Of a stretch of DNA of 64,000 nucleotides, positions 1 to 64,000 are shown one piece after another. The DNA is from Flectonema sp. DT1601 (taxonomy: Eukaryota): positions 806,001 through 870,000 of the forward strand of contig OZ025803.1 in NCBI GenBank assembly GCA_964019425.1, in the 5' to 3' direction. The notes beneath the pieces were generated by a model. That model was not told the origin of the DNA, searched no databases, and saw only the letters and a list, made by a program, of their open reading frames with translations. Made by a program: the position numbers and the translations under genes. Positions within the stretch are counted from its first letter, which is position 1. Every line of letters starts with the position of its first letter.

Positions 1-1718
1 TCTTCAACTAATTCCTTCAGTCTCATAACATAAGTGTCATCACTATTAAAGTTGTCAAAAATGCCTTCCTGAGTTGAATAGAGTTGTTTGTCGCCTAATA
101 ATACTTCTTTTGCTATTTTGTTGAAGGCATCCCACTTGCCAGCCCCAGCCTGCTCCATTTGATACATCCATTCTGCCTCTTTAATATTGGCAGCTTTTGG
201 AACTATTTCATAAAGTAAGTGAGTACTGTCATTGAAGAGAACAGTCTGAAGATGAACACGAACCTCTGCAGTGTGTTTGACTAGTCGGTAGATCCCTTCC
301 TCAGCCAGTATTGAGGTGCCTGTCAGGTTACTAACCCTCTCAATGACTCCAACGAACACAGAGAGCTTTCCAATAACGCTGTATCGCATCAACGTAGTGC
401 TACCGAGATCTCCACAATACAATTTCCCAGACCCCAAACCAAAGTTTACTGACAGCTCGTTACCAGATGCTTCCTGGTATGGACCAACAATCGCACCAGC
501 TGCTCGAACCATCGCAGTGGCAGCGTCAACACACGACGGAGCATGCTCCCCATGATATTTAGTTTTATTGAACCTCGCAAACATTCGATCTCCCAGAAAC
601 AAGTCAATTGTTCCTCTGTGCTCTCTTATGATGTCAGACGAAGTTGAGACCAGAACTGAGATGAGAGATTCGAATGATTTGTGTGAAGACTCCAAGACTT
701 GGAATGAATTGCGAATGTTGCCAACCAGAAGCGATGCGAAGAGGGACTCGAACTGGTGACGAATACCATTCTGCACACTAACAGCACTACGTGATGAACG
801 AGTGGTGCTACTGGCACTGCTATCAGAGGATAATAAACTTACACCAACAGTGTTTTCAACAGGTTCTTCTTCTTCAGGGAAACACGACTGCGGCAAGTAC
901 GGTCTGTATGAACACAGATTGCATAATATTTGTGCAAATGCTTCTCGCAAGTGTCCAGGAATAGTCGCATCGTCCAGCAACTCAGCAGCCCCATCCAAAT
1001 CAAAGCGAGAGAGGGATCCAGCGATGAGATTAGCTGTTTCTATGGAAGACAGAATTTGCTTTTTTTCATTGAGAACGGCTGTCGCGAACCCTCGAGTGCA
1101 GAAGAAGTCCAATAGGAATACAAAAAGCTGGATAGAAAGCACTCCGGCTGAATTCATGAATTCCCTAGCACAAGGTAGTTTATCACAATCATATGTTTCT
1201 CGACGGTGATGTTGATCATTGTTTTGCCATTCGAGATCGAACATCCCAATTCGCAAGAATTTCTCAATAGAAATAACAAACAACCAACTACAACAACAAC
1301 CCACCACGAAATACGTAGTTATCGAAGGCGCTTCAAGTACAAGCAATATATCAATAAGAGGAACGAATAGAGGCCAAATAGGGTTTTCCTGCATGATTGA
1401 GGAATCATAGTCTCCAATCATCAACGCTAAACAGTAAGATCCACAGATCCGGTTAAGAAACCTATCCGTGGGTTGCCAACGTAATACACAAAGGACAAAC
1501 GTCAAGTATACCGTTTGAGCATAAAATACAAGCATTGACAACACGATGAATGGTCTTTTCCTCACCAGTGCAGCCAGAAACACGTTTGAAGTCATAAATA
1601 TCCCAAAGAAACTCGCTATTATTAGTAATCTTTTTCTCTTTATCATCAATGGGCTGTCGGTATCTTTGACAGCCCTGTCAATGCAGCAGGAGAACAATTT
1701 TACTACTCGTGCATTCAT
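1..1718 (-). CDS. Membrane-bound class III nucleotidyl cyclase-like protein (runs off the left edge)
   Basis: Manual translation from ATG at 1718 (MNARVVKLF...); the same frame is open at the window edge, so it is absent from the ORF track. Several hydrophobic N-terminal segments, then NLCSYRPYLPQS, a cyclase-like block (FLGDRMFARFN...VNFGLGSGKLYCGDLG...YSVIG) and EWMYQM. Confidence 0.75.
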   Translation of the reverse strand, partial: MNARVVKLFSCCIDRAVKDTDSPLMIKRKRLLIIASFFGIFMTSNVFLAALVRKRPFIVLSMLVFYAQTVYLTFVLCVLRWQPTDRFLNRICGSYCLALMIGDYDSSIMQENPIWPLFVPLIDILLVLEAPSITTYFVVGCCCSWLFVISIEKFLRIGMFDLEWQNNDQHHRRETYDCDKLPCAREFMNSAGVLSIQLFVFLLDFFCTRGFATAVLNEKKQILSSIETANLIAGSLSRFDLDGAAELLDDATIPGHLREAFAQILCNLCSYRPYLPQSCFPEEEEPVENTVGVSLLSSDSSASSTTRSSRSAVSVQNGIRHQFESLFASLLVGNIRNSFQVLESSHKSFESLISVLVSTSSDIIREHRGTIDLFLGDRMFARFNKTKYHGEHAPSCVDAATAMVRAAGAIVGPYQEASGNELSVNFGLGSGKLYCGDLGSTTLMRYSVIGKLSVFVGVIERVSNLTGTSILAEEGIYRLVKHTAEVRVHLQTVLFNDSTHLLYEIVPKAANIKEAEWMYQMEQAGAGKWDAFNKIAKEVLLGDKQLYSTQEGIFDNFNSDDTYVMRLKELVE

Positions 1719-2447
1719 TGCATTGAGAAATTTATATTTTCGTTATTCTGAAAACAGAGTTTGATTTTTAATTTTCTTTTTTTAAAAAAAAGAACCCAAT
1801 GCGCTGTTACCAGGTGTTATTAAAGTGATTTATTTGTATCAAATAGTTGATGTCTGTGTTGGGTTACCTGTTTAGAAAATTAACGAATTAAAACTATTAC
1901 CAATGCAGCTGTGAAACGCAGTGCTACTCCCCCATCATGGGGAAATTTTAAAAAAAATAGCTAGTGGATGACAAGTAAATGTCTAAAACGATGATGTTAA
2001 TGTTTTATTAATTATAAATAAAAAAATAAAAAAAACTGCAACAGTCTGAAGTCGGAGATAGACAGCGCAGGTAAACCACTAGAAGCATATTGCTAACTAT
2101 AGTCTCTCAGTTAATTATTATTATTTTTTTTTTTTAATCTTTTTTTTCACCAAGACCCGAATCTAAAACAAGAAAAGGTCGAAAATACTTTATTGCCGCT
2201 GTATAAAACAAGAGGCTGGCAACAAGATAAATGAAGGCTAGGGGGAAACTTCATATAAACCAACTTAAAAGTTGGATTAAAAAGGTAACTATTCCAACGT
2301 GTGTTTTGTAGTTGCGTGATACTCTCATTGCTCAGTAGCAAGAGAATCGTAGCAGCAATACTTAACTCGTCACTAACACGCAATAAAACAAAAGCGTTGA
2401 AGAAAAAAATGTAATCTGTCAAGTTTGCCGATTTTTTTTTTTTTTTT

Positions 2448-3423
2448 GGGAAAACCTCTAATTCAACAAAAATAGTTTGCGAAATCGCCAACTCCCTACA
2501 AAAAAAAGTTGTCTACCAGGACTCGAACTTGACCCAAAATTTTGGCTTGCGGCGGGTTTTTTGTTTTTTAGCCTACCAAGCTGGGAAGAGGGCAAGGGGG
2601 GTTGCCCTCCCCCCCAACCCCCAATGAGATTCCTTCCGTCCCTACCTACTATCTGGCGAAACAGCAGTCAAGGGAACGGACTTGAAACCGTCAGCGGGGA
2701 AAGAAGACCCTGTTGAGTTTGACTCTAGTCTGACTTTGTGCAGTGACATAGGGGGTGTAGTTATAGGTGGGAGGTTTACCAACAATGAAATACCACTACT
2801 CTTATCGTCGCTTTACTTATCCAATGATGGGGGAACGGCAGCTGCCTTCGGAGGTTAGGGTCCTTTCGGACTCGTGGCTTTTCCGATTCCAGCGACAAAC
2901 GGGCTTCGGCTCGTGACCCCTCGTTTGGAGACGCCAGTCATGTCTGGGAGGGCCACATTGATGAAGGCTTCTGAGTCACGAAACCTAAAGCGATGATGAG
3001 GATCGTTAAGCCACATTTCTAAAGGTCAGGCTTTTACTAACGTGAGAATTTCTGTTCTCGATGGTTCGAATATGCCTGACAAAAATTACCTAATTTGGAA
3101 TGCTGCTTGAAGTCTGGTGAATTTTGGTTGGAGGTCTTAGTCTCACTGGTGAACTGCACAGTAACATTTTAAAGTGATCGATCACACGAGGGGTCTTGGT
3201 GATTTATCTATGTTTTGGTCACATTTTCCGTCATTACGAAAAAGAGAAAAAAGGATGTCACGGCGAGACCTCTGGGTCATCATTCGGCGGTCATAACCAG
3301 TAAACCACCGGAGCTCAGAAAATTCTGAATTTTTCCCCGTCATGTTGGGTTGTTTCGAGCGGTTAATTTTTGTGATGAGTTGGCGATTTCGCAAACTATT
3401 TTTGTGGAATTAGGGGTTTTCCC
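2448..3423. mobile_element. Non-autonomous DNA transposon (MITE/Pack-type) with 47-bp terminal inverted repeats, inserted in a poly-T tract
   Basis: 2448-2494 and 3377-3423 are inverted repeats with 45/47 identity. Ends are GGG...CCC, flanked by T16 and T13. No transposase ORF inside. Confidence 0.8.
2623..2950 (+). pseudogene. Fragment of eukaryotic LSU (28S) rRNA, domain IV/V region
   Basis: Conserved 28S motifs: GAGATTCC..GTCCCTACCTACTATC..GCGAAAC..AAGGGAACGG; CAGCGGGGAAAGAAGACCCTGTTGAG-TTGACTCTAGTCTG; GGTGTAG..TAGGTGGGAG; TGAAATACCACTAC. Isolated ~330 bp, not an rDNA unit. Confidence 0.9.
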
Positions 3424-3802
3424 TTTTTTTTTTTTTGAAAATCCCAAAGACATGCACGAGCAAGAAAAATGAGGAATTATTCATCGGTTTACGCAGAAGG
3501 CAAAAAGAAAAAAAATGTGCTGAAAAAATATTAGCGAGAAGATAATTATTTTCTCAGGAATATCAAATTTAAATTTTCGCAAAATTGTATCTTTTGAGAC
3601 AGGGAAATAAAAGAGTTCCTTTCAATTAAGAAAACGCGTCTTTGTTCATCATCAGAAGTGAGAGTTATTCTTATTCGCTATAGTTAGTCAATGAAGGAAA
3701 CAAGCAAGAATAACTGACCTAATAGAATTACAAAGCGAAAAAACTAATTTAAAAAAAGAAAAAAAACAAGAGAGAGGAATAGTAACCAAGGTGTAAGTAA
3801 TG

Positions 3803-5293
3803 TTAGTGGTCCCAATTAGAACCAAAGCAAACAATGTTTAGATTATTGCAGTACATTTTAATTTCAGTCGTGAAGGTTGGATTCGCCATTACGAAGATAG
3901 CTTCAACACCTGAAGGGATTTCGTTCATAATTTCCTTTACAGAAGGTCGTTTTTTGGATGTGTCAAATGACGTGTACGGTGTTCCAGATTTCACAGCAAA
4001 CGTTGAAATTGGATCGACTGGTTGTGTCATGTTGTTAATCCAAATTATCTTTCGAACATGCGACTGTCCAAACAACGCCAACGAAGGAGCAATACCAGCA
4101 CCAGTACCGATACATGCAACACCACTAAACGCACGTGAAGAATACATATAAGATGGTATTGGTTTTTTACTGTAGAATGAAAACAAAGAGCTTGCATCCG
4201 TGCAGCTCTGTACTAACTTTTCAGTCCAGTCACCCGCAGCTGCAACTAAACACATACTGCCTACCCTACCATAGATGTTTGGACAGATAGCAAACGTGTG
4301 CCATTCTTTCCTATCACGACTGAGTTTTATTAATTTTCCTGGACCGGGATATGCGATCAGCGGGAGTTCAACAACAGCAAGCCTAGTATTGAATTTGGTG
4401 AGTAGGTGGGCATTCGCATCCAACTTAACCATCGTAAGCGATGACGTTATCTGTGCAGTAAAACCAACACCACAAAGACTAATAAATATAATTTTTGAAG
4501 TCAGACTACGAGACATAACGACACAGTCTGATAGAAATAGTATAAGAAGTATCCAAGGAAGTATGCGATGAACGTAATCAAACAAATTGTGATGAGTTAG
4601 ACGGAGAAACTTCATTCCAGTACAAGCCATTACTAATAAACAAATAATAGAAGAAGTTCGAAGACACCATTCTACTGATAATATTGTGAACTCTTCTTCT
4701 ACTACTCCAGATATAACTGAAGCAAGGCACCAACCCAGACAACACATCCCTGCTGCTGCATGAATACCTCCCGTGTTGTGAGTGAGGCGGTGATACAATT
4801 CTCTTCTTGTTGTTCGAACTAAAGTCCACATTAGGAAGTTTGCGAAATACTCATTCCGCGTTATTATCGCAGTTATGAAGTTGAAGAGCGATAATCCAAA
4901 TGTCGAAGTCTCAACCGACCAACTGTTTGACAAACCAGCTGCAGTAGCAGTAGTGATGTTTATAAAGATCCACAGTAACATCATCACAACAAAGAAATTG
5001 GTTTTACTCTTCTCTGGTGTCTTTGATGTCCTATCGACTCCCACAGGGATGTTGATTGCCGTTTCTTTCAACTGAATTGATGGAATAGCAGTGGGATGAC
5101 TGCTGACATCCCAGTGACTTAGCTTCACATCTCCCCAACTGCAAGGATCTCTGATGCCAAAAGAATTTAATTTTATATCTCCTGTTCTATAACCAGAAAT
5201 CATCTGTAAACTATCCATGTGATACATTTCAGGTGGTCCCGCTGCTGGAAGAGCTTTCAGAGGGACATTGCGTGGGGAGATCATTCCATTCAT
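3803..5293 (-). CDS. TmpA-like / ferric-reductase-like transmembrane protein with C-terminal FNR (FAD/NAD-binding) domain
   Basis: TM helices with His motifs (HNTGGIHAAAG, HHNLFDYVHR), EWHTFAI, AAAGDWT, GTGAGIAP and a C-terminal GSNWDH. The start codon is uncertain (track ORF extends to 5410). Confidence 0.7.
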   Translation of the reverse strand: MNGMISPRNVPLKALPAAGPPEMYHMDSLQMISGYRTGDIKLNSFGIRDPCSWGDVKLSHWDVSSHPTAIPSIQLKETAINIPVGVDRTSKTPEKSKTNFFVVMMLLWIFINITTATAAGLSNSWSVETSTFGLSLFNFITAIITRNEYFANFLMWTLVRTTRRELYHRLTHNTGGIHAAAGMCCLGWCLASVISGVVEEEFTILSVEWCLRTSSIICLLVMACTGMKFLRLTHHNLFDYVHRILPWILLILFLSDCVVMSRSLTSKIIFISLCGVGFTAQITSSLTMVKLDANAHLLTKFNTRLAVVELPLIAYPGPGKLIKLSRDRKEWHTFAICPNIYGRVGSMCLVAAAGDWTEKLVQSCTDASSLFSFYSKKPIPSYMYSSRAFSGVACIGTGAGIAPSLALFGQSHVRKIIWINNMTQPVDPISTFAVKSGTPYTSFDTSKKRPSVKEIMNEIPSGVEAIFVMANPTFTTEIKMYCNNLNIVCFGSNWDH

Positions 5294-8200
5294 GAAGAGG
5301 GTAAGAAATACCTGTAGGAAGTAAGAATAACAGTTATGTATGATAAGAAGAAGCTGACCAACATATAGAAACATACGTGTTCCCTGTTTGACAATGAATA
5401 CTGATGTCAAATAATATTCTTTTTCTCGGTTCTTGTTAGTCGGAATAGCTGCTTGATTTAGAATATGAAAAAAATTGCGTCAGGTTTTTGATATTTCTTG
5501 GCTTGTGGCCTTTTTTTTTCTTTTTTTTTTTTTTTTTTCTATTTGACCATGCGACGAAAACACAACAGATGAAACTGAAACTAGATAGTATTTTGTAATG
5601 CAGCAGTTATCATAAATATAAACAATAATGGGGACATCAATTATAATGGTTAGGTTCGGGCTTAGACCATACTCTTTACCCAGTCCTCTACAATTCTATT
5701 GAATACCGTATCTTCTCAGTAGTAGTAGCTTCTCTTTAAGTCTTATTCCTATGGCATCTGCTATTGATACAGAGTGATGTAAATCAGGGGGTGGGGGGGG
5801 GGCTCGGATAAAGATATCAAGGTTAACGGGGGACGAAATCAATAGAAGTGAATAAAGTGACAACACATTTCGATTAATTTCGTGTTCCTTCAGACCATGA
5901 CAACAAACTGTTAGGTTTGTCTATTTCTTTCATCTCGAGATCAGTAGAAAAGGATGCATAGAAAGAAGGGTGATCCACCTTACGAATATAAATCAAAGTT
6001 TTGAATTAAGAGTTCCCTTGTTAGAAGAAACGGCGAATTTTCTTATGGAATATGAAGTTTTCTTGAATTCCTTTTTTTTAAGTCACTCACTCGTTTATCA
6101 AACAAACCAACTTACTAAGGGATTCTGACAAGACTTCGTTTTTTTTATCATTTTGTGAAAAACAACCTTGATCACATACCATAGTCAGATGGGATGTATA
6201 GACTAAATACTATGACACTACAAACACGAATTGGGTTCGATACTGTGATCAGATAACTGATCAAGAATCCAACACACAAGACAGATAATAAAAGGTGAGT
6301 TGAGTGAACCACAGAGGGAGGAGGCTAAAAAAAAAAAACACCAACTGCATTTTGTATCATATCAACATTAAAAAAAACGATAATTTAGCTAATCTGTTAA
6401 GGATACAGTAAACCATGGTGGTGCTTAACTTAGCCTTTTTTAAAGTAACCATTAGGTTTTTTAGGGTAATCCATATTTTGTCTATTCTCTCATCATCAGC
6501 ATGGTGTAGAAGTAAGTCGCTGAATCACCCCCCCAGCTAGCAATTCTGAAATGGAGTTACTTTTTTGATTATATTATTGTAATAAAAAAAAAAAAAAAAT
6601 TCTTCGGTTGTTCGTGCAGAAGGGGGGCGAAAACTCCGACAATAACAACTTTTAGGTATACAAAACTAATATGAAGTTCTTAACTGAAAAAGTATTTGTA
6701 GTTAAATACAGAAAAAACGTTTAGAAAAGAGAAAAAACAAAAAAACGAAAATATCGTACAATGCATTCTTAATCTCAAAAGGAACAACAATTTCCCCGAC
6801 AATCTTGACTGTCAGCGGCAGCGTAGTAAATGACTGCAAATAAATAAATAATACCACTGGAGGCCGTGAACATAGTTGAGCGCCACTTGCCTATGCTACC
6901 GGAACAGCTTTTTTTATAAAACTCATGAGTACTTAATTAATAATTATATAATCTTGAAAATCTAACAATAGAAAAAGACGAACACCAGGAAGGGGGGGAA
7001 CGGCTCTTTGTCAATAGCCGTATATACTGGTAATTCGTAGGGGAAAGATAGAAAAAAGTAAACCCACAGTGATAATTCAACCCACACCGTGGAAGCATAG
7101 GGCAAACAATAGAAACATTGTAATAACACGAAATGACTAACAAGACTTGTTGTCTTCATAGAGTAGTTCTTAGATAATATTTTTTTTAAAAAAAAAAAAA
7201 AAAAAAAAATTGGCTTCACGTTCCTATCCACCTGTTGCATGACCAGACAAGAATCTCTGTTCTTCACTGTGAGGCATCATAAAGTAACAAGTGTTGCATT
7301 CGATCTCCTAGTAAACAGGTCAACAAAAAAAGCAGATGGCAGGATTTAACAAATAAAACAAACAAAAAAAAAAAAAATACACGGAGTGATGCGATGTAAA
7401 CACGCAATAATAATAAAATGTAAATAGAGACTACTATATTCCGTAAAGGAAAGATTCATAACTCTATTCTGAAATATGAACTGAAGGCGATCACAGCTGA
7501 GGGGACTCTAGTTGATCGACCTCAAACGTTTGAGAAATAAAAGAAAAGTTAATACTCTTCCAAAACAAGTAATGAATCTCGTCTTCTTACCATAAAATGA
7601 AAAGTTGTTTTAAGAACTAATTTTCCATAGCTGAAAAAGAAAAGGAAAATTTCTGTTTAAGCGCATCTGGTAGGTTAGTTACGCTGCCATAATTCTCTTT
7701 TCACTGAACAGCAGGTTTGCAGGTACACAAACCAAAGAGTATCTCGGAGGAGCCAGAGGGGTTAACAGTTTGAGCATCATGTTTTGGACCAGAGCTGATC
7801 TATTGCACAACATGACAGGGTTGACTACGAGTGAATCTTCTGATGTGTTGAATCAACTCTTCGAAATTCCCAACGTGGCAATGAATTACATTAAATACAG
7901 TACGCTCCACATGCACTACCATTGCAGTTTTTTGGAAACGCCTTCAGAAGAAGACAAAGGTAGGGGAAAAAAAACATGATTGTTCAATTTTCTGATATAC
8001 GATAGGGAAAAAAAACTATTCAGATTAGCCTTATATTTCGTTGAACGCAGACAGAATGCTGTCGCACGGGGAAAATAAATCATGACCATAAGAAATAGCG
8101 GCTTTCAATCTGAATAGTTTCTTCCCCGGCTACGGTACGCAGAAAAAAAAAAAGAAGAAAAAAGCACAAAAGGAAGCCCTCTTGCAGTACATTTGTCACA

Positions 8201-8440
8201 AAAACGTTGGAATAAAAAAAACTAACCTGCCTAAGTAGCAACAAACCATCACTCGAAAGTACAACAACAATAAACACGCGTAGTATTCATCTTAATCGCC
8301 AGCTATCAGTTGGGAATCTGTGCGGAATTAAAAACAACACAACATGGAAAGTTAACCAAGGAGATACTAAATTACTATAAATCACGTTGTTATGGCTGCT
8401 TGAATGAGTAGCAGGAAAACATCACAACCATAAAGTATCA

Positions 8441-11385
8441 TTATCTACTATTCTGTGATCGATTAGCAGAAGCTGTTGGTGTTGGTGGATCAGAAAGTGT
8501 TGGCGTTGACGGAGAAAGAGTTCTCTGATGAGGAATTGTCAAATTCCCTGCTGAGTGCACTCTCTCCTTACTAGTAGCACGTACAAGAGAACCAAACCCA
8601 CCAGCTCCAAGAGAAAGCTGACGTTGTTTAGGAATCCTTTGTTGTATACTATTAAACCTCGCTAGTCCTGCACTACCCTCAGCTGGAAAGGTATCCTGAG
8701 GTGTCGGACTTGACACTTGAAACTGCCCTACAGCTCTTCCTTCTTCTTCTGTGTAGTTACTTGCTAGGTTCTCAGCTTTTTCCATAGTGTGTTTTAGAAT
8801 AGTGTGTGCGACTAGGTCCTTTCTGGTTATCATACCAATGACGCTGTTGTATTTATTAACAACAACTAAATGTCTTAGTCCCATACTTCTAAATAAATTG
8901 TACGTTGCAGAGACTGAGAACGTATCCGGCACACTGAACGCTGAGGTGTTTGTAAACGGCATCAGGTCGATTCTCAACTCCGTCAAGTGTGGAGGCGCTT
9001 CTCTCCACGGTAGTGCTGTCACTCGTTTCCAGAACATCTGTTCTCTGATTTCAGTCATTTTCTCTTCATCCTGTTGGTTTATTTCTTATTACTATCTTTT
9101 TCTTTTCTGTACAACAAACATTAATTATAAACACATACCAATCCAGCGATGGAGACTGCCTCCTTACCTGGCGACATTTCAACTTCGTGAAGGTACCAAA
9201 GCATTTGCTCCAACTGAGATCTTAGTATAGTCCCCCTAAAGAGATTGCCTCCATAGGGAGACTCACTGACAATTGGAAAGGCATTGTGAGGAGTACCAGA
9301 AAGTACTTTCATAATGTTACCAACCGTATCACGAGTTTGTAGTGTTACAGGAGGTGTTGGGTTTGCTAAAATAAGATCCTTGGCAGTGTAGCAGTCTAAA
9401 TATGGAAGATGGATGTCCCAATCAAGAAAAGGAACGCATTTAAGTTCAAGGATAGCATGATAGAGAGCGTGAGTTACGAAATCAGCAACACTCTTTGCAA
9501 CCATTACACATAACATAAGATTCGGAAGATGAGGAAGATCTCCAGTAATCTCAAGCATAATCACACAAAGTGAAAAGGTTAAACGCGACACTCCACCAAA
9601 AAAACCAGCAGCACCAAAAAGAGCAAACACACCCGGATCAACCCATGAGTCTACACCTGTACAATCTTCAGACATAAGTGTTTGCATAAGATCGACAACC
9701 GCAAGACCATAAATTCGACCTATTGAGGCGCCCATAATGAGCATCGGTACAACAAGACCACAGGCTAAATGAGTACCCGCAGACCAACAAGCGAATGTTA
9801 AATACAATATTAGCCATATTATTAAAGTGCTGTATCCAAATATTCGATCCCCTTTTAAAGCATGTTCCGGCTTTGAAGAAATTCGTTCATCTTGAGGCTC
9901 TCGTCTGAAAAGGAGACGAACAGCATCATCAGCTGATGCGAATACTAATGTTCCAAGGGGATGGTATTCCGTGTCATCTTTACAGATTGCATCAAAATAT
10001 TCTAACTCTCCTGCCAGCTGTACACCAACAGGTTTCTTCTCACAATCTAAGGAATAAACAGCCAAGTACGACAAAGAAGTAAAAAGGATTAATATACAAA
10101 CTGGTTCCGCCATTCTTCTCAAAATAGTTTTGTTAACCCTCTGCATTCTAAACCTACTTACTTTAATATTACAGAATGTGAATAGCGCTCCTAACAATCC
10201 ACAAATCACTCCTAAGACTAACGTGAATGGTATTGAAAGTATATTTACATTCTCAAGAACATTTGTCTTGAAGAGGATAGTGTAGTCGGCGTTCCAGTTG
10301 GCCCAGTGAGTGCAATTTGTTATGTTGTCTCCTCGAAGTTCCCAACCAGAGAACTTTGAGTTAAGTGAGTTCGCTACAACAATCGCCATAAGAGATGCGA
10401 AAAAACTCATCCACATAGCTCGCTTTGAAAAGTTACTCGACATCTCTTCAACCACGAATAGCAGTCCTCCGATGGGTGCCGAGAATGCACATGCGACACC
10501 AGCTGCTGCTCCACCTGTAATAAAGTCTCTGTGATCACGGGGGTTTCTAAATTTCCCAATCCACCCAATAGCTCTCCCCAAAGTACGAGATCTACCCGTC
10601 CCTAAACCAGCACCAATTAAAGCACCGATGTGAATCATTGGTCCTTCTGGACCAACTGGAAGACCACCAGCAACTGCCAGAGAGCAACTCATTAATTTAC
10701 CAATCAAGGTTCTAAGGTTAAATACTTTTGGGAACGTAACTCCATTAAGGTAAGCCATCACATCAGGTACACCAGAACCAGCAGCGTATGGCCAAAACCC
10801 GCATATCACAGTACTCAATATAACACAAACCATACTAAATAATAACCACACAAAGTATGCTTTCCAAATTTCAGAAGTAGAGCTGGGGCCGTAGGAGAAG
10901 GCGTCTTCAAGGGTGCTTCGTCGTTTCTTTGAGAGGAATTCAATCGTGTTCATCATAACAAAACTAAACATACCCACGACAATTCCAATAAGTGCATAGA
11001 CCATCCATTTTGATCCTCGTCCTCGTTTTTTTATCCTCTCCAAATTATTACGATACATTCTAGTGTTAGGATTCCAATAGTCGATAGATTCGAATTTTGC
11101 CATCCGTAGCTCTTCAGCAGCTGAGAATCTGTGGGCCATTTTCTTTCCTTCCAAGTCTCTAACACCGCCCATTCCATTGTGCACTCGAGAAAACATGTCG
11201 TCTTCAGCTGCTTCTGTTTGATAGTCATCTTCCCATCCAGTGCCTCTCCAGTCATAATAATCTTCATCCTCATCTTCCATTACAGCTGTGTAACCTGTTG
11301 GATCAGTTCCGCTTCTCCTTCTCGTAGTCCCTTGAAATTCAGTATCACCAACATTTAACAAGGCGGATACAGACCATCGTTTCAT
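8441..11385 (-). CDS. CLC-family chloride channel/antiporter (CLC-6/7-like) with CBS domains; intron 9071-9138
   Basis: GSGVPDV, GPEGPMIH, AFSAPIGG and GLVVP motifs. Removing the GTATGT...AACAG intron joins IAGL|DEEKMTE in frame to the second CBS exon (RSMGLRHLVVV...GMITRKDL). Confidence 0.92.
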
Positions 11386-11856
11386 ATTGTATACTGCTAT
11401 TGGAATAATATAACTAAAAGCTGTTATTACTTTAATAAGTAGCCGTGGTTATGTTGCCATCACACATACTGGAAAGATTTCTCCTGGAAAAAAACAATTG
11501 CTATTTAAAAGTACACACAATGTTCGTACTCATGTAATCGCTAAGCGCAATCCTTTACGATGTCGAGAAGCGAGGAAGAGGAAGAAAATCGAATATCACA
11601 GAAGTGCGTCTTGCACAAGACGATTACAACAAACACACGGAATTCAAAAGCAATCGATTCGAGGAACCAAGAGACGAAAGCTTTGAATATAAAATCAAAC
11701 ATGGCTGTTTGCCGGTTTTATAAAATTAGAGAAATCAATTCTTTGAAATCATTATTTCATATTAATATTTAACATCGTAAATAGTGCTTCGGTTTTTTAG
11801 TATTCCGAAGTATAAAACAAGAGAGGCAGACGTAGTGCTACATGACCTTAAACACT

Positions 11857-12873
<1,017 letters not shown>

Positions 12874-13371
12874 TCACCTAGTACACAATTCCAACAACAT
12901 TAGATAATCTGAATTCATGCATAAATATAACAGGACAGGTATTCTTCAGGTAGTTTCCAGTCACGTGAAATACTCCATCCTGATAGATGAATCATTTATC
13001 GCTGTTGGCGTCTGAGAAAGAAATGATATCGTGAATTTATATACCACAGCAACGATGGATTGTATTGAGATACACTTTTGAAATAAAATTAAAACAAAAG
13101 TTTAGCATGGTACTGACTAGAGGTACCTCCTGTCATGTACAGGCTGCTAACACTATCGAGAAACACTTTTAGTCTTCTTTTTATTCGTTTCTTTATTTAG
13201 TTTTATTTGTTAAGCTTCAAGACATTATCTGATGTAACTAACAAGGGATTCTTCAAGGATTCATTTCTTAATAGAAGTAATAAGATATCAATTAGAAACA
13301 CTGAATTGAATTATTAAGATGATGAAGATAATACTCGATAGTCCCTTGAAACACGATAAGGGTGATGTTGC

Positions 13372-16334
13372 TTAACGTCGGCGGAAATCACGTCGACTGT
13401 CATATCCACCACCACGTCGGTCTTCGAAGCGGCGATCATCGCGATCGTAACGAGGACGGCGGTCGTATCCTCCGGCTCCCCTAGGATCACGATCACGTCC
13501 GAAGTCTCCAGCAACAACTCCAGGAGCTCCTGGTTGCTGCTGAATCGGCGCACCTCTGAGATCCGATTTAGGTCTCTCACCTCCTCTCTTTGTAGCAACC
13601 ACTTGCTCTGATGATGATGACGATGTTGATCTTCTTCTCCTTCTCCTCGATTCCTTAATTTTATCCAACTCTACCTCACGCTCTTCAAGTTTATCATAAG
13701 CTTCCAAATACTTCTTCTTTCTTCCAAAGACGTAAAGCGTTGGAGATCTAAACTGCGCTGCCTCATCAAACGATGGATAAATAGGAACATAGCCAGGGTA
13801 CTCTGATGTTCTAAATGGACATTTGTTGATAAGACGAAGTCCCGTATCCGCACGTAAAGCAAGCTTGGAAAGCTGCCAGTCTGCGTAGCCAGGACAGTCA
13901 AATTGGGAAACTAAAAATAGACCCTTTGGTGCAAGAATAGGAGTACTGTACTTGAATATGCGTCTTACATAAGTTTGATTATCGTCAGTATCCATGAGGT
14001 GGTTGCCGGCTTCGTCGGTAGCAACAGGGAAGTTGGCAACAATAGTGTCAAATTGTGCGTCTTTTAAGTACTCTTCATAGCCCTCAGGTGATGTTGGGTC
14101 GAAGTCGTATCCCAGATTAACCCCACCGTTAATTAAAGCCTGAATACACTCAGATGAATCTGGGTACAGAGACATCAATTGTTCCTTCGAGTGCCTCGTT
14201 GTCACAGTAATACCGCTTCCGTTGTTCATAAAACGTGTAAGTAAAGCTACAGAAAAGGTCTGTTTTTTGTATGTTGTTTTATTTGCGCTTTGATTCAACA
14301 ACATCAAAGGAAAGGAAAACAAACAAACGCATACCAAATTAGTCTCTCCGATAACCAAAACCTTCATGTCGTTAGCAATCGGTGTTTCTCCAGGTGTGGT
14401 ATACTGTTAGGGAATTTAAAATCTTTTGAACCATCTGCCTCTTAAGTAAAAAGCTGCAACAGAAATACATACATCTGGAAGCATTGCGTGCCTTGCGAGA
14501 GTCGCATCGTTCTCCTCGTCTTTCTTGCTTTTAACAGCCTCAGCTTCCAGTCGAAGAGCTGTAAGTGCTTCAACAGAAATGTGATCGATTCCAAGTTTTA
14601 TCCATTCTGTCTTCCATCGGAAGTAACCCGCAGTGTCTGCTCTCATGATCATTTCACCCTCTGAAGATAACTTGTTAGTACGTGCGTAGTCCTTAGCGTG
14701 TTCTTCAATACGAGCTGTTAAGTTCGCATCCGCAGGAGGCTTCGCATTCTTGGCTGGTAATATCGCAGGTGCACCACCACCAAATATAACCTTCGCAAGA
14801 ACCTCTTCAGCTTGCTTTTGGGATGGCAAAGCTGGTGTTGTGCTCTGCAGAGTTGGCATAGCACTAACTTGTGGCGCAGTTGATGTCGTCTTCCTCGCAT
14901 ACTTTGCGATTGGAGTACCAGGAACGTTAAGAGTCTGAAATTGGTCGATAGCCTGTTTGCATTAGTGGTTTTTTGTAATTCACAACAATAATAATATTTG
15001 CAACACACTAAATACTAAATAAAAATCATACCATAATACCATAACGTACTTCTTTAAAGTTAATGAAAGCGTATTTATCTTTCATCTGAACGTTATCAAT
15101 TCCTCCAATACGAGCTTCGAAGACAGCCCTGATAGCCTCAAGCCTGTGTGAGTTTTGTGTTTTATAATTCTAGAAAATACGTTTATAACACAATGACATA
15201 CCCGATATTCTCAAGATCTTCCTTACTAGCATATTGCAAACAGATATTAGATGAAGGTGTAGGTCCAGCAGGGGCTTGAACAACAGGGGCTGGAGCAGTC
15301 ACCATACCCCAGTCGACAGAGAGGTTAGGGCATTCAGGAATTTTTAGTGATCCAGTATCAAATGCCGCTTTACATTTTGCAGCCGATGCCTGTTTTACAA
15401 ACACCACATGAGCTACTTTTGAATCTTCATCAATTCCCATTGCGACTTTATCAATTTCTCCATACTGAGGTCCTATCATAAGATTGAGTTCGTCTTCCAT
15501 AATAGGTGACGTTAAAGCATATTTAAAAACTAATTTTCTGGTTTCCTCAGGCTGAGGGACCACAGGTATATTCATTAGAGATGGGGGAAGAGCTGATCCG
15601 CCCTGTCCACCGATTTCTTCTCCTGGATGGAACCATTCAACGTAAGGAGAGACGTCTTTTATTTTGATGCTGGACTTGTAGGCACTCTGCGCGTGTTCGA
15701 TCTGGCAGAAGGTTACAATAGCATAATTATTGTGAGCTTCTTCTCCGTGAAGTTCAACCGTCTGAATGTCACCAAACTGAGCACACGCCCGCCCAACATC
15801 GTCTTGAGTTATATCCCGTCTGTTACCAAGACCACACCACAAGTAGGCACCAGGTCTGTCATAAACGCAACCTGCGTCTGGAACTGTTGAAGCAAAAACA
15901 TTTCTCATCGTACCTCCAACGTTAACCTGTCCCATCTTCAACACACGCTCCGCAGCCCTGATTGAACTGTATGTAATCGTCGCCTGGAATCTGCCATCCC
16001 GAAGCTGCTTAGCATTAATCTTTTCCAGCAACCCATAGGGAACAAATGCTTGTTGCAACACAATCGGGGACGGTTGAGAAGCACCAATGTCGCAGGTGAC
16101 AAGACGAGAAGGTGTTTGCTGCCTGCTGTGGTGATGTTGATGCTGGTGCCTGTGTTGGTGGTGATGGTGATGCTGGTGCTGATGGTGGTGGTGGTGATGG
16201 TGATGTTGCTGCTGGTGATGGTGATGATGATGATGGTGGTGCTGATGGTGGTGCTGATGATGACTACCACCACCCCATCTCTGCTGTGGTGGCCCATTTC
16301 CACCCTGCGGGGGGTACCCTCCGTATCCCGACAT
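13372..16334 (-). CDS. Multi-exon protein: His/Gln-rich N-terminus, several RRM-like domains, DUF2431 (BMT5-like rRNA methyltransferase) domain, RS/RG/RD-rich tail
   Basis: GT-AG introns 15144-15201, 14953-15049, 14404-14472 and 14260-14334 keep a single frame. RNP-like segments (NNYAIVTF, KVAHVVF, KYAFINF); DUF2431-like KVLVIGETNLTFSVAL, FDTIVANFP and YPGY. Confidence 0.75.
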
Positions 16335-16642
16335 ATTCTACCGAGGGGGAAAATATTATAAAAAACCAGATTGCACAACAAGCATTCTCATCAGGGGGGG
16401 AACATAAACACCATCCAGTAACTCATATTTTTGGTATTACTGAGGAATGATGATAATAATACACGCGACGGGGTGATTGAATCCAATAGAAATCACGTTT
16501 CCTTACATGTGTCCAGACATTAGGAGGACACATAACGGATTTTACATTCTGTAAAAAGAGCACGCTCGTACAAGTTCTCTTTGGGGTTCTTTGCTGATAG
16601 TGCACTCGACATGTAAATCTAAGTAACGGCACGCAACAATGT

Positions 16643-17350
16643 TTATAATTTCGGCTTTTTCAACAGCTGTATCAACGGAGTAAAAGAGGTAACGAACCAC
16701 TTCGCACCCTTTACAACTTTCTCCCTCTTCTGTACACCTCCGTAGCCGATAAAGAGGTCGGCAGCTCCAGGGGTGCAGGCTTCTAGGTCTGTCGCTCCGT
16801 CGCCAATCATAGTGACGGTTGTAAAGCAATATTTCGATTTGAGGAACGTAATGCACGCAGGCTTACCACCAGATTTGGAAGTGAAGGCCTTAGGATCATG
16901 GCCTGCAAAGGACCCGTCATCGCTGAATAAGATAGTGTTGGCGAAAACATTGCCGCGGGGTATGCCAAGGATGTCTGCAAGTGGGTGGATCATTTGTGTA
17001 AACCCGCCACTTACCAGAAATACTGACTTGCCCGTGACTCGAAGAGTAGTCACAAGCTCTGCAATACCTGGCGATAACTTTGGTGGATTCTTTTCAACGA
17101 ATTCTTCCAACTGCTGTTTTGTTGGGTTCATAATCTTCAGTCTCGCTGTCAAAGCATCCTCAAAGCTTACTCCTCCCCCCATTGCCTTGCTCGTCCATGC
17201 AGCCACTTCTTCCTTCTTCCCTAAAAATGCTGCAAACTCGTCGATTCCCTCGTCGATACAAACAGTTGAATCCACGTCGAAGCACACCGCATCACCCTCC
17301 ACCCACTGTTTCTCCAGTGCGAGGGTTTCGATCAAGTCCTGCGTTGACAT
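16643..17350 (-). CDS. PSPH: Phosphoserine phosphatase (HAD superfamily)
   Basis: FDVDST motif I, EGIDE, AMGG, LVSGGF, GDGATD, FIGYGG. Confidence 0.93.
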   Translation of the reverse strand: MSTQDLIETLALEKQWVEGDAVCFDVDSTVCIDEGIDEFAAFLGKKEEVAAWTSKAMGGGVSFEDALTARLKIMNPTKQQLEEFVEKNPPKLSPGIAELVTTLRVTGKSVFLVSGGFTQMIHPLADILGIPRGNVFANTILFSDDGSFAGHDPKAFTSKSGGKPACITFLKSKYCFTTVTMIGDGATDLEACTPGAADLFIGYGGVQKREKVVKGAKWFVTSFTPLIQLLKKPKL

Positions 17351-17657
17351 ATTTTAATAATTCAATTCAATATTGATATCTGAACGAAGATTTTTAAGTA
17401 AGAGAAAGGAAGGATTTGCATAAAGACTGACAAAGAAGGTACTAAGAGTGCGAAGCCCGTTGCCAATTAAAGAGATACATGATAAAATAAATTTGTGTCG
17501 GATGCTAATCATTTAATTTCTGTGTTCCTTGTCGGATTTTTACCTGCAGTTTACACTCAGAAGAGGTCTCTTTGGATACAGCAGTCCGAGCTGGAGTTGA
17601 CCAAGAGTAAAACTTTTCATTCTTTATTAATCACGTCAATAAGTAAATAATTTTTTC

Positions 17658-19800
17658 TTTTATTTATTTATTTAGTCACATCCCCCCTGTCTTTCCACTT
17701 TATTTTTCTTCATTCTGAGCATTCTTGCCCTTCTTATTTTTTGATAAAGTAAACAAGTAAGAATAAGCGCAACTGTCCTGAGTCCGTTGGAGGACTTCCC
17801 CGGATAGGAATCTCAAGACACAGTTAATATAAAGCGAAGGATCAGTACAGGGACGGTGGCCAAAGACCACTGGGTTACCTACGAGCCATGAAGCTCTGCG
17901 GATGTCCTCAGAGAAATAATTAGGATTATCCTTATTTCTGATTCTCTCAGCATGTCCTTGGGGTATCGAGCCGCTCTCAGGCCTGCGGTAGTTCACCCGT
18001 TTGATCAGTGGTTTCGCCCTTGCTGAACCCTCCATAATCTTACCAAACAGCTTTCTGTTAGCTTCCCTCGCTATCCTTGACTTATGTGCGAAGAAGTCCA
18101 TAGTTGTTGACACCGGCTTGCTCTTAACATCTTTTGATTTTTTTTTCGCCAGTTCATCTGCCTTGTCATGCGGTTCAATCCCCACGTGAGCTGAAGGTGT
18201 ACGAATGAGTCTAATTTTCTTATCCCTTCTAGTATCGAGAGAGAGTTCAGCTTCCTCTGAGCCTCAATTCCACCACGCAGCTCATCCAGATTGGATTTAG
18301 AATCACTGAAGACTCTCGTGATTCCAGATCTGGGACCCAGGACAGAGGTTGCTTTTCCAAATTCCCTTATCAACAACTTCAGAGTTATCTGTTCAGCCTT
18401 GTAACTACTTTCCGTTGCAATAAGTCTCGAAGCCATGGCACGGCGAGATCTGCACCGCTGCTGCGCCTTAGCCTTGTCCACTTCAGCACACCGGTCTTCG
18501 AATGTCCATATCCACAAGATATCTCCAGGCTCGGAACATCTATCCATGGCTCGATGCTGTCAGGCATGACAATCCCTTGGATCTTCATATTGGCTTGCTT
18601 CTCAATCTGCAGTCTCATCGGGAGTATGTTCGCCTCCCACGGTAACGGAAGGGACCTTGTGTTGAAGCCGCAGCCGGTGACCTTCCTTGTTATCTACTTC
18701 TTACCGTACTTATCAGCAAGATAGCCTCCAATAGGTGACCCAACGAGACCAGCACATGCGACTGAAAACAACATTCCAATCTGTGATGTGGACGCACTCA
18801 AGACAGCTGCTGCGTGAAGAGGAACCAACACCATCTGTGCTGCGTATCCGAAGAATAGCGCCGTGTTCATAGCTGCGATAGCCAAAGTTGGAGCAATTCA
18901 ACTTTGATTTCAAAACGCTGAACATGATCAAGAACTTATACATCCTCTCAAGGATTCTGTATGGGCTTGAGAGCTATGGACCTTTCTTGACAGATGAACA
19001 GCTTAAACCTATTGACCTGAAGCAGAACAAGGCATCTTCCTAGGGAATCCCAGCCTCAATACATATTCCTAGGAGTCCACCGGCATCCCGCAGGTCTTCG
19101 AGACCGACAGTGCCATGTCATTGTCTTTGCACCAACGATCTCGCTAACCCAAGGACTAATTGCGCCTTCCGTAAGTTATTTTAAAATCCTTATCCAAGCT
19201 GTGTCGTCTGCGTAGAGTGCTGAAACACATCCAGTCTTCTCAAGTTTCTTAGCCAGGTCGTCGACATATATCAGATAAAGGAGAGGCCCAACAATCGACC
19301 CTTGTGTAACACCTTTCGTCACCGTTCTGTATGCGCTCAGATTGCCATTGACACTAACCTTTGCTTTCCTTCGCGTCAGAAAGTTAGCGACCCATCCGAT
19401 GAATGGTGAAGGAATCCCCATCGCTACCATTTTAGCGATCAGTTTAACACTTGCCACCTTTTCTCGCACCATGCAGCGCATTGACCAGCAGTGATATTTA
19501 CTCGCAAGCATTCCTGCCCCTTCTGAAACCTGCCTGAATGGAGGACAAGGCGTTATGCGACGTCAACAAGGTGATCGGTCTGTAGCGAAGAAGTGAATAG
19601 TTTTTCTTTGGGCTTACCCGGTCAGGGAAATCCTGGGAGTTTGGCTGGTAACATGCCAGCAGCTAGCTACTCTGATTCCAAGACCGTGCTCATTGAGTAC
19701 AAGCCCAAGGCCCCCTCAATCTCGTCCGCCTTATCCTGCGCGATACTAAGAGTAGTATCATCCTTTGGCCGCCAACTGAAGCCTTCACTGCCTGCTCACA
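17658..19800 (-). mobile_element. Element D: degenerate, internally deleted and rearranged relative of family-A non-LTR retrotransposon
   Basis: Same (TAAA)n tail and 3' UTR as family A. Fragments match family-A RNase H (FSDSKSNL, HVGIEPHDKAD), RT (GVTQGS, YADD), PGKPK..RPITL and probably ORF1 (PAKLP). Frameshifts and deletions throughout. Confidence 0.88.
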
Positions 19801-20175
19801 ATTAAAAATTTCCCAGAAAAAATAAAGTGGGGGGGGATCGGGAGTGATGCGAATAAATAAAAACTTTTTTTATTTATTTATTTATTTATTTAGTCACATC
19901 CCCCCTGTCTTTCTACTTTGTTTTTATTCTTTCTGAGCATACTCGCTCTTCTTATTTTTTAACTAAGTAAATAAGCAACAACGAGTGCAACTGTTGTGAG
20001 TCCGTTGGAGGACTTCCCCGGATAGGAAGCTCACGACACTGTAAGTACAAAGCGAATGATCAATACGGAGACGGTGGCCAAAGACCACTGGGTTACCTGC
20101 GAGCTATGAAGCTCTACGGATGTCCTCAGAGAGTTATTAGGAGATGAATTAGGAGTGATGTATGAGTATGATATA

Positions 20176-23100
20176 CTAAAAAGATAGTAACTTCTGATAA
20201 CAGCTTGTTGCCGTCCATTGTTCTAAATGCCATATGAAGCCAGCGAGGGAATGTAAGTTCCTCGTAGCGAACATAAATAGCAGGCTGTGTTCCTTCTTTG
20301 AAATCTTCGCTTCTTCCATGACAGATCCAATTGTTCCATTTCTGATGCGTACCAGAGCAGAGTTCATGCAGTTAAACATCAAGTGTCTAGGTGATGAGTC
20401 CGTCCGTTTACAAAAAGGGCACTTCAGTTGTACGCCTTTGTCTCTCAGCAAGGGGTGTGAACCCGTTCTGAATTGTGCAATTCTTACTTCCGAAGCCCTC
20501 AGCATGTCTTTCGGATATCTAGCAGTTCTCAATCCTCCGGTCGCCTCCAGATACTGTCTGAGCATCACCCGTTTCATTGGAGGCTTTGCCTTCTCGGAGG
20601 CTTCCATCATCTTTCCTATCAACTTCCTGTGAGACTCCCTCGCTACCCTTGATTTGTGGGCGAAGAAATCCATGGTCGTTGAGACCGGTTTACTTTCGGC
20701 ATCCTTCGAGACTTCTTTGGCCAGCTTATCAGCCTTATCGTGTGGTTCAATCCCCACATGGGCCGGGATAAACTGGAGATGCACCTGTGTCTTCAGATCC
20801 CTAATGCTTTCCAGTATTAACAGAGAGTTCAACTTCCTCTGGGCAACAATCCCTCCATTGAGTTCCTCCAGGTTGGATTTCGAGTCACTGAAGATTCTGG
20901 TAATACCTGACCTGGGACCCAAGATCGAGTCAGCTTTGCCAATTTCTCTCATCAGCAGTTTGAGTGTTACTTGTTCAGCCTTGTAGCTGCTTTCAGTAGC
21001 TACAAGTCTTGACGACATCGTTCTCTCAGTTGGTGAGACCTGTACTGCTGCCGCACCCGCAGTGTAGTTAGCAGGATCATGTGAGCCGTCCACATATATA
21101 GCCGAGTTGCAAGGGACTAGGTCCCTGCAGTATTCCTCAAATTTGTTCCTATCCACATCTGCATCACCGGTCTTGTTATGACCATACCCACAGGATATCT
21201 CTAGATTTGGTACATCCGCCCAAGGTTCGATGCTGTCAGGTTGAACTATTCCTTGGAGGGCGATGTTACAATCTTCCTGCGGCAACTTAGAACTCCAGAA
21301 TCCTTTCGCTATTCGGTTCGTCGAACGTACCCACCTCAGCGATCGATACCTAAACAGAGCAGTTCTGGCCTGTTTTTCTATTATCAACTTCATCGGGAGC
21401 ATGTTCGCCTCCAAGAGCAGTGGGAGAGACCTGGTGTAGATGCTGCAACCCGTTATCCTTCTCGCAATCTTCTTCAGATTCAAGTCCACAAGATCAATCT
21501 GACCCTCAGATAGGAAAGGACCGAAGCTCTCCAGCCCATATGACAGCCTTGAAAGTATGTACAGGTTCTTGACCATGCACAGCGTCTTAAAATCAAAATC
21601 ATACTGTTCTAGTTTCCCCAGGAGTGCAAGACCCTTCCTGGTCTCATCCAGCATCTTTCCGACCTGTGTTCCATAAGATAAATCACCATCAATGTGCACC
21701 CCCAGGTATTTAACGCTGTCTACCATCGGCATCAGTACTGCGGTTAACAACTTTACTCTCAGCTTACTTGATCCATCAGGGAAAATTGCAAGCAGGTCCT
21801 TCGTATTAGCAACTTCGGTATCATCCACCTTGAGAATGGTTTCTCCACTACCCAGAATTGGCCTTCCAAACTCGTTCGGTCTGATCATCTTAGCCAGATC
21901 TCCCCTGCTTACAACGTAATAATTATCCTTTGCAGTCCTGGGGAAGCCCAGTCTCCAGTAGATATCCTTTGGGCAGCGCACAGGCATACCACATGTCTTA
22001 GAGACGGACAGTGCCATGTCATTGGTTTTGCACCAGCTATCCACAAGTCCAAGGATCCATTGCGCTTTCTTATTGGTTAAATTAACGTCCTTATCAGAGA
22101 CTACACAAGCGGTGTCATCTGCATAAAGAGCCGAAACTGAGCCAGTCTTTTCCAACAACTTCGCCAGGTCATCAACATAAATCAGGTATAGCAGCGGACC
22201 GATAATCGAACCTTGGGGAACCCCCCTCGTTACCGTTCTGTAGGAGCTAAGGTTGCCATTCGCACTCACCCTTGCCTGCCTGCCCTTCAGGAAGTCAACT
22301 ACCCATGCAATGAACGGGGAGGGAATACTCATGTTCTTCATCTTCTTGATCAGTTTCTCATGATTAATTCTATCAAATGCTTCCGTGAAGTCGAACGACA
22401 GCAGAACAGAGCTCTTGTTCTTTTCACTGGCCTCATGAAGAGCGTTGACTAACATTGAAATCTGCTCACACGTATTCCTTCCTCTTCTAAAACCCGCCTG
22501 GATAGACGACAGGGCATTGTTCTGGGTAAGCCAATACATCAACCTATCATAAATCACTCTTTCAAGTACTTTACCCACCACCGAGGTCAACGTGATCGGT
22601 CTGAAACTTGCGATCTTATCTTTTGGCTTACCTGGTTTGTAAACTGGCTTGATAAGACCCTCCTTCCAGATCCTCGGTACCTTTGACGTTAGCCACGATT
22701 CATTGAATAACGCCAGGAGGAAATCCATTCCTATCACCGATAAGTTCTTCAACATTATCCCATGGATTCCATCTGGACCTGGTGCTTTCCCGGGCCTTAC
22801 CTTCTTGATGGCTCGCTTCAGTTCAGTCATTGTTAGATTCCCTCCGATTTTGGCGAAGTCGCTGCTCTTCGTATTCGGAGGTCCTAGTTTACGTTTTGTC
22901 GGGGTCTTGACAAATTGTTCCAAGAACTTCGCAGGTAGTTGGTTCTCGTCAAACTCCGGAATGTGAATTTCACGTCCTTCATCCGTCTCAAGGTCCTTTA
23001 TCTTTTTGAACGCATATGCAAAGCCTTCACCTTTTGCTAGCCGTTCAGCGATAAATTTTCCCTTCGCACGCTTGGTATCTGGGGTGGAAGCGTTCCACAT

Positions 23101-24063
23101 TCTTCTTCTCTTCCCTTTGATCCGAAGCCTTCTCCTAACGTACCTCTTCGCTACTCCAAGAACGATTCTGTTGAACGTTACTGCTCTTCTCCCAACGCTC
23201 GCAGAGTTGTTTACCTTTCCAAACCTGTAGTCTAGTTCATGTTCATATGAGTACCAATCAGCTGTATTGAAGTCCCAGACCGATCTCTTCGTCGCGTGGT
23301 TGCCCGAAGGCTCAAGGGGTGAGAGCGTATCGAAGGTAGCAGAGAGTGGTGTATGATCCGAACCGTGCTCAATTCCTTCACCTACCAGCTCAAAGTTAAG
23401 CAGTTGAATCTCCTCGTGGTGCAGGATCAGATCGGGCGAGGTCCCATGTCTCGGCAGTGTCGCTAGACCTGGCGGGTTCGCAATCAGGAGGTCCTCTTGC
23501 CCTGTCCAGTTGAGAAGGTCACAGCCTTTTACGTCGGTTTTCTTGGACCAGTACCTATGGTGTGCGTTGAAGTCACCAGCGAGAATGAACTTGCCAACAC
23601 GTTTAAGGGAGAATAGTTCAAAATTAATCCTCGAGCTCGGTGGGGAGTAGATGTTGAGAATACTTACGTCTTCGTTAATTCTGACACCCATCGACTCGAC
23701 GGTTCCTCTCATCGACGGTATGGAGATATCAAAGCAATCATGTTGAATTCCTCGTTTTATTAAAGTGATCAGGCCACCTCCCCTTCCTGGCCTATCCCTC
23801 CTGTAGCAAACGTAGTTCCAATGAAACAATGCCATCCTGCAAGAAGTCTCCTGAAGGCAAAGTACGTCGGGGTCAAGCTTACTCAGGATGTGTCCAATGA
23901 ACTCCATTTTGTTCGAGATGGTGCGACAATTCCAACTGATTACATTTAGTTTGCAAGAGGGACCATCCTTTCTCCTATTCGGCCCTGGGTTTCGTTCAAC
24001 GTCCCCTGCTATCAGCAAGAGACGTCTTCGAGTCTCAGCCCAGTTCCTTCCATCTACGTGCCG
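20176..24063 (-). CDS. ORF2 of family-A copy 1: 2A-like peptide, APE endonuclease, reverse transcriptase, RNase H, C-terminal Cys/His motif
   Basis: ISWN, LQET, NIYSPP, AGDFNAH, SDH; PGPDG, FRPITL, QAGF, PQGS, YADD, YLG; YVDGS, FSDS, PAHVG; CPFC...HLMFNC. The frame is open from the ORF1 stop at 24064-24066. Confidence 0.95.
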   Translation of the reverse strand, partial: RHVDGRNWAETRRRLLLIAGDVERNPGPNRRKDGPSCKLNVISWNCRTISNKMEFIGHILSKLDPDVLCLQETSCRMALFHWNYVCYRRDRPGRGGGLITLIKRGIQHDCFDISIPSMRGTVESMGVRINEDVSILNIYSPPSSRINFELFSLKRVGKFILAGDFNAHHRYWSKKTDVKGCDLLNWTGQEDLLIANPPGLATLPRHGTSPDLILHHEEIQLLNFELVGEGIEHGSDHTPLSATFDTLSPLEPSGNHATKRSVWDFNTADWYSYEHELDYRFGKVNNSASVGRRAVTFNRIVLGVAKRYVRRRLRIKGKRRRMWNASTPDTKRAKGKFIAERLAKGEGFAYAFKKIKDLETDEGREIHIPEFDENQLPAKFLEQFVKTPTKRKLGPPNTKSSDFAKIGGNLTMTELKRAIKKVRPGKAPGPDGIHGIMLKNLSVIGMDFLLALFNESWLTSKVPRIWKEGLIKPVYKPGKPKDKIASFRPITLTSVVGKVLERVIYDRLMYWLTQNNALSSIQAGFRRGRNTCEQISMLVNALHEASEKNKSSVLLSFDFTEAFDRINHEKLIKKMKNMSIPSPFIAWVVDFLKGRQARVSANGNLSSYRTVTRGVPQGSIIGPLLYLIYVDDLAKLLEKTGSVSALYADDTACVVSDKDVNLTNKKAQWILGLVDSWCKTNDMALSVSKTCGMPVRCPKDIYWRLGFPRTAKDNYYVVSRGDLAKMIRPNEFGRPILGSGETILKVDDTEVANTKDLLAIFPDGSSKLRVKLLTAVLMPMVDSVKYLGVHIDGDLSYGTQVGKMLDETRKGLALLGKLEQYDFDFKTLCMVKNLYILSRLSYGLESFGPFLSEGQIDLVDLNLKKIARRITGCSIYTRSLPLLLEANMLPMKLIIEKQARTALFRYRSLRWVRSTNRIAKGFWSSKLPQEDCNIALQGIVQPDSIEPWADVPNLEISCGYGHNKTGDADVDRNKFEEYCRDLVPCNSAIYVDGSHDPANYTAGAAAVQVSPTERTMSSRLVATESSYKAEQVTLKLLMREIGKADSILGPRSGITRIFSDSKSNLEELNGGIVAQRKLNSLLILESIRDLKTQVHLQFIPAHVGIEPHDKADKLAKEVSKDAESKPVSTTMDFFAHKSRVARESHRKLIGKMMEASEKAKPPMKRVMLRQYLEATGGLRTARYPKDMLRASEVRIAQFRTGSHPLLRDKGVQLKCPFCKRTDSSPRHLMFNCMNSALVRIRNGTIGSVMEEAKISKKEHSLLFMFATRNLHSLAGFIWHLEQWTATSCYQKLLSF

Positions 24064-25034
24064 TCATTTACCTTCCAAGAATCTCGTCATCAGCATCTCT
24101 AAACGATCCATCCTTCGTTCCATCGTATCCTGTTCAGCTGTCGACTTCTTCACAGTTTTCTTTGTCACAACCTGCTCTACAGGACCTACTTCCTTCAAGG
24201 CTCCTTTCCTCTCCTCAATCTTCACACCCGCTTCCCGCCAGAGTCTCTTCCCCTTCCCCTTACCATGAAAGGATAAGAATTCTGCTCGCAAGTAGCAACG
24301 ATTAGAGGCCTCCCCCTCTGTTGGATCACGTCTCTTCTCCGGCGGAGTAAGGCCTTTTTCCGGTGTGCTCTCCGCAGTTGACGTTGGCTGAGTTTTCTCC
24401 TTCACATCCACCTCTCTGGCAGCTTGGCGCTTCTTACGATCTTGTCTTTGAACTACCTCAACCGTACATGCCCTACCGTCGATTAATACCGTGTCGTCAT
24501 CCGGCACTTCAGCACGCACCCTCATCCATCTGTATCCAGTCCTTACTCCATCCACGGTTGCTCTCACATGCCACCCATCCTTCGCCAGCAGCGCTACCGC
24601 TTCACGGGGAAGTACATCTAACGGAATTCCCGAGATTTCTAATTCAGGGAGCTTTGCAGGGATTCCCAGTTTTTCCCTGGTTACATCTTCCAGCTCCGGT
24701 GAAACTCTGATACCAAAACCTTTAGGGTTTTCGACTAATCCCAACGATTCCAAGGAATCAGAGTGTTCAACTGCCTCCTTCAAAGAGCACTCGTCCTGAA
24801 GCCAAATAACTGTATCCTTCGGAGCCTCCCCTTCGTCTTGGATCCACAAGAACCTCCCATCTTTGCCGGAAGTTCTTAGCAGTTCCACCGCCCCGGATTT
24901 CCTCAGTCGGATGACAGCCGACACCGTACTCTTCGTTACCCTGAAGTTGTACGCTTCCATGAAGCCGGGTGTGTCCTTCATTTCTTTTGTGATGAGGTGC
25001 TCAGGCTTGCTCGCTAACTCAAGCCACTTATCAT
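24064..25034 (-). pseudogene. C-terminal portion of ORF1, family-A copy 1 (truncated and interrupted)
   Basis: Near-identical to the last ~320 aa of ORF1 at 35048-38212. The track N-terminus MVHSKKKKN comes from the poly-A tail of element B. Confidence 0.9.
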
Positions 25035-28000
25035 TTTTTTTTTTTTTTGAGTGCACCACGACCCGTGAGTCTGTGATGCTGTTTGCGCTGTTAGGCGCGG
25101 CTGTTCTTTTTCTTTCTTTCTTTCTTACTTTCTTTGTTTTGGGGGTTGGGGGTGGGAATCCCGTAGGCTTCGTATCTCCTTTCTTTGTTTTGATAACTTA
25201 AAACTAATACTACATAATTAATTGTCCACTTGGACGACTTCAGATGTGTTGCAATGATGCCTTCAATGTTGATATTCGAAATGTCGATGTTTTAATAATA
25301 CTACCGTCCTAATAGTTGTGCCAGTCTGTCTAAGGTTGTGACAAAACCAGTCATCTGCTGTTGATTCGCAGGTAAGTAGCAGTCCTCCAGTTGGCATGCT
25401 TCCTCTCCCTTGTCATTCATCATGTGACTGATGTATTTTTCTCTCAAGGTTTCTATACACCAATGTTCGCATATAAATAATACATGATGTGCTGTCGCCT
25501 TTCCAAGTTTACAGAAAAAGCACAGCTCGTTCAGTCCTTTGATTATCAGAGATCTGCAATGTCCCACTCTAAAGCGTGACATCAGTACTTCCTCTGGTCG
25601 TGTTAGAGCTTCGATGTACGGAGGGTGTCTTACCTCTCCCGGTCCGATCCAGTTCTCCCGTTTTCTCCGCTTGTGAAACGTCATCAATGTTCCCATGTCA
25701 AGTTGAGTGGGCAGTTGTTTAATAATAACATCTTCGTGAGGTGGATCTTCCTTCAGGCCTGCAGCGAATTTCGCCAGTTGGTCCGCTACTTCGTTGTACC
25801 GCACGTTTCTGTGTGCCGGTACATACTGCATGTTGACTTGGATTCCCTTCTTCTCCAGTTTCATTGCCAACTTCCAGATCTTTTTGTTCATTGGGGACCT
25901 TTGTTTATATGGCCCTTGTTCCAATGCCTGCATGACTGACATCGAATCAGTCAACAGGTGCGTCGTTGTTGTTAGAGATTCATGTTCATCCTCCGCCACC
26001 TGAACTAAATTTTCCAACGCCAGTTTCACTGCAATCTGCTCGGTCCTATAAGAGGAACCCGCTACTGGTATTTTATATCCAAGTAGACGCATCTTGCTTT
26101 CGTTAACCATGACCACAGCGGCAGCCGCGTCTGTCATGTACGTGTTGGGTTTGGGTCTTATCGACCCGTCAGTGTAGACTTTCATCTCGTGGGCTGGTAG
26201 TTCAGTTTCTCGCTGTTCAGCCTCTTCCTTGTTACTTGAATATGTGAATCTCATCGCACTAGTACTTTCCCATGGAGGGAGAGTGTAGTGTTCTGGGTTC
26301 ACTTCCAGGTTGGTAATGCTCCGGTAATTGTCAAGGCCAGGGATACCAGAGACATAGTCTATCCAGACATTCCATCCCCATTTTGATTTTTGAAATAATT
26401 CTGAACTCCCTGTTCTCGTCAGCTTGCGAGTCGGTAGGAACGGACTTAATTTGAAACGTTCATAGGTTCTACACATCTTATACTGGTTGTGTTCCTTCAG
26501 TCTTGGCGTGTCGGCTTCTTTGTAAAGTCTCTGTAGTTTGGTGCTCCGCAGACATCCAGTTACCAGCCTCACTGCCCTGTTTACCAGTAATTCCAGTTGT
26601 TCGAAGCACTCTTTTGGTAGCATCCAAGCAAAGCTTTCAACACCATAAAGCACCCTTGCTAACACCACCGTCACCAGTATACTGATGAGTGTCCTCTTTC
26701 TGCAGCCTATCCTAGTGAGTCTAACCAACAAGCCTAGACCCTTGGAAGCAGCTGTCATCATCTTTTGAATTTGCGACTTAAAGGTTAACTTCTCGTCATA
26801 ATGTACACCCAGGTACCGCACGGTATTCGTCTTGTGAACTTTTCGTCCAACCGCATAGGCAAATCCGTGTAATCCGGGCCCCACTCTTTCCAGCATCTTA
26901 TCTATTTCTGCCTTGTTGTGGACTTTCTTCAGTTGTGAGAAGCTGGCGCTCATCTTCATTGTTTTCAGTACCGCCGGTTTGTTCGGTAGCTTGACTTTGA
27001 TCTTATGTTTTGGAACGACATACAGGTGAGTGATGGCGAATTCTTCTTTTGAAACTACAGTTGTTGAGTTATCATCCTTCACAAGGTTACTCATTTGTTC
27101 TGCCGTGGCCACCACATATTTAAATGTGTGTTCTTCAGAGTATACTACTACTGGGGACTTGTCATGAGTTCCACTTGGCCTCACGTGAATGTATTCCGTC
27201 TTGCCAGGGTTCTTATTGATTTTGATGTGTGAGTCAAGTGCCCACCTTTCAAATATTTTGACTGCGTTGTTAACCTTGTTTTCTAAACAGCTGACAGTGC
27301 CCGCGGTTATTACTATTCCAACATCATCTGCAAAGACAGTCGGTTCGTACATCTCTAGTTTATCTATCAAATCGTTGATGAAGATAGAGAATAACTGGGG
27401 TCCCAGCACGCTTCCTTGTGGTACTCCTACTCGAATGTTCCGGAATGCTCCCTTCACTCCATTCACCCTTGTTGAAATCTTCCTACTAGTCAAGTAGTTT
27501 TGAACCCACCGTAGATATTTCGTTGGTAGTCCTATTTTGGACATCTTATTTAGAAGAGTTACCGGTTGAACTGCATCGAAGGCTTTTTGTAGGTCGAAGG
27601 TGATTAATATCGCTTCTTCCCCCATTGCCTTGGCACTTTTGAGTTTGTCTGTAACTATACAGAGATTTTCAATGGAATCCCGTCCTCGTTTGTAGGCTGC
27701 TTGCCTCGGATTTATTCTGTCTTTCAACAGGTGGTGCATCCGTTCTACGACCATTCTTTCAAAGAGTTTCGAGACGGTCGAGGTTAGTGCTATCGGTCTG
27801 TACGATAAGACTTGTTTCTTGTCTTTATCAGGTTTCAGTATGGGTATTACCATTCCACTTTTCCAGCACCTGGGTACTGCTGATCGTTGCCATGAGAGGT
27901 TGAATAGTCTTAGTAGTTGCTCGAGGAAAGCTTTTGGAAGTTGTTTTAACATCGAGTTCCAGATGTGGTCAGGTCCAGGTGCCTTCTTCTCTTTTGTTTT

Positions 28001-29039
28001 TGAAATTTGTCGTTCCAGTTCAGGCATTCCAAATTCCACCGAGTTATCATCAGGTATTCCTTGTAAGGTTGGTTCACCGTCTTCGAATTTGAATTGGTCT
28101 GCGTATGTTTTGGTGAAGACATCTGCCATCTCCCGCGGGTCGGTTAATTCCTTCTCACCGTCGACAATCTTAGTAATTGAATGGTCCATCATTCTACCTT
28201 CCAGTTGTTTAACTTTTCTAAAGGCCCATCGGTAGTCCATTCCAGTCATGTCGCACTCAATGATCTTCTGTTTGATCATGTTGATACCTCTTTCAATTGC
28301 TTCTGAGTCTGTCTTATCAGGGTCAGTCTCTGCCATTAAATCTTCCAATTCTGAATCCCTCACAGCGAAGGTACTACTTGACTTCTTGTTGTAGCCTGGG
28401 ATGGCCCTTCTCGCTGCTCTCAGAATCTCGTTGTTGATCCTATTAGCAAGTTTCTGCACATTCTTAATTCTTTCTAATTTGGGCGCTGCCCTTTCCAACA
28501 ATATTTTATAATAATTCCAATCGGCACAATGCCACTTCCATTTCCATGTCCCAGAACTCTCTTTTGAATATTCATCTGTTTTGATATCTTCGATTGTCAG
28601 TTTGAGTGGCAGGTGATCGCTGCCCCATCCCTTCATGAGTTCGATTTGTGCATCCAAAGAAATATCTAATGCAATTACATCCGGAGAGGCTGAGCTCTGT
28701 GGTCTTGTGTGTTGTTGAGGTTTGTTTAGAATTTGAATTGCTGCTTCTAGTGACCAATCGTAGAAGCTGTTACCAGTAATGTTCGTATTTCCATTTGACC
28801 AAGTTGAATGGTGTCCATTAATGTCACCCGCAATCAATGTGCCGGGCTCTGATATAAACTTCCAGGTTGTTGCCTTGATTTCAGGCGGGTGGTAAACATT
28901 GTGAATTGTCAATGGCGGATTAGATTGAAGTACTACTGTTAATATCTCAGTTTGGTCATGTGAGATGTCGGGGTGTTTTAATATTATCTTATTTAAATCA
29001 TTTCTGACCAGAGTGACGAGTCCTCGATGACCTGACTTG
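25035..29039 (-). mobile_element. Element B: second family of Ingi-like non-LTR retrotransposon, 5'-truncated in APE, nested in family-A copy 1
   Basis: Poly-A tail (T run to 25048). ATCAT is duplicated at 25030-25034 and 29040-29044. Family-A sequence resumes exactly after the insertion. Confidence 0.93.
25301..29039 (-). CDS. APE (partial)-RT-RNase H polyprotein of element B
   Basis: NVYHPP, AGDINGH, SDH, PGPD, YRPIAL, PQGS, FADD, YLG, VYTDGS, LTDS, PAH...NEVAD, CFFC...HVLFIC. The frame is intact; the track ATG lies in the TSD. Confidence 0.92.
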
Positions 29040-29137
29040 ATCATCCTTCCACCTTCTTTTAGGAGCGGTCACTATTGCCTTCACCGATTTATATAAAACC
29101 TTTTTTTTTATTTATTTAATAAAAAAACTTTTTTGTC

Positions 29138-30848
29138 TTTTTTTTTTTTTTTTTTTTTTTTTTCATTACTACCTGAAACTGTCTCTTCTTTTTCTACAGC
29201 AACGGGCTGACGCAAAACACGCGTACATTTAATGTGGGTCCAGGGCAATTGCCCACCTCATAAGAGGCCCATTGTTCTTCCTTTCTTTCTCCCCAAGTTA
29301 GTAAGGCAGGTGTAAAATAAAATAACAAAAAGAAATTTATTTATGGGGAGGAATTGTCAATCGTAAGATATGACTTATACTTATCACATATGTAAATATG
29401 TGGAGAAGGTAAGAACAATAACGAAAAACTTCATGTCGAAGTTGCAGCTCGTCGCAATTTGAATTGACATAGCTGTAGCTGCTATGTGCTTTTTGGGGAT
29501 GGCCTGAAAGGTGCGGACTTTCATCTAAGATCTCAAAAACTCTCGATCTGTGTCCAATCTATATCGGCCCATCAATCAATCAACAATCAGACCATCCCCA
29601 TGGTGTAGGTGCTACTTTGGTTAATTTGGAAGCTTGAGAAATCAAGTCAGTTGTGAGTTTTGAATCACAGTATTGAAAAGTGTGGGTTGAAGGATAACGT
29701 TTTCTTCATTTTCTTTCTTTGTTTCCTGACTCAAATTTTCTTTTTTCTTTTCTTTTTCTGGAAAAACATATCTTCTTGCAGATGACATAAAAAGAAAAAC
29801 ATTCTCTAGTCCTTGTACAGTGGAAAGACAATCCTTTAACTCTTCTTGTGTTAGAGAGTCTTTCTGGAGATACATCCTCCTCTCTTTTCTGTACTTTGAG
29901 CATTTTGCTAACAGGTGCTCTACAGAGTCTTTTTCTCTGCACCTAGGACATTTCCCTTGTGTTTGTTTACAGTCGCCAATTCTGAGTTGTGAAATCAGAA
30001 TTTCTTCCGCTCTTTCAGTTTCAGATGGGAAAGGACGGGGGTCAAATTTTTCTTTTATTCTGTGTTTTAGTTTAGCTACATGGGTGCTGTAGTCTATGGG
30101 AACTTTTTTTTGTTTTAAAAGGGTTTCTTCATCTTTTTTTAATGAAATGTTTTGGGCTAGTTTGTCTGCTTCTTCGTTTCCGACAATACCACAGTGAGAA
30201 AAGACATGCTGGAAAATAAACTTTGTTTTGAATTTATTGTTGAAAAATTCAATAAACTGCCAGATGCGGCTTCCTAGTCTCGTTTTCTGTTTTGTTCCCC
30301 CTTTTTCCAGTTCCATCAAGGCACTGGAGGAGTCTGACACAAATAAAACTGACGCATTTTCCGGCGGTTTAAATTCCTTAAAAAGTAAAACAAAAGCGTT
30401 TTTGATCGCCATCATTTCAGCCCTAAAAGAGGTGCAGATTATTCCTGCTTCACTTTTGTTCGTGAGAAATTCATTTCCTTCGCTGTCTATGATGTACACA
30501 CCCGCAGCACCGCGTTCTTCAACAACGGCACCATCGGTATATACCTCTAAGACTGGTTCATAATCTTTCCTTATTTCATTAAGAACAGCTTCACAGGCTT
30601 TTTTATTTTTCTTTTTGTCTTTTTTTTTTCTAACATGCATTTCTGGTTTAAAAACATTGAAATCATTTGAAAAACTCCATGGAGGATGAACGTAAATGGG
30701 ATATTTCTCAAAACTGAGTGATAGAAGGTTGTGTTCTTTCAGAACATTCATTCCTAAACGAGTAAAAGAATCAATGGGTGTTGAGGATATTCTTTCAGGT
30801 GGAATAAAGACATTTAATAAAGGGGACGTGATTCGCGCCATTTTGGCG
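29138..30848 (-). mobile_element. Element C: third family, heavily 5'-truncated non-LTR retrotransposon (RNase H and Cys/His end only; ORF 29642-30841)
   Basis: Long poly-A tail (T run 29138-29163) and ~480-nt 3' UTR. PPW, VYTDGA, SFRAE, VSDS, HVFSHCGIVGNEEAD, CPRC...HLLAKC. Much more AT-rich than families A and B. Confidence 0.9.
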
Positions 30849-31159
30849 AACCATCATTTATTTATTTATTTATTTAGTCACATCCCCCCTGTCTTTCTAC
30901 TTTGTTTTTATTCTTTCTGAGCATACTCGCTCTTCTTATTTTTTAACTAATTAAATAAGCAACAACGAGTGCAACTGTTGTGAGTCCGTTGGAGGACTTC
31001 CCCGGATAGGAAGCTCACGACACTGTAAGTACAAAGCGAATGATCAATACGGAGACGGTGGCCAAAGACCACTGGGTTACCTGCGAGCTATGAAGCTCTA
31101 CGGATGTCCTCAGAGAGTTATTAGGAGATGAATTAGGAGTGATGTATGAGTATGATATA

Positions 31160-34100
31160 CTAAAAAGATAGTAACTTCTGATAACAGCTTGTTGCCGTCC
31201 ATTGTTCTAAATGCCATATGAAGCCAGCGAGGGAATGTAAGTTCCTCGTAGCGAACATAAATAGCAGGCTGTGTTCCTTCTTTGAAATCTTCGCTTCTTC
31301 CATGACAGATCCAATTGTTCCATTTCTGATGCGTACCAGAGCAGAGTTCATGCAGTTAAACATCAAGTGTCTAGGTGATGAGTCCGTCCGTCTACAAAAA
31401 GGGCACTTCAGTTGTACGCCTTTGTCTCTCAGCAAGGGGTGTGAACCCGTTCTGAATTGTGCAATTCTTACTTCCGAAGCTCTCAGCATGTCTTTCGGAT
31501 ATCTAGCAGTTCTCAATCCTCCGGTCGCCTCCAGATACTGTCTGAGCATCACCCGTTTCATTGGAGGCTTTGCCTTCTCGGAGGCTTCCATCATCTTTCC
31601 TATCAACTTCCTGTGAGACTCCCTCGCTACCCTTGATTTGTGGGCGAAGAAATCCATGGTCGTTGAGACCGGTTTTCTTTCGGCATCCTTCGAGACTTCT
31701 TTGGCCAGCTTATCAGCCTTATCGTGTGGTTCAATCCCCACATGGGCCGGGATAAACTGGAGATGCACCTGTGTCTTCAGATCCCTAATGCTTTCCAGTA
31801 TTAACAGAGAGTTCAACTTCCTCTGGGCAACAATCCCTCCATTGAGTTCCTCCAGGTTGGATTTCGAGTCACTGAAGATTCTGGTAATACCTGACCTGGG
31901 ACCCAAGATCGAGTCAGCTTTGCCAATTTCTCTCATCAGCAGTTTGAGTGTTACTTGTTCAGCCTTGTAGCTGCTTTCAGTAGCTACAAGTCTTGACGAC
32001 ATCGTTCTCTCAGTTGGTGAGACCTGTACTGCTGCCGCACCCGCAGTGTAGTTAACAGGATCATGTGAGCCGTCCACATATATAGCCGAGTTGCAAGGGA
32101 CTAGGTCCCTGCAGTATTCCTCAAATTTGTTCCTGTCCACATCTGCATCACCGGTCTTGTTATGACCATACCCACAGGATATCTCTAGATTTGGTACATC
32201 CGCCCAGGGTTCGATGCTGTCAGGTTGAACTATTCCTTGGAGGGCGATGTTACAATCTTCCTGCGGCAACTTAGAACTCCAGAATCCTTTCGCTATTCGG
32301 TTCGTCGAACGTACCCACTTCAGCGATCGATACCTAAACAGAGCAGTTCTGGCCTGTTTTTCTATTATCAACTTCATCGGGAGCATGTTCGCCTCCAAGA
32401 GCAGTGGGAGAGACCTGGTGTAGATGCTGCAACCCGTTATCCTTCTCGCAATCTTCTTCAGATTCAAGTCCACAAGATCAATCTGACCCTCAGATAGGAA
32501 AGGACCGAAGCTCTCCAGCCCATATGACAGCCTTGAAAGTATGTACAGGTTCTTGACCATGCACAGCGTCTTAAAATCAAAATCATACTGTTCTAGTTTC
32601 CCCAGGAGTGCAAGACCCTTCCTGGTCTCATCCAGCATCTTTCCGACCTGTGTTCCATAAGATAAATCACCATCAATGTGCACCCCCAGGTATTTAACGC
32701 TGTCTACCATCGGCATCAGTACTGCGGTTAACAACTTTACTCTCAGCTTACTTGATCCATCAGGGAAAATTGCAAGCAGGTCCTTCGTATTAGCAACTTC
32801 GGTATCATCCACCTTGAGAATGGTTTCTCCACTCCCCAGAATTGGCCTTCCAAACTCGTTCGGTCTGATCATCTTAGCCAGATCTCCCCTGCTTACAACG
32901 TAATAATTATCCTTTGCAGTCCTGGGGAAGCCCAGTCTCCAGTAGATATCCTTTGGGCAGCGCACAGGCATACCACATGTCTTAGAGACGGACAGTGCCA
33001 TATCATTGGTTTTGCACCAGCTATCCACAAGTCCAAGGATCCATTGCGCTTTCTTATTGGTTAAATTAACGTCCTTATCAGAGACTACACAAGCGGTGTC
33101 ATCTGCATAAAGAGCCGAAACTGAGCCAGTCTTCTCCAACAACTTTGCCAGGTCATCAACATAAATCAGGTATAGCAGCGGACCGATAATCGATCCTTGG
33201 GGAACCCCCCTCGTTACCGTTCTGTAGGAGCTAAGGTTGCCATTCGCACTCACCCTTGCCTGCCTGCCCTTCAGGAAGTCAACTACCCATGCAATGAACG
33301 GGGAGGGAATACGCATGTTCTTCATCTTCTTGATCAGTTTCTCATGATTAATTCTATCAAATGCTTCCGTGAAGTCGAACGACAGCAGAACAGAGCTCTT
33401 GTTCTTTTCACTGGCCTCATGAAGAGCGTTGACTAACATTGAAATCTGCTCACACGTATTCCTTCCTCTTCTAAAACCCGCCTGGATAGACGACAGGGCA
33501 TTGTTCTGGGTAAGCCAATACATCAACCTATCATAAATCACTCTTTCAAGTACTTTACCCACCACCGAGGTCAACGTGATCGGTCTGAAACTTGCGATCT
33601 TATCTTTTGGCTTACCTGGTTTGTAAACTGGCTTGATAAGACCCTCCTTCCAGATCCTCGGTACCTTTGACGTTAGCCACGATTCATTGAATAACGCCAG
33701 GAGGAAATCCATTCCTATCACCGATAAGTTCTTCAACATTATCCCATGGATTCCATCTGGACCTGGTGCTTTCCCGGGCCTTACCTTCTTGATGGCTCGC
33801 TTCAGTTCAGTCATTGTTAGATTCCCTCCGATTTTGGCGAAGTCGCTGCTCTTCGTATTCGGAGGTCCTAGTTTACGTTTTGTCGGGGTCTTAACAAATT
33901 GTTCCAAGAACTTCGCAGGTAGTTGGTTCTCGTCAAACTCCGGAATGTGAATTTCACGTCCTTCATCCGTCTCAAGGTCCTTTATCTTTTTGAACGCATA
34001 TGCAAAGCCTTCACCTTTTGCTAGCCGTTCAGCGATAAATTTTCCCTTCGCACGCTTGGTATCTGGGGTGGAAGCGTTCCACATTCTTCTTCTCTTCCCT

Positions 34101-35047
34101 TTGATCCGAAGCCTTCTTCTAACGTACCTCTTCGCTACTCCAAGAACGATTCTGTTGAACGTTACTGCTCTTCTCCCAACGCTCGCAGAGTTGTTTACCT
34201 TTCCAAACCTGTAGTCTAGTTCATGTTCATATGAGTACCAATCAGCTGTATTGAAGTCCCAGACCGATCTCTTCGTCGCGTGGTTGCCCGAAGGCTCAAG
34301 GGGTGAGAGCGTATCGAAGGTAGCAGAGAGTGGTGTATGATCCGAACCGTGCTCAATTCCTTCACCTACCAGCTCAAAGTTAAGCAGTTGAATCTCCTCG
34401 TGGTGCAGGATCAGATCGGGCGAGGTCCCATGTCTCGGCAGTGTCGCTAGACCTGGCGGGTTCGCAATCAGGAGGTCCTCTTGCCCTGTCCAGTTGAGAA
34501 GGTCACAGCCTTTTACGTCGGTTTTCTTGGACCAGTACCTATGGTGTGCGTTGAAGTCACCAGCGAGAATGAACTTGCCAACACGTTTCAGGGAGAATAG
34601 TTCAAAATTAATCCTCGAGCTCGGTGGGGAGTAGATGTTGAGAATACTTACGTCTTCGTTAATTCTGACACCCATCGACTCGACGGTTCCTCTCATCGAC
34701 GGTATGGAGATATCAAAGCAATCATGTTGAATTCCTCGTTTTATTAAAGTGATCAGGCCACCTCCCCTTCCTGGCCTATCCCTCCTGTAGCAAACGTAGT
34801 TCCAATGAAACAATGCCATCCTGCAAGAAGTCTCCTGAAGGCAAAGTACGTCGGGGTCAAGCTTACTCAGGATGTGTCCAATGAACTCCATTTTGTTCGA
34901 GATGGTGCGACAATTCCAACTGATTACATTTAGTTTGCAAGAGGGACCATCCTTTCTCCTATTTGGCCCTGGGTTTCGTTCAACGTCCCCTGCTATCAGC
35001 AAGAGACGTCTTCGAGTCTCAGCCCAGTTCCTTCCATCTACGTGCCG
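31160..35047 (-). CDS. ORF2 of family-A copy 2: 2A-like peptide-APE-RT-RNase H
   Basis: Same motifs as copy 1, with about five amino-acid differences. No in-frame ATG before the APE ISWN motif; the track start is a TTG. Confidence 0.95.
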   Translation of the reverse strand, partial: RHVDGRNWAETRRRLLLIAGDVERNPGPNRRKDGPSCKLNVISWNCRTISNKMEFIGHILSKLDPDVLCLQETSCRMALFHWNYVCYRRDRPGRGGGLITLIKRGIQHDCFDISIPSMRGTVESMGVRINEDVSILNIYSPPSSRINFELFSLKRVGKFILAGDFNAHHRYWSKKTDVKGCDLLNWTGQEDLLIANPPGLATLPRHGTSPDLILHHEEIQLLNFELVGEGIEHGSDHTPLSATFDTLSPLEPSGNHATKRSVWDFNTADWYSYEHELDYRFGKVNNSASVGRRAVTFNRIVLGVAKRYVRRRLRIKGKRRRMWNASTPDTKRAKGKFIAERLAKGEGFAYAFKKIKDLETDEGREIHIPEFDENQLPAKFLEQFVKTPTKRKLGPPNTKSSDFAKIGGNLTMTELKRAIKKVRPGKAPGPDGIHGIMLKNLSVIGMDFLLALFNESWLTSKVPRIWKEGLIKPVYKPGKPKDKIASFRPITLTSVVGKVLERVIYDRLMYWLTQNNALSSIQAGFRRGRNTCEQISMLVNALHEASEKNKSSVLLSFDFTEAFDRINHEKLIKKMKNMRIPSPFIAWVVDFLKGRQARVSANGNLSSYRTVTRGVPQGSIIGPLLYLIYVDDLAKLLEKTGSVSALYADDTACVVSDKDVNLTNKKAQWILGLVDSWCKTNDMALSVSKTCGMPVRCPKDIYWRLGFPRTAKDNYYVVSRGDLAKMIRPNEFGRPILGSGETILKVDDTEVANTKDLLAIFPDGSSKLRVKLLTAVLMPMVDSVKYLGVHIDGDLSYGTQVGKMLDETRKGLALLGKLEQYDFDFKTLCMVKNLYILSRLSYGLESFGPFLSEGQIDLVDLNLKKIARRITGCSIYTRSLPLLLEANMLPMKLIIEKQARTALFRYRSLKWVRSTNRIAKGFWSSKLPQEDCNIALQGIVQPDSIEPWADVPNLEISCGYGHNKTGDADVDRNKFEEYCRDLVPCNSAIYVDGSHDPVNYTAGAAAVQVSPTERTMSSRLVATESSYKAEQVTLKLLMREIGKADSILGPRSGITRIFSDSKSNLEELNGGIVAQRKLNSLLILESIRDLKTQVHLQFIPAHVGIEPHDKADKLAKEVSKDAERKPVSTTMDFFAHKSRVARESHRKLIGKMMEASEKAKPPMKRVMLRQYLEATGGLRTARYPKDMLRASEVRIAQFRTGSHPLLRDKGVQLKCPFCRRTDSSPRHLMFNCMNSALVRIRNGTIGSVMEEAKISKKEHSLLFMFATRNLHSLAGFIWHLEQWTATSCYQKLLSF
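34964..35047 (-). other. 2A-like StopGo (ribosome skipping) peptide RHVDGRNWAETRRRLLLIAGDVERNPG/P (also 23980-24063)
   Basis: Matches the D(V/I)ExNPGP consensus with the typical upstream RRLLL-x-x-G segment. Confidence 0.92.
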
Positions 35048-38000
35048 TCATTTACCTTCCAAGAATCTCGTCATCAGCATCTCTAAACGATCCATCCTTC
35101 GTTCCATCGTATCCTGTTCAGCTGTCGACTTCTTCACAGTTTTCTTTGTCACAACCTGCTCTACAGGACCTACTTCCTTCAAGGCTCCTTTCCTCTCCTC
35201 AATCTTCACACCCGCTTCCCGCCAGAGTCTCTTCCCCTTCCCCTTACCATGAAAGGATAAGAATTCTGCTCGCAAGTAGCAACGATTAGAGGCCTCCCCC
35301 TCTGTTGGATCACGTCTCTTCTCCGGCGGAGTAAGGCCTTTTTCCGGTGTGCTCTCCGCAGTTGACGTTGGCTGAGTTTTCTCCTTCACATCCACCTCTC
35401 TGGCAGCTTGGCGCTTCTTACGATTTTGTCTTTGAACTACCTCAACCGTACATGCCCTACCGTCGATTAATACCGTGTCGTCATCCGGCACTTCAGCACG
35501 CACCCTCATCCATCTGTATCCAGTCCTTACTCCATCCACGGTTGCTCTCACATGCCACCCATCCTTCGCCAGCAGCGCTACCGCTTCACGGGGAAGTACA
35601 TCTAACGGAATTCCCGAGATTTCTAATTCAGGGAGCTTTGCAGGGATCCCCAGTTTTTCCCTGGTTACATCTTCCAGCTCCGGTGAAACTCTGATACCAA
35701 AACCTTTAGGGTTTTCGACTAATCCCAACGATTCCAAGGAATCAGAGTGTTCAACTGCCTCCTTCAAAGAGCACTCGTCCTGAAGCCAAATAACTGTATC
35801 CTTCGGAGCCTCCCCTTCGTCTTGGATCCACAAGAACCTCCCATCTTTGCCGGAAGTTCTTAGCAGTTCCACCGCCCCGGATTTCCTCAGTCGGATGACA
35901 GCCGACACCGTACTCTTCGTTACCCCGAAGTTGTACGCTTCCATGAAGCCGGGTGTGTCCTTCATTTCTTTTGTGATGAGGTGCTCAGGCTTACTCGCTA
36001 ACTCAAGCCACTTATCATCCTTCCACCTTCTTTTAGGAGCGGTCACTATTGCCTTCACCGATTTAATACCCCGCTTACCCTTTGGTAGAGCAGCCTCACC
36101 CAGGTCATGAATGAAGATGCGATGTACCTTGTTTCCATCCTTGCTCGATAATAGCACGTGTTCCCTTCTTCCTTGTCCATTCACTTGGTCCAGCGTTACC
36201 ACGCTGCACGTTTTCCATGCAGGAACCTCCGGCTTCATCCCCAGAAGATCTCTTGCCTCCGAAGGCGTCGCAAGGGCTACTCCTTGATTCCCTTTCGATA
36301 CCTCCTCAAACTTCGTGACCGGAATGTTCCAATCAGCTTCCCTCAGGCTCCAGGAGTTCAACACTTCCCTCTCCTTCTTGTTGGTTTTCTCCCAGAGACG
36401 TCTGGCTTTTTCAACAGCTTTCATCGACTGCGTCGCTTTCTTTTCCAGTGATTCCCACTCGGATGTGCAGTTCCTCTGTACAGCTGATCTAACCTTTGAC
36501 TCATCAGTGGTGAGGCCGTAGGAGCGAGAGTAGGTCAGACCGTTCACTAAGTTGGCAATTCCCAGTGGTGGTTGGCTCGGGGCTACTACGACCTCATTCA
36601 CTTCTTCGCTTCTCTGCGCTCTCGATGAGGCCAACTCCTGTCTCAGTTCTTTTAGCTGAGTCTGGAGTTCCATGAGCAACTTCCTCAGCTCACCCTTCTC
36701 TTCTCTCTCTTTCTGGAGCTCCAGTCGGAGTTGTTCAATTCCCTGTTGTTGCGGAAGTACCGGCGGGTACGGTTGCCTTTGATGCATCGGTGCATAAGGC
36801 TGGTGCTGCATGTAGTAGACCGGAGGTTGGCTTACTGCATGCGTTTGCTGACGGAGGCTGCTTTGTTGGAGTTGGAGCTTCTGTTGCTGTTGTCGCAGTT
36901 TTCCTTCTTGAAGTTCCAGATCTAGCTTTGACTTCTGGTCTTCTTGTTGCTGTTGTTCGAACTCCTTTCCAAGCTCCCGTTGAAGTTGGAGCAGTTCCTT
37001 CCTCCCTTGTTCCTTCTCCTTTTCTTGTTGTTGTTGGAGTTGATGGCTACGCAGCTTCTGTTGTTCGAACTCCATGTCTAGCTTGTTCCTGAGACACTGG
37101 AGTTCCTTCCTACCCTTCTCCATCTCGTCCTCCTGCTGGCGTTGTAGTTGGAGTCGTTGATGCTCAAGGTCATCTTCCTGCTTTTTGATTTCTTCCCGTC
37201 TCTGTTGTTGTTGCTGCTGGTCCAGTTTGCCCTTTTCCAACTCCACATTCAGTTGATGTTGAAGCAGCTGCTGTTTTTCCTCCAGGCTAACCTGTTGCAG
37301 TTGCAGATTCTGTTGAATCCTGGACTGTTCTTGTTGTTGTTGGCGTTGGTCTTCTTCGAGTTGGCATCTTCTTCTTCGGAGAGATTCATCCTCGACAGCC
37401 TTCTCCTTGCTGTGCTGCTGTTCGAGCTGCTGTTGTTGGATCAGTATTTGTTCCTGCTTCTGTTGTAGGTCTGCTTTATATTGTAGCAGTTCTTGTTGTT
37501 GTTGGTTTAACAACTCTTGGCTATGTTGTTGGTTTTGATGTTGTTGTTGGACTTGATGCTCAAGTTGTTGTTGCTGTTGTATATGCTTATCCTGCTGTTG
37601 TTGGACTTGTTGATCAAGTTGCTGTTGCTGCTGCTGTTGGATTTCCTGCTGCTTTTTGACTTGATGGCTAAGTTGCTGTTCTTGCTGTTGTTGCTTCAGA
37701 CAGAGTTCATCTTCGTACTGAGTAAGAGCCTTCTGTTGTTGATGCAGATGTTCCTGGTTTTGTTGCTGTTGATGGTCCAGTTGTTTCTGGTTGACAAGTT
37801 GTTGCTGTTGATGGTTAGTCAGTACTTCCTCAAGCTGTTGTTGCTTTTGGAATAATTCTTCCTGTTTCTTCTGGAAGTTAACTTCTAGCTCACTCTGTTG
37901 TTTGCAGAGGAGCTCTTGTTGTTGCAGCAGTTCGTTCTTCTCTTCTTCCTGCTCTGCCTGTTTTTTCTTGAGGACCTTCTCGTCCTTCTTCCTGTCTTCG

Positions 38001-38212
38001 TCCCGATCCAGCCTTCTTAGGCCATCCCGTGCGAGTCTCTCCCTCAACTCGTCTCGTTCCTTCGTGTCTACGCTCGTCTTCCTGTCTTTCTTACCGTTCC
38101 CGTTCTCTGTGTGTGCTTTCCGGTTCCTTTCCTTCCGTGAGAGTATTTCACCTCCCATCTGGTTGCAAAATTTAGTCGGTCTCTGCCGTCCGAGACCGCC
38201 GCGTGGAGGCAT
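35048..38212 (-). CDS. ORF1 of family-A element: basic N-terminus, long Gln/Glu-rich coiled coil, globular C-terminal region
   Basis: Uninterrupted 1054-aa ORF between the 5' ribozyme fold and ORF2. No CCHC knuckle seen. Confidence 0.85.
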   Translation of the reverse strand: MPPRGGLGRQRPTKFCNQMGGEILSRKERNRKAHTENGNGKKDRKTSVDTKERDELRERLARDGLRRLDRDEDRKKDEKVLKKKQAEQEEEKNELLQQQELLCKQQSELEVNFQKKQEELFQKQQQLEEVLTNHQQQQLVNQKQLDHQQQQNQEHLHQQQKALTQYEDELCLKQQQQEQQLSHQVKKQQEIQQQQQQQLDQQVQQQQDKHIQQQQQLEHQVQQQHQNQQHSQELLNQQQQELLQYKADLQQKQEQILIQQQQLEQQHSKEKAVEDESLRRRRCQLEEDQRQQQQEQSRIQQNLQLQQVSLEEKQQLLQHQLNVELEKGKLDQQQQQQRREEIKKQEDDLEHQRLQLQRQQEDEMEKGRKELQCLRNKLDMEFEQQKLRSHQLQQQQEKEKEQGRKELLQLQRELGKEFEQQQQEDQKSKLDLELQEGKLRQQQQKLQLQQSSLRQQTHAVSQPPVYYMQHQPYAPMHQRQPYPPVLPQQQGIEQLRLELQKEREEKGELRKLLMELQTQLKELRQELASSRAQRSEEVNEVVVAPSQPPLGIANLVNGLTYSRSYGLTTDESKVRSAVQRNCTSEWESLEKKATQSMKAVEKARRLWEKTNKKEREVLNSWSLREADWNIPVTKFEEVSKGNQGVALATPSEARDLLGMKPEVPAWKTCSVVTLDQVNGQGRREHVLLSSKDGNKVHRIFIHDLGEAALPKGKRGIKSVKAIVTAPKRRWKDDKWLELASKPEHLITKEMKDTPGFMEAYNFGVTKSTVSAVIRLRKSGAVELLRTSGKDGRFLWIQDEGEAPKDTVIWLQDECSLKEAVEHSDSLESLGLVENPKGFGIRVSPELEDVTREKLGIPAKLPELEISGIPLDVLPREAVALLAKDGWHVRATVDGVRTGYRWMRVRAEVPDDDTVLIDGRACTVEVVQRQNRKKRQAAREVDVKEKTQPTSTAESTPEKGLTPPEKRRDPTEGEASNRCYLRAEFLSFHGKGKGKRLWREAGVKIEERKGALKEVGPVEQVVTKKTVKKSTAEQDTMERRMDRLEMLMTRFLEGK

Positions 38213-38225
38213 TTTGTGTGGTCCC
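38165..38225 (-). ncRNA. HDV-like self-cleaving ribozyme at the 5' end of the retroelement
   Basis: GGGACC-ACA-CAAAAU-GCC-UCCACGC-GGC-GGUCUC-GG-A-CGG-CAGAGA-CCG-A-CUAA-AUUUUG. P1 GGGACC/GGUCUC, P2 CAAAAU/AUUUUG, P3 GCC/GGC, L3 UCCACGC, P1.1 CC/GG, P4 CGG/CCG, J4/2 C-UAA carrying the catalytic C. Confidence 0.88.
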
Positions 38226-38268
38226 TAAAATAAAAAACCATCAATCTTTTTTTTTTTTTATCTTCAGA

Positions 38269-38340
38269 TCCGCTGTAGTATAGTGGTTAGAACACCTGGC
38301 CCTCACCCAGGAAACCGGGGTTCAATTCCCCGCAGCGGAA
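38269..38340 (+). tRNA. tRNA-Glu (anticodon CTC)
   Basis: Acceptor stem TCCGCTG/CAGCGGA, D loop AGTGGTTA, anticodon stem CCTGG/CCAGG with loop CC-CTC-AC, T arm CGGGG-TTCAATT-CCCCG. Confidence 0.93.
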
Positions 38341-38345
38341 TTTTT
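38341..38345 (+). terminator. RNA polymerase III terminator (T5)
   Basis: TTTTT immediately after the tRNA discriminator base. Confidence 0.75.
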
Positions 38346-38536
38346 ATGTCACCTGTGATTGAGATATTACTATGTCACGGCCTGCATTGAAGCAAATCAA
38401 AACTGAAACGCAATTGGGTCAAATAAGCCTGGAAAGGACTGCTTTTAGCAAGGAACTCTTTGACTGGAAATAATTATGTGGAGACTCTTGTGAATTGGAC
38501 ATATTTTTCCTCACAAGCATAATCCGTTAGTTGTGA

Positions 38537-41500
38537 CTACAAGTACACCCGAAGCACCTCAAGAAGAGTGTTGTCATCAGGTATGTTGTGGCCTACACTG
38601 CTGACGGCAAAGATTAGTGGGAGTATGATAACAATTAGACAAACAATCACTTCACACAGTAGCATCACAAGCCCAGAAGCATCGATAACTGAAGTGTTAA
38701 TAGTAGTTGAGACATAGTATGGAACAGCTATTACAAACAAAGTAGCTGTGAAAAGTGGAAAGAGTAATCTATGTGTTAGGAGAGGAGAACATTTAATTAG
38801 ACGAGCAACAGCCAGCAGCGCGCACCAAAATGGGACGAAGGTGGCACCTGGAGCTGGAGCAGAGTCAGGTGAGGGGAATACCTTGAAATAAAATTCCCAC
38901 ACACAAACACAACCCGCCACCACGATGATAAACTGCTGGTATCCCCATGATTTGGTTTTCCAAACCAATGCCAATGCAGCAATAAGCATACCAACACCAA
39001 CAGCAAGAGGACCAAGCTCAAACGGGATCACTTCGTAATAATAAATAGCACTGCTGGCTGCAAATAACGAAGTCGCAATCCGCTCTTGCAAAAATGTATT
39101 TGTTTCAGCATCTGCACTGAGACGCGCAATTTTCATGCAGAATAACGCAGCTATGAGGCTGGAGATGCACAGAGACATTACTACTGCTTTGGAAACAGCC
39201 CAGTCACTTCGCTTGACAAAACTGTAGGCCAACAGCATGGAAAATAGAATTTGGTATGAACAACCAGCAGTCATTGCTGTCGTAGCAAAACCACTACTGG
39301 CAGCAATAACAACAATTCCAATACCAGAACTGATTATAACTATTTCGTTGGCAGAGCTCCCCGGAATGACTCCGAGCAGGAATAAAGAACTCAGACTTTG
39401 GGTTGCCTGAACTCCAGCCAACAATATCAACAGCTTTGCTGCTGAAATAGTTTGTGTTGGAGAAGGTTGCAATTCTATTTCCTCAAAAATAACAGCAACA
39501 TCTTCAAACACTGTCACTAAGAAACCTGAAACGGAACTTAGTCGGTGCCAGTCAGGCGGTTGTGTGGCTTTCACCATAACGACTAAGGTATCATTGATAT
39601 CTCTATCTGAGAAAACTAGAAGCACATCAGTTGCTAATAAATTCAATTGGTTTGCCACATCTTCGTAAACATCACCTGTGTGATGTGGTCCTTTACCAGT
39701 CTCAATCCGGTATGTGCAAGAGTAACAGCAAAGATCGTCTGCTGGATACATTCCCTCCACCATGCTAATCTTTGAATCTTCTACAGTAATCAGAGTACAG
39801 TAATCAATACTAACATTTATAGCAGTACATGAAGACGGTTCGATATTTTTCAAAATACTTTTTAGTGTGTTGGGGATGTTCGTTTCTTGATCTTCCGCAG
39901 CAGTTAATTTCAGAATAGTTGAGGCCAAAGGGGTTGTAATTAAATGAACCGGAGATACTTGTAAGAGTGTCCAGCTGTAGCTGTCGGTACTTGCAGTGTT
40001 TGTCATCCACACAGAGGGATGAATTGGGCAAGTTGCCGCGACTGACAACACAAAGATTTCTCTGTCAGACTCTTCATTTGGCGATATTAATGACGAGACA
40101 CTGTCAATGTACGTGTCGCTGATTCCAACACTCTGAGAAAGTTCAGCAATAAAATCATTTGGTTCAAGTCGAGTAGAGTTTTCCCATTCGACTGTCATTT
40201 CGATACTGATCAACGGATGCTTTAGAATTTCAAAACCACCAACAGTCTGGATAACATCCCAGTTGGGTTCCTCTTGACAACAAACACAAATTTGAAGAAC
40301 AAAATGATGCGGATCCTTAACGGAAAAGACAAAAGATCTAAAATCATTCTGTTCAATCACAAGAGTAGAAGACAAATCCTGAAACACTTCAGAATATATA
40401 TCAGAGGTAATCTGTTCATGTGAATTAGAACTGCGAAGTTGAAATCGCATTGAAAATGTTCTAAGAGGCTGCTGCTCAATATCCCTGACTTGCATGGTGC
40501 TAATCAACCTGACTTCAATACCGTCAAGCTCCCGAATCCCAGTGAAGATCGGTTCACTCTTTGACGATATCGTTGCTTCAATAAATGCCACCTTAACATC
40601 ATCACTGTCATTACCAACAACTAACGACATGTTCCTGACACACTTGTGACTTATATAAAGGGCGCTGGCTAGTGCAAAGCGAATGCGAAGTTCCATCTGA
40701 GGAGTTATTGGTTTTGAAGGGTGAACTAAAACAATCCTAACAGGTGTTGATATTAATGTTCCTTCGGGCAGCTCGGAATAGTCAGAAATGTTTGAGCTAC
40801 GAAGAGAATCGCAGTCCGCAGCTAGATTGTTACAGTTGTTGTTGGTAACTACCTCCGCGAGAGGTTTGACGTCTTCTTCGGATGAATCTTCCTTCGTGTC
40901 CTCTTCCTTCACATCTATGTCTGTCACCGCCTCGACAGTCTCCTCTTCTGGTGATATTTCCTGCGAAGGTGTTGACTCAATTTCTTGGCTGGACCTCCTC
41001 ACCCAGTTCTCTTTTTCTTGTAAATGTTTCTTTTCCTGCTCTGCTAGTTGTGCTTTTACTCTCTCAAGTTCTTCCTGCTGCCTTAAGAATTCCTCTTCCT
41101 TCTGTTGTTCCCTTTGCTTTCTCTGTTCCTCTTGAGCTTGAAGAAGTCTATTTGTGATAGCTGCATTTTGAACAACTTTGGAAAGAGCATCCGAATTTTG
41201 ATGAACGTCTTCTTTTTGACTTACAAACTGATCGGCTGGTGGAGGAATTTCCGACTGAGTTTCTTGTTCAGCACCTTGTGGGGCAGCCACAGTAAAAGGG
41301 AACTGTGTTGAAGGATTGTATTCATTCCTGTGGATGTTCATTTTGTTTTGCGGTGGGACAAATGGATTCGCATTCTGTGAAACGGCAGCTGTTTGAATCC
41401 GTTCTCGAAGTAGCTGCCGCTCGAGGTCACGAGTCAGAACTGAAGTAGGCTGTTGTTGGTATTGGTGAGGCTGCCCAACAATTCCTGCAGGTGCTTGATT

Positions 41501-43180
41501 GATGACTGACCCAAACTGAGATCCTCTACGGCCGGCACCAGCTTGCATCTGTCCCCAAATATCAGTTCGTGGTGGTGCGGGTTTTGTCATTTCTCCAAAA
41601 TTAGCGTTTCTCTGATCGAAGTTAGTCCGACCAAAACCATTTTGAGCTGCTACTTCTGATCTCTGTTGTCGCGCACGGAGCCTTGCCACCACCATCCCAG
41701 CAGGAGATACGTCAGTATTCGCCTGAGGATTTCCAGTTTCCGACTGCCGTTCAATGTAAGCCCGTAGTGACGCCGCTCCTGTTGAATGTTCTTTGTAGGT
41801 ATCGATGACTGCCTCGAGAGTTATCTTTTCATTTTCGGGTTTAACAGCCTCTATGTGTTCACTGTTATTCTGTTCGTGTTCAATGTAAGGCTCTACGACA
41901 TCTTGTGTTGGTTGGTTTGAAAGGTTACTTTGTAGGATTTCAACTGGATCGTGACTTATGTCTTCAGTATTCTGTTCTACTTGTTCATCAGGTAGAATAA
42001 TTGTTACGTTAGCATGCTCTATAAACTTCACCTGACTGCTATGTCTGCTGCCAGGCTTCAGCTTCTCAGTAGACGCAGGCCTTGAGTCGCTTGTCAACTG
42101 AACTTCGGAAGTGGCGTTGTTTATGTATTTTATTGGATGCAATAATATCGAATAACTAAAGTAAGCACCTATTCCAACAAATCCTGACAGAACCATTGCT
42201 ATAGGAATTAACGACACAATGAGACCTCCAGACAATGCGAACTTGTCTACTGTTGATTTTCCAACAAGGGGTGGGATCCACAAGCATACAGCCAAACTTG
42301 CATAAACTATATAACTGACGAATAATAAAATTCGCAGTGGAAGTCCAGCGAAGGAATCAGATGTCATTTCTTGCGTTATTTCTTCTGAGGGTTGGTCAGC
42401 ACGGCTTTCTTTGTACTCCTCAACAACTGCGTTGTTAATTTCTTGCGTCACTTCTGTGAGATCCGAGTCATCAACGTCAACGACTGTTATTGGAATGTTG
42501 TTTTCAGAACTGGACGAGCCTTGAAAACCTCCACTTTCAGGATTGAATTTCTGATCAGGCAACTCGTCTACTATTTCACCACTACCCGTTGACTCAGAGA
42601 CGATAATACTTTCTTGTTTAGGTGATGTCCTAACATGTTTTAAATGTGGAACATACCCAACAACAATAAGTAATATTAACATAGCAAGTGCTGGTGAAGA
42701 CACATATAAATTAACTTCTAAGTCACTATAGCCTAAACAAGGACCAATACTGTATGTTATAGTAGAAAAGTTTGATGCTACGACGCTGTCTGTGCAGGCG
42801 ATAATGTGAGTTGAGCAAGGTGGTGTGTTTGATACATTAAAAACAATCAAACTTTTATTTGTATAAAATCCAACTAATTTATCACTGATCGAAACTGTTA
42901 GGCTGTCCGACAAGTTGTAGTTTATAAGAAAATCTGAATTTCGAATTGTTAGTTCGTTTCCCAAGGCGTCTTCAACTTCATTTCCAAGAGCAAGTTTCAC
43001 TCCAGTGCCAGCTGACTTGCCAATTACTACAACTTCACAGTTAGTTGCTGTTACTTCTATTAGGCTTTCACTGTTGTCATAAGAACCCGGTAGACCACCT
43101 AAATGATCATAGTCTGCGGAAGTCTTCCACGTAACCTGCAAACCAACGTGTGCTACCACAAATATCAGTAAGTGTAACAT
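38537..43180 (-). CDS. Large uncharacterised membrane protein (signal peptide, central low-complexity/coiled-coil region, degenerate repeats, multi-pass C-terminus)
   Basis: 1547-aa ORF; hydrophobic segments judged by eye; no recognisable catalytic motif. Confidence 0.8.
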   Translation of the reverse strand: MLHLLIFVVAHVGLQVTWKTSADYDHLGGLPGSYDNSESLIEVTATNCEVVVIGKSAGTGVKLALGNEVEDALGNELTIRNSDFLINYNLSDSLTVSISDKLVGFYTNKSLIVFNVSNTPPCSTHIIACTDSVVASNFSTITYSIGPCLGYSDLEVNLYVSSPALAMLILLIVVGYVPHLKHVRTSPKQESIIVSESTGSGEIVDELPDQKFNPESGGFQGSSSSENNIPITVVDVDDSDLTEVTQEINNAVVEEYKESRADQPSEEITQEMTSDSFAGLPLRILLFVSYIVYASLAVCLWIPPLVGKSTVDKFALSGGLIVSLIPIAMVLSGFVGIGAYFSYSILLHPIKYINNATSEVQLTSDSRPASTEKLKPGSRHSSQVKFIEHANVTIILPDEQVEQNTEDISHDPVEILQSNLSNQPTQDVVEPYIEHEQNNSEHIEAVKPENEKITLEAVIDTYKEHSTGAASLRAYIERQSETGNPQANTDVSPAGMVVARLRARQQRSEVAAQNGFGRTNFDQRNANFGEMTKPAPPRTDIWGQMQAGAGRRGSQFGSVINQAPAGIVGQPHQYQQQPTSVLTRDLERQLLRERIQTAAVSQNANPFVPPQNKMNIHRNEYNPSTQFPFTVAAPQGAEQETQSEIPPPADQFVSQKEDVHQNSDALSKVVQNAAITNRLLQAQEEQRKQREQQKEEEFLRQQEELERVKAQLAEQEKKHLQEKENWVRRSSQEIESTPSQEISPEEETVEAVTDIDVKEEDTKEDSSEEDVKPLAEVVTNNNCNNLAADCDSLRSSNISDYSELPEGTLISTPVRIVLVHPSKPITPQMELRIRFALASALYISHKCVRNMSLVVGNDSDDVKVAFIEATISSKSEPIFTGIRELDGIEVRLISTMQVRDIEQQPLRTFSMRFQLRSSNSHEQITSDIYSEVFQDLSSTLVIEQNDFRSFVFSVKDPHHFVLQICVCCQEEPNWDVIQTVGGFEILKHPLISIEMTVEWENSTRLEPNDFIAELSQSVGISDTYIDSVSSLISPNEESDREIFVLSVAATCPIHPSVWMTNTASTDSYSWTLLQVSPVHLITTPLASTILKLTAAEDQETNIPNTLKSILKNIEPSSCTAINVSIDYCTLITVEDSKISMVEGMYPADDLCCYSCTYRIETGKGPHHTGDVYEDVANQLNLLATDVLLVFSDRDINDTLVVMVKATQPPDWHRLSSVSGFLVTVFEDVAVIFEEIELQPSPTQTISAAKLLILLAGVQATQSLSSLFLLGVIPGSSANEIVIISSGIGIVVIAASSGFATTAMTAGCSYQILFSMLLAYSFVKRSDWAVSKAVVMSLCISSLIAALFCMKIARLSADAETNTFLQERIATSLFAASSAIYYYEVIPFELGPLAVGVGMLIAALALVWKTKSWGYQQFIIVVAGCVCVWEFYFKVFPSPDSAPAPGATFVPFWCALLAVARLIKCSPLLTHRLLFPLFTATLFVIAVPYYVSTTINTSVIDASGLVMLLCEVIVCLIVIILPLIFAVSSVGHNIPDDNTLLEVLRVYL

Positions 43181-45366
43181 ATTCAGATTGACATTATCTG
43201 TTCATACTTTTGACTACCTGAGTAAAGATAAAAATAATTATCATACGTGACTTCGAACCCTAAGAAAGATCTGCTGATCAACAGACTGATAAAAAACACG
43301 TGGAAATAAAAGAAGAAGAAAAAAAGAAACCACAAGGAAACGGGAAAGAAGCTGGGAAATGAGGGAAGAAATTTTCAATTCATCTGCCGATCCAGACAGC
43401 AGGTTCTCCGTCGGCGTTTCGTAAGCTTCCATAATCGCAAGTGGCTTACTCTTGGTTTCTTAATGCAGCTGTCATCAACAGACACTAATACCAGATTGAT
43501 ATCCTGTGTTGACTCGCCTCTGACAAAATCGACTGCCAGTTTTCTTATTAACCGACGAATTGTACCTGTGTCGTGAGCCTCTTTGAAAGGAAAAAAAAAA
43601 AAAAAAAAGCGGTCTCACCACACATAACGGTATCGCGTGTCAGCAATACGAAGGCAACCAGCAAACTCACACACGGATTACATGAAAGCATCGCTGAGAA
43701 TAAGAAAAAAAGAAAAAAAAAGGGGGGGACAGGCGAATGGCTGGGAGTTTTAAAAAAAATTTGCGTTTTCGTTCTAAATGGTTGATCCAAAGGAAAAGTA
43801 ACATAGCAGGGATTCAGTGGGAGTGCAAGAATTGGATGGGCTGGGTGGCGCTTTTTTTTTTTTCTTTTAATAAAAAACAATTATTTCTGAAACATTCGCA
43901 ACATACATGCTCGCACAAAGACTACAGTAAATCTGCTCTTTTTTTTTTTTTTTTAGTTCAGTTTAGTGAAGACCTCACTTTTAGTGACGACTCTGACAGA
44001 GATCACACATACGCACCTCGCAGAAAAACCTGTCGCAAATTGTCTTCTTCTTTTCTCTTCTTCGTGTGGTCGAACCAAAGGTGCTAAACAAAACCAATTT
44101 AAAAATTTTAAGAAAAAAAAAAAAAAAGAAAGAAAGAAACAGAAATCTATGAATGCCACACTGTCGCAAGCGTCAACAGACACAGCAACACACGTTGAAT
44201 CCTTTTTTTTTTTTTTCTTGTTTCTGAACCTCTATGTTGCAACAATGATCAAGACTGACCTTAGTAAGCCTTGGTCTTGTGCGCTAGAATACTTGTGTGT
44301 TCACAAGAACCTAGATATAAAAAAAAAAAAAAAAAAAAAGCATCAAATAAAATGCTGTTTTTTTTATTGTTATTTTTTTTTTTTTTGAGTTCTAAATCTC
44401 TGGGTATTTCCTGTTCTTCACAGTTCCCTCATCGTTTTTGATATCAAAAAGACGACTTCCTTCCTTCCTTTTTTTTTTTTTTTTTTCTTACATGGAGAAC
44501 ACGCCGGCTTGGGGTAATTTAATACTGCATTTTTGAAGTTGGGAATGGAAAAAAAAAAAAAAAAAATAGAGAAATTATTAGCTAAAATTAGGAGGTAGAG
44601 GCAAGAAGGAAAAAAAAAAAAAAAAAAAAGACTGCTTCGTATTGAAATGGTTGGTAGTAGAGATAGCCCAACTGGAAGTTTTGACGCACCTGTCAAGAGT
44701 CTTCGAGTGAACTAAACAGTAACAATATATTTAAAGTGAGCAACAAGCACGAAAATGCCTGCCAGCAAAATACTACTGAAGAATGAGCGGGAGAATCGAA
44801 CAGCCACTGCTCGTGAGCAGTGTCAAACATAATCATAAGGAGCGGTGTAAGATAAAAATAAGAAGTGTGTAGCTCACTACACAAAAAGAGTGAAAAGAGA
44901 AAATAGCTAAGAAAAACGGGGGTTTTTTTTTCTCTTCTTTTCTTTCTTTAACAATATCAGACCCTGACTGAAATATCTACAACATATTTATTTCGCTAAA
45001 TGCATCAGTTTCTGATGAGAACTACAACAACAAAATAAAGAACACAATACACTACCCGATGGACATATTTAAGGCAAGGGGTAGAAATCAGATAATCAAA
45101 AGTGCTGCTATTTGCAACTTTTAAAAAAACATTTTGACAGTAAAGAAGGTCGGCTCAGATAGAACAAGGACGTTGCTAAATATAACTATCATTTGTATAC
45201 TAACAGGTCAGATAGTCGGCTCACTGACTCTTTTCGTACTTATCTGGCGTCCCAATTGCCGTGTGGTAGATCCGAAGAAACCACAACCGAGGCTTTACCG
45301 CATTATTAAAAGTACCGATAATGAAATAGGTACTTAGCGCAATTGCTTGAGATCGTTGTTCCAAGT

Positions 45367-46377
45367 TCAGACAGGTTTCTTCAAAGCTCTATCAGCCACG
45401 AGCTTGTTAGCCAGACCGGATGACACCCAATCTGGTTTTGTGCTGGTGGCACCCTCAACAGTTAAGAATAGTTCTTTTAATTTCTCATAGTCAGGTTTTG
45501 ACTTAAAGCTGAGGCGTCTAACATAAGACAAAAATGAAAGGAACTGACCTGGCAGTCCCTCACAGAGAGATTCCGGAGTGCAAGAAGCCTTTGATTCGCA
45601 TACTAAATTCAATCTTGCTTTCTTATCAAGGCGACCACCAATACCGAGACCTTGCCAAGGAAGAGAACCCTTCATTAGGTAAATAAATACGTACGCCAAT
45701 GCTTCCATATCATCTCTTCTTCCCTGTTCTGATCCTCTGTGTGTGTTGATACTTACGTATCTGGCGGTTCCTACAAATGGGCGGTCGGATCTGTAAGTTG
45801 AGTGATGTCCGTCAACGATATATTTCTTCGCCAACCCGAAGTCTATAATGTAAATTTTCTCACGATGACCATCATTTCCAATAACGAAGTTGTGTGGTTT
45901 TATATCTCTGTGTAGGATTCCCTTACCATGAACATACGCCATGCAGTCCATGATGCTGGCGGCGACCATTGAAGTGGTTGCTTGAGAGAAGTAGCCGACA
46001 CCTTTCTTAAGAAGGGCGTCGAGTGACGGTCCTAACAATTCCAAAACTAGAATGTTTGATGTGCTGAATTGAAGAAATCCTAATGTCGCAGGGGTATACC
46101 CTGATCCACTGAGTCTATGCATTATCTTGTATTCTGTTTCTAATCTCTCGACCCGTTGTGGGTTTCCTGCCTTTGCTGCTTCGCGAGATCCTCTTTCTTC
46201 GAATTTCATGCACACAATATCACTAGTTCTTGAATTCTTTCCCTCAAAACAGTCCGAAAAACTTCCGCTTCCCACTGATCCCATAACGACGAAGTCACCA
46301 AATACCTTTCCGCTGTGGTCAACCACAACTCTCTTCTTCTTCCTCCTTTCGGACTTTAATGGTACTTTGCCACCCAT
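45367..46377 (-). CDS. Casein kinase 1 family protein kinase
   Basis: GSGSFS, LLGPSL, HRDIKPHNF, DFGLAK, GTARYVSINTH, RRDDME, LPWQG, PDY. Confidence 0.95.
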   Translation of the reverse strand: MGGKVPLKSERRKKKRVVVDHSGKVFGDFVVMGSVGSGSFSDCFEGKNSRTSDIVCMKFEERGSREAAKAGNPQRVERLETEYKIMHRLSGSGYTPATLGFLQFSTSNILVLELLGPSLDALLKKGVGYFSQATTSMVAASIMDCMAYVHGKGILHRDIKPHNFVIGNDGHREKIYIIDFGLAKKYIVDGHHSTYRSDRPFVGTARYVSINTHRGSEQGRRDDMEALAYVFIYLMKGSLPWQGLGIGGRLDKKARLNLVCESKASCTPESLCEGLPGQFLSFLSYVRRLSFKSKPDYEKLKELFLTVEGATSTKPDWVSSGLANKLVADRALKKPV

Positions 46378-46523
46378 CGATCCTATTCACTTAGTGACTG
46401 GAGATCGATTCTGGTTATCGTTTGTGGGCTGTGGAGGAGGAAGAGGTGAGAGATATTAACAGACTATAGCATAAAGAAAAAATAACGAAATCACTTAAAG
46501 CACATAAGACCAAAACACCGTGG

Positions 46524-46640
46524 ATTGAGCAAGCTTTTACTCTTATGCTCTATGTGAGATTTCTGTTCTCACTGAGCTTGTCTTAGGATACCTACAGATA
46601 TGCCGCCCTAGCCAAACTCCCCGCTCTGCGAATATTCTCC
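46524..46640 (-). pseudogene. Short degenerate LSU (28S) rRNA fragment
   Basis: Minus strand reads GGGGAGTTTGGCTAGGGCGGCATATCTGT-AGGTATCCTAAG..GCTCAGTGAGAACAGAAATCTCAC.TAGAGCATAAGAGTAAAAGC, which matches conserved domain V with a small internal deletion. Confidence 0.82.
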
Positions 46641-48911
46641 ACCATTCTGTACCTGAAAAAAAACAGAAAACATAAATACAATTTTTTTTTCTTCAAGCCA
46701 CCACTATCCTGCTCCAATTAGAAAGTAATTCAATGTAACAGTGGGTGGGATAGGGAAATGGGTGCTTACTCTTTTCTCCTCTTTTTAATATAATTTTTTT
46801 TTCTGGGTAGTGGGAGCTCAACAGATATTCTTTAGGTTTTTTTTTCTTCTTAAAGTTTATTTATTCGTTTCTTATGACCTGTTGTGTTATTTTTTTTTCT
46901 AATTATTTCAGTTTTTGTTTTCGTTTTTTTTTTATTTTGTTTTTTTTGTTTTCTTTTTTGCTTTTGTTCCGAGCATGGAGTGCTTTTTTTGCACACCAGT
47001 GCGGTATCACTCCTGACACCGTGCGGTACCAGTTGAGGTCTTTTTTTGGCTGGTGGAAGTGTTCTTATCATCTTCTGCCTCTGAAGATTCACAGTGACTT
47101 GCACGTGACCCATAGAGGAGGAGATCATCGCACTTGTTATGCAGCGAACAGCTCTCAGTATTCAGTCTGACTCATACTCAGGTTACGAGACTTTCTCGGT
47201 TTCGAAAGAATTTCCAATAAGTTATATTAGGAAAGGACAGTACGAATAGAAAAATAAATTAAAAAAAAAAAAAAAAAAGCCCATCCTACTAAGGGAGGGG
47301 TGTTAATCAAAAGTCTTTACTTCTTTTATCGTTCTCAAAGGGATGCAGGGAGGAGTGTTTTTTTTTTTTTTTTTTTTTTTTTTTTCTTCGTCTCTTTTCT
47401 TTTTCTATTTTTCTTATTCCCTTCTCTCGTTTATGATTATTTCCACTGCCCCTCCCCAGACATTTCAGTTTTTTTCATTAATTTCATGTTTTTCCCGCCC
47501 AACACAAAAGTCGGGCTTTCATGTGTAAACAAAAAGGAAAAGACACACACACAAAAAAGAAAAAAGAAAAAAAATCAAATCACGCTAATGTGAGAACGTG
47601 AACTGACAAAGGGGTGTAACGCTTTACTAGTATTCCTTTCACACAATTACAGGTGTAAAAGCAATAGATAAAGATTTATGGATACCCCTCCAAACAAATA
47701 ACAACCAAAAAGAATAAGGTAAAAAAAGAGGGGGAAAAAAAGAAAAAAAAAAGCTTCTTGCTCTCATAAACGATTGTGTATAGAGTTCGTTCTTGAAAAA
47801 AAAAAAAAATAATAAATTGCAAAAATATTATTTGAGAACTCTCACTAGTCTTGGCTGTGAAATATAGCATTATTCTTATTTTTTAAAAAAGCAAAAAACA
47901 AACTTTTTTTTTTTCTTCCAAAGTCTAGCCTTTTTTGTGTAGTGGTAAGCATTCCCTTTTTATGATTGAGGAACTTTATCTGGTTAAGGATCCTTTTATA
48001 AAGAAAAAAAAAAAAACCAACCAATTACTTGTAACCCGTTATGTGTATGAGTGTTGCCGTCCTAACAAGGTGGTGACACCTTCCAAAAGTACCACAAAAA
48101 AAAAAAGAAAAAAACAGGGGAAAAAAAACCAATTGTGATGGGTAGTGAAGTGAGAAGTGGTGTCGTACTATAATTTGCCTTCAGGTGGGGGTGGGGAGGA
48201 GGCTCCCACAGGGGTTTTCACAAACATATCGAAAGTGTATTCTCTCTGACAAAATAATTTGGAGGGAAAAGGGATTCGCCATTAGTGAGGACGGGTAAGG
48301 GAAGTAGTTGTACAAGCGTCGTAACCACGACATCATCTAACCTCTTTTTTTTTTTTTTTTTTTTGAAAATTTTTTTCCGTTCCGACAAGAACGATGTGCA
48401 GAGGTTTACCACACATCATACCATCAACTCTCGACAGCCTCTGAATGGCTGGGTTGTATGAGGAGATGACTAGCAAGATACTCCTTTCACTTATTCTAAA
48501 TTTGCCCCCAGCTGTAATGAAGGGCGCGGATGGCAGACAACTTCGTACTATTTTACTTTAAATAAAAATTGTCAGACGCTAAATTTGCATGTGTGTACCA
48601 GCAGCAAGGAATTAACAGTGCTTTTTTCAAACACACAACTGGATCAGCCTGGTAATCTTTTTTTTTTTTTTTTTCGGAAACCGCACAAACGACTGATTTC
48701 TTCCTCTTTTTTTTTTAATATTTTTATTTTTATTTTTTTTAAAAAAAAGGTTTTATTTCTGTAGATATTAAAAAATAAAAATGTATATTTAGGGAGTACG
48801 GGGGGAGTATCGACGCAAAGGAAAAAAAAAAAATAAAGACCTCTGTGCAAACTATCGTTAATTCCATCCTCAACCTGATAAAGTATTTGCTGCATTGAAT
48901 CGCTAGCAGGC

Positions 48912-50745
48912 TTATCCAATACCAGGCGGGCGCATCATAGCTGATGACTGTTCCATTGGATCGTAGCCGCTGTTTGTATTGTTGTTTTTTGAATAATTAA
49001 TAATAATGAACATATTGTATTTAAATTAAAGTAAACAACATACTCGTCTTCATCTTGGGACGGATAATCTTTTGATACTTCCAGATCGGGGCCTTCCATT
49101 TCCTTTGCAATACGATCATGATCCTCACTGTTAGTTATTAAGTTTTCGTAATGTGATATCAGTGAATAATATAAAAGTAATACATACCCAACAACTCTGA
49201 GAGACTCACCCAACTCAGCAGAAGTGAGAGAGTCAGCGTCAAAGAATAGAATTACACAAGTTGTGTTGTCACAGTAACCAGTTGATGTTGAAACAGCGTG
49301 TTGGACAAGACTGTCAGCTATTTGTTGGTACGAACACTGAAGAAATTGTTCTGCGAGCTGAAGAGGTATTGTAGTCGATGTCGTCGCACTATTTGCCGAG
49401 TCAGCCAGTCCTAACATTGCCATCGCTTCATCGTCTTGTTCTTGAGATGAGACGTGTTCAGCTAAAGCTTGCCGTAGATCGTGTAACTTCTTATCAAATT
49501 TACTCTTAGCATTGTGAATAAATTCCACTACTTCCTCATTACTCAATCTGTCATAGAGTCCATCACTTCCTATTACAATAAATTCATCAACACCCCATTT
49601 GATATCTCTTGTGATTACATCTGGTTCCTGACTTAAGAGATCTCTACAACTCTTATTTCCAAGTGCTCTCGTTACACTAAGTACTCCATTAACACGATTA
49701 CGGAGAATCATACCTCCTCGTTGGATAACACTTTCTACTTCCTTTGATGATTTAACGTTGTGATCATGAGTTAAGACGTCAGGTTTTACACTTCCTTCTG
49801 TTACTTGTCCAACTACTGCACGACAGTCTCCAAGGTTAGCGCAGGTAATTTTATCATCACGAATAAGACAAGACAGAGCTGTACACCCAGCGTCTAGATT
49901 CTCTTTCTCAGCAACGCTCGCAAACTTCGTGTCTGCTGTCTTAAATGCTTCTCTTAGAGAGGATGCTGCCTCGTTTTTCAACCCCCGTCTTCCAATCTCC
50001 CACGGGACCCATTCCATCGCAAATTCTGAACACTGGTGTCCACCATGACCATCAAATATCGCAATGAAATGGTCTTGAGATATGTCACTGTTGTTGTTAT
50101 TTTTGTTGTTGAAGGTGTTTCGGGGGATGAAATTCAATAAAACTAAATAAGATGACTAAATAATCAACACACCTGTCACTACCAGCACCACATAACTGAG
50201 ATATGGAGCCCACGTGTACCGCACGATCTTCTTGTCCATCACACGTTCCTATTGATGTCGAGGTAAAGCTCTGTTTTGATTGGTTTAGTTGTGATATTAA
50301 AGTTGTTTTTATCGTAAGAGAGAAAGAAGAAAAAACAAACCTCAAGACGTCTACCAGAGGTTCCAGTAGGTTGAAGCGGGACTTCAATCTCGCTGCTGTC
50401 AAGCATGTTTTGACAGGCTTTTAGTATTTGAGATCGATCGAATACGGTTTTATCTGTTCCTGTTAACTTCTCAACAGCTTGACTACAAGCTTGACTTACT
50501 TTATAATATATCTGTGGACTCAATAAGATATCTGGTCTACCATTTTGTAAGATGTTTAAAGCAGTTGCAGTTACCCCCACGGGTAAAGCTTCAACGTCTA
50601 ACTTTGCTGTAGCCGAATAATTAACCCTTGCGTCTAAGCTTTTTCTCCTCGAGCCTAATTGCACATTACAATGAGTTTCTGGAACTTGACATTCAAATAG
50701 TCCCAGAGTTCTATTCCCGAAAACCCGGTTCTTCACACCGCTCAT
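48912..50745 (-). CDS. PP2C (PPM) family protein phosphatase; introns 50271-50340, 50088-50172, 49128-49187, 48970-49043
   Basis: QEDR, FDGHGG, GCTA, ANLGDCRA, SVTRALG, GSDGLYD, DNTT. All four GT-AG junctions preserve frame; stop TAA at 48912-48914. Confidence 0.88.
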
Positions 50746-51049
50746 TGTGTCATGTGGAACCTTGACAGTAGTTTGTATAATTGGGGGGGACCAATTCCTG
50801 TAAATGAATTGTTAAATCTTTGTCAGAACACAATAACATGAGGAATAAACTATCGAAATACACTTTTATAAGGTTTAAAAATAAAAAGACTTCGATAGGC
50901 TTTAGAAGTGTAGAGACCAAGGTTTACTTCACCACTTCATTTAAAGTTAAAGGTAATTATGCGAGTCAGTTTTTTCACTGAAAATATAACTTCTCGAGGA
51001 ATGCGATCTCTGAATGTGGCAGTCTTACCAACGACTAATCGTAAGGTTA

Positions 51050-51838
51050 CTATAGTTCACCTTTACCTGCTTCTTCTGCAGGAGGGATGTGTTCTAGAAG
51101 ACCAGAATCTTTCATTTCCTTAAGCATTTTGCGAGCCTCATCTTCATCCATGTCTCCCTCTTTCATTAGTTCATCGATAGCCATTTCATCGACATCATCG
51201 CGTGCGTACATCTGAAATGCTCCCTCTGGCATCCCTGCAGTCTCCATGCCAGTGAGTTGCTCCTCAGCTTCCATTTCTTTACGAGGGGCCTCAGTAGGTG
51301 TTTCAGAGGCGAGTCCATCAAGTATCTTTTTGGGAATTTTTGGGATTTTAGTTTTCTTGTTGCAGGGACCTGGATCACCGCTATCTCCTCCCTTAACACA
51401 AATATATTTGACAAGTTCTCCAATTGACTTCTTGTTAGCGAATAACTGAGCAGACAAGTCAACGTCGCCCAGTAAAACTGTTGAACAGGTATCGGCTATT
51501 GACTGAACTTTTTTTTGTATTTTTGCAGGTTTTCCGAAATCGACGACGTGGAGGCGTCGGTCATCCTCTTGTTCGATGTCGAGGTATCTCATCCACCATC
51601 CTTCTCTTCTTCTTGGATTACAACTCTGTTCTAGTCTTGTTTGAATATCGTCTTCTGTGAACTTCGCAACTTTAGGTTTCCAATAAGCGGCTTCTTTAAA
51701 TATATTTGCCACACCTTCCCTACAGACTGAACATTGCAAGTGTTTTACAATACCCGGATAGGCAGTCGCTCGCTTCTTCTTTCCATCAACAATAGAAACA
51801 ACAATAAGAAACGTCAAGACAGTTATTTGGCTTAGCAT
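51050..51838 (-). CDS. Secretory saposin-like / canopy (DUF3456)-like protein
   Basis: Signal peptide, LQCSVC plus further spaced Cys, acidic tail ending in KGEL (KDEL-like). Confidence 0.6.
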   Translation of the reverse strand: MLSQITVLTFLIVVSIVDGKKKRATAYPGIVKHLQCSVCREGVANIFKEAAYWKPKVAKFTEDDIQTRLEQSCNPRRREGWWMRYLDIEQEDDRRLHVVDFGKPAKIQKKVQSIADTCSTVLLGDVDLSAQLFANKKSIGELVKYICVKGGDSGDPGPCNKKTKIPKIPKKILDGLASETPTEAPRKEMEAEEQLTGMETAGMPEGAFQMYARDDVDEMAIDELMKEGDMDEDEARKMLKEMKDSGLLEHIPPAEEAGKGEL

Positions 51839-52111
51839 ATTGTATTAAAGCAGTCTGTAGTATAAAGGATTTTTTTTAGAATAAATACAAAGCTAAATTA
51901 ACTGTACGATGACTATAAGATAATCATGTGGTAGTAGAGTGTTGGTCGAGGTCATGCTGGAGATCTACCTCCAAAAGCAATTCATTCGTATCTATTCTGT
52001 GAAAATGGACGAAAACAGTTTTTTTACAAAAACAGAACTATTGCGCGCAAACTGCACAAGAAAATCTCTGAACACGTTTCGAGATTTTTTTTGTACTTCT
52101 ATTTATCGTTT

Positions 52112-52864
52112 TCAGATTGCTTGAAGATTGCAATCCAAGCGAAAGGTCGTTGATAACCCAGCAGCGGGGATGGCCAGCCCTTCAATCGGAACTCTAGTTA
52201 TACAGTCATCGCAGCGAATGTTAAAAAAGTCAGAATGCGAAGAACACTCGATGCAGACCAGCTGCGCACAACCTGTGCAACCCCTGCAGCAGGTGTGCAG
52301 CTTTTTGCAGTTGGAGCATTCCTCTATCAACTGGGTGTCACTCTCACAATGCCTCTCATAACAACCCCCCTCACAACTCCCCTCACCACATACGACAGGT
52401 ATCCATTCTTGAAGCTGAAAGTATTTGACGTTGTAGCGAAGTTTGTCCAATTGATGTGGACTCAAGTCCTCCATGATACTCTTTAGATGCTTCGTTGGGT
52501 ACGTCATCATGTCATGAATTGGATTAAAGTCTTCGCTACGAATCTGAAGGTTAATCTCTCCACTCTCAACCTCAGTACAAGCGGTGTCTAGAAGTGCCCT
52601 GAAATACCCTGAAGTACTAATAGCAGCACTCTTACTCAAAGAGTACACACACTCATCAGATGTTATGATTTTTATATCAGCGCTCTTCCATCTGTTAACT
52701 CTTTTGAGAATTCTGTTTGCGTGTCCCAGTGGTATTCCAATATCAGTCAGGTGGTTAATCTTAATCTTTCCTCGCAAGTCATCAACATTATGTATCTCAT
52801 TGTCAATCAAAACATTCTCATGTTGAGATAAGTTTACATCAGAGAGGTAACTTCGGATGTCCAT
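52112..52864 (-). CDS. SAM + BTB/POZ domain protein with Cys-rich C-terminus
   Basis: SAM-like (YLSDVNLSQH...LTDIGIPLGHANRI), BTB-like (DIKIIT...SGYFRALL...EINL...YFQL) and a CxxC cluster. Confidence 0.75.
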   Translation of the reverse strand: MDIRSYLSDVNLSQHENVLIDNEIHNVDDLRGKIKINHLTDIGIPLGHANRILKRVNRWKSADIKIITSDECVYSLSKSAAISTSGYFRALLDTACTEVESGEINLQIRSEDFNPIHDMMTYPTKHLKSIMEDLSPHQLDKLRYNVKYFQLQEWIPVVCGEGSCEGGCYERHCESDTQLIEECSNCKKLHTCCRGCTGCAQLVCIECSSHSDFFNIRCDDCITRVPIEGLAIPAAGLSTTFRLDCNLQAI

Positions 52865-53298
52865 CTGTTTGATGGAAAGACACTTTTAAGAAACAATATT
52901 GTTATAGTTGTTGTCAAACAGATTGTTGTGATCCATCACTTCTTCGACTAACATTTCGTGTTGCATTATATAAAATATAACTAAGCGACATATCATATCA
53001 TTTGTATTGTTTTGAGGGAAGTGATTAAATTAGTTATTACATCACTGAATCTCTGATAAGTCCGCAGACAGACAATTCATTCATAGTTGGTAGTCATGGT
53101 TGGTACCTATCGGAAGTAAAGTAGTCGTATAAAATAAAACACATAAATCTTCTCAGAAAACATAACAATGTTTGTAAGATGGTGGAAACCTCTCACGATT
53201 AGTAGACTCACTAACATATATAAAACAGATGGTAGCCATCACAGCGGATTAGCTGTAAAGATTGAAACAACAAACCTGATCTGACATCAGCTTTTGAT

Positions 53299-56200
53299 TT
53301 AAGGTTTCTTAAGTGCGGGGAGCCGCCCACTCGCGAAGTCAAATGCTGCTGAAGATCGTCGCTTTCCTTGGTTGTCATCACTGGCAGCCAGATCAGACCG
53401 TGCTACAGATATTCGTCGTACGCTGTGCCGTTTTCTGGTGCTCATCAAAATAGTTTTTAACAAAACAAACAATTGAGCACAATGTCCAAGAACTGATTTG
53501 CCAAGTTTTTTACAATTCTGCGAAAAGACAATTTCCTTACCATCACCAAGTGCGAGGCGAGCAAGTTCCGCAACTTCATCCCTGCAACGTTTGCGAGAAC
53601 GGCTCTTGTCTGAGGGATCAAATGATTTTAACCAGGCAGTGCAGAATTCATCTTCTGACAATCCAACTCTTCCCTCTTCAATTAAAGGATCACAATATGT
53701 TATACACAAGGTGACGAATACTCTTATAGCTGAATGAATCTTTTTTAATTCAGTTGAAGATTGTTTATACTTTAGTAATTCACTCTCAAGATCAGCAAGA
53801 CGTTGATTATATTTCTGTTCAACTGAAAATGATCCTTCCGTCCTTCGGATAATTTTCCGAGAGGAATGTTTTCTCATATTCCCGGCATGGGAGGCTTTTC
53901 GATGCAGAGGCGACAGTACAGGCGCTGCCTCTGTAGGATCACTGTGATGACTTTCAGTGTCGTTTTGCTTAGAGTTGGCACTGTAACTGGTCGATGAATC
54001 AGAGTTCTTAACATGAGATTCCTCACTTTGTAAGTATCCTAAATACCTTTCAGCAGTAACAACTCCTCCAGAAACTCCACACATTTTTTGTAAGTAATAA
54101 TCCTCGCTGATCATCGCTGCGGTCTCCGTTAAACACAATCGTTTTTCCCACATGCAGTGGCTGTTGTATGCATTTCGATAACTCGACCAAAGTGACTTAT
54201 TTACTTCAACAGGTTTTATTATTTCACAAGACTGAGATATCATCCGCAGTCTGTGTCGCTCTAAAGTTGAACACAAAATGATTTCATCAACTGACTGCTG
54301 CCTCGACATCTCCGAAACTGAAAACTGCAACTGAGGGACGACACAGCTTGATAACATCTCACAAATATATTTTTCTCGTGACTTCAAACGAATTGGAAGC
54401 AAACGATACACATCTTCGAAAGAATCACCGTATGCGATGTCAGTTATTTGTGTACAAACGGTTTCTCTTTTTATCAGTTCTGTAACTGTCGAGTCGGTTA
54501 ACACACGGTGAGGGATGAGTACCTCACCAGGAGCTGCTGCTGCACATAATAGCATACTAGTGTACTTACCTGATAAATTAGAAACCAATCCAGATGAAAA
54601 TGGAGTCAGGTCATGATGCTGAGCTACTGCTGGTGAAGGGTACAGTCCGATACAGAGACGGATTCCTCTAAAAAGATATTCACTATTTTCATCAGATGAT
54701 GAGATCGGAGACAAATCCTCCGCAGACTCCAAAGAAGGCGCAAGTTCGAGTCCCATACTTTCAATTTGCATATGCAACGACCACTGAACAGCCTGCACCG
54801 ATCCTGGAAATATATAAACTGCAGATGCCGCACCATCAGATATTGCATGCAAGTCTGGAAGTCGTTGAGCAGCGTATCCATTATACTGACTAGCCAGATC
54901 TTCAGCTAGTTTTGCATAATTATTAAACAGACGATGAAGGTGAACTGAGTCAGGATTATCTCTCAGTTGATCTCTCAAACAATTTCTATTAAATATTCTA
55001 GCACAGCAGATGACTGCGTCAGAACTGATCTTTTGAAGAGAAGTAGGAGTTGTGGTATTCGAAGGAGGTCGCTGAAGATGAATTCGTCTTCGAGAATGTT
55101 CTTTAGAAGTAATTCTTGAAACAGATATCGGATGAAACCCATTCTTATTAGATGATAAAGAGTTGAATAGTGATGTACTTCGTTGAACTGGTCCCTTGAC
55201 GTCAACGTATCCGAAATCATCAATGTGATACAGATTAAGAGGTATTCTATCAACTACTTCTTTACTAACTAATATCTCACCACCAATACTCTTCCTTTGT
55301 ATAAGTGATGCTATATTCACTACTGGGCCTACCAGTACTGTTTTTGATGTTGTTGGGTCTATCTCACCTACCACAGAATCAAAAGCCGTGTGAATTCCAA
55401 TCGCAACCCGCAGTCCTCTAAGCTGCCCTTCATCATCTTTTTGACTTGCCTCGTGCTTGTCAATCTCATCTGGCCATGTTGTTATATTTAATAAGTCTTC
55501 TTGAACTGTTTTGTGTTATTTATTGTTTATTCTTTTTTTTCTTCTTCTTCCCAAGGTTGGCAAGAAATGCAAACCTTTGACAGCCCATTTGACGGCACGT
55601 TCCACTTCATTAAACAAAACTACATAAGTTCCCTTTCTTGACGAAGAAACATATCCCATGTGACTGAATAGATTTGATATAATACAGTCATGTGTTATTG
55701 AGAGAGCGGAAAGATAATTGTTTCCACACTTTCGAAGAAGGTCGTCTTGAGAAGGAACATCACAGATGACGATAGTTGACCAACGTGGTATTGGAATAGC
55801 TTTAAGAGAATAATTTGATTCAATAAAAGAACGATATAACTTCGCGTCTAACATTGGTCTTCTGTCAGGGTTTGAGAAGGACTTGCGAGGAATAGGTTTC
55901 ATAGGTTCCGTCATTTTAGAAATTAAACAATTAGCTTCATTGAGTGAAGTTTGTTGTGTTTGTATTTGGTTTTGAAGATCTGAACATTTCGTATTTGTGA
56001 TGTCAAGTAACCGTTGTAGTTTTGATGACTTCTCCGTACTTCCGGTATCTCTTCCAACACCTCTTCCAATAAAAGCAAGTCTATGTTGTAGAGATGAGTT
56101 ATAAACAATAAAACAATGATGTTCTGGATCAGTCGACGATAAACTAATTGTTCTGCAGGGAGCGAATTTCACTCCACTCAGCAGTCCTCGACTCTCAAAC

Positions 56201-58271
56201 ATTTTGACTGTAGCTTCAGTTGCAACAATTTCACCACCGATTGCTGCTGCTGCAGCGGCCACAGATAACTGACAGTCAGGAGAGTGGTAGTGTTGTCTTT
56301 TAGTAAAAGCATCAACTCTAATTGCTAATTGTGAACCTTTCATTGTGCTGTGAATACCAATTGATAGTCGAGGTCCTCTTAAGATTACTGTACCACCTGA
56401 TTGTGTTTTAGACTAATATAATCCTTCTCTTCTTATAAAGGAAATTCAACAGCAACATGTCACACACCTAAAGTAATACAAGCAGCTGCTGGAAATGATA
56501 ACAAGGCACTACTCCATTCACAGTACGCTATCGTTTGTTGTAATTTTAAAGAGAATTCAATAGCTGCTGTCGGATCGTGATACACGATGGTCATCACGTA
56601 ATCAGGTCCGATCCGAGATTCGTATCCGACAGTTTCTTTTAAAAGACGTCGGACTTCATTTTTAACTTTTTTCAAAGCAGCGTGTGCCTCTACTTTATCC
56701 CACACTACAATAGACTGATATCTGTGTTGCGTTGCGTTGCGTTGCGTTGCGTTGCGTTGCGTTGCGTTGCGTTGCGTTGCGTTGCGTTGCGTTGCGTTGC
56801 GTTGCGTTGCGTTGCGTTGCGTTGCGTTGCGTTGCGTTATATTTATTATTATTTCTTAAGAACAATGTTTTTTCTTTTGTTTCGAAAAAAACAAACCTTT
56901 CAATCATAACTGTGACAATAGTAACATTACCATTAGGTGGCCATGACGTTGAGTTGTTAATCTCTGGAGGGGTCCATGTTGTCGGCATGCCAACAGGGTC
57001 TTCTAGAGAAACTCGTTTTCGTATCAAACAATTCGATTTTTTATCGTTCTCAGATAATAACATTATTCGATAACAGGAGTCAACCATCTTTGAATCGAAA
57101 CGACATTCCAGATGAATGAGTCCAATTCTCCTTTTAATGTCATCCAGTTCTCGTATAGTCAGATCAGCAGGACAACCTGTTGTGCGATGTTTGTATAAAT
57201 ACGAAATAAAGAAATATAGCAAAAGCAAGTCGACGTAAAGAAACACACACCAGTAATGATTTCATTTGTTTCTCCAGTTGTCGCAAACTTGACTGCCTGA
57301 CTACAAGGCTCTCCATAGAATAAATCACTACCAGTAAGAGGACAAGATTCTCTAATAGGATTTCCTTGTTGAATACCAATAGTTGGTTTAATAGCTGTAG
57401 GAATCTGTTGAAGGTTAACTGTTGATTGAAGTGCCCACCAAAAAGCCTTCTCAGGAATCTTTGATAATGTCGCCTCTGGGAATGCCCAAGCGAATCGAGA
57501 TACTTGACAACCTCCGTACTCCTCGGCATTGACTTGGAGTCGTATTGAAATAGTTTGGAGTTCATTAGAACAAACAGTTACTTGATCAGGAGTTGATAAT
57601 GAGACGTAAGCAATTGATATATGGACTGCAGGTTGTACTGGTGACTTAGGTATCGCATATCCACAACTTGCTCTGTAGTCCTGAAGTACAAACACAGATG
57701 ACACGTCAGCATCTAATCGATCTTTAAGTCCTTTGATAACTGCTTGTTGATTTGTAAGTCGTTGTCGGAGTGTGTCAACTTCTTTTCGTAAATTTCGAAC
57801 TTCTGGTGTTGCGACAGACCCAGCAAGCTGTTCTTTTAGAAGAGCTACTTCCTGTTTAAGATTAGAAATAGTGCTGCCGATATTATCTCCGAAAAGTTTT
57901 TGTCGATCTGTAGGTGGAGCTGACCCGAGTCGTTCCCAGTCTCTACGAACTGCATCTGCTGTTTGCATCATCTCTGCTCTGGTTGCTGGAGGAGCCTTGT
58001 CTCTCTTCTTTCGTTTTTTTTTCTTCCCTGAGGTAGTTGTCGTCGTCGTTGATATTTGGTTCTCAACTACCTTTTTATCATCACCACTGCCAGAGCTTTC
58101 TATTTTATCTGATGCACACCCCCCACCCTGCAATGTGCTCATTATTTTTCCGTAGTTTGAATTCACTTTCTGACTGCTTCCTACTTTGTTTCGGTGACCG
58201 TCAAATCTCTGTTTTAAATACTCAATTTGCTGGTCAGGACTGACCATAAGAATATCATCGTCATCTGCCAT
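53299..58271 (-). CDS. Large protein with several degenerate class III adenylate cyclase-like domains; introns 57177-57250, 56722-56896, 56397-56467, 55506-55574
   Basis: Repeated cyclase-like motifs (GYE/GYV..., A..WA...Q..L...WP, RGLRVAIGIH, RGPRLSIGIH, FRGIRLCIG, GPVVNIAS...GGEIL). The proposed splices keep one frame; the 56397-56467 junction has an alternative (56413-56465). Confidence 0.75.
56726..56838. repeat. (GTTGC)22 pentanucleotide microsatellite inside an intron
   Basis: Perfect tandem repeat, counted directly. Confidence 0.97.
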
Positions 58272-58416
58272 GTGAACTTGATGAAATAATTTTTATAAGT
58301 AGACACCACAAGTGAACAGAATTTTTTTTTTTTTTTTTTTTTTTTTCGTATTTTAGTCAAAAAGAGAAACAACAAGTAATATCGCTCACTTAACTGAAAA
58401 AAAACATTTTGCATTC

Positions 58417-58450
<34 letters not shown>

Positions 58451-58984
58451 CAATGTATAAGGGGAAGTAAACTTGATTTGAGCAATTTAAAGTCGGAATG
58501 TAAAAAAATAGGCCGTTTTTAAATAAGTGGAAATTTTGATAAAAAGATAATCGTGTACTGATACAGCAAAACTAAAAGAGGCAAAAAAGTTAACTTCATC
58601 TTGCTATAGTTGGTGCTTGGTGTATTTATCAACCAGCTTAACTATAATAATATGATGAGTTGGCTATGTCACCCGATTTGCAAAGATGAGAATACACATT
58701 TTTTTTAGAAAAATAAATCGGAACAGAAAAAAAAAGAAAGCAAAAAAAAAAAGGGGCTTAATAACAAAACAACAACAAAAACTAATCAAGAACGTATTCT
58801 CGCTTCCAAGAGGAAATTCGGAGTAAAGTTAAACATTTGTCTCACGGATGAATATAATATAAAAAAGATTTTATTTTATTTTCTTTATTTAGTAGATGAT
58901 AAAACCAAAGTAAGTCTGGACCGGTTTTGATTCGAGTGTTTGCTTTTAGTTTAAACGGGGTCTTATTCCTATTAAATAAAAAAA

Positions 58985-61042
58985 CTATGCCTCATCTGGT
59001 CCCTTCGGTGATAATTTGAAGAAATGTCTATACCCAAAGTAACCAACGATTATAATGATGAATATCAAACTGGTGTATAGTACAGAAGCCCTTGTTGGAT
59101 CGAATGAACTGTTTCTTCTAATTTTTGGCTTTTCATCAACGATTGGTGGTATTCGAATTGTGCGTTTCGGCATCGCTGACAAGGCTGAACACTGCTGTGA
59201 CTGAATACCAGCTTCTATAGAACATTCACCTCGACCAAGTATCGCACATGGATCTGAACCATCATGACTGTAGGATAACCATTTCGGATTACTTAGAGTT
59301 TCTGGACAAAAGTCATTATGACTTGGATCACCAGTGTGAATAAAACTATTCCAATAACATCCAATTACTTTACTTAACTTTCTATCAACTTTTGTTTTTA
59401 ATTCCTTCTCATAGCCGAACACAAACGGTACTTCTGCTCCATGAAAAGCACCCTTCACATTCCCTGTGATATTATAATTCAGACTGTAATCAGGAGATTT
59501 CATAAAGTAGTATTGGTAGGCTCGATTCCCAATTTCAGCAGACTTTAAAAGAGCTCCCTTTAAGGGGCAGAGAATAGCTTGATCGCCTGCTGTGCGCATT
59601 GCTGCAGCCCTCCATTGTCCTTGAACCACAGCACCTGTAGTTTCATCACGACAAGGGGGGATTGGAAGCGTGAGCTTTCCATACAGTTTTGAGATAGCTG
59701 GGGATTCAGCTCCGTAAACATCAGAAACCCAATTTTTAAAGAAATCATAAGAAGAATTACACGGGATATCAGGCAACAAACCCATCATAATGGAAGCTTC
59801 GTCCAAGTTCGAACCCATTAGAACGTCAGTGTTGGGCGCTATTTCACCGGCTGCAAATAACTCAAGGATAGATTTCTTCAATTCCGGGTGACCAGGACTA
59901 GTAGACACAACTGGAGCAAACCCATCAGTAATAAAGGAATCAGGAAATGGTAAATACTGTTGCATCGCTATAGTGATGCTTAAAGCAGGTGCTTTTTTTA
60001 AGCACCGCTGTAGTTGTCTTCCTACTATCCATTTCAAGTGAACTGTATCAGATAGATGTCCTTTTATACTAAAGGCACCAGCTGCAATATTTGGTTTTCG
60101 GATGAGAGAAAACTTCCCATCACGTTCAATTATTCCCGGACAGTCGTCTGATTCAGAACACGCTCGTTTAGCTGACTTAAAGTTCGGTTTAATATCACCC
60201 ACTCGGAATGTAATGTCGACTAGTTCCCTGAAATGGATACTTTTGTAGAATGATTTGCGAGTTGGACAAATCTTCGGGTGTTTCAGTGAGAGTGATGTTG
60301 CGACAAACTCCGTGTTCAGCTTCGCATGAACGTCGGATTTGACCTGCGTGAGACCCGGGGACTCTCCAATCGCCCTGGAAAATAAATTCCAAGATTTCTT
60401 ATTAACTAAATGGAAACCAACAGATGTACCTCCAGATGACTCTCCCATTATTGTTACTTTAGATGGGTCTCCGTTAAAGTATGTAATGTGTTGCTGAACC
60501 CATCGGAGGGCTTCTCGTTGATCTTGCATACCCATGTTACCGTTTCCTACTTTCTTGCCATATGAAAAACCAAATAATCCAAGTCTGTAGTTGGGTGTTA
60601 CCAACACCACAGATTTTGAAAAATATGGGAAGTTCGATTCCTCATCATTGCTCGATCCGTACATGAATTCCCCGGCATGCATGTATACGAGTACAGGAAA
60701 CTTTTTCACGCTGCCTTTTTTTATCAAGGGTGTGTATATCGAAAGGAAGTGACAGTCCTCACTCGAGTTTGGTATTTGAATTGTTTCCCATCCTTTGCCC
60801 ACATTCGTACCTTTCGATCCAGGTTGCCAACAACTTGCACCTCTGACGGTTGCATTAATCTGACCTTTGGGTTGCTTTAGATGAGGCTCCTGAAATCGAG
60901 CAGCTGTTGCGTATTGAATTCCATGAAATACACCTCTCTCTTCTCTGACGTATCCATGCAGAACAGCATTTGGTAGAACAGCATTTCCATCGCTAACGAT
61001 TCCTCTGCAAAGTATGGAAGCGATGATTGAGAGGGCAATCAT
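58985..61042 (-). CDS. Type-B carboxylesterase/cholinesterase-family protein, with signal peptide and C-terminal TM anchor
   Basis: FHGIQYA, SEDCHFLSIY, NYRLGLFGF, DQREALRWV, GESSG, GAFHGAEV. Confidence 0.94.
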   Translation of the reverse strand: MIALSIIASILCRGIVSDGNAVLPNAVLHGYVREERGVFHGIQYATAARFQEPHLKQPKGQINATVRGASCWQPGSKGTNVGKGWETIQIPNSSEDCHFLSIYTPLIKKGSVKKFPVLVYMHAGEFMYGSSNDEESNFPYFSKSVVLVTPNYRLGLFGFSYGKKVGNGNMGMQDQREALRWVQQHITYFNGDPSKVTIMGESSGGTSVGFHLVNKKSWNLFSRAIGESPGLTQVKSDVHAKLNTEFVATSLSLKHPKICPTRKSFYKSIHFRELVDITFRVGDIKPNFKSAKRACSESDDCPGIIERDGKFSLIRKPNIAAGAFSIKGHLSDTVHLKWIVGRQLQRCLKKAPALSITIAMQQYLPFPDSFITDGFAPVVSTSPGHPELKKSILELFAAGEIAPNTDVLMGSNLDEASIMMGLLPDIPCNSSYDFFKNWVSDVYGAESPAISKLYGKLTLPIPPCRDETTGAVVQGQWRAAAMRTAGDQAILCPLKGALLKSAEIGNRAYQYYFMKSPDYSLNYNITGNVKGAFHGAEVPFVFGYEKELKTKVDRKLSKVIGCYWNSFIHTGDPSHNDFCPETLSNPKWLSYSHDGSDPCAILGRGECSIEAGIQSQQCSALSAMPKRTIRIPPIVDEKPKIRRNSSFDPTRASVLYTSLIFIIIIVGYFGYRHFFKLSPKGPDEA

Positions 61043-61699
61043 CGTTTGTTCTGTTTGGGGGTTTTAAATAATTAAATTTACAAGTCTATCAAAAAAATAA
61101 AAACCAAAACATTTCATATCCTACAAGACAATACCCATCCACACATGAACATGGGCTGTGCTGTTCTAAATTTATATAATCAAAATCCAATCAAACACAA
61201 AAAAAAACACAGATTTCACAAACAAGAAGCCGTCACTATAAATGGAAACGGAAACGGAACACAATAGTTGTGCGGCTTTTTTTCCCGTTGTGTTTTTCGT
61301 TAAGTTATTTCTTGGTAGTCTAGTATATATTGTACAGGAGTATCTGAAGCTGGTGTTGATATTTTATTATCTCTTCTCGTTAAATGGGAGGCGGAGGTAA
61401 ATAATGTATACAACAGGTTCACTGGTTTTTTTTTTTTTTCTTTTTTCTTTTTTCGTGTTTTCCTTTTTTTGTTTGTTCTCATCGTTTACGCTGCAAAGAG
61501 TACAGCTTTTCGGGGTAATTGTCCTGTCCCCGCTTGCTGTGTTCATGCATTCCCTTTCGGTAAAAATCCGTACAGAAATATAATGGCTTTGAGGCGAGCA
61601 ATTACACCTTAACACTTTGTTTGGTTGTTGTTGGTATTCCAACAATATATATTTCGCAATCTACAGATCATCTTGCACGCTCCTCACGATATGCTCTGA

Positions 61700-62632
61700 T
61701 TAGAAGATTTCTTCTTCATCTTCATCTTCGTCGTATTCTTCTTCTAACTCGTGGATCTCTTCGAGAACTAATTCATTGTCGTAGTACTCGTCTTCTTCTT
61801 CTTCCTCTTCGTCATCATCTGCTTCATCAGAAGTAGTTCGATTAATTTCCTCTCTTTCAGTGTGAGATCCATTACATCGCGTAGTTGACTTGGGTGATTC
61901 CTTTGAACGGTGAAGAGTCCCAGCGTTCGCTTTTCTAATATAATCTTTGCGACGCTTAAGATGTTCCTGCGCTCTCTGTAGCTCCTCATCAAAAACAACA
62001 TTTTGTTTACACTGCAACTCATGTACATGAAATTCAGAGTGAGTACATCCTTCTTTGATACGAGCAGTAAACTTTCGATTACATTTCTTACAAGTGATAT
62101 GAGCTTTCTTTGAAGAAGTTAACGCAGCCATGTTGTAAGCAGTCAGATCGTCATCCATTGTAATGGAAGGTGGGCGGGGTAGATATTTATCAGGAGGTAG
62201 AAATGATCTTTTCAACGATCGAATCATTGAAGCCTTACAACTGTATACGTGGTCATCGTAGTACCCAGCTACTGACATACCACACACATAGCAAAATGGA
62301 TGAAGTGGAAAGGTGTGCATCTTCCAGGCTGCTGATAACAAAGTCATTGCCTGGTATTGGGCTCCAGTGGGACTTGGATCCTCTCGTTTCTTTTTCTTCG
62401 GACTTCCTACATACCGAAATTCCTCTCCCTCAGTTGGTGTCTTATCTTTAGCTTGTCGATGCTGTCCCATGTGTAGTTTTAGAAATCGCATTGTTCTGAA
62501 TGTCTGTCTACATCCTTTATATAAACACTGTACTCTTCTCTCTTTACCATCATCAAAGCTGGCAACACTGCGGGGCTCATCGCATCCCTCAACGGCTTGC
62601 CCCTTTACTAATCCCATCCAATAAAGTGGCAT
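61700..62632 (-). CDS. Zinc-finger protein with acidic tail
   Basis: C2H2 CLYKGC...HMGQH; further CxxC...H...C motifs; D/E-rich C-terminus. Confidence 0.65.
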   Translation of the reverse strand: MPLYWMGLVKGQAVEGCDEPRSVASFDDGKERRVQCLYKGCRQTFRTMRFLKLHMGQHRQAKDKTPTEGEEFRYVGSPKKKKREDPSPTGAQYQAMTLLSAAWKMHTFPLHPFCYVCGMSVAGYYDDHVYSCKASMIRSLKRSFLPPDKYLPRPPSITMDDDLTAYNMAALTSSKKAHITCKKCNRKFTARIKEGCTHSEFHVHELQCKQNVVFDEELQRAQEHLKRRKDYIRKANAGTLHRSKESPKSTTRCNGSHTEREEINRTTSDEADDDEEEEEEDEYYDNELVLEEIHELEEEYDEDEDEEEIF

Positions 62633-63320
62633 CTTGAAGTGTCATCTGCTGTATAAAAAATGTTAAGAAGTGTCAGAACTGTAATTTGCATTCAATTATT
62701 TGCTTTTTGTCTGCATACCCTCTGCGAAAAGAAATATTATAACGCGTGTCAATACTCCGTTTTATGGAAATTCTGATACAAATTCCAGATGCTGAAAACC
62801 ACTAGGGGGGATGGAGGGGATTGTGAAGAATAAATAAAAAGAAAGCCCAAGAAAAAAAAGAAAAAAAAAAAAAAGAATGAAAAATAATAATATCATACCC
62901 TTCCCCCAATGAGGACCATGTAAGAAATATAACAAAAAAAATAGATAAAAGAAAAAAAGGTCCCGAAAAAAAGGCCTCAACACTACTAAAAACCAAAAGA
63001 AAACTCTTTTTTTTTTTTTTTTTTTTTTTTTTGCGTCTCTTTTCGGACAGTACATGACGGAAAAAATATAATAATAAATTTCGGATTTTTTTTCCTTTCT
63101 ATTTTTTTTTTTTTCCCCCAAGAACTTTGGAACAAGAAGTTCTGACCACCTAAATTGCAGACCAACGGCACAAACTTTGCGCAGCTACCTAGACAACAAG
63201 AGTGAGCTTTTATCTCTTGTAGCCTCTAGGAAGGGGTAAGCAATGTACCCTAGATAGTCTGTAGTACGTATCAAAGACAACAATAAAAAGAATAAAGTAG
63301 TTTAGAAACAGAAAGGAGAT

Positions 63321-63986
63321 TTACCAAGGTGTCTTCTCACCGCTCATGAATCCCCACTTTTCTTCGGCTTCATCGGAAACCATCTTAACGTATCCAGTGA
63401 GGTAGCCAACATCATCAGATGGGTGAACCCAGTACTTCTCAGGTAAATGTCCATATCCACCTGAGCATTCAAGCAAGTGAGATGTTGAGATTCTGTTTGC
63501 TCTCCAAACCAACTGGTCGTTTGGTAATCTTCTGACAGCAGTTCTAACGGCCCAGAACCACTCACTCCATGAGTCATCAGAGAGAAGACCACTCTGTTCA
63601 GCAGTGGTACCTGCTCTCAAAGTCAAGGACTCTAACTTTCTAAGCTCTCCCTTCGTGCTCTTAGCTTCTGGAGCTTGTTCCTGTTTAAAGTATGACTCCC
63701 ACGCGTGCTCCATGTAGTATGGATGAGCTGGATCATACACAGGAAGCGCCAACAAGTTTGCAAGATCAACCTTGTTTTGCTTCACAGCCTGCATGTTACG
63801 AGACATAGCCTCAACACGTTGGGCTGCTGCGGCAACATGAAGACCCTTGAACGCCTGTATTATTTTATTTTTTTATTTTTTGTACAAAACGAAAAACAAC
63901 CACCCTAATGAGTCAGACAAACAAACCTTTGGAGTTGCAATATGCATCACTAAATACGACAGACCACCGTAGAGTGGAGACGACAT
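63321..63986 (-). CDS. QCR7: Cytochrome bc1 complex subunit 7 (14 kDa)-like, N-terminally extended; intron 63855-63926
   Basis: GLLSDD...AVRRLP...R..RI...LP...W...D..YL..Y...V..E..E pattern of QCR7/UQCRB. A 20-codon first exon from ATG 63986 splices in frame (PK|AFKG). Confidence 0.75.
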
Positions 63987-64000
63987 CTTTTATGAAGTAG

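Follow-up and report, generated by a model that had tools for sequence, protein, structure and literature searches.

The window, i.e. the whole 64,000-nucleotide stretch of Flectonema sp. DT1601 DNA analyzed here, contains a single tRNA gene according to ARAGORN and Rfam, tRNA-Glu(CTC) at 38269..38340 on the plus strand (Rfam RF00005, 61 bits). It lies on the strand opposite to every host gene and is followed by a T5 terminator. No host gene was found between tRNA-Glu and the host phosphoserine phosphatase gene PSPH (16643..17350, minus strand), which marks the far edge of a stack of retrotransposons. A preliminary description of this stretch had reported five head-to-tail minus-strand elements (D, A1, B inside A1, C, and A2) without an intervening host gene, the most decayed of which, D, is farthest from the tRNA, and had seen no such elements elsewhere in the window. 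Our analysis confirmed this arrangement and revealed a sixth, tail-only insertion. When nine family proteins were compared with the window by tblastn (E ≤ 1e-6), no match was obtained beyond 17600-38300, and in a scan of 28 window ORFs, reverse transcriptase (RT) and RNase H domains were confined to four element ORFs. The six-insertion stack beside tRNA-Glu is real.

Seen from the tRNA outward, with positions given relative to the tRNA +1 and all element features on the minus strand, the stack begins with a T13 run (38247..38259, plus strand; -10 to -22). This run is part of the left target-site duplication (TSD) of C, which reads A(n)GA on the element strand, ends at -24, and is of uncertain length because it lies within a homopolymer. 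It is followed by the left TSD of A2, TGATGGTT (38236..38243; -26 to -33), of which at least the five last bases are C's own 5' sequence; the protein match of C begins at 30853, within the right copy. The A2 5' junction carries a T-rich 10-nt patch (38226..38235), which is likely an inverted copy of A2's own (TAAA)n tail. A2 itself is full length with a (TAAA)n tail (30857..38225) and, as had been described, turns its 5' end toward the tRNA, with 43 nt between its first base and tRNA-Glu. Its right TSD, again TGATGGTT, occupies 30849..30856. The 5'-truncated element C (29144..30855) retains the last 403 codons with RNase H and a poly(A) tail and belongs to a family with 18 protein calls. The next feature is AAAAAAG at 29128..29134, the left TSD of the tail-only A-clade insertion, which falls at -26 to -32 after removal of A2 and C. 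The insertion consists of TAAA repeats and a T-rich patch (29107..29127), and a further AAAAAAG (29100..29106) doubles as its right TSD and as the left TSD of A1.

Truncated A1 is split by element B into a 5' remnant (29040..29091), which ends in the left TSD of B, ATGAT (29040-29044), and a body (19871..25034). The nested B (25035..29039; right TSD 25030..25034), a member of a family with 91 protein calls, encodes an apurinic endonuclease-like (APE) domain, RT, and RNase H and has a poly(A) tail, while its first 59 codons are missing. AAAAAAG at 19864..19870 doubles as the right TSD of A1 and the left TSD of D. The latter (17662..19863) is a decayed, deleted, and partly inverted copy of A', a sister family of A with 74 protein calls; it carries an internal inversion at ~18885-19031, and inverted pieces of its own 3' end form a mosaic at the 5' junction. 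The right TSD of D, AAAAG (17657..17661; -28 to -32), is 2 nt shorter than the other AAAAAAG copies.

The A1 body and A2 are 99.57% identical over 5163 nt, as might be expected if the array had arisen by misassembly or by unequal crossing-over between copies. However, the two differ by 22 substitutions and no gaps, and the differences are biased to synonymous sites (in ORF2, 12 codon differences are synonymous and 5 are non-synonymous). In addition, a separate TSD pair and 5' patch accompany each junction, and removing the inserts leaves a simple empty spacer of ~338 nt between PSPH and the tRNA. We therefore regard such an artificial or recombinational origin as very improbable.

The order of insertion was rebuilt by peeling the inserts off via their TSDs, and this reconstruction bears out the earlier proposal that new copies pushed old ones outward. 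The TSDs of the four A-clade events (D, A1, tail-only, and A2) start at -26 in three cases and at -28 in one (reconstructed, n=4). Since three of these events share one sequence, position and sequence can be separated by A2 alone. The TSD of A2 is unrelated in sequence to the other three and consists mostly of C's DNA, whereas its position is unchanged at -26. That A2 stayed at this distance after C had replaced the bases there argues for distance over sequence. On its tRNA side, A2 still had an A-run followed by GAY at the time of insertion.

A different reading is that the ORF2p endonuclease or zinc knuckle recognizes DNA directly (either a T-run at a constant offset or the A/B box of the tRNA) without any tether to RNA polymerase III (Pol III), and that selection in a gene-dense genome keeps mainly tRNA-adjacent copies. 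This is consistent with the T13 run ahead of the nick at this locus and with four lysines, likely an A-run, placed as the T13 run is here in P0134, an ORF1 call of family A from another contig. Two near-equal A-run plus GAY sites were present after insertion of C, so that the choice made by A2 could be a coin toss, and L1Tc copies are described as having one TSD sequence in common (PMC5814959). Against it, all 68 AAAAAAG copies outside the stack (34 on each strand) are unoccupied, the 38 T or A runs of at least 10 nt (19 on each strand) are without insert, and both A10+GAY sites are empty. Moreover, the TSD of A2 is wholly unlike the other three, and B junctions occur at similar offsets in differing sequences. 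These points bear on reading of a T-run or TSD sequence and not on A/B-box reading; overall, we consider direct DNA recognition unlikely. The motif ATAAAA(A)C, which the preliminary description had noted at the junctions, is indeed present there. As a target sequence it was rejected: it also occurs 14 times on each strand outside the stack and is composed of a TSD end plus the inverted patch derived from the tail of the element itself. At A2, the motif falls mostly within the TSD-bounded insert, indicating that it is a product of insertion.

Beyond this locus, the only one read as DNA, other copies were accessible as back-translated gene calls. The element families comprise 456 protein calls on at least 84 contigs. 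The 32-aa extension of P0134 back-translates to an antisense tRNA 5' half whose distance from the ATG is 57 nt, compared to 56 nt at the tRNA-Glu locus; the anticodon was AAC (tRNA-Val-like) in 1031 of 1686 fitting samples. Stop-free control peptides equalled P0134 in 7 of 5889 cases at 53-59 nt, a window set after the match had been noticed by eye, and in 57 of 5889 at any position. This weighted tRNA test replaced a loose tRNA 5'-half feasibility test, which 703 of 4812 controls passed. The suggestion of tRNA-targeted integration is hence supported by a fixed distance in four A-clade events despite changed local sequence, and by a second A copy at another tRNA-like gene with a spacing within 1 nt.

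Further calls gave a mixed picture. P0149, a family C call, continues into an antisense A box and T arm, which end ~8 nt from the element (controls 13/13411; corrected p ~0.03 for 28 tests) and shows no clean cloverleaf. P0233 has a sense tRNA-like extension, i.e. the wrong way round, and is a possible exception to the orientation. Fitting P0149 and P0233 by hand to one cloverleaf failed, with ~10 extra nt between the boxes in both, and the 70-aa extension of P0247 contains no tRNA. Altogether, 18 of 159 calls had extensions of at least 10 aa: two antisense tRNA-like, one sense tRNA-like, seven element tails (six clear and one look-alike), four of own or B sequence, and four unexplained. In the sister ORF1 family, 3 of 11 calls have a B-type tail, with the junctions at codons 8, 9, and ~20 of 1073; these junctions match the B offset at our locus, provided those copies sit like A2. 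Among 92 loci of distant relatives (71 from metagenome and 21 from prokaryote-genome scans), none had a tRNA; these loci belong to other organisms, with best segments of 22-52% identity, and lie mostly on contigs too short for the test. Viral contigs yielded no relative, and a degenerate tRNA-like motif was unmatched there.

The clustering of copies might alternatively reflect a self-feeding hot spot, in which a chance insertion near the tRNA created an open or tolerant place, and subsequent elements favored the ends of those already present. The seven extensions that equal or resemble tails of other elements are attached in the same orientation, and at least two protein clusters are present on 31 of 84 contigs. 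This co-occurrence is equivalent to ~124 equally likely contigs, a figure whose meaning depends on assembly size. Kinetoplastid Pol II has been described to terminate just upstream of tRNA genes (PMC6597758), which could make such places tolerant. However, the earliest event, D, took place at this same site when it was still host DNA, tolerance would not produce a 3-nt window, and the same spacing recurs at the different tRNA-like gene of P0134. Newcomers, furthermore, land 5' of the last insert and not in its tail; with A2 and C on the 5' side of the previous insert, a preference for A/T-rich tails of earlier copies, the alternative raised previously, fails. We judge the hot-spot scenario to be improbable.

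In the reconstructed order, four insertions landed 26-28 bases from the tRNA start, so that tRNA genes are likely targeted by these elements as safe harbours. We next consider the element with the most complete copy. ORF1 of A2 (35048..38212, minus strand) encodes 1054 aa with a Q-rich N-terminal half and ends in UGA followed by CGG. It had no match in Pfam, PDB sequences, or Atlas, and among the 16 listed calls of its cluster, 6 contain it at full length. A weak RRM-like fold is predicted near residues 856-930 (RRM folds at Z 6.6, model pLDDT 46); the single-sequence model was unusable (pLDDT 38). The in-frame stretch after the stop (34964..35047, minus strand) comprises 28 codons and ends in the 2A-like motif DVERNPG/P, which no AUG precedes. 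It opens ORF2 (31160..35047, minus strand; 1295 codons), which encodes an APE endonuclease, RT, RNase H (19-20 bits, below the Pfam cut-off of 25.8), and a C-terminal CX2CX8HX4C. Together with a hairpin downstream, the UGA-CGG between ORF1 and the ORF2 frame predicts that ORF2 is expressed by readthrough and subsequent 2A StopGo. TGA as a sense codon was rejected, since it terminates 5 of 20 host ORFs. The layout resembles alphavirus type II readthrough, in which UGA-CGG or UGA-CUA with a 3' stem-loop precedes the polymerase frame (PMC3159437). In contrast to the alphavirus case, element A is a retrotransposon, its 2A motif follows 27 codons after UGA-CGG, and its readthrough is a sequence-based prediction.

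The 5' end of A2 is marked by the +1 of a predicted HDV-like ribozyme (38166..38225, minus strand) that spans the ORF1 start codon and would fold with P1 and P2 of 6 bp each, P3 of 3 bp, P1.1, P4, and a catalytic C in CUAA. It was the sole descriptor match on both strands of the window, compared to none in six shuffled 64-kb strands, and scored 19.4 bits against Rfam CPEB3, under the gathering score of 35. In the sister ORF1 family, P1, P3, P1.1, and the catalytic C of this fold are kept, while P2 pairs at only four of six positions.

The classification of these elements as Ingi-like holds in several respects. APE, RT, and RNase H lie in one frame in A, B, and full-length C (Pfam), and a 2A-like peptide precedes APE in frame in A, full-length C, and the sister families E5 and E7; it was not seen in B, whose calls start at APE. 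Trypanosomatid ingi/L1Tc elements share this domain order, a 2A before APE, a 5' HDV-like ribozyme, of which A has a full descriptor match, and tandem clusters (PMC3708506, PMC4035085, PMC5814959). E5, E7, and a Flectonema relative also show the ingi layout, with a Met before the 2A-like motif. However, the ingi clade is described as lacking ORF1 (PMC3708506), whereas in A the 1054-aa ORF1 is present and an in-frame stop precedes 2A; A is therefore only Ingi-like and not a plain Ingi. In an RT tree without TRE references, A, B, and C fall into one 24-row clade (97/95) with relatives from the diplonemid Flectonema, and protein searches returned no named ingi or L1Tc protein among the relatives. 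The main text of the L1Tc review does not contain the word "tRNA" (PMC5814959).

In its mode of insertion, the stack resembles Dictyostelium TRE5, although it does not belong to the TREs. TRE5-A inserts ~50 bp upstream of tRNA genes, is oriented as here, and occurs in tandem with older copies (PMC3159450, PMC5391098); it is likewise a non-LTR element with its 5' end toward the tRNA, a narrow distance, and two ORFs including a lineage-specific ORF1. At our locus, the 5' end faces the tRNA in all six insertions, as it does in P0134 and P0149 by back-translation, and the narrow distance holds at four A-clade events, with independence from local sequence seen at one of them. TRE5-A, whose host is an amoebozoan and not, as is likely here, a diplonemid, differs from element A, which has its TSD at -26 to -33 and its first base at -44, and which possesses RNase H, a 2A motif, and a predicted ribozyme fold. 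Descent from the TRE family is contradicted by the RNase H of A, B, and C, a domain that TRE-type ORF2 lacks; RNase H-bearing elements are set apart from TREs (PMC5006619 section 9). The same section describes the dictyostelid Pp_NLTR-B and Dp_NLTR-A, RNase H-bearing non-LTR elements ~50 bp and 2-6 bp upstream of tRNA genes, as related families in different slots that fit no known RNase H clade; the comparison with our elements is by description. In yeast Ty3 and Ty1 and dictyostelid DGLT-A, Pol III factors set the position (PMC5006619), as we propose here, and there is overlap between the DGLT-A window (13-33 bp upstream) and the sites of A and C (section 11). These are LTR elements with an integrase, in contrast to the APE endonuclease and target-primed reverse transcription used here.

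Taken together, we consider it probable that six Ingi-like non-LTR insertions chose their site by distance from the tRNA gene, presumably by docking on the Pol III complex. Element A would be carried on the unidirectional host transcript, from which the 5' ribozyme would cut its RNA free at 38225. ORF1p (coiled-coil-like and RRM-like) would be made in excess, and readthrough followed by StopGo would release ORF2p. By analogy to TRE5-A, whose ORF1p binds TBP in vitro, the tether may be a TFIIIB-like factor bound by ORF1p or ORF2p. A-clade copies would nick at -26 to -28 and start target-primed reverse transcription there, and a second nick might briefly recopy the RNA tail, leaving the inverted patch at the 5' junction. 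With the 5' end facing the tRNA, each newcomer would land between the tRNA and the previous copy. C would use the nearer site, and B a farther one, at -88 or -116 as reconstructed at this locus; the family B slot likely extends over about -78 to -116. It is possible, and we put this forward tentatively, that a diplonemid guild of Ingi-like elements shares the ground upstream of tRNA genes in slots of about -9 to -25 (C), -26 to -33 (A), and about -78 to -116 (B), that lineage A gained ORF1 as a tether and expresses ORF2 from one transcript that combines a start-codon ribozyme with UGA-CGG readthrough and release at 2A, and that Pol III-gene targeting thus extends to a third eukaryotic supergroup.

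Reports of tRNA-gene targeting come from budding yeast and, in at least six instances, from dictyostelids (PMC5006619 section 11). A main-text literature search, largely limited to open-access papers, returned no report of tRNA-targeting retroelements in Euglenozoa and none of a non-LTR element that combines readthrough with 2A. If true, an Ingi-like case in Euglenozoa would mean that the same safe-harbour solution arises in gene-dense, polycistronic genomes with a divergent Pol III apparatus, and the differing offsets of three lineages would serve as footprints of the Pol III factors, which have yet to be mapped in this group. The order of events is also recorded within the stack, which in addition provides a rare internal test of position versus sequence. 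Readthrough followed by 2A is a possible route from single-ORF ingi to two-ORF elements, and A, as a position-specific LINE that is intact, was active recently, and has a defined 5' end, offers a starting point for studies of targeted insertion.

Self-alignment, Pfam and tblastn bore out the arrangement in the preliminary description: five non-LTR retrotransposons (D, A1, B nested in A1, C and A2) lie head-to-tail on the minus strand (17662-38225), with no similar elements elsewhere in the window. They lie next to tRNA-Glu(CTC) (38269-38340, plus strand), the sole tRNA in the window. Parts, order, orientation and target-site duplications (TSDs) of the stack were established directly. Over 5163 bases, A1 and A2 show 22 differences and 0 gaps; in ORF2, 12 codon differences are synonymous and 5 non-synonymous, a pattern that fits two genuine recent copies. 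D, a decayed copy of family A' (the sister of A), carries an inverted segment at 18885-19031 with 92% protein identity to A' on the opposite strand.

The long host ORFs in the window are all on the minus strand. A 976-nt element at 2448-3423 sits in a T-run, has 57-nt terminal inverted repeats (91% complementary) and contains a 28S rRNA piece (Rfam LSU, 94.7 bits); judged by its sequence, it is a non-autonomous DNA element with captured rRNA sequence. In Diplonema, genes are reported to form unidirectional clusters and 28S pieces to be scattered (PMC10161547). A 1554-codon ORF (38537-43201) lacks any Pfam match, encodes hydrophobic segments and ends about 200 nt from the tRNA-Glu 3' end. An in-frame TAA breaks the adenylate/guanylate cyclase-like frames at 53299-56412, which may reflect an intron or a pseudogene, and at 56723-56838 about 23 units form a pure (GCGTT)n microsatellite.

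Peeling off insertions by their TSDs gave the order A2, C, a 21-nt tail-only A-clade insertion (29107-29127), A1 and D. The TSD of A2, TGATGGTT (38236-38243 and 30849-30856), lies at -26 to -33 from tRNA +1. The C reading frame starts within its right copy, and therefore at least 5, probably 7, of the 8 TSD bases are C's own 5' end. For C itself, the TSD is A(n)GA and stops at -24. Removal of A2 and C gives AAAAAAG at -26 to -32, duplicated around the tail-only insertion; without this insertion, the same AAAAAAG at -26 to -32 is duplicated around A1, and it appears again before D once A1 is removed. The right TSD copy of D is AAAAG (17657-17661). As reconstructed, A-clade elements inserted four times, with start points at -26, -26, -26 and -28 and in two unrelated target sequences, one of which is common to three of the four events; homopolymer lengths leave about 1-2 nt of uncertainty. 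The reconstructed distance of these events from tRNA-Glu is constant. The reconstructed empty spacer is about 338 nt, and the TSD of B, ATGAT, maps to -88, or to -116 if the tail-only insertion came earlier.

Outside the stack, none of the window's AAAAAAG sites (34 + 34 on the two strands), runs of at least 10 T or A (19 + 19) or A10+GAY sites (1 + 1) is occupied. By analogy with TRE5-A, the element may be tethered to the Pol III complex; ORF1p of TRE5-A binds TBP in vitro, and TRE5-A forms tandems with older copies, according to PMC5391098. The main rival to such a tether, in which ORF2p itself would recognise the T-run or the A/B box, appears unlikely to us.

The ATAAAA(A)C motif noted earlier is indeed present at the junctions, but the window also has 14 + 14 copies of it outside the stack. 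At the junctions it consists of the TSD end plus a T-rich patch that is part of the insert. In the 5' patch of D, segments of 10, 8 and 13 nt follow the order that they have in the reverse complement of D's 3' end. The extension of P0436, a protein call of the sister ORF1 family, opens with residues read from an inverted A-type 3' end. For A2, A1 and the tail-only insertion, the patches are short and of such simple sequence that they could not by themselves prove an inverted-tail origin. A second nick that primes briefly on the RNA tail would be the likely source of the patch. P0436 carries a duplication of the 5' end, including the ribozyme-coding residues, with an inverted 3'-end piece ahead of it.

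Gene callers at times start upstream of an element, so that extra residues report the flank, as back-translation rather than DNA. Family references were compared by alignment with 159 calls: 147 belong to clusters of 456 members, 157 of them listed, and 12 are separate representatives. Extensions of at least 10 residues were present in 18 of the 159. Back-translated, the extension of P0134 (A ORF1) can be read as the antisense 5' half of a tRNA, anticodon AAC best, with 57 nt from the tRNA-like +1 to the ATG versus 56 at A2; its first bases presumably resemble eukaryotic tRNA-Val. Among 5889 stop-free control peptides from the window, 7 reached its weight at 53-59 nt, a range set around the window's value after the match had been seen, and 57 at any position. 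P0149 (C), also back-translated, fits an antisense A box with a T arm 42 nt away; some 8 nt would separate +1 from the element (13/13411 controls; ~0.03 after 28 tests; no clean cloverleaf). Against the antisense pattern, P0233 (B, another contig) fits a sense tRNA-like sequence (29/13411 controls). The B body is joined a few bases past this sequence; a chimera formed by template switching, or insertion downstream, may explain P0233. Tails of other elements in the same orientation account for 6 of the 18 extensions, plus one more probably; 3 are the element's own 5' end, 1 is B sequence in another frame, and 4 are unexplained, including P0247, whose 70-residue extension gave no tRNA signal. 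In the sister ORF1 family, 3 of 11 calls are fused to a B-type tail; the joins fall at codons 8, 9 and ~20 of 1073. Under A2 geometry, assuming that these copies face a tRNA, the joins correspond to -78, -81 and -114, near B's -88 or -116 in the window, in different sequences. As a raw count, two or more of nine protein clusters occurred on 31 of 84 contigs.

The A 5' end (38225 to 38166) is predicted to fold into a complete HDV-like ribozyme. The descriptor matched once on the window's two strands and 0 times in 6 shuffled strands; the Rfam CPEB3 model scored 19.4 bits there (E 0.0045), under the gathering score. The two ORF1 families have 18/20 residues in common over the ribozyme stretch versus 34% over residues 500-1054, and the sister family keeps only 4/6 P2 pairs of the predicted fold. 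ORF1 of A is Q-rich (1054 aa), with an RRM-like domain weakly predicted from the modelled structure (Z 6.6, rmsd 3.5, 70 residues). It terminates at UGA-CGG in A1 as well as in A2. ORF2 lies downstream in the same frame; its codons 21-28 encode a 2A motif, and its first AUG, codon 53, is beyond the first APE motif. The UGA-CGG context is that of type II readthrough, in which a hairpin is often present on the 3' side (PMC3159437). The hairpin region that follows here (z -2.5, 2/200 shuffles) overlaps the 2A codons. Because 2A functions only when the ribosome arrives from upstream, the simplest reading of the sequence is predicted readthrough followed by StopGo; the rival is translation of ORF2 by non-AUG reinitiation. 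Sister families E5 and E7 have a Met before 2A, which is the ingi layout.

A, B and C are each multi-copy families, with copies within one collection source (protein calls: A ORF2 42, A ORF1 23, A' 74, B 91, C 18). Among named relatives, the closest come from Flectonema neradi, a diplonemid, as transcripts (40-49% for A, 44-58% for B and 35% for C). For the host complex III 14-kDa subunit, the best solved-structure match is chain 8iuf_QG, which we take to be Euglena. Together with the unidirectional gene layout, these matches point to a probable diplonemid host. In an RT tree of 48 rows, with no ingi, L1Tc or TRE reference among them, A, A' and a further family, A'', form one group (100/100), and A, B and C each pair with their own Flectonema relatives within a 24-row clade (97/95). 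The RT domains of A, B and C (31160-35047 and 25301-29044 in the window) have an insertion between the last RT motifs, common to the clade; the Pfam RT match in A spans residues 480-790. In P0187 (A''), ORF2 continues into 175 foreign residues, presumably resembling a pogo-type transposase piece.

TRE5 and Pp_NLTR-B show the same insertion behaviour (PMC5006619). In contrast to TREs, the elements here have RNase H, 2A and the ribozyme fold, and they are not TREs. Three Ingi features were found and one fails, A having an ORF1 (PMC3708506); we therefore name them Ingi-like. In the passages searched, which also included text from PMC5814959, PMC12278014, PMC4035085, PMC5972666, PMC3159450 and PMC6597758, we found neither a euglenozoan retroelement that targets tRNA genes nor a non-LTR element that combines readthrough with 2A. 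Targeting of sites upstream of tRNA genes, here a variation on a known strategy, is thinly supported genome-wide and well supported at this locus.

What the first reader, a model, noticed from the sequence alone, without database searches (positions are those of the whole stretch)
34964..35050. Double recoding: UGA-CGG readthrough followed by a 2A StopGo peptide appears to express retrotransposon ORF2
Seen: ORF1 ends GGT AAA TGA and the same frame continues CGG CAC GTA ... for 27 sense codons to DVERNPG/P, then directly into the APE domain. ORF2 has no ATG before the ISWN motif; its first Met lies inside APE. Copy 1 has the identical arrangement (23980-24066). Established: UGA-CGG/UGA-CUA is the leaky context of alphavirus/tobravirus-type readthrough, and 2A-like peptides occur near the N-terminus of L1Tc/Ingi-type ORFs. 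Inference: ribosomes read through the UGA at low frequency and 2A then releases a free APE-RT-RNase H protein starting at Pro. This would set the ORF1:ORF2 ratio without a protease or reinitiation. I do not know this combination from a described non-LTR element.
Basis: partly seen in the sequence, partly recalled or inferred. Interest (0 to 1): 0.95.

Follow-up and report, generated by a model that had tools for sequence, protein, structure and literature searches.

The report
Leaky-stop, 2A-split diplonemid retrotransposon
A jumping gene in a single-celled marine eukaryote (likely a diplonemid) has its copying-enzyme gene directly behind the first gene's stop codon, in the same frame and with no start codon in front of its first domain; it likely makes the enzyme when a few ribosomes read through the stop and a predicted virus-like 2A peptide then frees it, which would be a route I did not find described for this class of element.

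Summary
A LINE-type retrotransposon, likely of a diplonemid, has a 1054-aa ORF1 ending AAA-UGA-CGG. Twenty-seven in-frame codons follow, then a canonical 2A motif and APE-RT-RNase H. The first AUG is codon 53, inside APE. The stop is not a private mutation: 11 of 11 listed family ORF1 proteins that reach the C-terminus end there, and no fusion was found. A decayed sister-family copy, read out of frame, shows the peptide from codon +4 to NPGP under purifying selection (second positions 25/25 alike, third positions 8/25). It most likely also has an in-frame UGA followed by a pyrimidine. So ribosomes enter ORF2 within three codons of the stop, without an AUG. Readthrough followed by 2A release is the best reading (0.55). 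AUG-independent in-frame reinitiation, as proposed for human L1, remains a serious rival (0.28). A 3' hairpin exists but lies further away than in viruses and is weaker in the sister family. The element also carries a predicted 5' HDV-like ribozyme, so it resembles Ingi/L1Tc with an added ORF1. Nothing was measured experimentally.

The parts
38166..38225 (-). Predicted HDV-like ribozyme at the element's 5' end (P1 6 bp, P2 6 bp, P3 3 bp, 7-nt L3, GG for P1.1, CUAA before P2); the ORF1 AUG lies inside it
   Evidence: Rfam CPEB3_ribozyme match 19.4 bits, E 0.57 in 20.9 kb and 0.006 in 219 nt, below the gathering score of 35; all 15 stem pairs checked are standard; cleavage untested
35048..38212 (-). 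ORF1, 1054 aa: Gln/Glu-rich N-terminal half (likely coiled coil), two predicted RRM-like domains (about 36067-35813 and 35641-35435), C-terminal RMDRLE helix
   Evidence: No Pfam family; model pLDDT 88; best matches are RRM domains, Z 8.5 (rmsd 2.4, 73 aligned) and Z 7.8 (rmsd 2.2, 62 aligned), near the level common folds reach; Foldseek best E 1.3e-3
35048..35050 (-). UGA stop of ORF1 in context AAA-UGA-CGG, in frame with ORF2
   Evidence: fixed in 11 of 11 listed family ORF1 proteins that reach the end
34964..35047 (-). 27 sense codons plus Pro: linker and 2A-like peptide LLLIAGDVERNPG/P
   Evidence: purifying selection against a sister family over codons +4 to +28
34982..35010 (-). Predicted 13-bp hairpin inside the 2A codons (+41 to +69, counting the U of UGA as 1), extended by a lower stem from +20
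   Evidence: z -3.75, 0 of 200 shuffles; 10 of 1000 synonymous recodings fold as well; sister family weaker
34889..34891 (-). First in-frame AUG of ORF2 (codon 53), behind the SWN motif of APE
   Evidence: APE profile match starts at codon 42
31160..34966 (-). ORF2 from the post-2A Pro: APE, RT, RNase H, C-terminal CCHC-type motif
   Evidence: Pfam PF03372/PF14529 and PF00078 above cut-off; RNase_H E 0.0015, 19.2 bits, below the cut-off of 25.8; nearest solved relative human L1 ORF2p, E 1e-33; CCHC read by eye
30857..31159 (-). 3' UTR ending in (TAAA)n
38236..38243 (-). 5' copy of the 8-bp target-site duplication TGATGGTT (3' copy at 30856-30849)
19872..25034 (-). Copy 1, 5'-truncated, with the same junction at 24066-23980; its first 57 bp lie at 29091-29035, split off by a nested LINE
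   Evidence: ORF2 intact, 12 synonymous and 5 non-synonymous differences from copy 2
25035..29035 (-). A different, 5'-truncated APE-RT-RNase H LINE nested in copy 1 (ATGAT duplicated); ends approximate
38269..38340 (+). tRNA-Glu(CTC) gene, head to head with the element's 5' end

Best explanation
This LINE has ORF1 and an AUG-less ORF2 in one frame separated by a single UGA; a few ribosomes likely read through that UGA, translate the 27 linker codons and reach a 2A peptide that is predicted to release a free APE-RT-RNase H protein starting at Pro. Most ribosomes would stop at the UGA and give abundant ORF1 protein, so the stop would set the ORF1:ORF2 ratio and 2A would remove the unwanted fusion. 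Shown: the anatomy, the fixed stop, the missing AUG, and selection on the linker peptide. Inferred: the sister family's in-frame UGA, readthrough, 2A activity, any role of the hairpin, and ribozyme cleavage of the 5' end.
For: (1) Context AAA-UGA-CGG matches the type II motif UGA-CGG/CUA, with stimulatory A at -1/-2 (PMC3159437 passages); 0 of 13 host ORF ends examined have UGA plus pyrimidine. (2) Stop fixed: of 23 ORF1 cluster members, 15 were listed; 11 reach the end and all 11 stop at FLEGK (2 from this window, 9 on 8 other contigs); 4 break earlier. No close relative among 11 hits of 2268-5000 aa. (3) Four related ORF1 clusters end 16-20 residues after the same helix: 7 of 10, 2 of 2, 3 of 3 and 1 of 1 members; the other 3 break earlier. 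(4) P0227, a decayed copy 186/237 identical to P0226, runs on through the junction in the +1 frame: 24 of 25 codons fit DGRNWAETRRRLLL(I/L)AGDVERNPGP (shuffles: mean 5.4, maximum 13 of 10000), second positions 25/25 alike, third positions 8/25. Ribosomes must therefore be in the ORF2 frame by codon +4. (5) No AUG or near-cognate codon lies in codons +1 to +5. (6) P0227's residues LVASD are exactly the +1 reading of P0226's end VGSK-stop if the stop is UGA followed by a pyrimidine, in frame, one codon before D: the frame would have survived a 6-nt length change. (7) A third family's stop also reads xAA-UGA-pyrimidine (P0231). (8) Hairpin 3' of the stop. (9) Under this model 2A has an evident job.
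Against: No expression data; the one run found is of unknown kind. Point 6 needs a 4-nt deletion in P0227; the alternative, a lost stop with ORF2 in the -1 frame, needs about four substitutions in four codons and is less likely but open. P0231 shows no 2A in about 66 codons after its UGA in any frame. The hairpin's lower stem starts 16 nt and the main hairpin 37 nt after the stop, against 7-9 nt in alphaviruses and tobraviruses; codon +3 is GUA, not xxG. In the sister family the same 75 nt fold at -15 to -20 against -32.5 kcal/mol. One other 100-nt window of the element, inside ORF1, folds as well (z -3.56; 74 coarse windows). The nearest outgroup in the RT tree, Flectonema P0004, has a Met 31 codons before the Pro, so an AUG-started form exists close by. 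[quoted passage not shown]
Confidence: 0.55

Rival explanations
1. Termination followed by AUG-independent reinitiation within 1-3 codons of the UGA. The ribosome makes a 25-27-residue leader, and 2A trims it so that APE always starts at Pro whatever codon was used.
For: L1 ORF2 is thought to start independently of its AUG (PMC5009743 passage). Calicivirus reinitiation tolerates non-cognate start codons next to the stop, and SART1 needs a structure downstream of the stop (PMC5972666 passages). LINE 2As usually sit 40-80 aa behind an N-terminus (PMC3708506). Flectonema P0004 starts MDG 31 codons before the Pro. It fits the selection from codon +4 equally well.
Against: It does not by itself predict a UGA-pyrimidine stop in three families or a frame kept through a 6-nt change (both inferred). 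The AUG that overlaps the stop (A-AUG-A) opens a 10-codon -1 frame, not ORF2. No near-cognate codon in +1 to +5.
Confidence: 0.28
2. ORF2 comes from a separate RNA or an internal start (junction promoter, spliced-leader trans-splicing, IRES-like entry) with a non-AUG start.
For: Spliced-leader trans-splicing is general in diplonemids (PMC10161547 passages); Tca2 has a minor promoter in its junction (PMC2194720, abstract).
Against: All 24 AG sites from -165 to +12 have at most 10 pyrimidines in the 25 nt before them. A start at the first AUG would lose the SWN strand of APE. A non-AUG start before codon +4 would still be needed.
Confidence: 0.09
3. The UGA is a nonsense mutation in a once single ORF1-2A-ORF2 frame, and the copies are spread by enzymes of another element.
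For: The copies are 97-100% alike and could stem from one master.
Against: Every related ORF1 cluster ends at the homologous place, including Flectonema's. No fusion was found. ORF2 is intact in both window copies, with 12 synonymous and 5 non-synonymous changes.
Confidence: 0.03
4. Cis-splicing removes the UGA: donor AAG/GUAAAU at 35055 with in-frame acceptors 18, 63 or 66 nt away.
For: The donor and the in-frame AGs exist; the 63- and 66-nt acceptors follow a short pyrimidine run.
Against: The 63/66-nt introns would remove codons that are under peptide-level selection, and both AGs are changed in the sister family; 18 nt is very short for a spliceosomal intron (own knowledge).
Confidence: 0.02
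5. The UGA is decoded as selenocysteine, or hopped over in frame.
For: UGA with a 3' hairpin resembles selenoprotein sites; in-frame stop hopping is discussed as possible (PMC5009743 passage).
Against: No SECIS family among 8 Rfam matches at E up to 5 in 17500-38400; that review knows no natural case of in-frame stop hopping.
Confidence: 0.03

Closest known systems
L1Tc/Ingi-clade LINEs of trypanosomes and Ingi-1_AC (PMC3708506 passages; PMC3894237 parts 1-2 of 3; PMC4035085 passages)
   Same: HDV-like ribozyme fold at the 5' end, 2A motif immediately before APE, APE-RT (RNase H in Ingi is recalled), euglenozoan host.
   Different: Those papers say Ingi-clade elements lack ORF1 and that 2A correlates with loss of ORF1. 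Here a 1054-aa ORF1 and an in-frame UGA lie between the ribozyme and 2A, and no AUG precedes 2A.
CR1-26_BF, CR1-53_BF, CR1-1_LG (LINEs with both ORF1 and a 2A; PMC3708506, PMC3894237)
   Same: ORF1 plus 2A at the start of ORF2.
   Different: CR1 clade of animals; in the passages read no in-frame stop or readthrough is proposed, and they are taken as intermediates in ORF1 loss.
Type II readthrough sites of alphaviruses, tobraviruses, furoviruses (PMC3159437 passages)
   Same: xxA-UGA-CGG context, a 3' stem-loop, structural protein or major product upstream and polymerase downstream.
   Different: Stem 16-37 nt from the stop instead of 7-9; codon +3 not xxG; the product would be split by 2A rather than by a protease.
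Tca2 (Candida LTR element, gag-UGA-pol; PMC2194720 abstract) and MuLV gag-UAG-pol (PMC3159437, PMC5009743 passages)
   Same: Two retroelement ORFs in one frame separated by one stop.
   Different: LTR elements that need a Gag-Pol fusion and a protease; Tca2's junction alone gave no readthrough in S. cerevisiae.
SART1 and human L1 termination-reinitiation (via PMC5972666 and PMC5009743 passages; originals not held)
   Same: Bicistronic LINE RNA, ORF2 begins next to the ORF1 stop, structure downstream in SART1.
   Different: SART1 has an overlapping UAAUG that opens ORF2; L1 has a 63-nt spacer and an AUG; neither is described with 2A in what I read.
Cardiovirus StopGo followed by -1 frameshift (PMC5009743 passages)
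   Same: Two recoding events within a few dozen codons that tune structural versus enzyme output.
   Different: Opposite order and a frameshift instead of a stop.

Membership tests
APE-type non-LTR retrotransposon (LINE) | APE and RT domains in one ORF | tested here: met
   Pfam PF14529, PF03372, PF00078 above cut-off
APE-type non-LTR retrotransposon (LINE) | Target-site duplication, simple-repeat 3' tail, 5'-truncated copies | tested here: met
   8-bp TGATGGTT, (TAAA)n tail, copy 1 truncated
APE-type non-LTR retrotransposon (LINE) | ORF1 with RNA-binding fold | tested here: inconclusive
   Two RRM-like domains predicted, best Z 8.5 and 7.8, near the level of common folds; no Pfam hit
Ingi/L1Tc clade | HDV-like ribozyme at the 5' end | tested here: met
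   All P1, P2, P3 pairs form; weak Rfam CPEB3 match; fold only, activity untested
Ingi/L1Tc clade | 2A motif immediately before APE | tested here: met
   GDVERNPGP at codons 20-28, SWN at 43-45
Ingi/L1Tc clade | Single ORF, no ORF1 | tested here: not met
   1054-aa ORF1 inside the target-site duplication; criterion from PMC3708506
Ingi/L1Tc clade | RT groups with named Ingi/L1Tc references | not testable with these tools
   No named Ingi or L1Tc sequence came back from any call; the tree places it in a 26-row group (SH-aLRT 94) rich in RNase H- and 2A-bearing unnamed elements
Class A 2A / StopGo peptide | GD(V/I)ExNPG/P motif with a Leu-rich upstream tract | tested here: met
   LLLIAGDVERNPGP; consensus from PMC3708506; conserved in sister families
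Class A 2A / StopGo peptide | Measured peptide-bond skipping | not testable with these tools
   Motif alone does not guarantee activity (PMC3708506 passages)
Type II stop-codon readthrough site | UGA-CGG or UGA-CUA, A at -1 | tested here: met
   AAA-UGA-CGG; sister family UGA plus pyrimidine, not CGG, inferred
Type II stop-codon readthrough site | Conserved 3' stem starting 7-9 nt after the stop | tested here: inconclusive
   Confident stems start 16 and 37 nt after the stop; a 5-bp stem 9 nt after it appears in the 150-nt fold only; weaker in the sister family
Type II stop-codon readthrough site | C-terminally extended upstream protein detected | not testable with these tools
   No RNA reads, ribosome profiles or peptides
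SART1-type stop-start coupling | Overlapping AUG that opens ORF2 | tested here: not met
   The AUG overlapping the UGA opens a 10-codon -1 frame
Selenocysteine UGA | SECIS element in the 3' UTR | tested here: inconclusive
   None among Rfam matches; a divergent euglenozoan SECIS could be missed

The most novel reading that the evidence does not exclude
A lineage of diplonemid LINEs expresses ORF2 by programmed UGA readthrough followed 25-27 codons later by 2A StopGo, conserved across families whose ORF1s are only about 40% alike. With the 5' self-cleaving ribozyme, one RNA would use three RNA-virus-like devices. It would be a LINE that uses readthrough, and it suggests what LINE 2As are for: giving the endonuclease a fixed N-terminus whenever ribosomes arrive by a non-canonical route.
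Probability: 0.5. Interest if true: 0.85.

Novelty: new variant of a known kind. Interest (0 to 1): 0.72.

Why it matters
How LINE ORF2 is translated, and why many LINEs carry a 2A peptide, are both stated as open in the papers read (PMC3894237, PMC3708506). This element narrows the entry into ORF2 to three non-AUG codons after an in-frame stop, so a 90-nt cassette can decide between readthrough and AUG-independent reinitiation. Either result is informative: readthrough would add a mechanism for LINEs, and reinitiation would give a minimal natural case of the L1-type puzzle. It also runs against the published correlation that 2A replaces ORF1. Four full-text searches listed no paper whose title or abstract start describes readthrough plus 2A in a non-LTR element; the library lacks most subscription journals and Repbase reports, so this is limited evidence of absence.

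Tried and rejected
No whole genome is held, so copies were studied through predicted proteins, not DNA. No RNA holder was listed; only low-depth contigs of run X1 could be laid, and their gaps prove nothing. The metagenome scan gave 71 distant loci; 3 NPGP-like strings, none a 2A before APE. The viral-contig scan for relatives gave 1 unrelated locus. The word-based ORF1 search found only its own cluster; the HMMER search found the sister ORF1s. The ESM Atlas gave no usable hit for ORF1 and generic RT clusters for ORF2. N-terminal Met of the ENA proteins was rejected as proof of AUG, because P0204 starts at a window GTG. A reassigned UGA code was rejected. A long-range 8-9-nt-spacer stem was considered: 5-6 bp, below 0.5 probability in the 280-nt fold. 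Alisch 2006 and Kojima 2005 are not held and are cited through reviews. The D. papillatum supplements gave no description of such elements for six terms (7 files searched). Supplements of the bioRxiv 2A survey (581 predicted 2As in reverse-transcribing elements) could not be seen and may hold similar junctions. Earlier scan notes had nothing on this junction.
Full report
Observation. On the minus strand ORF1 (38212-35048, 1054 aa) ends GGT AAA TGA. The same frame goes on for 27 sense codons to NPG/P and stays open for 1295 codons to a TAG at 31160. ORF2 carries APE and RT above the Pfam cut-offs and RNase H below it. Its first AUG is codon 53, after the SWN motif; near-cognate codons occur at +6 (AGG) and +16 to +18, none at +1 to +5. 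Copy 1 has the same junction and differs at 22 of 5163 bases, with 12 synonymous and 5 non-synonymous changes in ORF2. A contig of run X1 bridges the UGA unchanged; it may be the source sample. UGA is a normal stop here.

The element and its host. The nearest named relatives of ORF2 are Flectonema neradi proteins, 40-49% identical, so the host is likely a diplonemid; I did not determine the species. Copy 2 is full length: an 8-bp target-site duplication, a (TAAA)n tail, and at the 5' end a 60-nt stretch in which all 15 pairs of an HDV-like P1, P2 and P3 form, with a weak Rfam CPEB3 ribozyme match. A predicted model of the C-terminal part of ORF1 (pLDDT 88) resembles two RRM domains at modest Z. 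Ribozyme, 2A before APE and APE-RT are the marks of L1Tc/Ingi elements (PMC4035085 passages; PMC3708506 passages), but those lack ORF1. In a quick RT tree of 133 rows (1 of 134 dropped for a short match) the element groups with two unnamed sister families (SH-aLRT 99), then Flectonema P0004 (94), within a 12-row clade (98). No named Ingi reference was available, so membership is untested.

Is the stop real and old? The ORF1 cluster has 23 members; 15 were listed, 11 reach the C-terminus, and all 11 end at FLEGK, 9 of them outside this window. Of 15 listed ORF2 members (42 in all), 8 start at Met53, 1 at Met77 and 6 are internal fragments; none carries ORF1 sequence. A search of 2268-5000-aa proteins gave 11 distant hits and no fusion of this family, which is weak evidence by itself. 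The HMMER search found sister ORF1s, 32-43% identical, which end 16-20 residues after the same helix in 7 of 10, 2 of 2, 3 of 3 and 1 of 1 members. A shared nonsense mutation is therefore unlikely.

Where do ribosomes enter ORF2? No sister DNA was available, but one stored protein, P0227, is a decayed copy whose ORF1 runs on out of frame through the junction; it was the only one of the stored proteins compatible with a 2A motif in another frame. Read back, 24 of 25 codons fit DGRNWAETRRRLLL(I/L)AGDVERNPGP, against a shuffle mean of 5.4 and a maximum of 13. Second codon positions agree 25 of 25, third positions 8 of 25; in the next 12 codons only 8 fit. This is purifying selection on the peptide from codon +4, so translation is in the ORF2 frame within three codons of the stop, none of them AUG-like. 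It argues against a start at the CUG/UUG codons inside 2A and against the 63- and 66-nt introns, whose AGs are also changed in the sister family.

Is the sister stop in frame? P0227 is 186/237 identical to P0226, whose ORF1 ends VGSK-stop. P0227's LVASD is the +1 reading of that end if the stop is UGA followed by a pyrimidine, one codon before D. That needs one 4-nt deletion in a copy that already shows two other gaps and a locally shifted stretch against P0226. The alternative is a lost stop with ORF2 in the -1 frame, which needs about four substitutions in four codons. I judge the first clearly more likely, but it is inference from one copy. A third family (P0231) also reads xAA-UGA-pyrimidine, but shows no 2A in the next 66 or so codons, which counts against generality. 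None of 13 host ORF ends examined has UGA plus pyrimidine; one other LINE ORF in the window does end UGA-U.

RNA structure. A 13-bp hairpin lies at +41 to +69 inside the 2A codons, with a lower stem from +20: z -3.75, 0 of 200 shuffles, and 10 of 1000 synonymous recodings fold as well. One of 74 coarse windows elsewhere in the element reaches a similar z. Viral readthrough stems start 7-9 nt after the stop (PMC3159437 passages), and the inferred sister sequences fold more weakly, -15 to -20 against -32.5 kcal/mol. The hairpin is compatible with readthrough and with SART1-type reinitiation (PMC5972666 passages) and decides nothing.

Mechanism. Best reading (0.55): low-level readthrough of AAA-UGA-CGG, a type II context, then StopGo at NPG/P, giving abundant ORF1p, a little ORF1p extended by 28 residues, and free ORF2p. 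Main rival (0.28): termination and AUG-independent restart at the next codons, with 2A trimming the leader; L1 ORF2 is thought to start independently of its AUG (PMC5009743 passage), and Flectonema P0004 has a Met before its 2A-like motif. Two other Flectonema proteins labelled complete start inside APE (P0008, P0194), which would fit an AUG-less junction there, depending on how the caller chose starts. Tca2 is the caution: an in-frame UGA with a 3' structure gave no readthrough in a yeast reporter (PMC2194720, abstract). A separate RNA (0.09), a nonsense mutation (0.03), selenocysteine or hopping (0.03) and cis-splicing (0.02) fit worse.

Novelty. 2A before APE is known in six LINE clades and was linked to loss of ORF1, with three CR1 exceptions (PMC3708506; PMC3894237, parts 1-2 of 3 read). 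In-frame stops are known from LTR elements and viruses. Searches listed no non-LTR case of readthrough plus 2A; I saw listings, and passages of PMC12338488, PMC10275272, PMC5009743, PMC10161547 and bioRxiv 2026.09.24.754024 (supplements closed). Among 139 viral 2A matches none had a stop without an AUG within 60 codons upstream. Verdict: a real and old arrangement, a new variant of the Ingi-like design, with an unproven but sharply testable mechanism. Interest 0.72.

Noticed in passing
window 38236-38340, and protein P0209: The full-length copy sits head to head with tRNA-Glu, its target-site duplication 25 nt upstream of the gene. Another copy's predicted N-terminal extension (P0209) fits a reverse-read tRNA A box followed by an A run (91 of 2000 shuffles). 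This suggests targeting upstream of tRNA genes, like Dictyostelium TRE5-A (about 50 bp upstream; PMC3159450, abstract start).
   Followed up: partly
window 17638-38243: Five LINE insertions are stacked in one orientation between the tRNA gene and a HAD-family hydrolase gene: copy 2, an RNase H-bearing fragment (about 30848-29130), copy 1 with a nested LINE, and a decayed relative farthest from the tRNA.
   Followed up: partly
proteins P0223, P0274, P0275: A sister family's ORF1 is fused in frame behind cysteine-protease N-termini in three stored proteins, with no Met of its own at the join; possible sequence-specific insertion into protease genes.
   Followed up: no
window 38225-38166: The ORF1 start codon and first codons (MPPRGGLG) lie inside the ribozyme fold and are kept in sister protein P0226; how an RNA cut by a ribozyme starts ORF1 13 nt from its end is unexplained.
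   Followed up: partly
window 17638-17925 against 30861-31126: The 3' UTR is 85-87% alike between this family and the decayed relative while coding parts are 70-77% alike, suggesting a conserved 3' signal.
   Followed up: no
window 2224-3155: A partial match to eukaryotic LSU rRNA (95 bits) between protein-coding genes, with a 57-bp inverted repeat at 2448-2504 and 3367-3423.
   Followed up: no
window 56726-56838: A perfect (GTTGC) array of 22.6 copies.
   Followed up: no

What the first reader, a model, noticed from the sequence alone, without database searches (positions are those of the whole stretch)
34969..35027. Extended hairpin 3' of the leaky stop, overlapping the 2A codons
Seen on the minus strand: GACGUCUCUUGCU-GAU-AGCAGGGGACGUU forms 13 contiguous pairs (34982-35010, including G-U pairs). 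It can be closed further out by CUGGG (35027-35023) pairing with CCCAG (34973-34969), starting about 20 nt after the UGA. Established: 3' stem-loops stimulate UGA-C readthrough in alphaviruses. Inference: the same nucleotides encode the 2A peptide and a readthrough stimulator.
Basis: partly seen in the sequence, partly recalled or inferred. Interest (0 to 1): 0.7.

Follow-up and report, generated by a model that had tools for sequence, protein, structure and literature searches.

The report
Retrotransposon stop-readthrough hairpin inside 2A
In a jumping gene (a LINE retrotransposon) of what is likely a marine protist, a conserved stop codon separates the two genes with no start codon after it, and the next stretch both encodes a ribosome-skipping (2A) motif and is predicted to fold into a hairpin that likely helps a few ribosomes read through the stop, an untested control scheme familiar from RNA viruses.

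Summary
The hairpin is real: 13 contiguous pairs (35010-34982, 3 G-U) and the 5-pair outer helix are predicted with high probability, beat synonymous recoding (11 of 2000 for the 90 nt after the stop; weaker over 120 nt), and lie in the top-ranked of 232 windows of the element. It sits in a non-LTR retrotransposon: ORF1, in-frame AAA-UGA-CGG, 27 codons ending in a 2A motif, then APE-RT-RNase H, with no in-frame AUG before the endonuclease. ORF1 ends at the same place in four other families. A frameshifted relative let me infer a sister family's junction: 24 of 25 codons keep the amino acid while most third positions differ, so the AUG-less leader is very likely translated; 17 of 18 stem pairs survive (p about 0.04-0.07, one-sided changes only). 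Best reading: low-level readthrough then StopGo, aided by the hairpin (0.38); readthrough with an incidental hairpin (0.27); AUG-independent reinitiation (0.23). Nothing functional was tested.

The parts
34982..35010 (-). Inner hairpin, 13 contiguous pairs, GAU loop; encodes R-R-L-L-L-I-A-G-D-V of the 2A peptide; starts 37 nt after the stop
   Evidence: 12 of 13 pairs kept in the inferred sister junction
35023..35027 (-). 5' arm of the outer helix (CUGGG), 20 nt after the stop
   Evidence: 5 of 5 pairs compatible in the sister, but the helix had probability 0.00-0.16 in the sister folds shown
34969..34973 (-). 3' arm of the outer helix (CCCAG), within the N-P-G codons
34976..35015 (-). Middle 3-pair helix (35015-35013 with 34978-34976); not kept in the sister (0-1 of 3 pairs)
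35045..35053 (-). ORF1 stop and context, AAA-UGA-CGG (UGA at 35050-35048), in frame with ORF2
   Evidence: same in copy B; contig of run X1 spans it with no other letters
34964..35047 (-). AUG-less leader of 27 codons ending in the 2A motif G-D-V-E-R-N-P-G, then P; predicted skip between 34967 and 34966
   Evidence: motif as defined in PMC3708506; 24 of 25 codons (+4 to +28) compatible with the same residue in the sister
35051..38212 (-). ORF1, 1054 aa, Gln-rich coiled-coil-like N-half and a conserved C-half; no Pfam family
31160..35047 (-). ORF2 frame, 1295 codons: 2A, APE (aa 42-239), RT (480-790), weak RNase H (988-1118, E 0.0015, under cut-off), C-terminal Cys/His motif; first in-frame AUG at 34891, inside the APE
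35019..35051 (-). AUG overlapping the stop (A-UG-A) in the -1 frame; opens only 10 codons, closed by UGA at 35021-35019
34900..35039 (-). Candidate basal helix, 35039-35034 with 34905-34900 (6 pairs, 8-nt spacer, 140-nt span); window-dependent, a lead only
23985..24066 (-). Identical stop, leader and hairpin in the 5'-truncated copy B (99.6% identical over 5163 nt)

Best explanation
The hairpin lies inside the 2A-coding leader that follows the in-frame UGA of a LINE retrotransposon, and it likely forms part of a signal that would let a small share of ribosomes read through that UGA, after which the 2A motif is predicted to release the endonuclease-reverse transcriptase as a separate protein. 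Shown: the element's layout, the in-frame stop in an AAA-UGA-CGG context, the lack of an in-frame AUG, the conserved stop position, and the predicted fold. Inferred: most ribosomes stop at UGA and give abundant ORF1p; a few insert an amino acid, translate 27 codons, skip the Gly-Pro bond and make ORF2p starting at Pro, leaving a minor ORF1p with a 28-residue tail. This would give a high ORF1p:ORF2p ratio without a fusion protein. Because the helices start 20 and 37 nt after the stop, the hairpin probably does not act as the classical roadblock at the mRNA entry channel on its own; more likely it is the stable core of a larger fold whose base pairs nearer the stop, or it slows ribosomes that have just read through. 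My split: entry by readthrough about 0.65; hairpin under selection about 0.6; hairpin raises readthrough about 0.38.
For: Stop context matches type II sites and the xxA-stop-CGx part of the tobravirus-group motif. ORF1 homologues at 32-43% identity (P0209, P0210, P0211, P0212) all end within a few residues of the same C-terminus; 12 of 16 own-family ORF1 proteins seen end exactly at the stop and none runs past it, and 8 of 15 ORF2 proteins start at the internal Met with none starting further up (only 15 of 23 and 15 of 42 cluster members were listed; two of the 12 are probably the window's own copies). Copies A and B differ by 14 synonymous and 7 nonsynonymous changes, as expected of an element under purifying selection. 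P0213, the only one of 268 stored proteins with an off-frame 2A core, reads the sister junction in the +1 frame: same residue possible at 24 of 25 codons (best of 269 shifted registers: 12), no AUG possible before codon +39, and 28 of 41 scorable third positions changed. In that sister 12 of 13 inner and 5 of 5 outer pairs remain possible; random synonymous codons do this with p 0.006-0.009, and evolution from this sequence at the rates seen outside the stems with p 0.044-0.068; the inner helix is in the minimum-energy fold of 30 of 48 compatible reconstructions. The hairpin window ranks first of 232 and is absent from 117 other 2A sequences.
Against: Spacer 20 and 37 nt against 7-9 nt in the known class; the +3 codon ends in A, not the G of the xxA-stop-CGx-xxx-xxG motif. 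The 8-nt-spaced basal helix has mean probability 0.94 in a 150-nt window but 0.02, 0.01, 0.21 and 0.64 in 180, 210, 240 and 300 nt, 130 of 400 recodings give a comparable helix at 0.5 or more, and it has a G:G mismatch in the sister. All stem changes in the sister are one-sided, mostly Watson-Crick to G-U, one pair is broken, the fold is weaker (-20 to -26 against -32.5 kcal/mol), 18 of 48 reconstructions do not form the helix, and the evolving null forms it in 187 of 1000 draws. The sister rests on one frameshifted protein whose stop context cannot be recovered. Related families start ORF2 with a Met 21-34 codons before the skip site and one appears to use an AUG overlapping the stop, so initiation near the junction is common in this group. 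Significance fades over 120 nt. No RNA or ribosome data.
Confidence: 0.38

Rival explanations
1. Readthrough then StopGo happens, but it is set by the AAA-UGA-CGG context alone; the hairpin is incidental or serves another step (RNA packaging, reverse transcription, pacing of the ribosome on the 2A codons).
For: Spacer too long for the known class; z -2.8 is the expected extreme of 232 windows; no compensatory double change and borderline p in the sister; some viral downstream structures have no shown effect (PSIV, chikungunya). Context alone gave 0.8-2% readthrough in cells for VEEV and Sindbis constructs, which may be enough for a LINE.
Against: The top-ranked window of the element lies at the stop; 0 of 117 other 2A windows pair in this register; 17 of 18 pairs survive near-saturated third positions.
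Confidence: 0.27
2. Ribosomes terminate at UGA and reinitiate without an AUG at or just after the stop, as proposed for mammalian LINE-1 ORF2; the hairpin is the downstream coupling structure, like the one SART1 needs, and 2A trims off the short leader.
For: SART1 needs RNA structure downstream of its stop-start site and L1 ORF2 uses unconventional reinitiation (review passages). Stems about 14 nt 3' of a start favour weak starts. Sister families with Met have leaders of the same length as this one, and the P0209 family seems to use an AUG overlapping the stop with ORF2 in the -1 frame (assuming one indel).
Against: No AUG and no efficient near-cognate start in frame before the conserved residues begin at codon +4 (codons; sister). 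Reinitiation does not need ORF1 and ORF2 in one frame or a leaky context, yet both hold here. No HDV-like ribozyme or IRES family matched.
Confidence: 0.23
3. A cis-spliced intron removes the stop: a good donor (AG|GTAAAT at 35055) has in-frame AG acceptors 18, 63, 66 and 87 nt away, and the host has short introns.
For: One search lists these intervals; a probable host intron of about 67 nt with an A-rich CAG acceptor lies at 9137-9071.
Against: The three longer introns would delete 2A codons that are conserved as protein; all four acceptor AGs are absent in the inferred sister; retrotransposed spliced copies would lack the stop, yet none of 16 ORF1 proteins runs past it and no joint was seen in the contigs laid; a search for long fused proteins found none (weak).
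Confidence: 0.04
4. Ribosomes reinitiate at the overlapping AUG in the -1 frame and shift +1 at GGC-UGA (35024-35019), with the 13-pair stem 8 nt downstream as an antizyme-like stimulator.
For: The AUG, the 10-codon frame and the 8-nt distance from that second UGA to the inner stem are in the sequence; GGC-UGA is also possible in the sister.
Against: Residues upstream of the shift site are conserved in the ORF2 frame, including AGG to CGT for Arg, and the residue-conserving sister reconstruction has stops in the -1 frame at two places upstream.
Confidence: 0.03
5. The UGA is a nonsense mutation in a dead or trans-mobilised family, or is read as a sense codon (reassigned code, selenocysteine).
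For: Only two near-identical copies could be compared as DNA.
Against: Stop position shared by four families at 32-43% identity; synonymous excess between copies; six host ORFs use UGG 55 times and UGA only once, as a terminal codon; no SECIS match at E up to 1; the one tRNA in the window is Glu.
Confidence: 0.03

Closest known systems
Type II UGA readthrough sites with extended 3' stem-loop (VEEV, Sindbis, tobra-, furo-, pomo-, coltivirus; PMC3159437, PMC3542737)
   Same: UGA-CGG context, A before the stop, polymerase downstream in frame, predicted stem-loop in coding sequence.
   Different: Helices start 20 and 37 nt after the stop, not 7-9; +3 codon lacks the G; host is a retrotransposon; the structure overlaps a 2A peptide; no reporter test.
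2A-bearing APE-type non-LTR retrotransposons (L1Tc, Ingi, some CR1, L2, Rex1; PMC3708506, PMC3894237)
   Same: GD(V/I)ExNPGP motif directly upstream of APE; APE-RT-RNase H order.
   Different: Those papers say Ingi-clade elements appear to lack ORF1 and most 2A elements have one ORF; here a 1054-aa ORF1 precedes the 2A in frame behind a stop, with no AUG. The words readthrough and read-through do not occur in PMC3708506.
ORF1p-2A-ORF2p fusions in Cordylochernes (PMC13405545)
   Same: 2A placed between ORF1 and ORF2 domains.
   Different: Reported there as single proteins; here a conserved UGA intervenes.
gag-UGA-pol LTR retrotransposons (Tca2, Tj1, Tosmo, Tcry1; PMC2194720, PMC10085805)
   Same: In-frame UGA between structural and enzymatic ORFs, AA before and C after the stop.
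   Different: LTR elements with a protease, not 2A; in Tca2 the junction alone did not give readthrough in a yeast reporter.
SART1 UAAUG coupling and L1 ORF2 reinitiation (seen through review passages)
   Same: Bicistronic LINE RNA; structure downstream of the ORF1 stop.
   Different: SART1 has an AUG in the ORF2 frame; here the overlapping AUG is out of frame and closes after 10 codons.

Membership tests
Type II readthrough site with 3' structure | In-frame UGA followed by CGG or CUA | tested here: met
   AAA-UGA-CGG; definition
Type II readthrough site with 3' structure | Stable stem starting 7-9 nt after the stop | tested here: not met
   Robust helices start after 16 (2 pairs), 20 and 37 nt; the 8-nt-spaced helix is window-dependent and mismatched in the sister
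Type II readthrough site with 3' structure | Suppressed synonymous variation and compensatory changes in the stem | tested here: inconclusive
   One inferred sister: 17 of 18 pairs kept, p 0.044-0.068, no double change; copies A and B too alike
Type II readthrough site with 3' structure | Readthrough measured and reduced by stem disruption | not testable with these tools
   needs a reporter
2A / StopGo peptide | GD(V/I)ExNPGP motif with Leu-rich upstream tract | tested here: met
   motif from PMC3708506
2A / StopGo peptide | Conserved as protein in the reading frame of the downstream ORF | tested here: met
2A / StopGo peptide | Skipping activity | not testable with these tools
   upstream context decides activity
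APE-type non-LTR retrotransposon | APE and RT domains, multiple 5'-truncated copies, A-rich 3' end | tested here: met
Ingi clade | APE-RT-RNase H with 2A directly before APE | tested here: met
   (RNase H weak, under the curated cut-off)
Ingi clade | Single ORF without ORF1 | tested here: not met
   1054-aa ORF1 with homologues in related families
Ingi clade | 5' HDV-like ribozyme / Pr77 hallmark (trypanosomatid members) | tested here: not met
   no such Rfam match in the window at E up to 1
Ingi clade | RT groups with named Ingi / L1Tc sequences | not testable with these tools
   no named Ingi or L1Tc protein came back; the tree has none
SART1-type stop-start coupling | AUG overlapping the stop in the ORF2 frame | tested here: not met
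   overlapping AUG is in the -1 frame and closes after 10 codons
Selenocysteine recoding | SECIS element in the RNA | tested here: not met
   no SECIS match

The most novel reading that the evidence does not exclude
A clade of diplonemid LINEs makes its reverse transcriptase by two recoding events in series, UGA readthrough followed 27 codons later by StopGo, with one 60-nt stretch serving at once as 2A peptide code and as the RNA structure that drives the readthrough from an unusually long distance; related families in the same host use AUG overlap or Met-started leaders, so the switch between reinitiation and readthrough can be traced within one genome.
Probability: 0.35. Interest if true: 0.78.

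Novelty: new variant of a known kind. Interest (0 to 1): 0.57.

Why it matters
How LINE retrotransposons translate ORF2 from a bicistronic RNA is still open. This element offers a compact, testable answer different from SART1 coupling and L1 reinitiation: readthrough to set the ratio, StopGo to avoid a fusion. My searches for non-LTR elements with stop-codon readthrough and for diplonemid non-LTR elements listed no paper whose title or abstract start describes it, and the passages read from those hits do not; subscription journals, Repbase and supplements were not searched. If the hairpin proves to stimulate readthrough from 20-37 nt away, it would also widen the rules for such stimulators and be a case of one sequence carrying two recoding signals.

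Tried and rejected
No whole genome was held, so copies could not be aligned as DNA genome-wide. Close-relative DNA search in metagenome contigs found nothing; alignment searches gave 71, 1 and 21 loci at 22-52% best-segment identity, and none of these 93 held a 2A motif on the element strand. No RNA holder was listed among sequencing runs. Contigs laid were sparse (depth 2-3): one contig spans the stop without differences, one shows only the synonymous change at 34964 also seen in copy B, no joint removes the stop; these runs may be the window's own source and are not independent. A search for long fused proteins found none among 2192 candidates (weak). The word-based ORF1 search found only the own family; the full HMMER scan found the homologues. 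Rfam had no match at the hairpin. Earlier scan notes: nothing found by place, sequence or words. The basal 8-nt-spaced helix looked like the alphavirus architecture but failed the window and sister tests. A -1 slippery heptamer before the stems was looked for by eye and not seen, and ORF2 needs no frame change. The ORF1 fold was not determined (structure atlas gave no answer; Pfam silent). The 24-row tree did not finish; the fast tree used 16 of those rows, leaving out P0011, P0012, P0013, P0018, P0020, P0026, P0045 and P0084. The SART1 paper itself was not held and is cited through reviews.

Full report
What the locus is. The finding lies on the minus strand at the ORF1/ORF2 junction of a non-LTR retrotransposon (copy A, about 38226-30856). 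Translation gives a 1054-residue ORF1 from the AUG at 38212, an in-frame UGA at 35050-35048, and 1295 open codons with a 2A motif, APE, RT and a weak RNase H match. The first in-frame AUG after the stop is at 34891, past the start of the endonuclease. A second copy, 99.6% identical over 5163 nt, has the same junction; of 22 differences, 14 are synonymous, 7 nonsynonymous and 1 in the 3' UTR, and none falls in 35050-34965. The closest named relatives are from the diplonemid Flectonema neradi, so the host is likely a diplonemid; host ORFs use the standard code.

The observation. Every coordinate is right, and both helices are predicted with probability above 0.8 in all seven contexts folded. Dinucleotide shuffles: 0 of 200 as stable for 29, 59 and 90 nt, 7 of 200 for 120 nt, 12 of 200 for 131 nt. 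Synonymous recoding: 11 of 2000 for the 90 nt after the stop with the element's codon usage, 81 of 2000 with uniform usage, and 91 and 452 of 2000 for 120 nt. In a scan of the coding region the window 35032-34943 ranks first of 232 (z -2.81), with an overlapping window eighth; the z distribution is about standard normal, so the size of the extreme is unremarkable and only its position is informative. Among 117 non-redundant natural 2A windows (from 132 matches in 124 viral loci, reduced at 80% identity), none has 12 of the 13 pairs in register, 3 have a helix as long, and 6 fold as stably. So the hairpin is real, is not forced by the 2A peptide, and is moderately but not overwhelmingly unusual.

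The stop is a conserved feature. Twelve of the 16 own-family ORF1 proteins seen end exactly at this stop, the other four are fragments that end earlier, and none continues; 8 of 15 ORF2 proteins begin at the internal Met and none earlier (lists were partial). A full HMMER scan with the ORF1 C-half found homologues at 32-43% identity, one from Flectonema, that all end within a few residues of the same C-terminus. The three families with no Met before the endonuclease (own, P0132, P0177) form a well supported group in a fast tree, nested among families that have a Met 21-34 codons before the skip site. Even in one of those, three listed copies have the Met and six do not.

A window on a sister family. 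P0213, 77% identical to ORF1 homologue P0212, is frameshifted at its end, and its tail reads the junction in the +1 frame. It is the only one of 268 stored proteins with an off-frame 2A core. A +1 reading fixes the second and third bases of each codon. The same residue is possible at 24 of 25 codons from +4 to +28 (best of 269 shifted registers: 12), no AUG is possible before codon +39, and 28 of 41 scorable third positions differ. This is the signature of a translated, AUG-less leader. First bases were chosen for residue similarity, so the identity is an upper bound, and the stop context of the sister is lost in the frameshift. In all 48 compatible reconstructions 12 of 13 inner pairs and 5 of 5 outer pairs remain possible, and 0-1 of 3 middle pairs. 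Random synonymous codons reach this with p 0.006-0.009; evolving this sequence at the rates seen outside the stems gives p 0.044-0.068. All changes are one-sided, most weaken the stem, the inner helix is in the best fold of 30 of 48 reconstructions against 187 of 1000 for the evolving null, and the outer helix mostly does not form in the folds shown. This is suggestive, not proof.

Geometry. Firth et al. 2011 (PMC3159437, passages) describe stems 7-9 nt after the stop spanning about 100-140 nt, with 3- to 14-fold stimulation; the 2026 review (PMC13517186, passages and section 4.5) ties the spacer to the 11-12 nt held in the mRNA entry channel. Here the robust helices start after 20 and 37 nt. 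Folding from +7 to +10 revealed a 6-pair helix, 35039-35034 with 34905-34900, with an 8-nt spacer and 140-nt span, but its mean probability is 0.94, 0.02, 0.01, 0.21 and 0.64 for 150, 180, 210, 240 and 300 nt, 130 of 400 recodings give one at 0.5 or more (7 of 400 as strong), and the sister has a G:G mismatch in it. I keep it as a lead only.

Mechanism. Most likely ribosomes enter ORF2 by reading through the UGA (about 0.65): the frames are aligned, the context AAA-UGA-CGG is among the leakiest known, and no start codon exists. The 2A would then release ORF2p starting at Pro. Whether the hairpin raises readthrough is the weaker step (0.38 overall). AUG-independent reinitiation remains a serious rival (0.23), because SART1 needs a downstream structure and L1 reinitiates unconventionally, and because a frameshifted copy of the P0209 family (P0217) is compatible with UGA-Y at its stop, an overlapping AUG, and an APE motif in the -1 frame with no 2A (assumes a single indel). 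Splicing, AUG-plus-frameshift, nonsense mutation and recoded UGA are each contradicted by at least one test.

Comparison and novelty. 2A motifs before APE are known in L1Tc, Ingi and other clades, mostly in elements without ORF1 (PMC3708506, first part and passages; PMC3894237, first part). ORF1p-2A-ORF2p fusions were noted in a pseudoscorpion (PMC13405545, passages). In-frame UGA between gag and pol is known in LTR elements (PMC10085805, passages; PMC2194720, abstract). Other papers seen as passages only: PMC10161547, PMC5972666, PMC5006619, PMC5009743, PMC3542737, PMC10275272 and bioRxiv 10.64898/2026.09.24.754024. The searches turned up no description of a LINE with ORF1-UGA-2A-ORF2; supplements of the 2A surveys, which I did not read, could list such elements. 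The element works like an Ingi-type LINE in its ORF2 but fails the single-ORF feature, and the site resembles type II readthrough but fails the spacer feature, so I file it as a new variant of known kinds.

Verdict. Observation confirmed; interpretation partly supported; interest 0.57, carried mainly by the conserved stop-plus-2A cassette rather than by the hairpin alone.

Noticed in passing
window 38269-38340 (+) and 38212-38268: A tRNA-Glu(CTC) gene lies head to head with copy A, 56 nt from the ORF1 AUG. The 32-residue leader of another copy (P0206) matches this flank only in the last 14 nt and an A-run, and beyond that its reverse complement fits the 5' part of a tRNA at nearly the same distance (15 of 24 constrained positions, the only one of 32 placements at 60% or more). 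This hints at targeting about 45 bp upstream of tRNA genes, like Dictyostelium TRE5 (PMC5006619 passages).
   Followed up: partly
window 17638-38226: A stack of LINEs, all on the minus strand, behind the tRNA gene: full-length copy A, a 5'-truncated element of another family (30853-29642), copy B truncated at 29091, and a decayed relative (17638-19421, 70-85% identical). This order would fit repeated insertion next to the tRNA.
   Followed up: partly
window 25035-29040 (-): A third LINE family (APE-RT-RNase H, poly(A) tail) is nested inside copy B's ORF1, with a short TGAT duplication at its ends.
   Followed up: partly
window 38226-38245 (-): A T-rich tract ending in AG sits 14 nt before the ORF1 AUG and looks like a spliced-leader acceptor.
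   Followed up: no
ORF1 C-terminal region, about window 35330-35200 (-): A motif of about 45 residues near the ORF1 end (RRDP...FHG...LW) also occurs as tandem repeats in many unrelated-looking proteins (P0219-P0251) and has no Pfam family; possibly a host-derived domain.
   Followed up: no
P0209, P0260, P0261, P0266, P0211: Several ORF1 homologues are called as fusions with host proteins (papain-like protease, a ubiquitin-like start, LRR), suggesting insertions into genes or splicing of host exons onto ORF1.
   Followed up: no
P0292 and P0286 family (window 29642-30853): This family also has a 2A-like motif before APE with a Met only two residues before it in one copy and none in others, so AUG-less entry may be general in this host.
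   Followed up: no
window 2224-3155 (+) and 2583-2614: A weak partial match to eukaryotic LSU rRNA (95 bits) and the window's most stable short hairpin (13 pairs, -23 kcal/mol on the minus strand).
   Followed up: no
window 53299-56412 (-): An adenylate/guanylate cyclase-like gene with an in-frame TAA at 55518-55516 inside what reads like a short intron.
   Followed up: no

Follow-up and report, generated by a model that had tools for sequence, protein, structure and literature searches.

The first 60 nt of a full-length LINE of the diplonemid Flectonema sp. DT1601 have the sequence features of HDV-like ribozymes, are predicted to self-cleave, and include the first ATG of the open reading frame (ORF1) of the element. 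We consider it fairly probable that this HDV-like head cuts the element from read-through RNA at G38225 and also opens ORF1. The window, meaning the whole stretch of DNA analysed here, is 64,000 nucleotides long; positions are those of the window, and nucleotides of the fold are counted on the minus strand with G38225 as nt 1.

A compact HDV-like fold

38166..38225, minus strand: predicted HDV-like ribozyme, G1 to G60 (pairings, descriptor match, weak CPEB3 match)
38226/38225, minus strand: predicted cut between A38226 and G38225; the predicted catalytic C51 is 38175, by its position in the fold

Pairing of the minus strand from G38225 locates all helices of the nested double pseudoknot that defines HDV-like ribozymes (P1, P1.1, P2, P3 and P4) together with L3 and J4/2, in agreement with the initial annotation. 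P1 (nt 1-6/29-34) consists of G-C, G.U, G-C, A-U, C-G and C-G, is 6 bp long from G1 and has its wobble at pair 2, not at pair 1; P2 (nt 10-15/55-60) has six Watson-Crick pairs; P3 (nt 16-18/26-28) is closed by the loop L3, UCCACGC (nt 19-25); P1.1 is made of C20-G36 and C21-G35; P4 (nt 38-40/47-49) has 3 bp beneath an A37.A50 opposition; and J4/2 is CUAA (nt 51-54), which fits C-N-R-A with the catalytic C as its first base. The annotation had spoken of a minimal ribozyme of 61 nt. Its pairings stand but its length does not: the last paired nucleotide is G60 (38166) and C61 opposes A9, so the fold has 60 nt. In the available part of PMC10879173, 'minimal' means that P4 is absent, and as there is a 3-bp P4 here, we prefer 'compact'. 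A 7-bp P1 starting from A38226 was rejected: it needs A.G as first pair, and the relatives described below begin at the equivalent of G1.

A descriptor search of both strands of the 64-kb window had a single match, the 38225 site, at each of three stringencies; the descriptor was composed after the sequence had been seen, and in block-wise dinucleotide shuffles it matched 2 of 15 in its loose, 1 of 40 in its compact and 0 of 60 in its strict form. Rfam, named as a check in the initial annotation, returned only a sub-threshold match to CPEB3_ribozyme (RF00622; 19.4 bits, E 0.11, gathering score 35) as its best HDV-like match, and no other HDV-like family was among the seven matches at E<=5. This E-value, together with a folding z-score of -0.62, could speak for a chance match in GC-rich coding sequence, but no strict shuffle matched, the fold is located at the end of an element, and two related families have the same fold with other helices. 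Chance is extremely improbable in our view, and the fold is very likely real and under selection.

A P1 of 6 bp is normal for the class and no defect; P1 lengths of 6 or 7 bp are given for most such ribozymes in the part of PMC4908430 available to us. A pattern built on the P3/L3 core of the window copy found 111 stretches in metagenomes, with 73 distinct matches: 60 of the 73 pair at both P1 positions left free in the pattern, and 54 complete the fold with C as first base of J4/2, while decoys with A, G or T at this place numbered 4, 2 and 1, respectively. The cleavage pair is G.U in all 54 phage-type folds; in the window it is G-C. When 110 metagenome loci were compared with ORF1 and ORF2 by tblastn, there was no match and also none to a LINE; the metagenome folds therefore define the class and are not relatives of the element. 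Pattern scans of viral contigs and of prokaryote genomes had zero matches. Many of the metagenome loci (L001-L110, for example L015, L018, L034, L036 and L039) have compact HDV-like folds with 6-bp P1; some of the folds are found just behind tRNA genes, like theta ribozymes, and others occur in tandem sets of two to three, with no tRNA found.

Organisation of the element

The ribozyme-headed element is a full-length two-ORF LINE, flanked by 8-bp duplications, with G38225 as its first nucleotide and 30857, the end of a (TAAA)5 tail, as its last:

38236..38243, minus strand: target-site duplication (8 bp, TGATGGTT), 5' copy, which begins 26 nt upstream of a tRNA gene
38226..38235, minus strand: T-rich stretch of 10 nt that separates the duplication from G1; its final A and G1 form AG
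35048..38212, minus strand: ORF1, 1054 aa; Gln-rich N-half, predicted RRM-like domains in the C-half
34964..35050, minus strand: ORF1 stop TGA-CGG, then the 2A motif LLLIAGDVERNPGP, in frame with ORF2
31160..35047, minus strand: ORF2 frame with APE endonuclease, reverse transcriptase and RNase H (Pfam; RNase H below cut-off)
30857..31159, minus strand: 3' UTR ending in (TAAA)5 (from sequence)
30849..30856, minus strand: 3' copy of the 8-bp duplication (from sequence)

An 8-bp duplication was present in 115 of 200,000 shuffled flanks. ORF1 has no match in Pfam. Its C-half has a predicted structure with a mean pLDDT of 83.7, the matches of which to RRM-like domains are middling (at most Z 8.6, rmsd 2.4, 73 aligned); Foldseek found nothing for this half at E<=0.001. 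The RNase H of ORF2 reaches 19.2 bits (Pfam cut-off 25.8), and the nearest named relatives of ORF2 are from Flectonema neradi, with 40-48% identity. There is no in-frame ATG between the TGA of ORF1 and the 2A motif, and the arrangement is identical in a second, truncated copy in the window (copy A', see below). UGA-CGG is a readthrough context. The arrangement suggests that ORF2 is produced by UGA readthrough followed by 2A skipping.

With 23 members in the ORF1 cluster, the family is young and multicopy. Word-index searches with ORF1 retrieved its own cluster only; the relatives were found with an HMMER library.

Related families begin at the same nucleotide

The placement of the ribozyme at the element's 5' end, claimed in the initial annotation, is borne out: the unique match in the window sits at the start of the full-length LINE. 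Release from host read-through transcripts is also the likely job of the fold, as had been proposed there. Element and host share the minus strand (23 of 24 long ORFs of at least 200 aa, host and element together, with the upstream host ORF ending at 38537), and relatives inserted at unrelated sites have the G1 of this same fold as their first nucleotide. These relatives are known as peptides fused in frame to host genes, were back-translated and are visible only where the frame is open.

A codon-degenerate descriptor with fixed P3/L3 core had 10 matches in 228,131 residues of 258 proteins, which stand for two independent families and not for ten events: P0208, a copy of the same family that served as control, seven members of the P0213 family and two Flectonema isoforms. 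All ten are at 5' junctions, and each has G1 at the host/element junction and a P1 of 6 bp. The descriptor was tuned; its first version missed the P0213 family and had 9 off-junction matches, and a version without the core had 35. P0256 fails the descriptor, as its J4/2 is without the A and there is one mismatch in P2. Pairs fixed by codons vary among the families with pairing kept, for example in P2, where U-A in Flectonema is A-U in P0256.

The P0213 family (34% ORF1 identity) exposes the junction in 7 of 10 members, with host flanks of two kinds, a papain-like gene (3) and another gene (4), and in its members the shared sequence sets in at the second base of one codon. The papain of the window itself reads CNGGL-M and the fusions read CNGGL-R, which places the junction at G1. 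Two related families thus have the same fold with different helices and with G1 at the host/element junction; this supports a 5' end defined by cleavage, and the predicted cut likely sets where each copy begins. The 10 extra nt before G1 in the window copy are in keeping with R2, for which 5' additions without a template have been described (PMC3774820).

The insertions of this sister LINE family (proteins P0213, P0250, P0251; P0247, P0248, P0252, P0253) are always in frame; they occupy one and the same codon in two or more different papain-like genes and occur four times in another gene family, and sequence-specific targeting of protein genes is possible. P0215/P0258 (Flectonema, transcriptome) and P0256 (from an assembly) are likewise in-frame fusions to host sequence, and both read DDFDRGR across the predicted P4.

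A competing hairpin

38177..38198, minus strand: rival hairpin of 7 bp, nt 28-34/43-49 (nested folding models); excludes P1 and P4

In nested models, which leave out pseudoknots, a rival hairpin takes the 3' strand of P1 with a pair probability of 0.98-1.0, and together with P2 and P3 it reaches -15.3 kcal/mol. P1+P3 is the best fold for prefixes of 34, 36 and 42 nt; the rival hairpin wins at 48 nt. Folding models also allow the upstream flank of the window copy to pair with the 5' strand of P1. As the rival hairpin dominates the nested models, cleavage may be slow. For L1Tc, a switch to a non-catalytic fold is reported (PMC3185411). In three other families the rival hairpin is impossible.

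The dominance of this hairpin, together with the G-C at the cleavage pair and an F15N change in a diverged ORF1 (P0212, see below), could mean that this family has a weak or dead version of a fold inherited from the clade, with a Pr77-like internal promoter setting the 5' end and with codon conservation reflecting constraint on promoter or protein. L1Tc uses the same 77 nt as promoter and as ribozyme, and some trypanosomatid copies are inactive. However, the window copy retains every helix and the catalytic C, P1+P3 leads in the short prefixes, the nested models leave the pseudoknots out of account, and the family is young and multicopy. A weak or dead fold is distinctly unlikely on this evidence, and we expect that the predicted ribozyme does cleave in this family.

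The start codon of ORF1

38210..38212, minus strand: ORF1 ATG, nt 14-16, across the P2/P3 junction; kept in the diverged ORF1 P0212
38156..38158, minus strand: second in-frame ATG (Met19), nt 68-70, 7 nt past the fold; the gene call P0204 starts here, and P0212 does not have it

The initial annotation had correctly seen the ORF1 AUG inside the fold (38212-38210, nt 14-16, at the P2/P3 junction) and the first 16 codons (nt 14-61) doubling as ribozyme. Its statement that the RNA must initiate at this buried AUG goes too far: there is a second in-frame ATG, and three relatives are without an early Met. In these three (P0213, P0215 and P0256) the ribozyme is read in a different frame, and no Met occurs from G1 up to a conserved ORF1 motif at +63, +50 and +52; the first Met is 102, 290 and 119 residues past the junction, respectively. 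AUG14 is therefore not a need of the whole clade. P0212, in which the conserved motif (RNxxAHxxNG) is at +34, keeps 14 of the 16 residues encoded by the ribozyme and diverges straight after, its next Met being residue 157; among its changes, one is in the P4 loop, and F15N fits only if J4/2 is shifted by one and has an extra base.

A working ribozyme may thus be combined with an incidental AUG14, ORF1 being translated from Met19 or from an AUG-less start near the cut end, of the kind that the relatives without an early Met have to use: Met19 exists in this family, and the first Met of the three relatives falls behind the conserved motif. But P0212 keeps AUG14 and has no Met19, and MPPRGG is present in four of five near-full-length ORF1s among the matches listed, which are gene calls and one of which may be that of the window itself. 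An incidental AUG14 seems rather doubtful to us, and we lean towards AUG14 being used as start. For the clade as a whole, initiation probably takes place close to the cut end with no requirement for an AUG; that this family has one would be happenstance. Folding and translation may compete, as had been suggested in the initial annotation; after the cut, the predicted ribozyme is no more required for catalysis. For R2-type elements and for RNA viruses (PMC13725137), translation that starts without a cap behind self-cleaving motifs has been reported.

AUG14 could also be reached by scanning from a cap, if the RNA had two fates: cleaved RNA would be mainly a template for insertion, and RNA trapped in the rival hairpin would be trans-spliced at the AG formed by A-1 and G1, which would yield a capped mRNA with twelve bases between the spliced leader and AUG14; the ribozyme cut would split this AG. 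In the window, a T-tract and AG are directly before G2, and the Lys-Gly codons of P0208 likewise demand A at -1; AUG and rival hairpin are found in this family only, among the families compared, and essentially all Diplonema mRNAs have the spliced leader (PMC10161547). In the Flectonema copy, however, position -1 is U and in four P0213-family copies it is G, so an AG at the cut is not general. The tract is also short and perhaps target DNA or untemplated, L1Tc RNAs are described as unspliced in the accessible part of PMC3383444, and the window copy has no leader-sized addition. We regard trans-splicing at this site as unlikely and favour entry of the ribosome at or near the cut end.

Insertions next to a tRNA gene

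38269..38340, plus strand: tRNA-Glu(CUC), the window's only tRNA gene, 43 nt from G1 and in head-to-head orientation to the element
29136..30848, minus strand: element B, a LINE fragment truncated at its 5' end, with an RNase H ORF and a poly-A tail; ends approximate
19872..29091, minus strand: copy A', a 5'-truncated copy of the ribozyme-headed element without the ribozyme (99.6% over 5163 nt)
29123-29134 and 19859-19870, minus strand: 12-bp duplication of copy A' (from sequence)
about 25035-29039, minus strand: third LINE, inside ORF1 of copy A' (APE-RT-RNase H, 1247-aa ORF, poly-A tail)

We infer that element B is an earlier insertion at the same site; its duplication is ambiguous with the poly-A tail. 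When later insertions are removed, the full-length element and A' have duplications with the same starting point, 26 nt upstream of the tRNA gene, a reconstruction that depends on the ambiguous duplication of element B. Three insertions appear to be stacked at the tRNA site, as is the case with TRE5-A of Dictyostelium. P0208, which is on another contig, has an N-terminal extension of 32 residues, and the first 13 residues admit the 5'-half of a tRNA on the opposite strand with its +1 at 44 nt from G1; the tRNA 5'-half pattern has a control rate of 1.3e-4 per position; among 48 real tRNAs it recognised 25, and it did not recognise the tRNA of the window itself. By inspection, no tRNA-like flank was found in the other listed cluster members. 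With two tRNA genes only, targeting of tRNA genes by this family is still reasonably probable in our estimation. A preference for A/T-rich DNA would be an alternative, and the insertion of related families in protein genes speaks against tRNA targeting.

At position 33 the tRNA-Glu(CUC) carries C, and its D stem contains an A12.A23 opposition, so that this gene may be weak or a variant. Pol III transcription of the element from the tRNA promoter was considered and rejected, with T-runs just upstream of and inside the fold. The 5' junction of A' has about 31 extra nt (29122-29092, minus strand), including a 16-nt copy of its 3' junction, hinting at template jumping during insertion. Behind A' is a degenerate, rearranged older relative (17638-19852, minus strand) that is 70-87% identical in pieces.

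Comparison with known systems

The following comparisons draw on those parts of the cited papers that were available. The element resembles L1TcRz/Pr77 (PMC3185411, PMC3383444, PMC4035085) in being a euglenozoan LINE with APE, RT and RNase H, with a 2A motif before APE and with an HDV-like fold in its first nucleotides that cleaves at +1 and releases the element from polycistronic RNA (both predicted here). However, the L1Tc fold has 77 nt and is in the 5' UTR, while the fold in the window has 60 nt and is coding. Elements of the ingi clade are described as having no ORF1 (PMC3708506) and end in poly(A); here there is an ORF1 of 1054 aa, an in-frame stop, 2A and (TAAA)n, and by this organisation the element is not a Pr77-type single-ORF ingi element. 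With R2 (PMC3774820, PMC12203849) it shares the processing from a host co-transcript and untemplated, non-inherited 5' additions; cap-independent initiation promoted by the ribozyme has been proposed for R2, and we envisage a similar start here. R2 differs in its location in 28S rDNA, its one ORF and a long J1/2. The predicted activity of the fold is that of the L1TcRz and R2 ribozymes.

In structure, the fold is like the compact HDV-like ribozymes of phages and metagenomes and like theta ribozymes (PMC10879173), with which it shares the P3/L3 core, the 6-bp P1, a short J1/2 and C-N-R-A. Theta ribozymes, in contrast, are without P4 and lie within 5 nt of the phage tRNAs that they process; with its 3-bp P4 and a tRNA that is 43 nt off and on the other strand, the fold of the window is no theta ribozyme.

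TRE5-A of Dictyostelium and NLTR-B of Polysphondylium (PMC3159450, PMC5006619) are also two-ORF APE LINEs near tRNA genes. TRE5-A lies some 50 bp upstream, its 5' end turned towards that of the tRNA, the same orientation as here, where the distance is 43 nt, and NLTR-B has RNase H, as has the element of the window. The hosts belong to another supergroup, and the available parts of these papers describe neither ribozyme nor 2A. Targeting of the TRE5 type has been shown for many copies and tied to binding of ORF1 to TFIIIB, whereas here it is deduced from two tRNA genes.

In our literature searches, no paper joined 'HDV-like ribozyme' with 'diplonemid', and we found no title on tRNA targeting in euglenozoans or on a start codon inside the HDV ribozyme of a LINE, with Ruminski 2011 outside the scope of the search. 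The main text of the Diplonema genome paper has zero occurrences of both 'ribozyme' and 'ingi'; its supplements may describe such repeats.

Proposed mechanism and implications

In the account that we favour, polycistronic host transcription would pass the antisense tRNA gene and run into the element. P1 and P3 would form first, and a cut between A-1 and G1 would leave an uncapped RNA with a 5'-OH, the end of which would become the 5' end of new copies. After or instead of cutting, the RNA could switch to the rival hairpin, with nt 1-9 freed and AUG14 in a weak A-U helix. Ribosomes would enter without a cap at or near the cut end, at AUG14 in this family and with no AUG in the three relatives; ORF2 would likely be reached by readthrough of the in-frame UGA and then 2A skipping, and insertion of the family would likely be directed to sites some 25-45 nt upstream of tRNA genes. 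All these features could also be joined in a bolder way: a 60-nt RNA that both self-cleaves and starts ORF1, be it with an AUG or with none, TRE5-like homing of independent origin, ORF2 by readthrough and 2A, and a hairpin switch. As the cut splits the trans-splice acceptor, the rival hairpin would here decide between a capped mRNA starting at AUG14 and an uncapped template. We think it unlikely that this combination applies as a whole.

The finding would extend 5' ribozymes from trypanosomatids to diplonemids. How uncapped LINE RNAs cut by a ribozyme are translated is, in the available literature on R2 and L1Tc, a matter of proposals. The families described here offer a natural comparison: the same fold of 60-70 nt stands at the start of ORF1 and includes an in-frame AUG in one family but not in three others, which makes initiation accessible to tests on a very small RNA. 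If the tRNA geometry should hold genome-wide, targeting of tRNA genes by LINEs would have had an independent origin outside the social amoebae, and such homing would be useful for thinking about insertion at safe sites.
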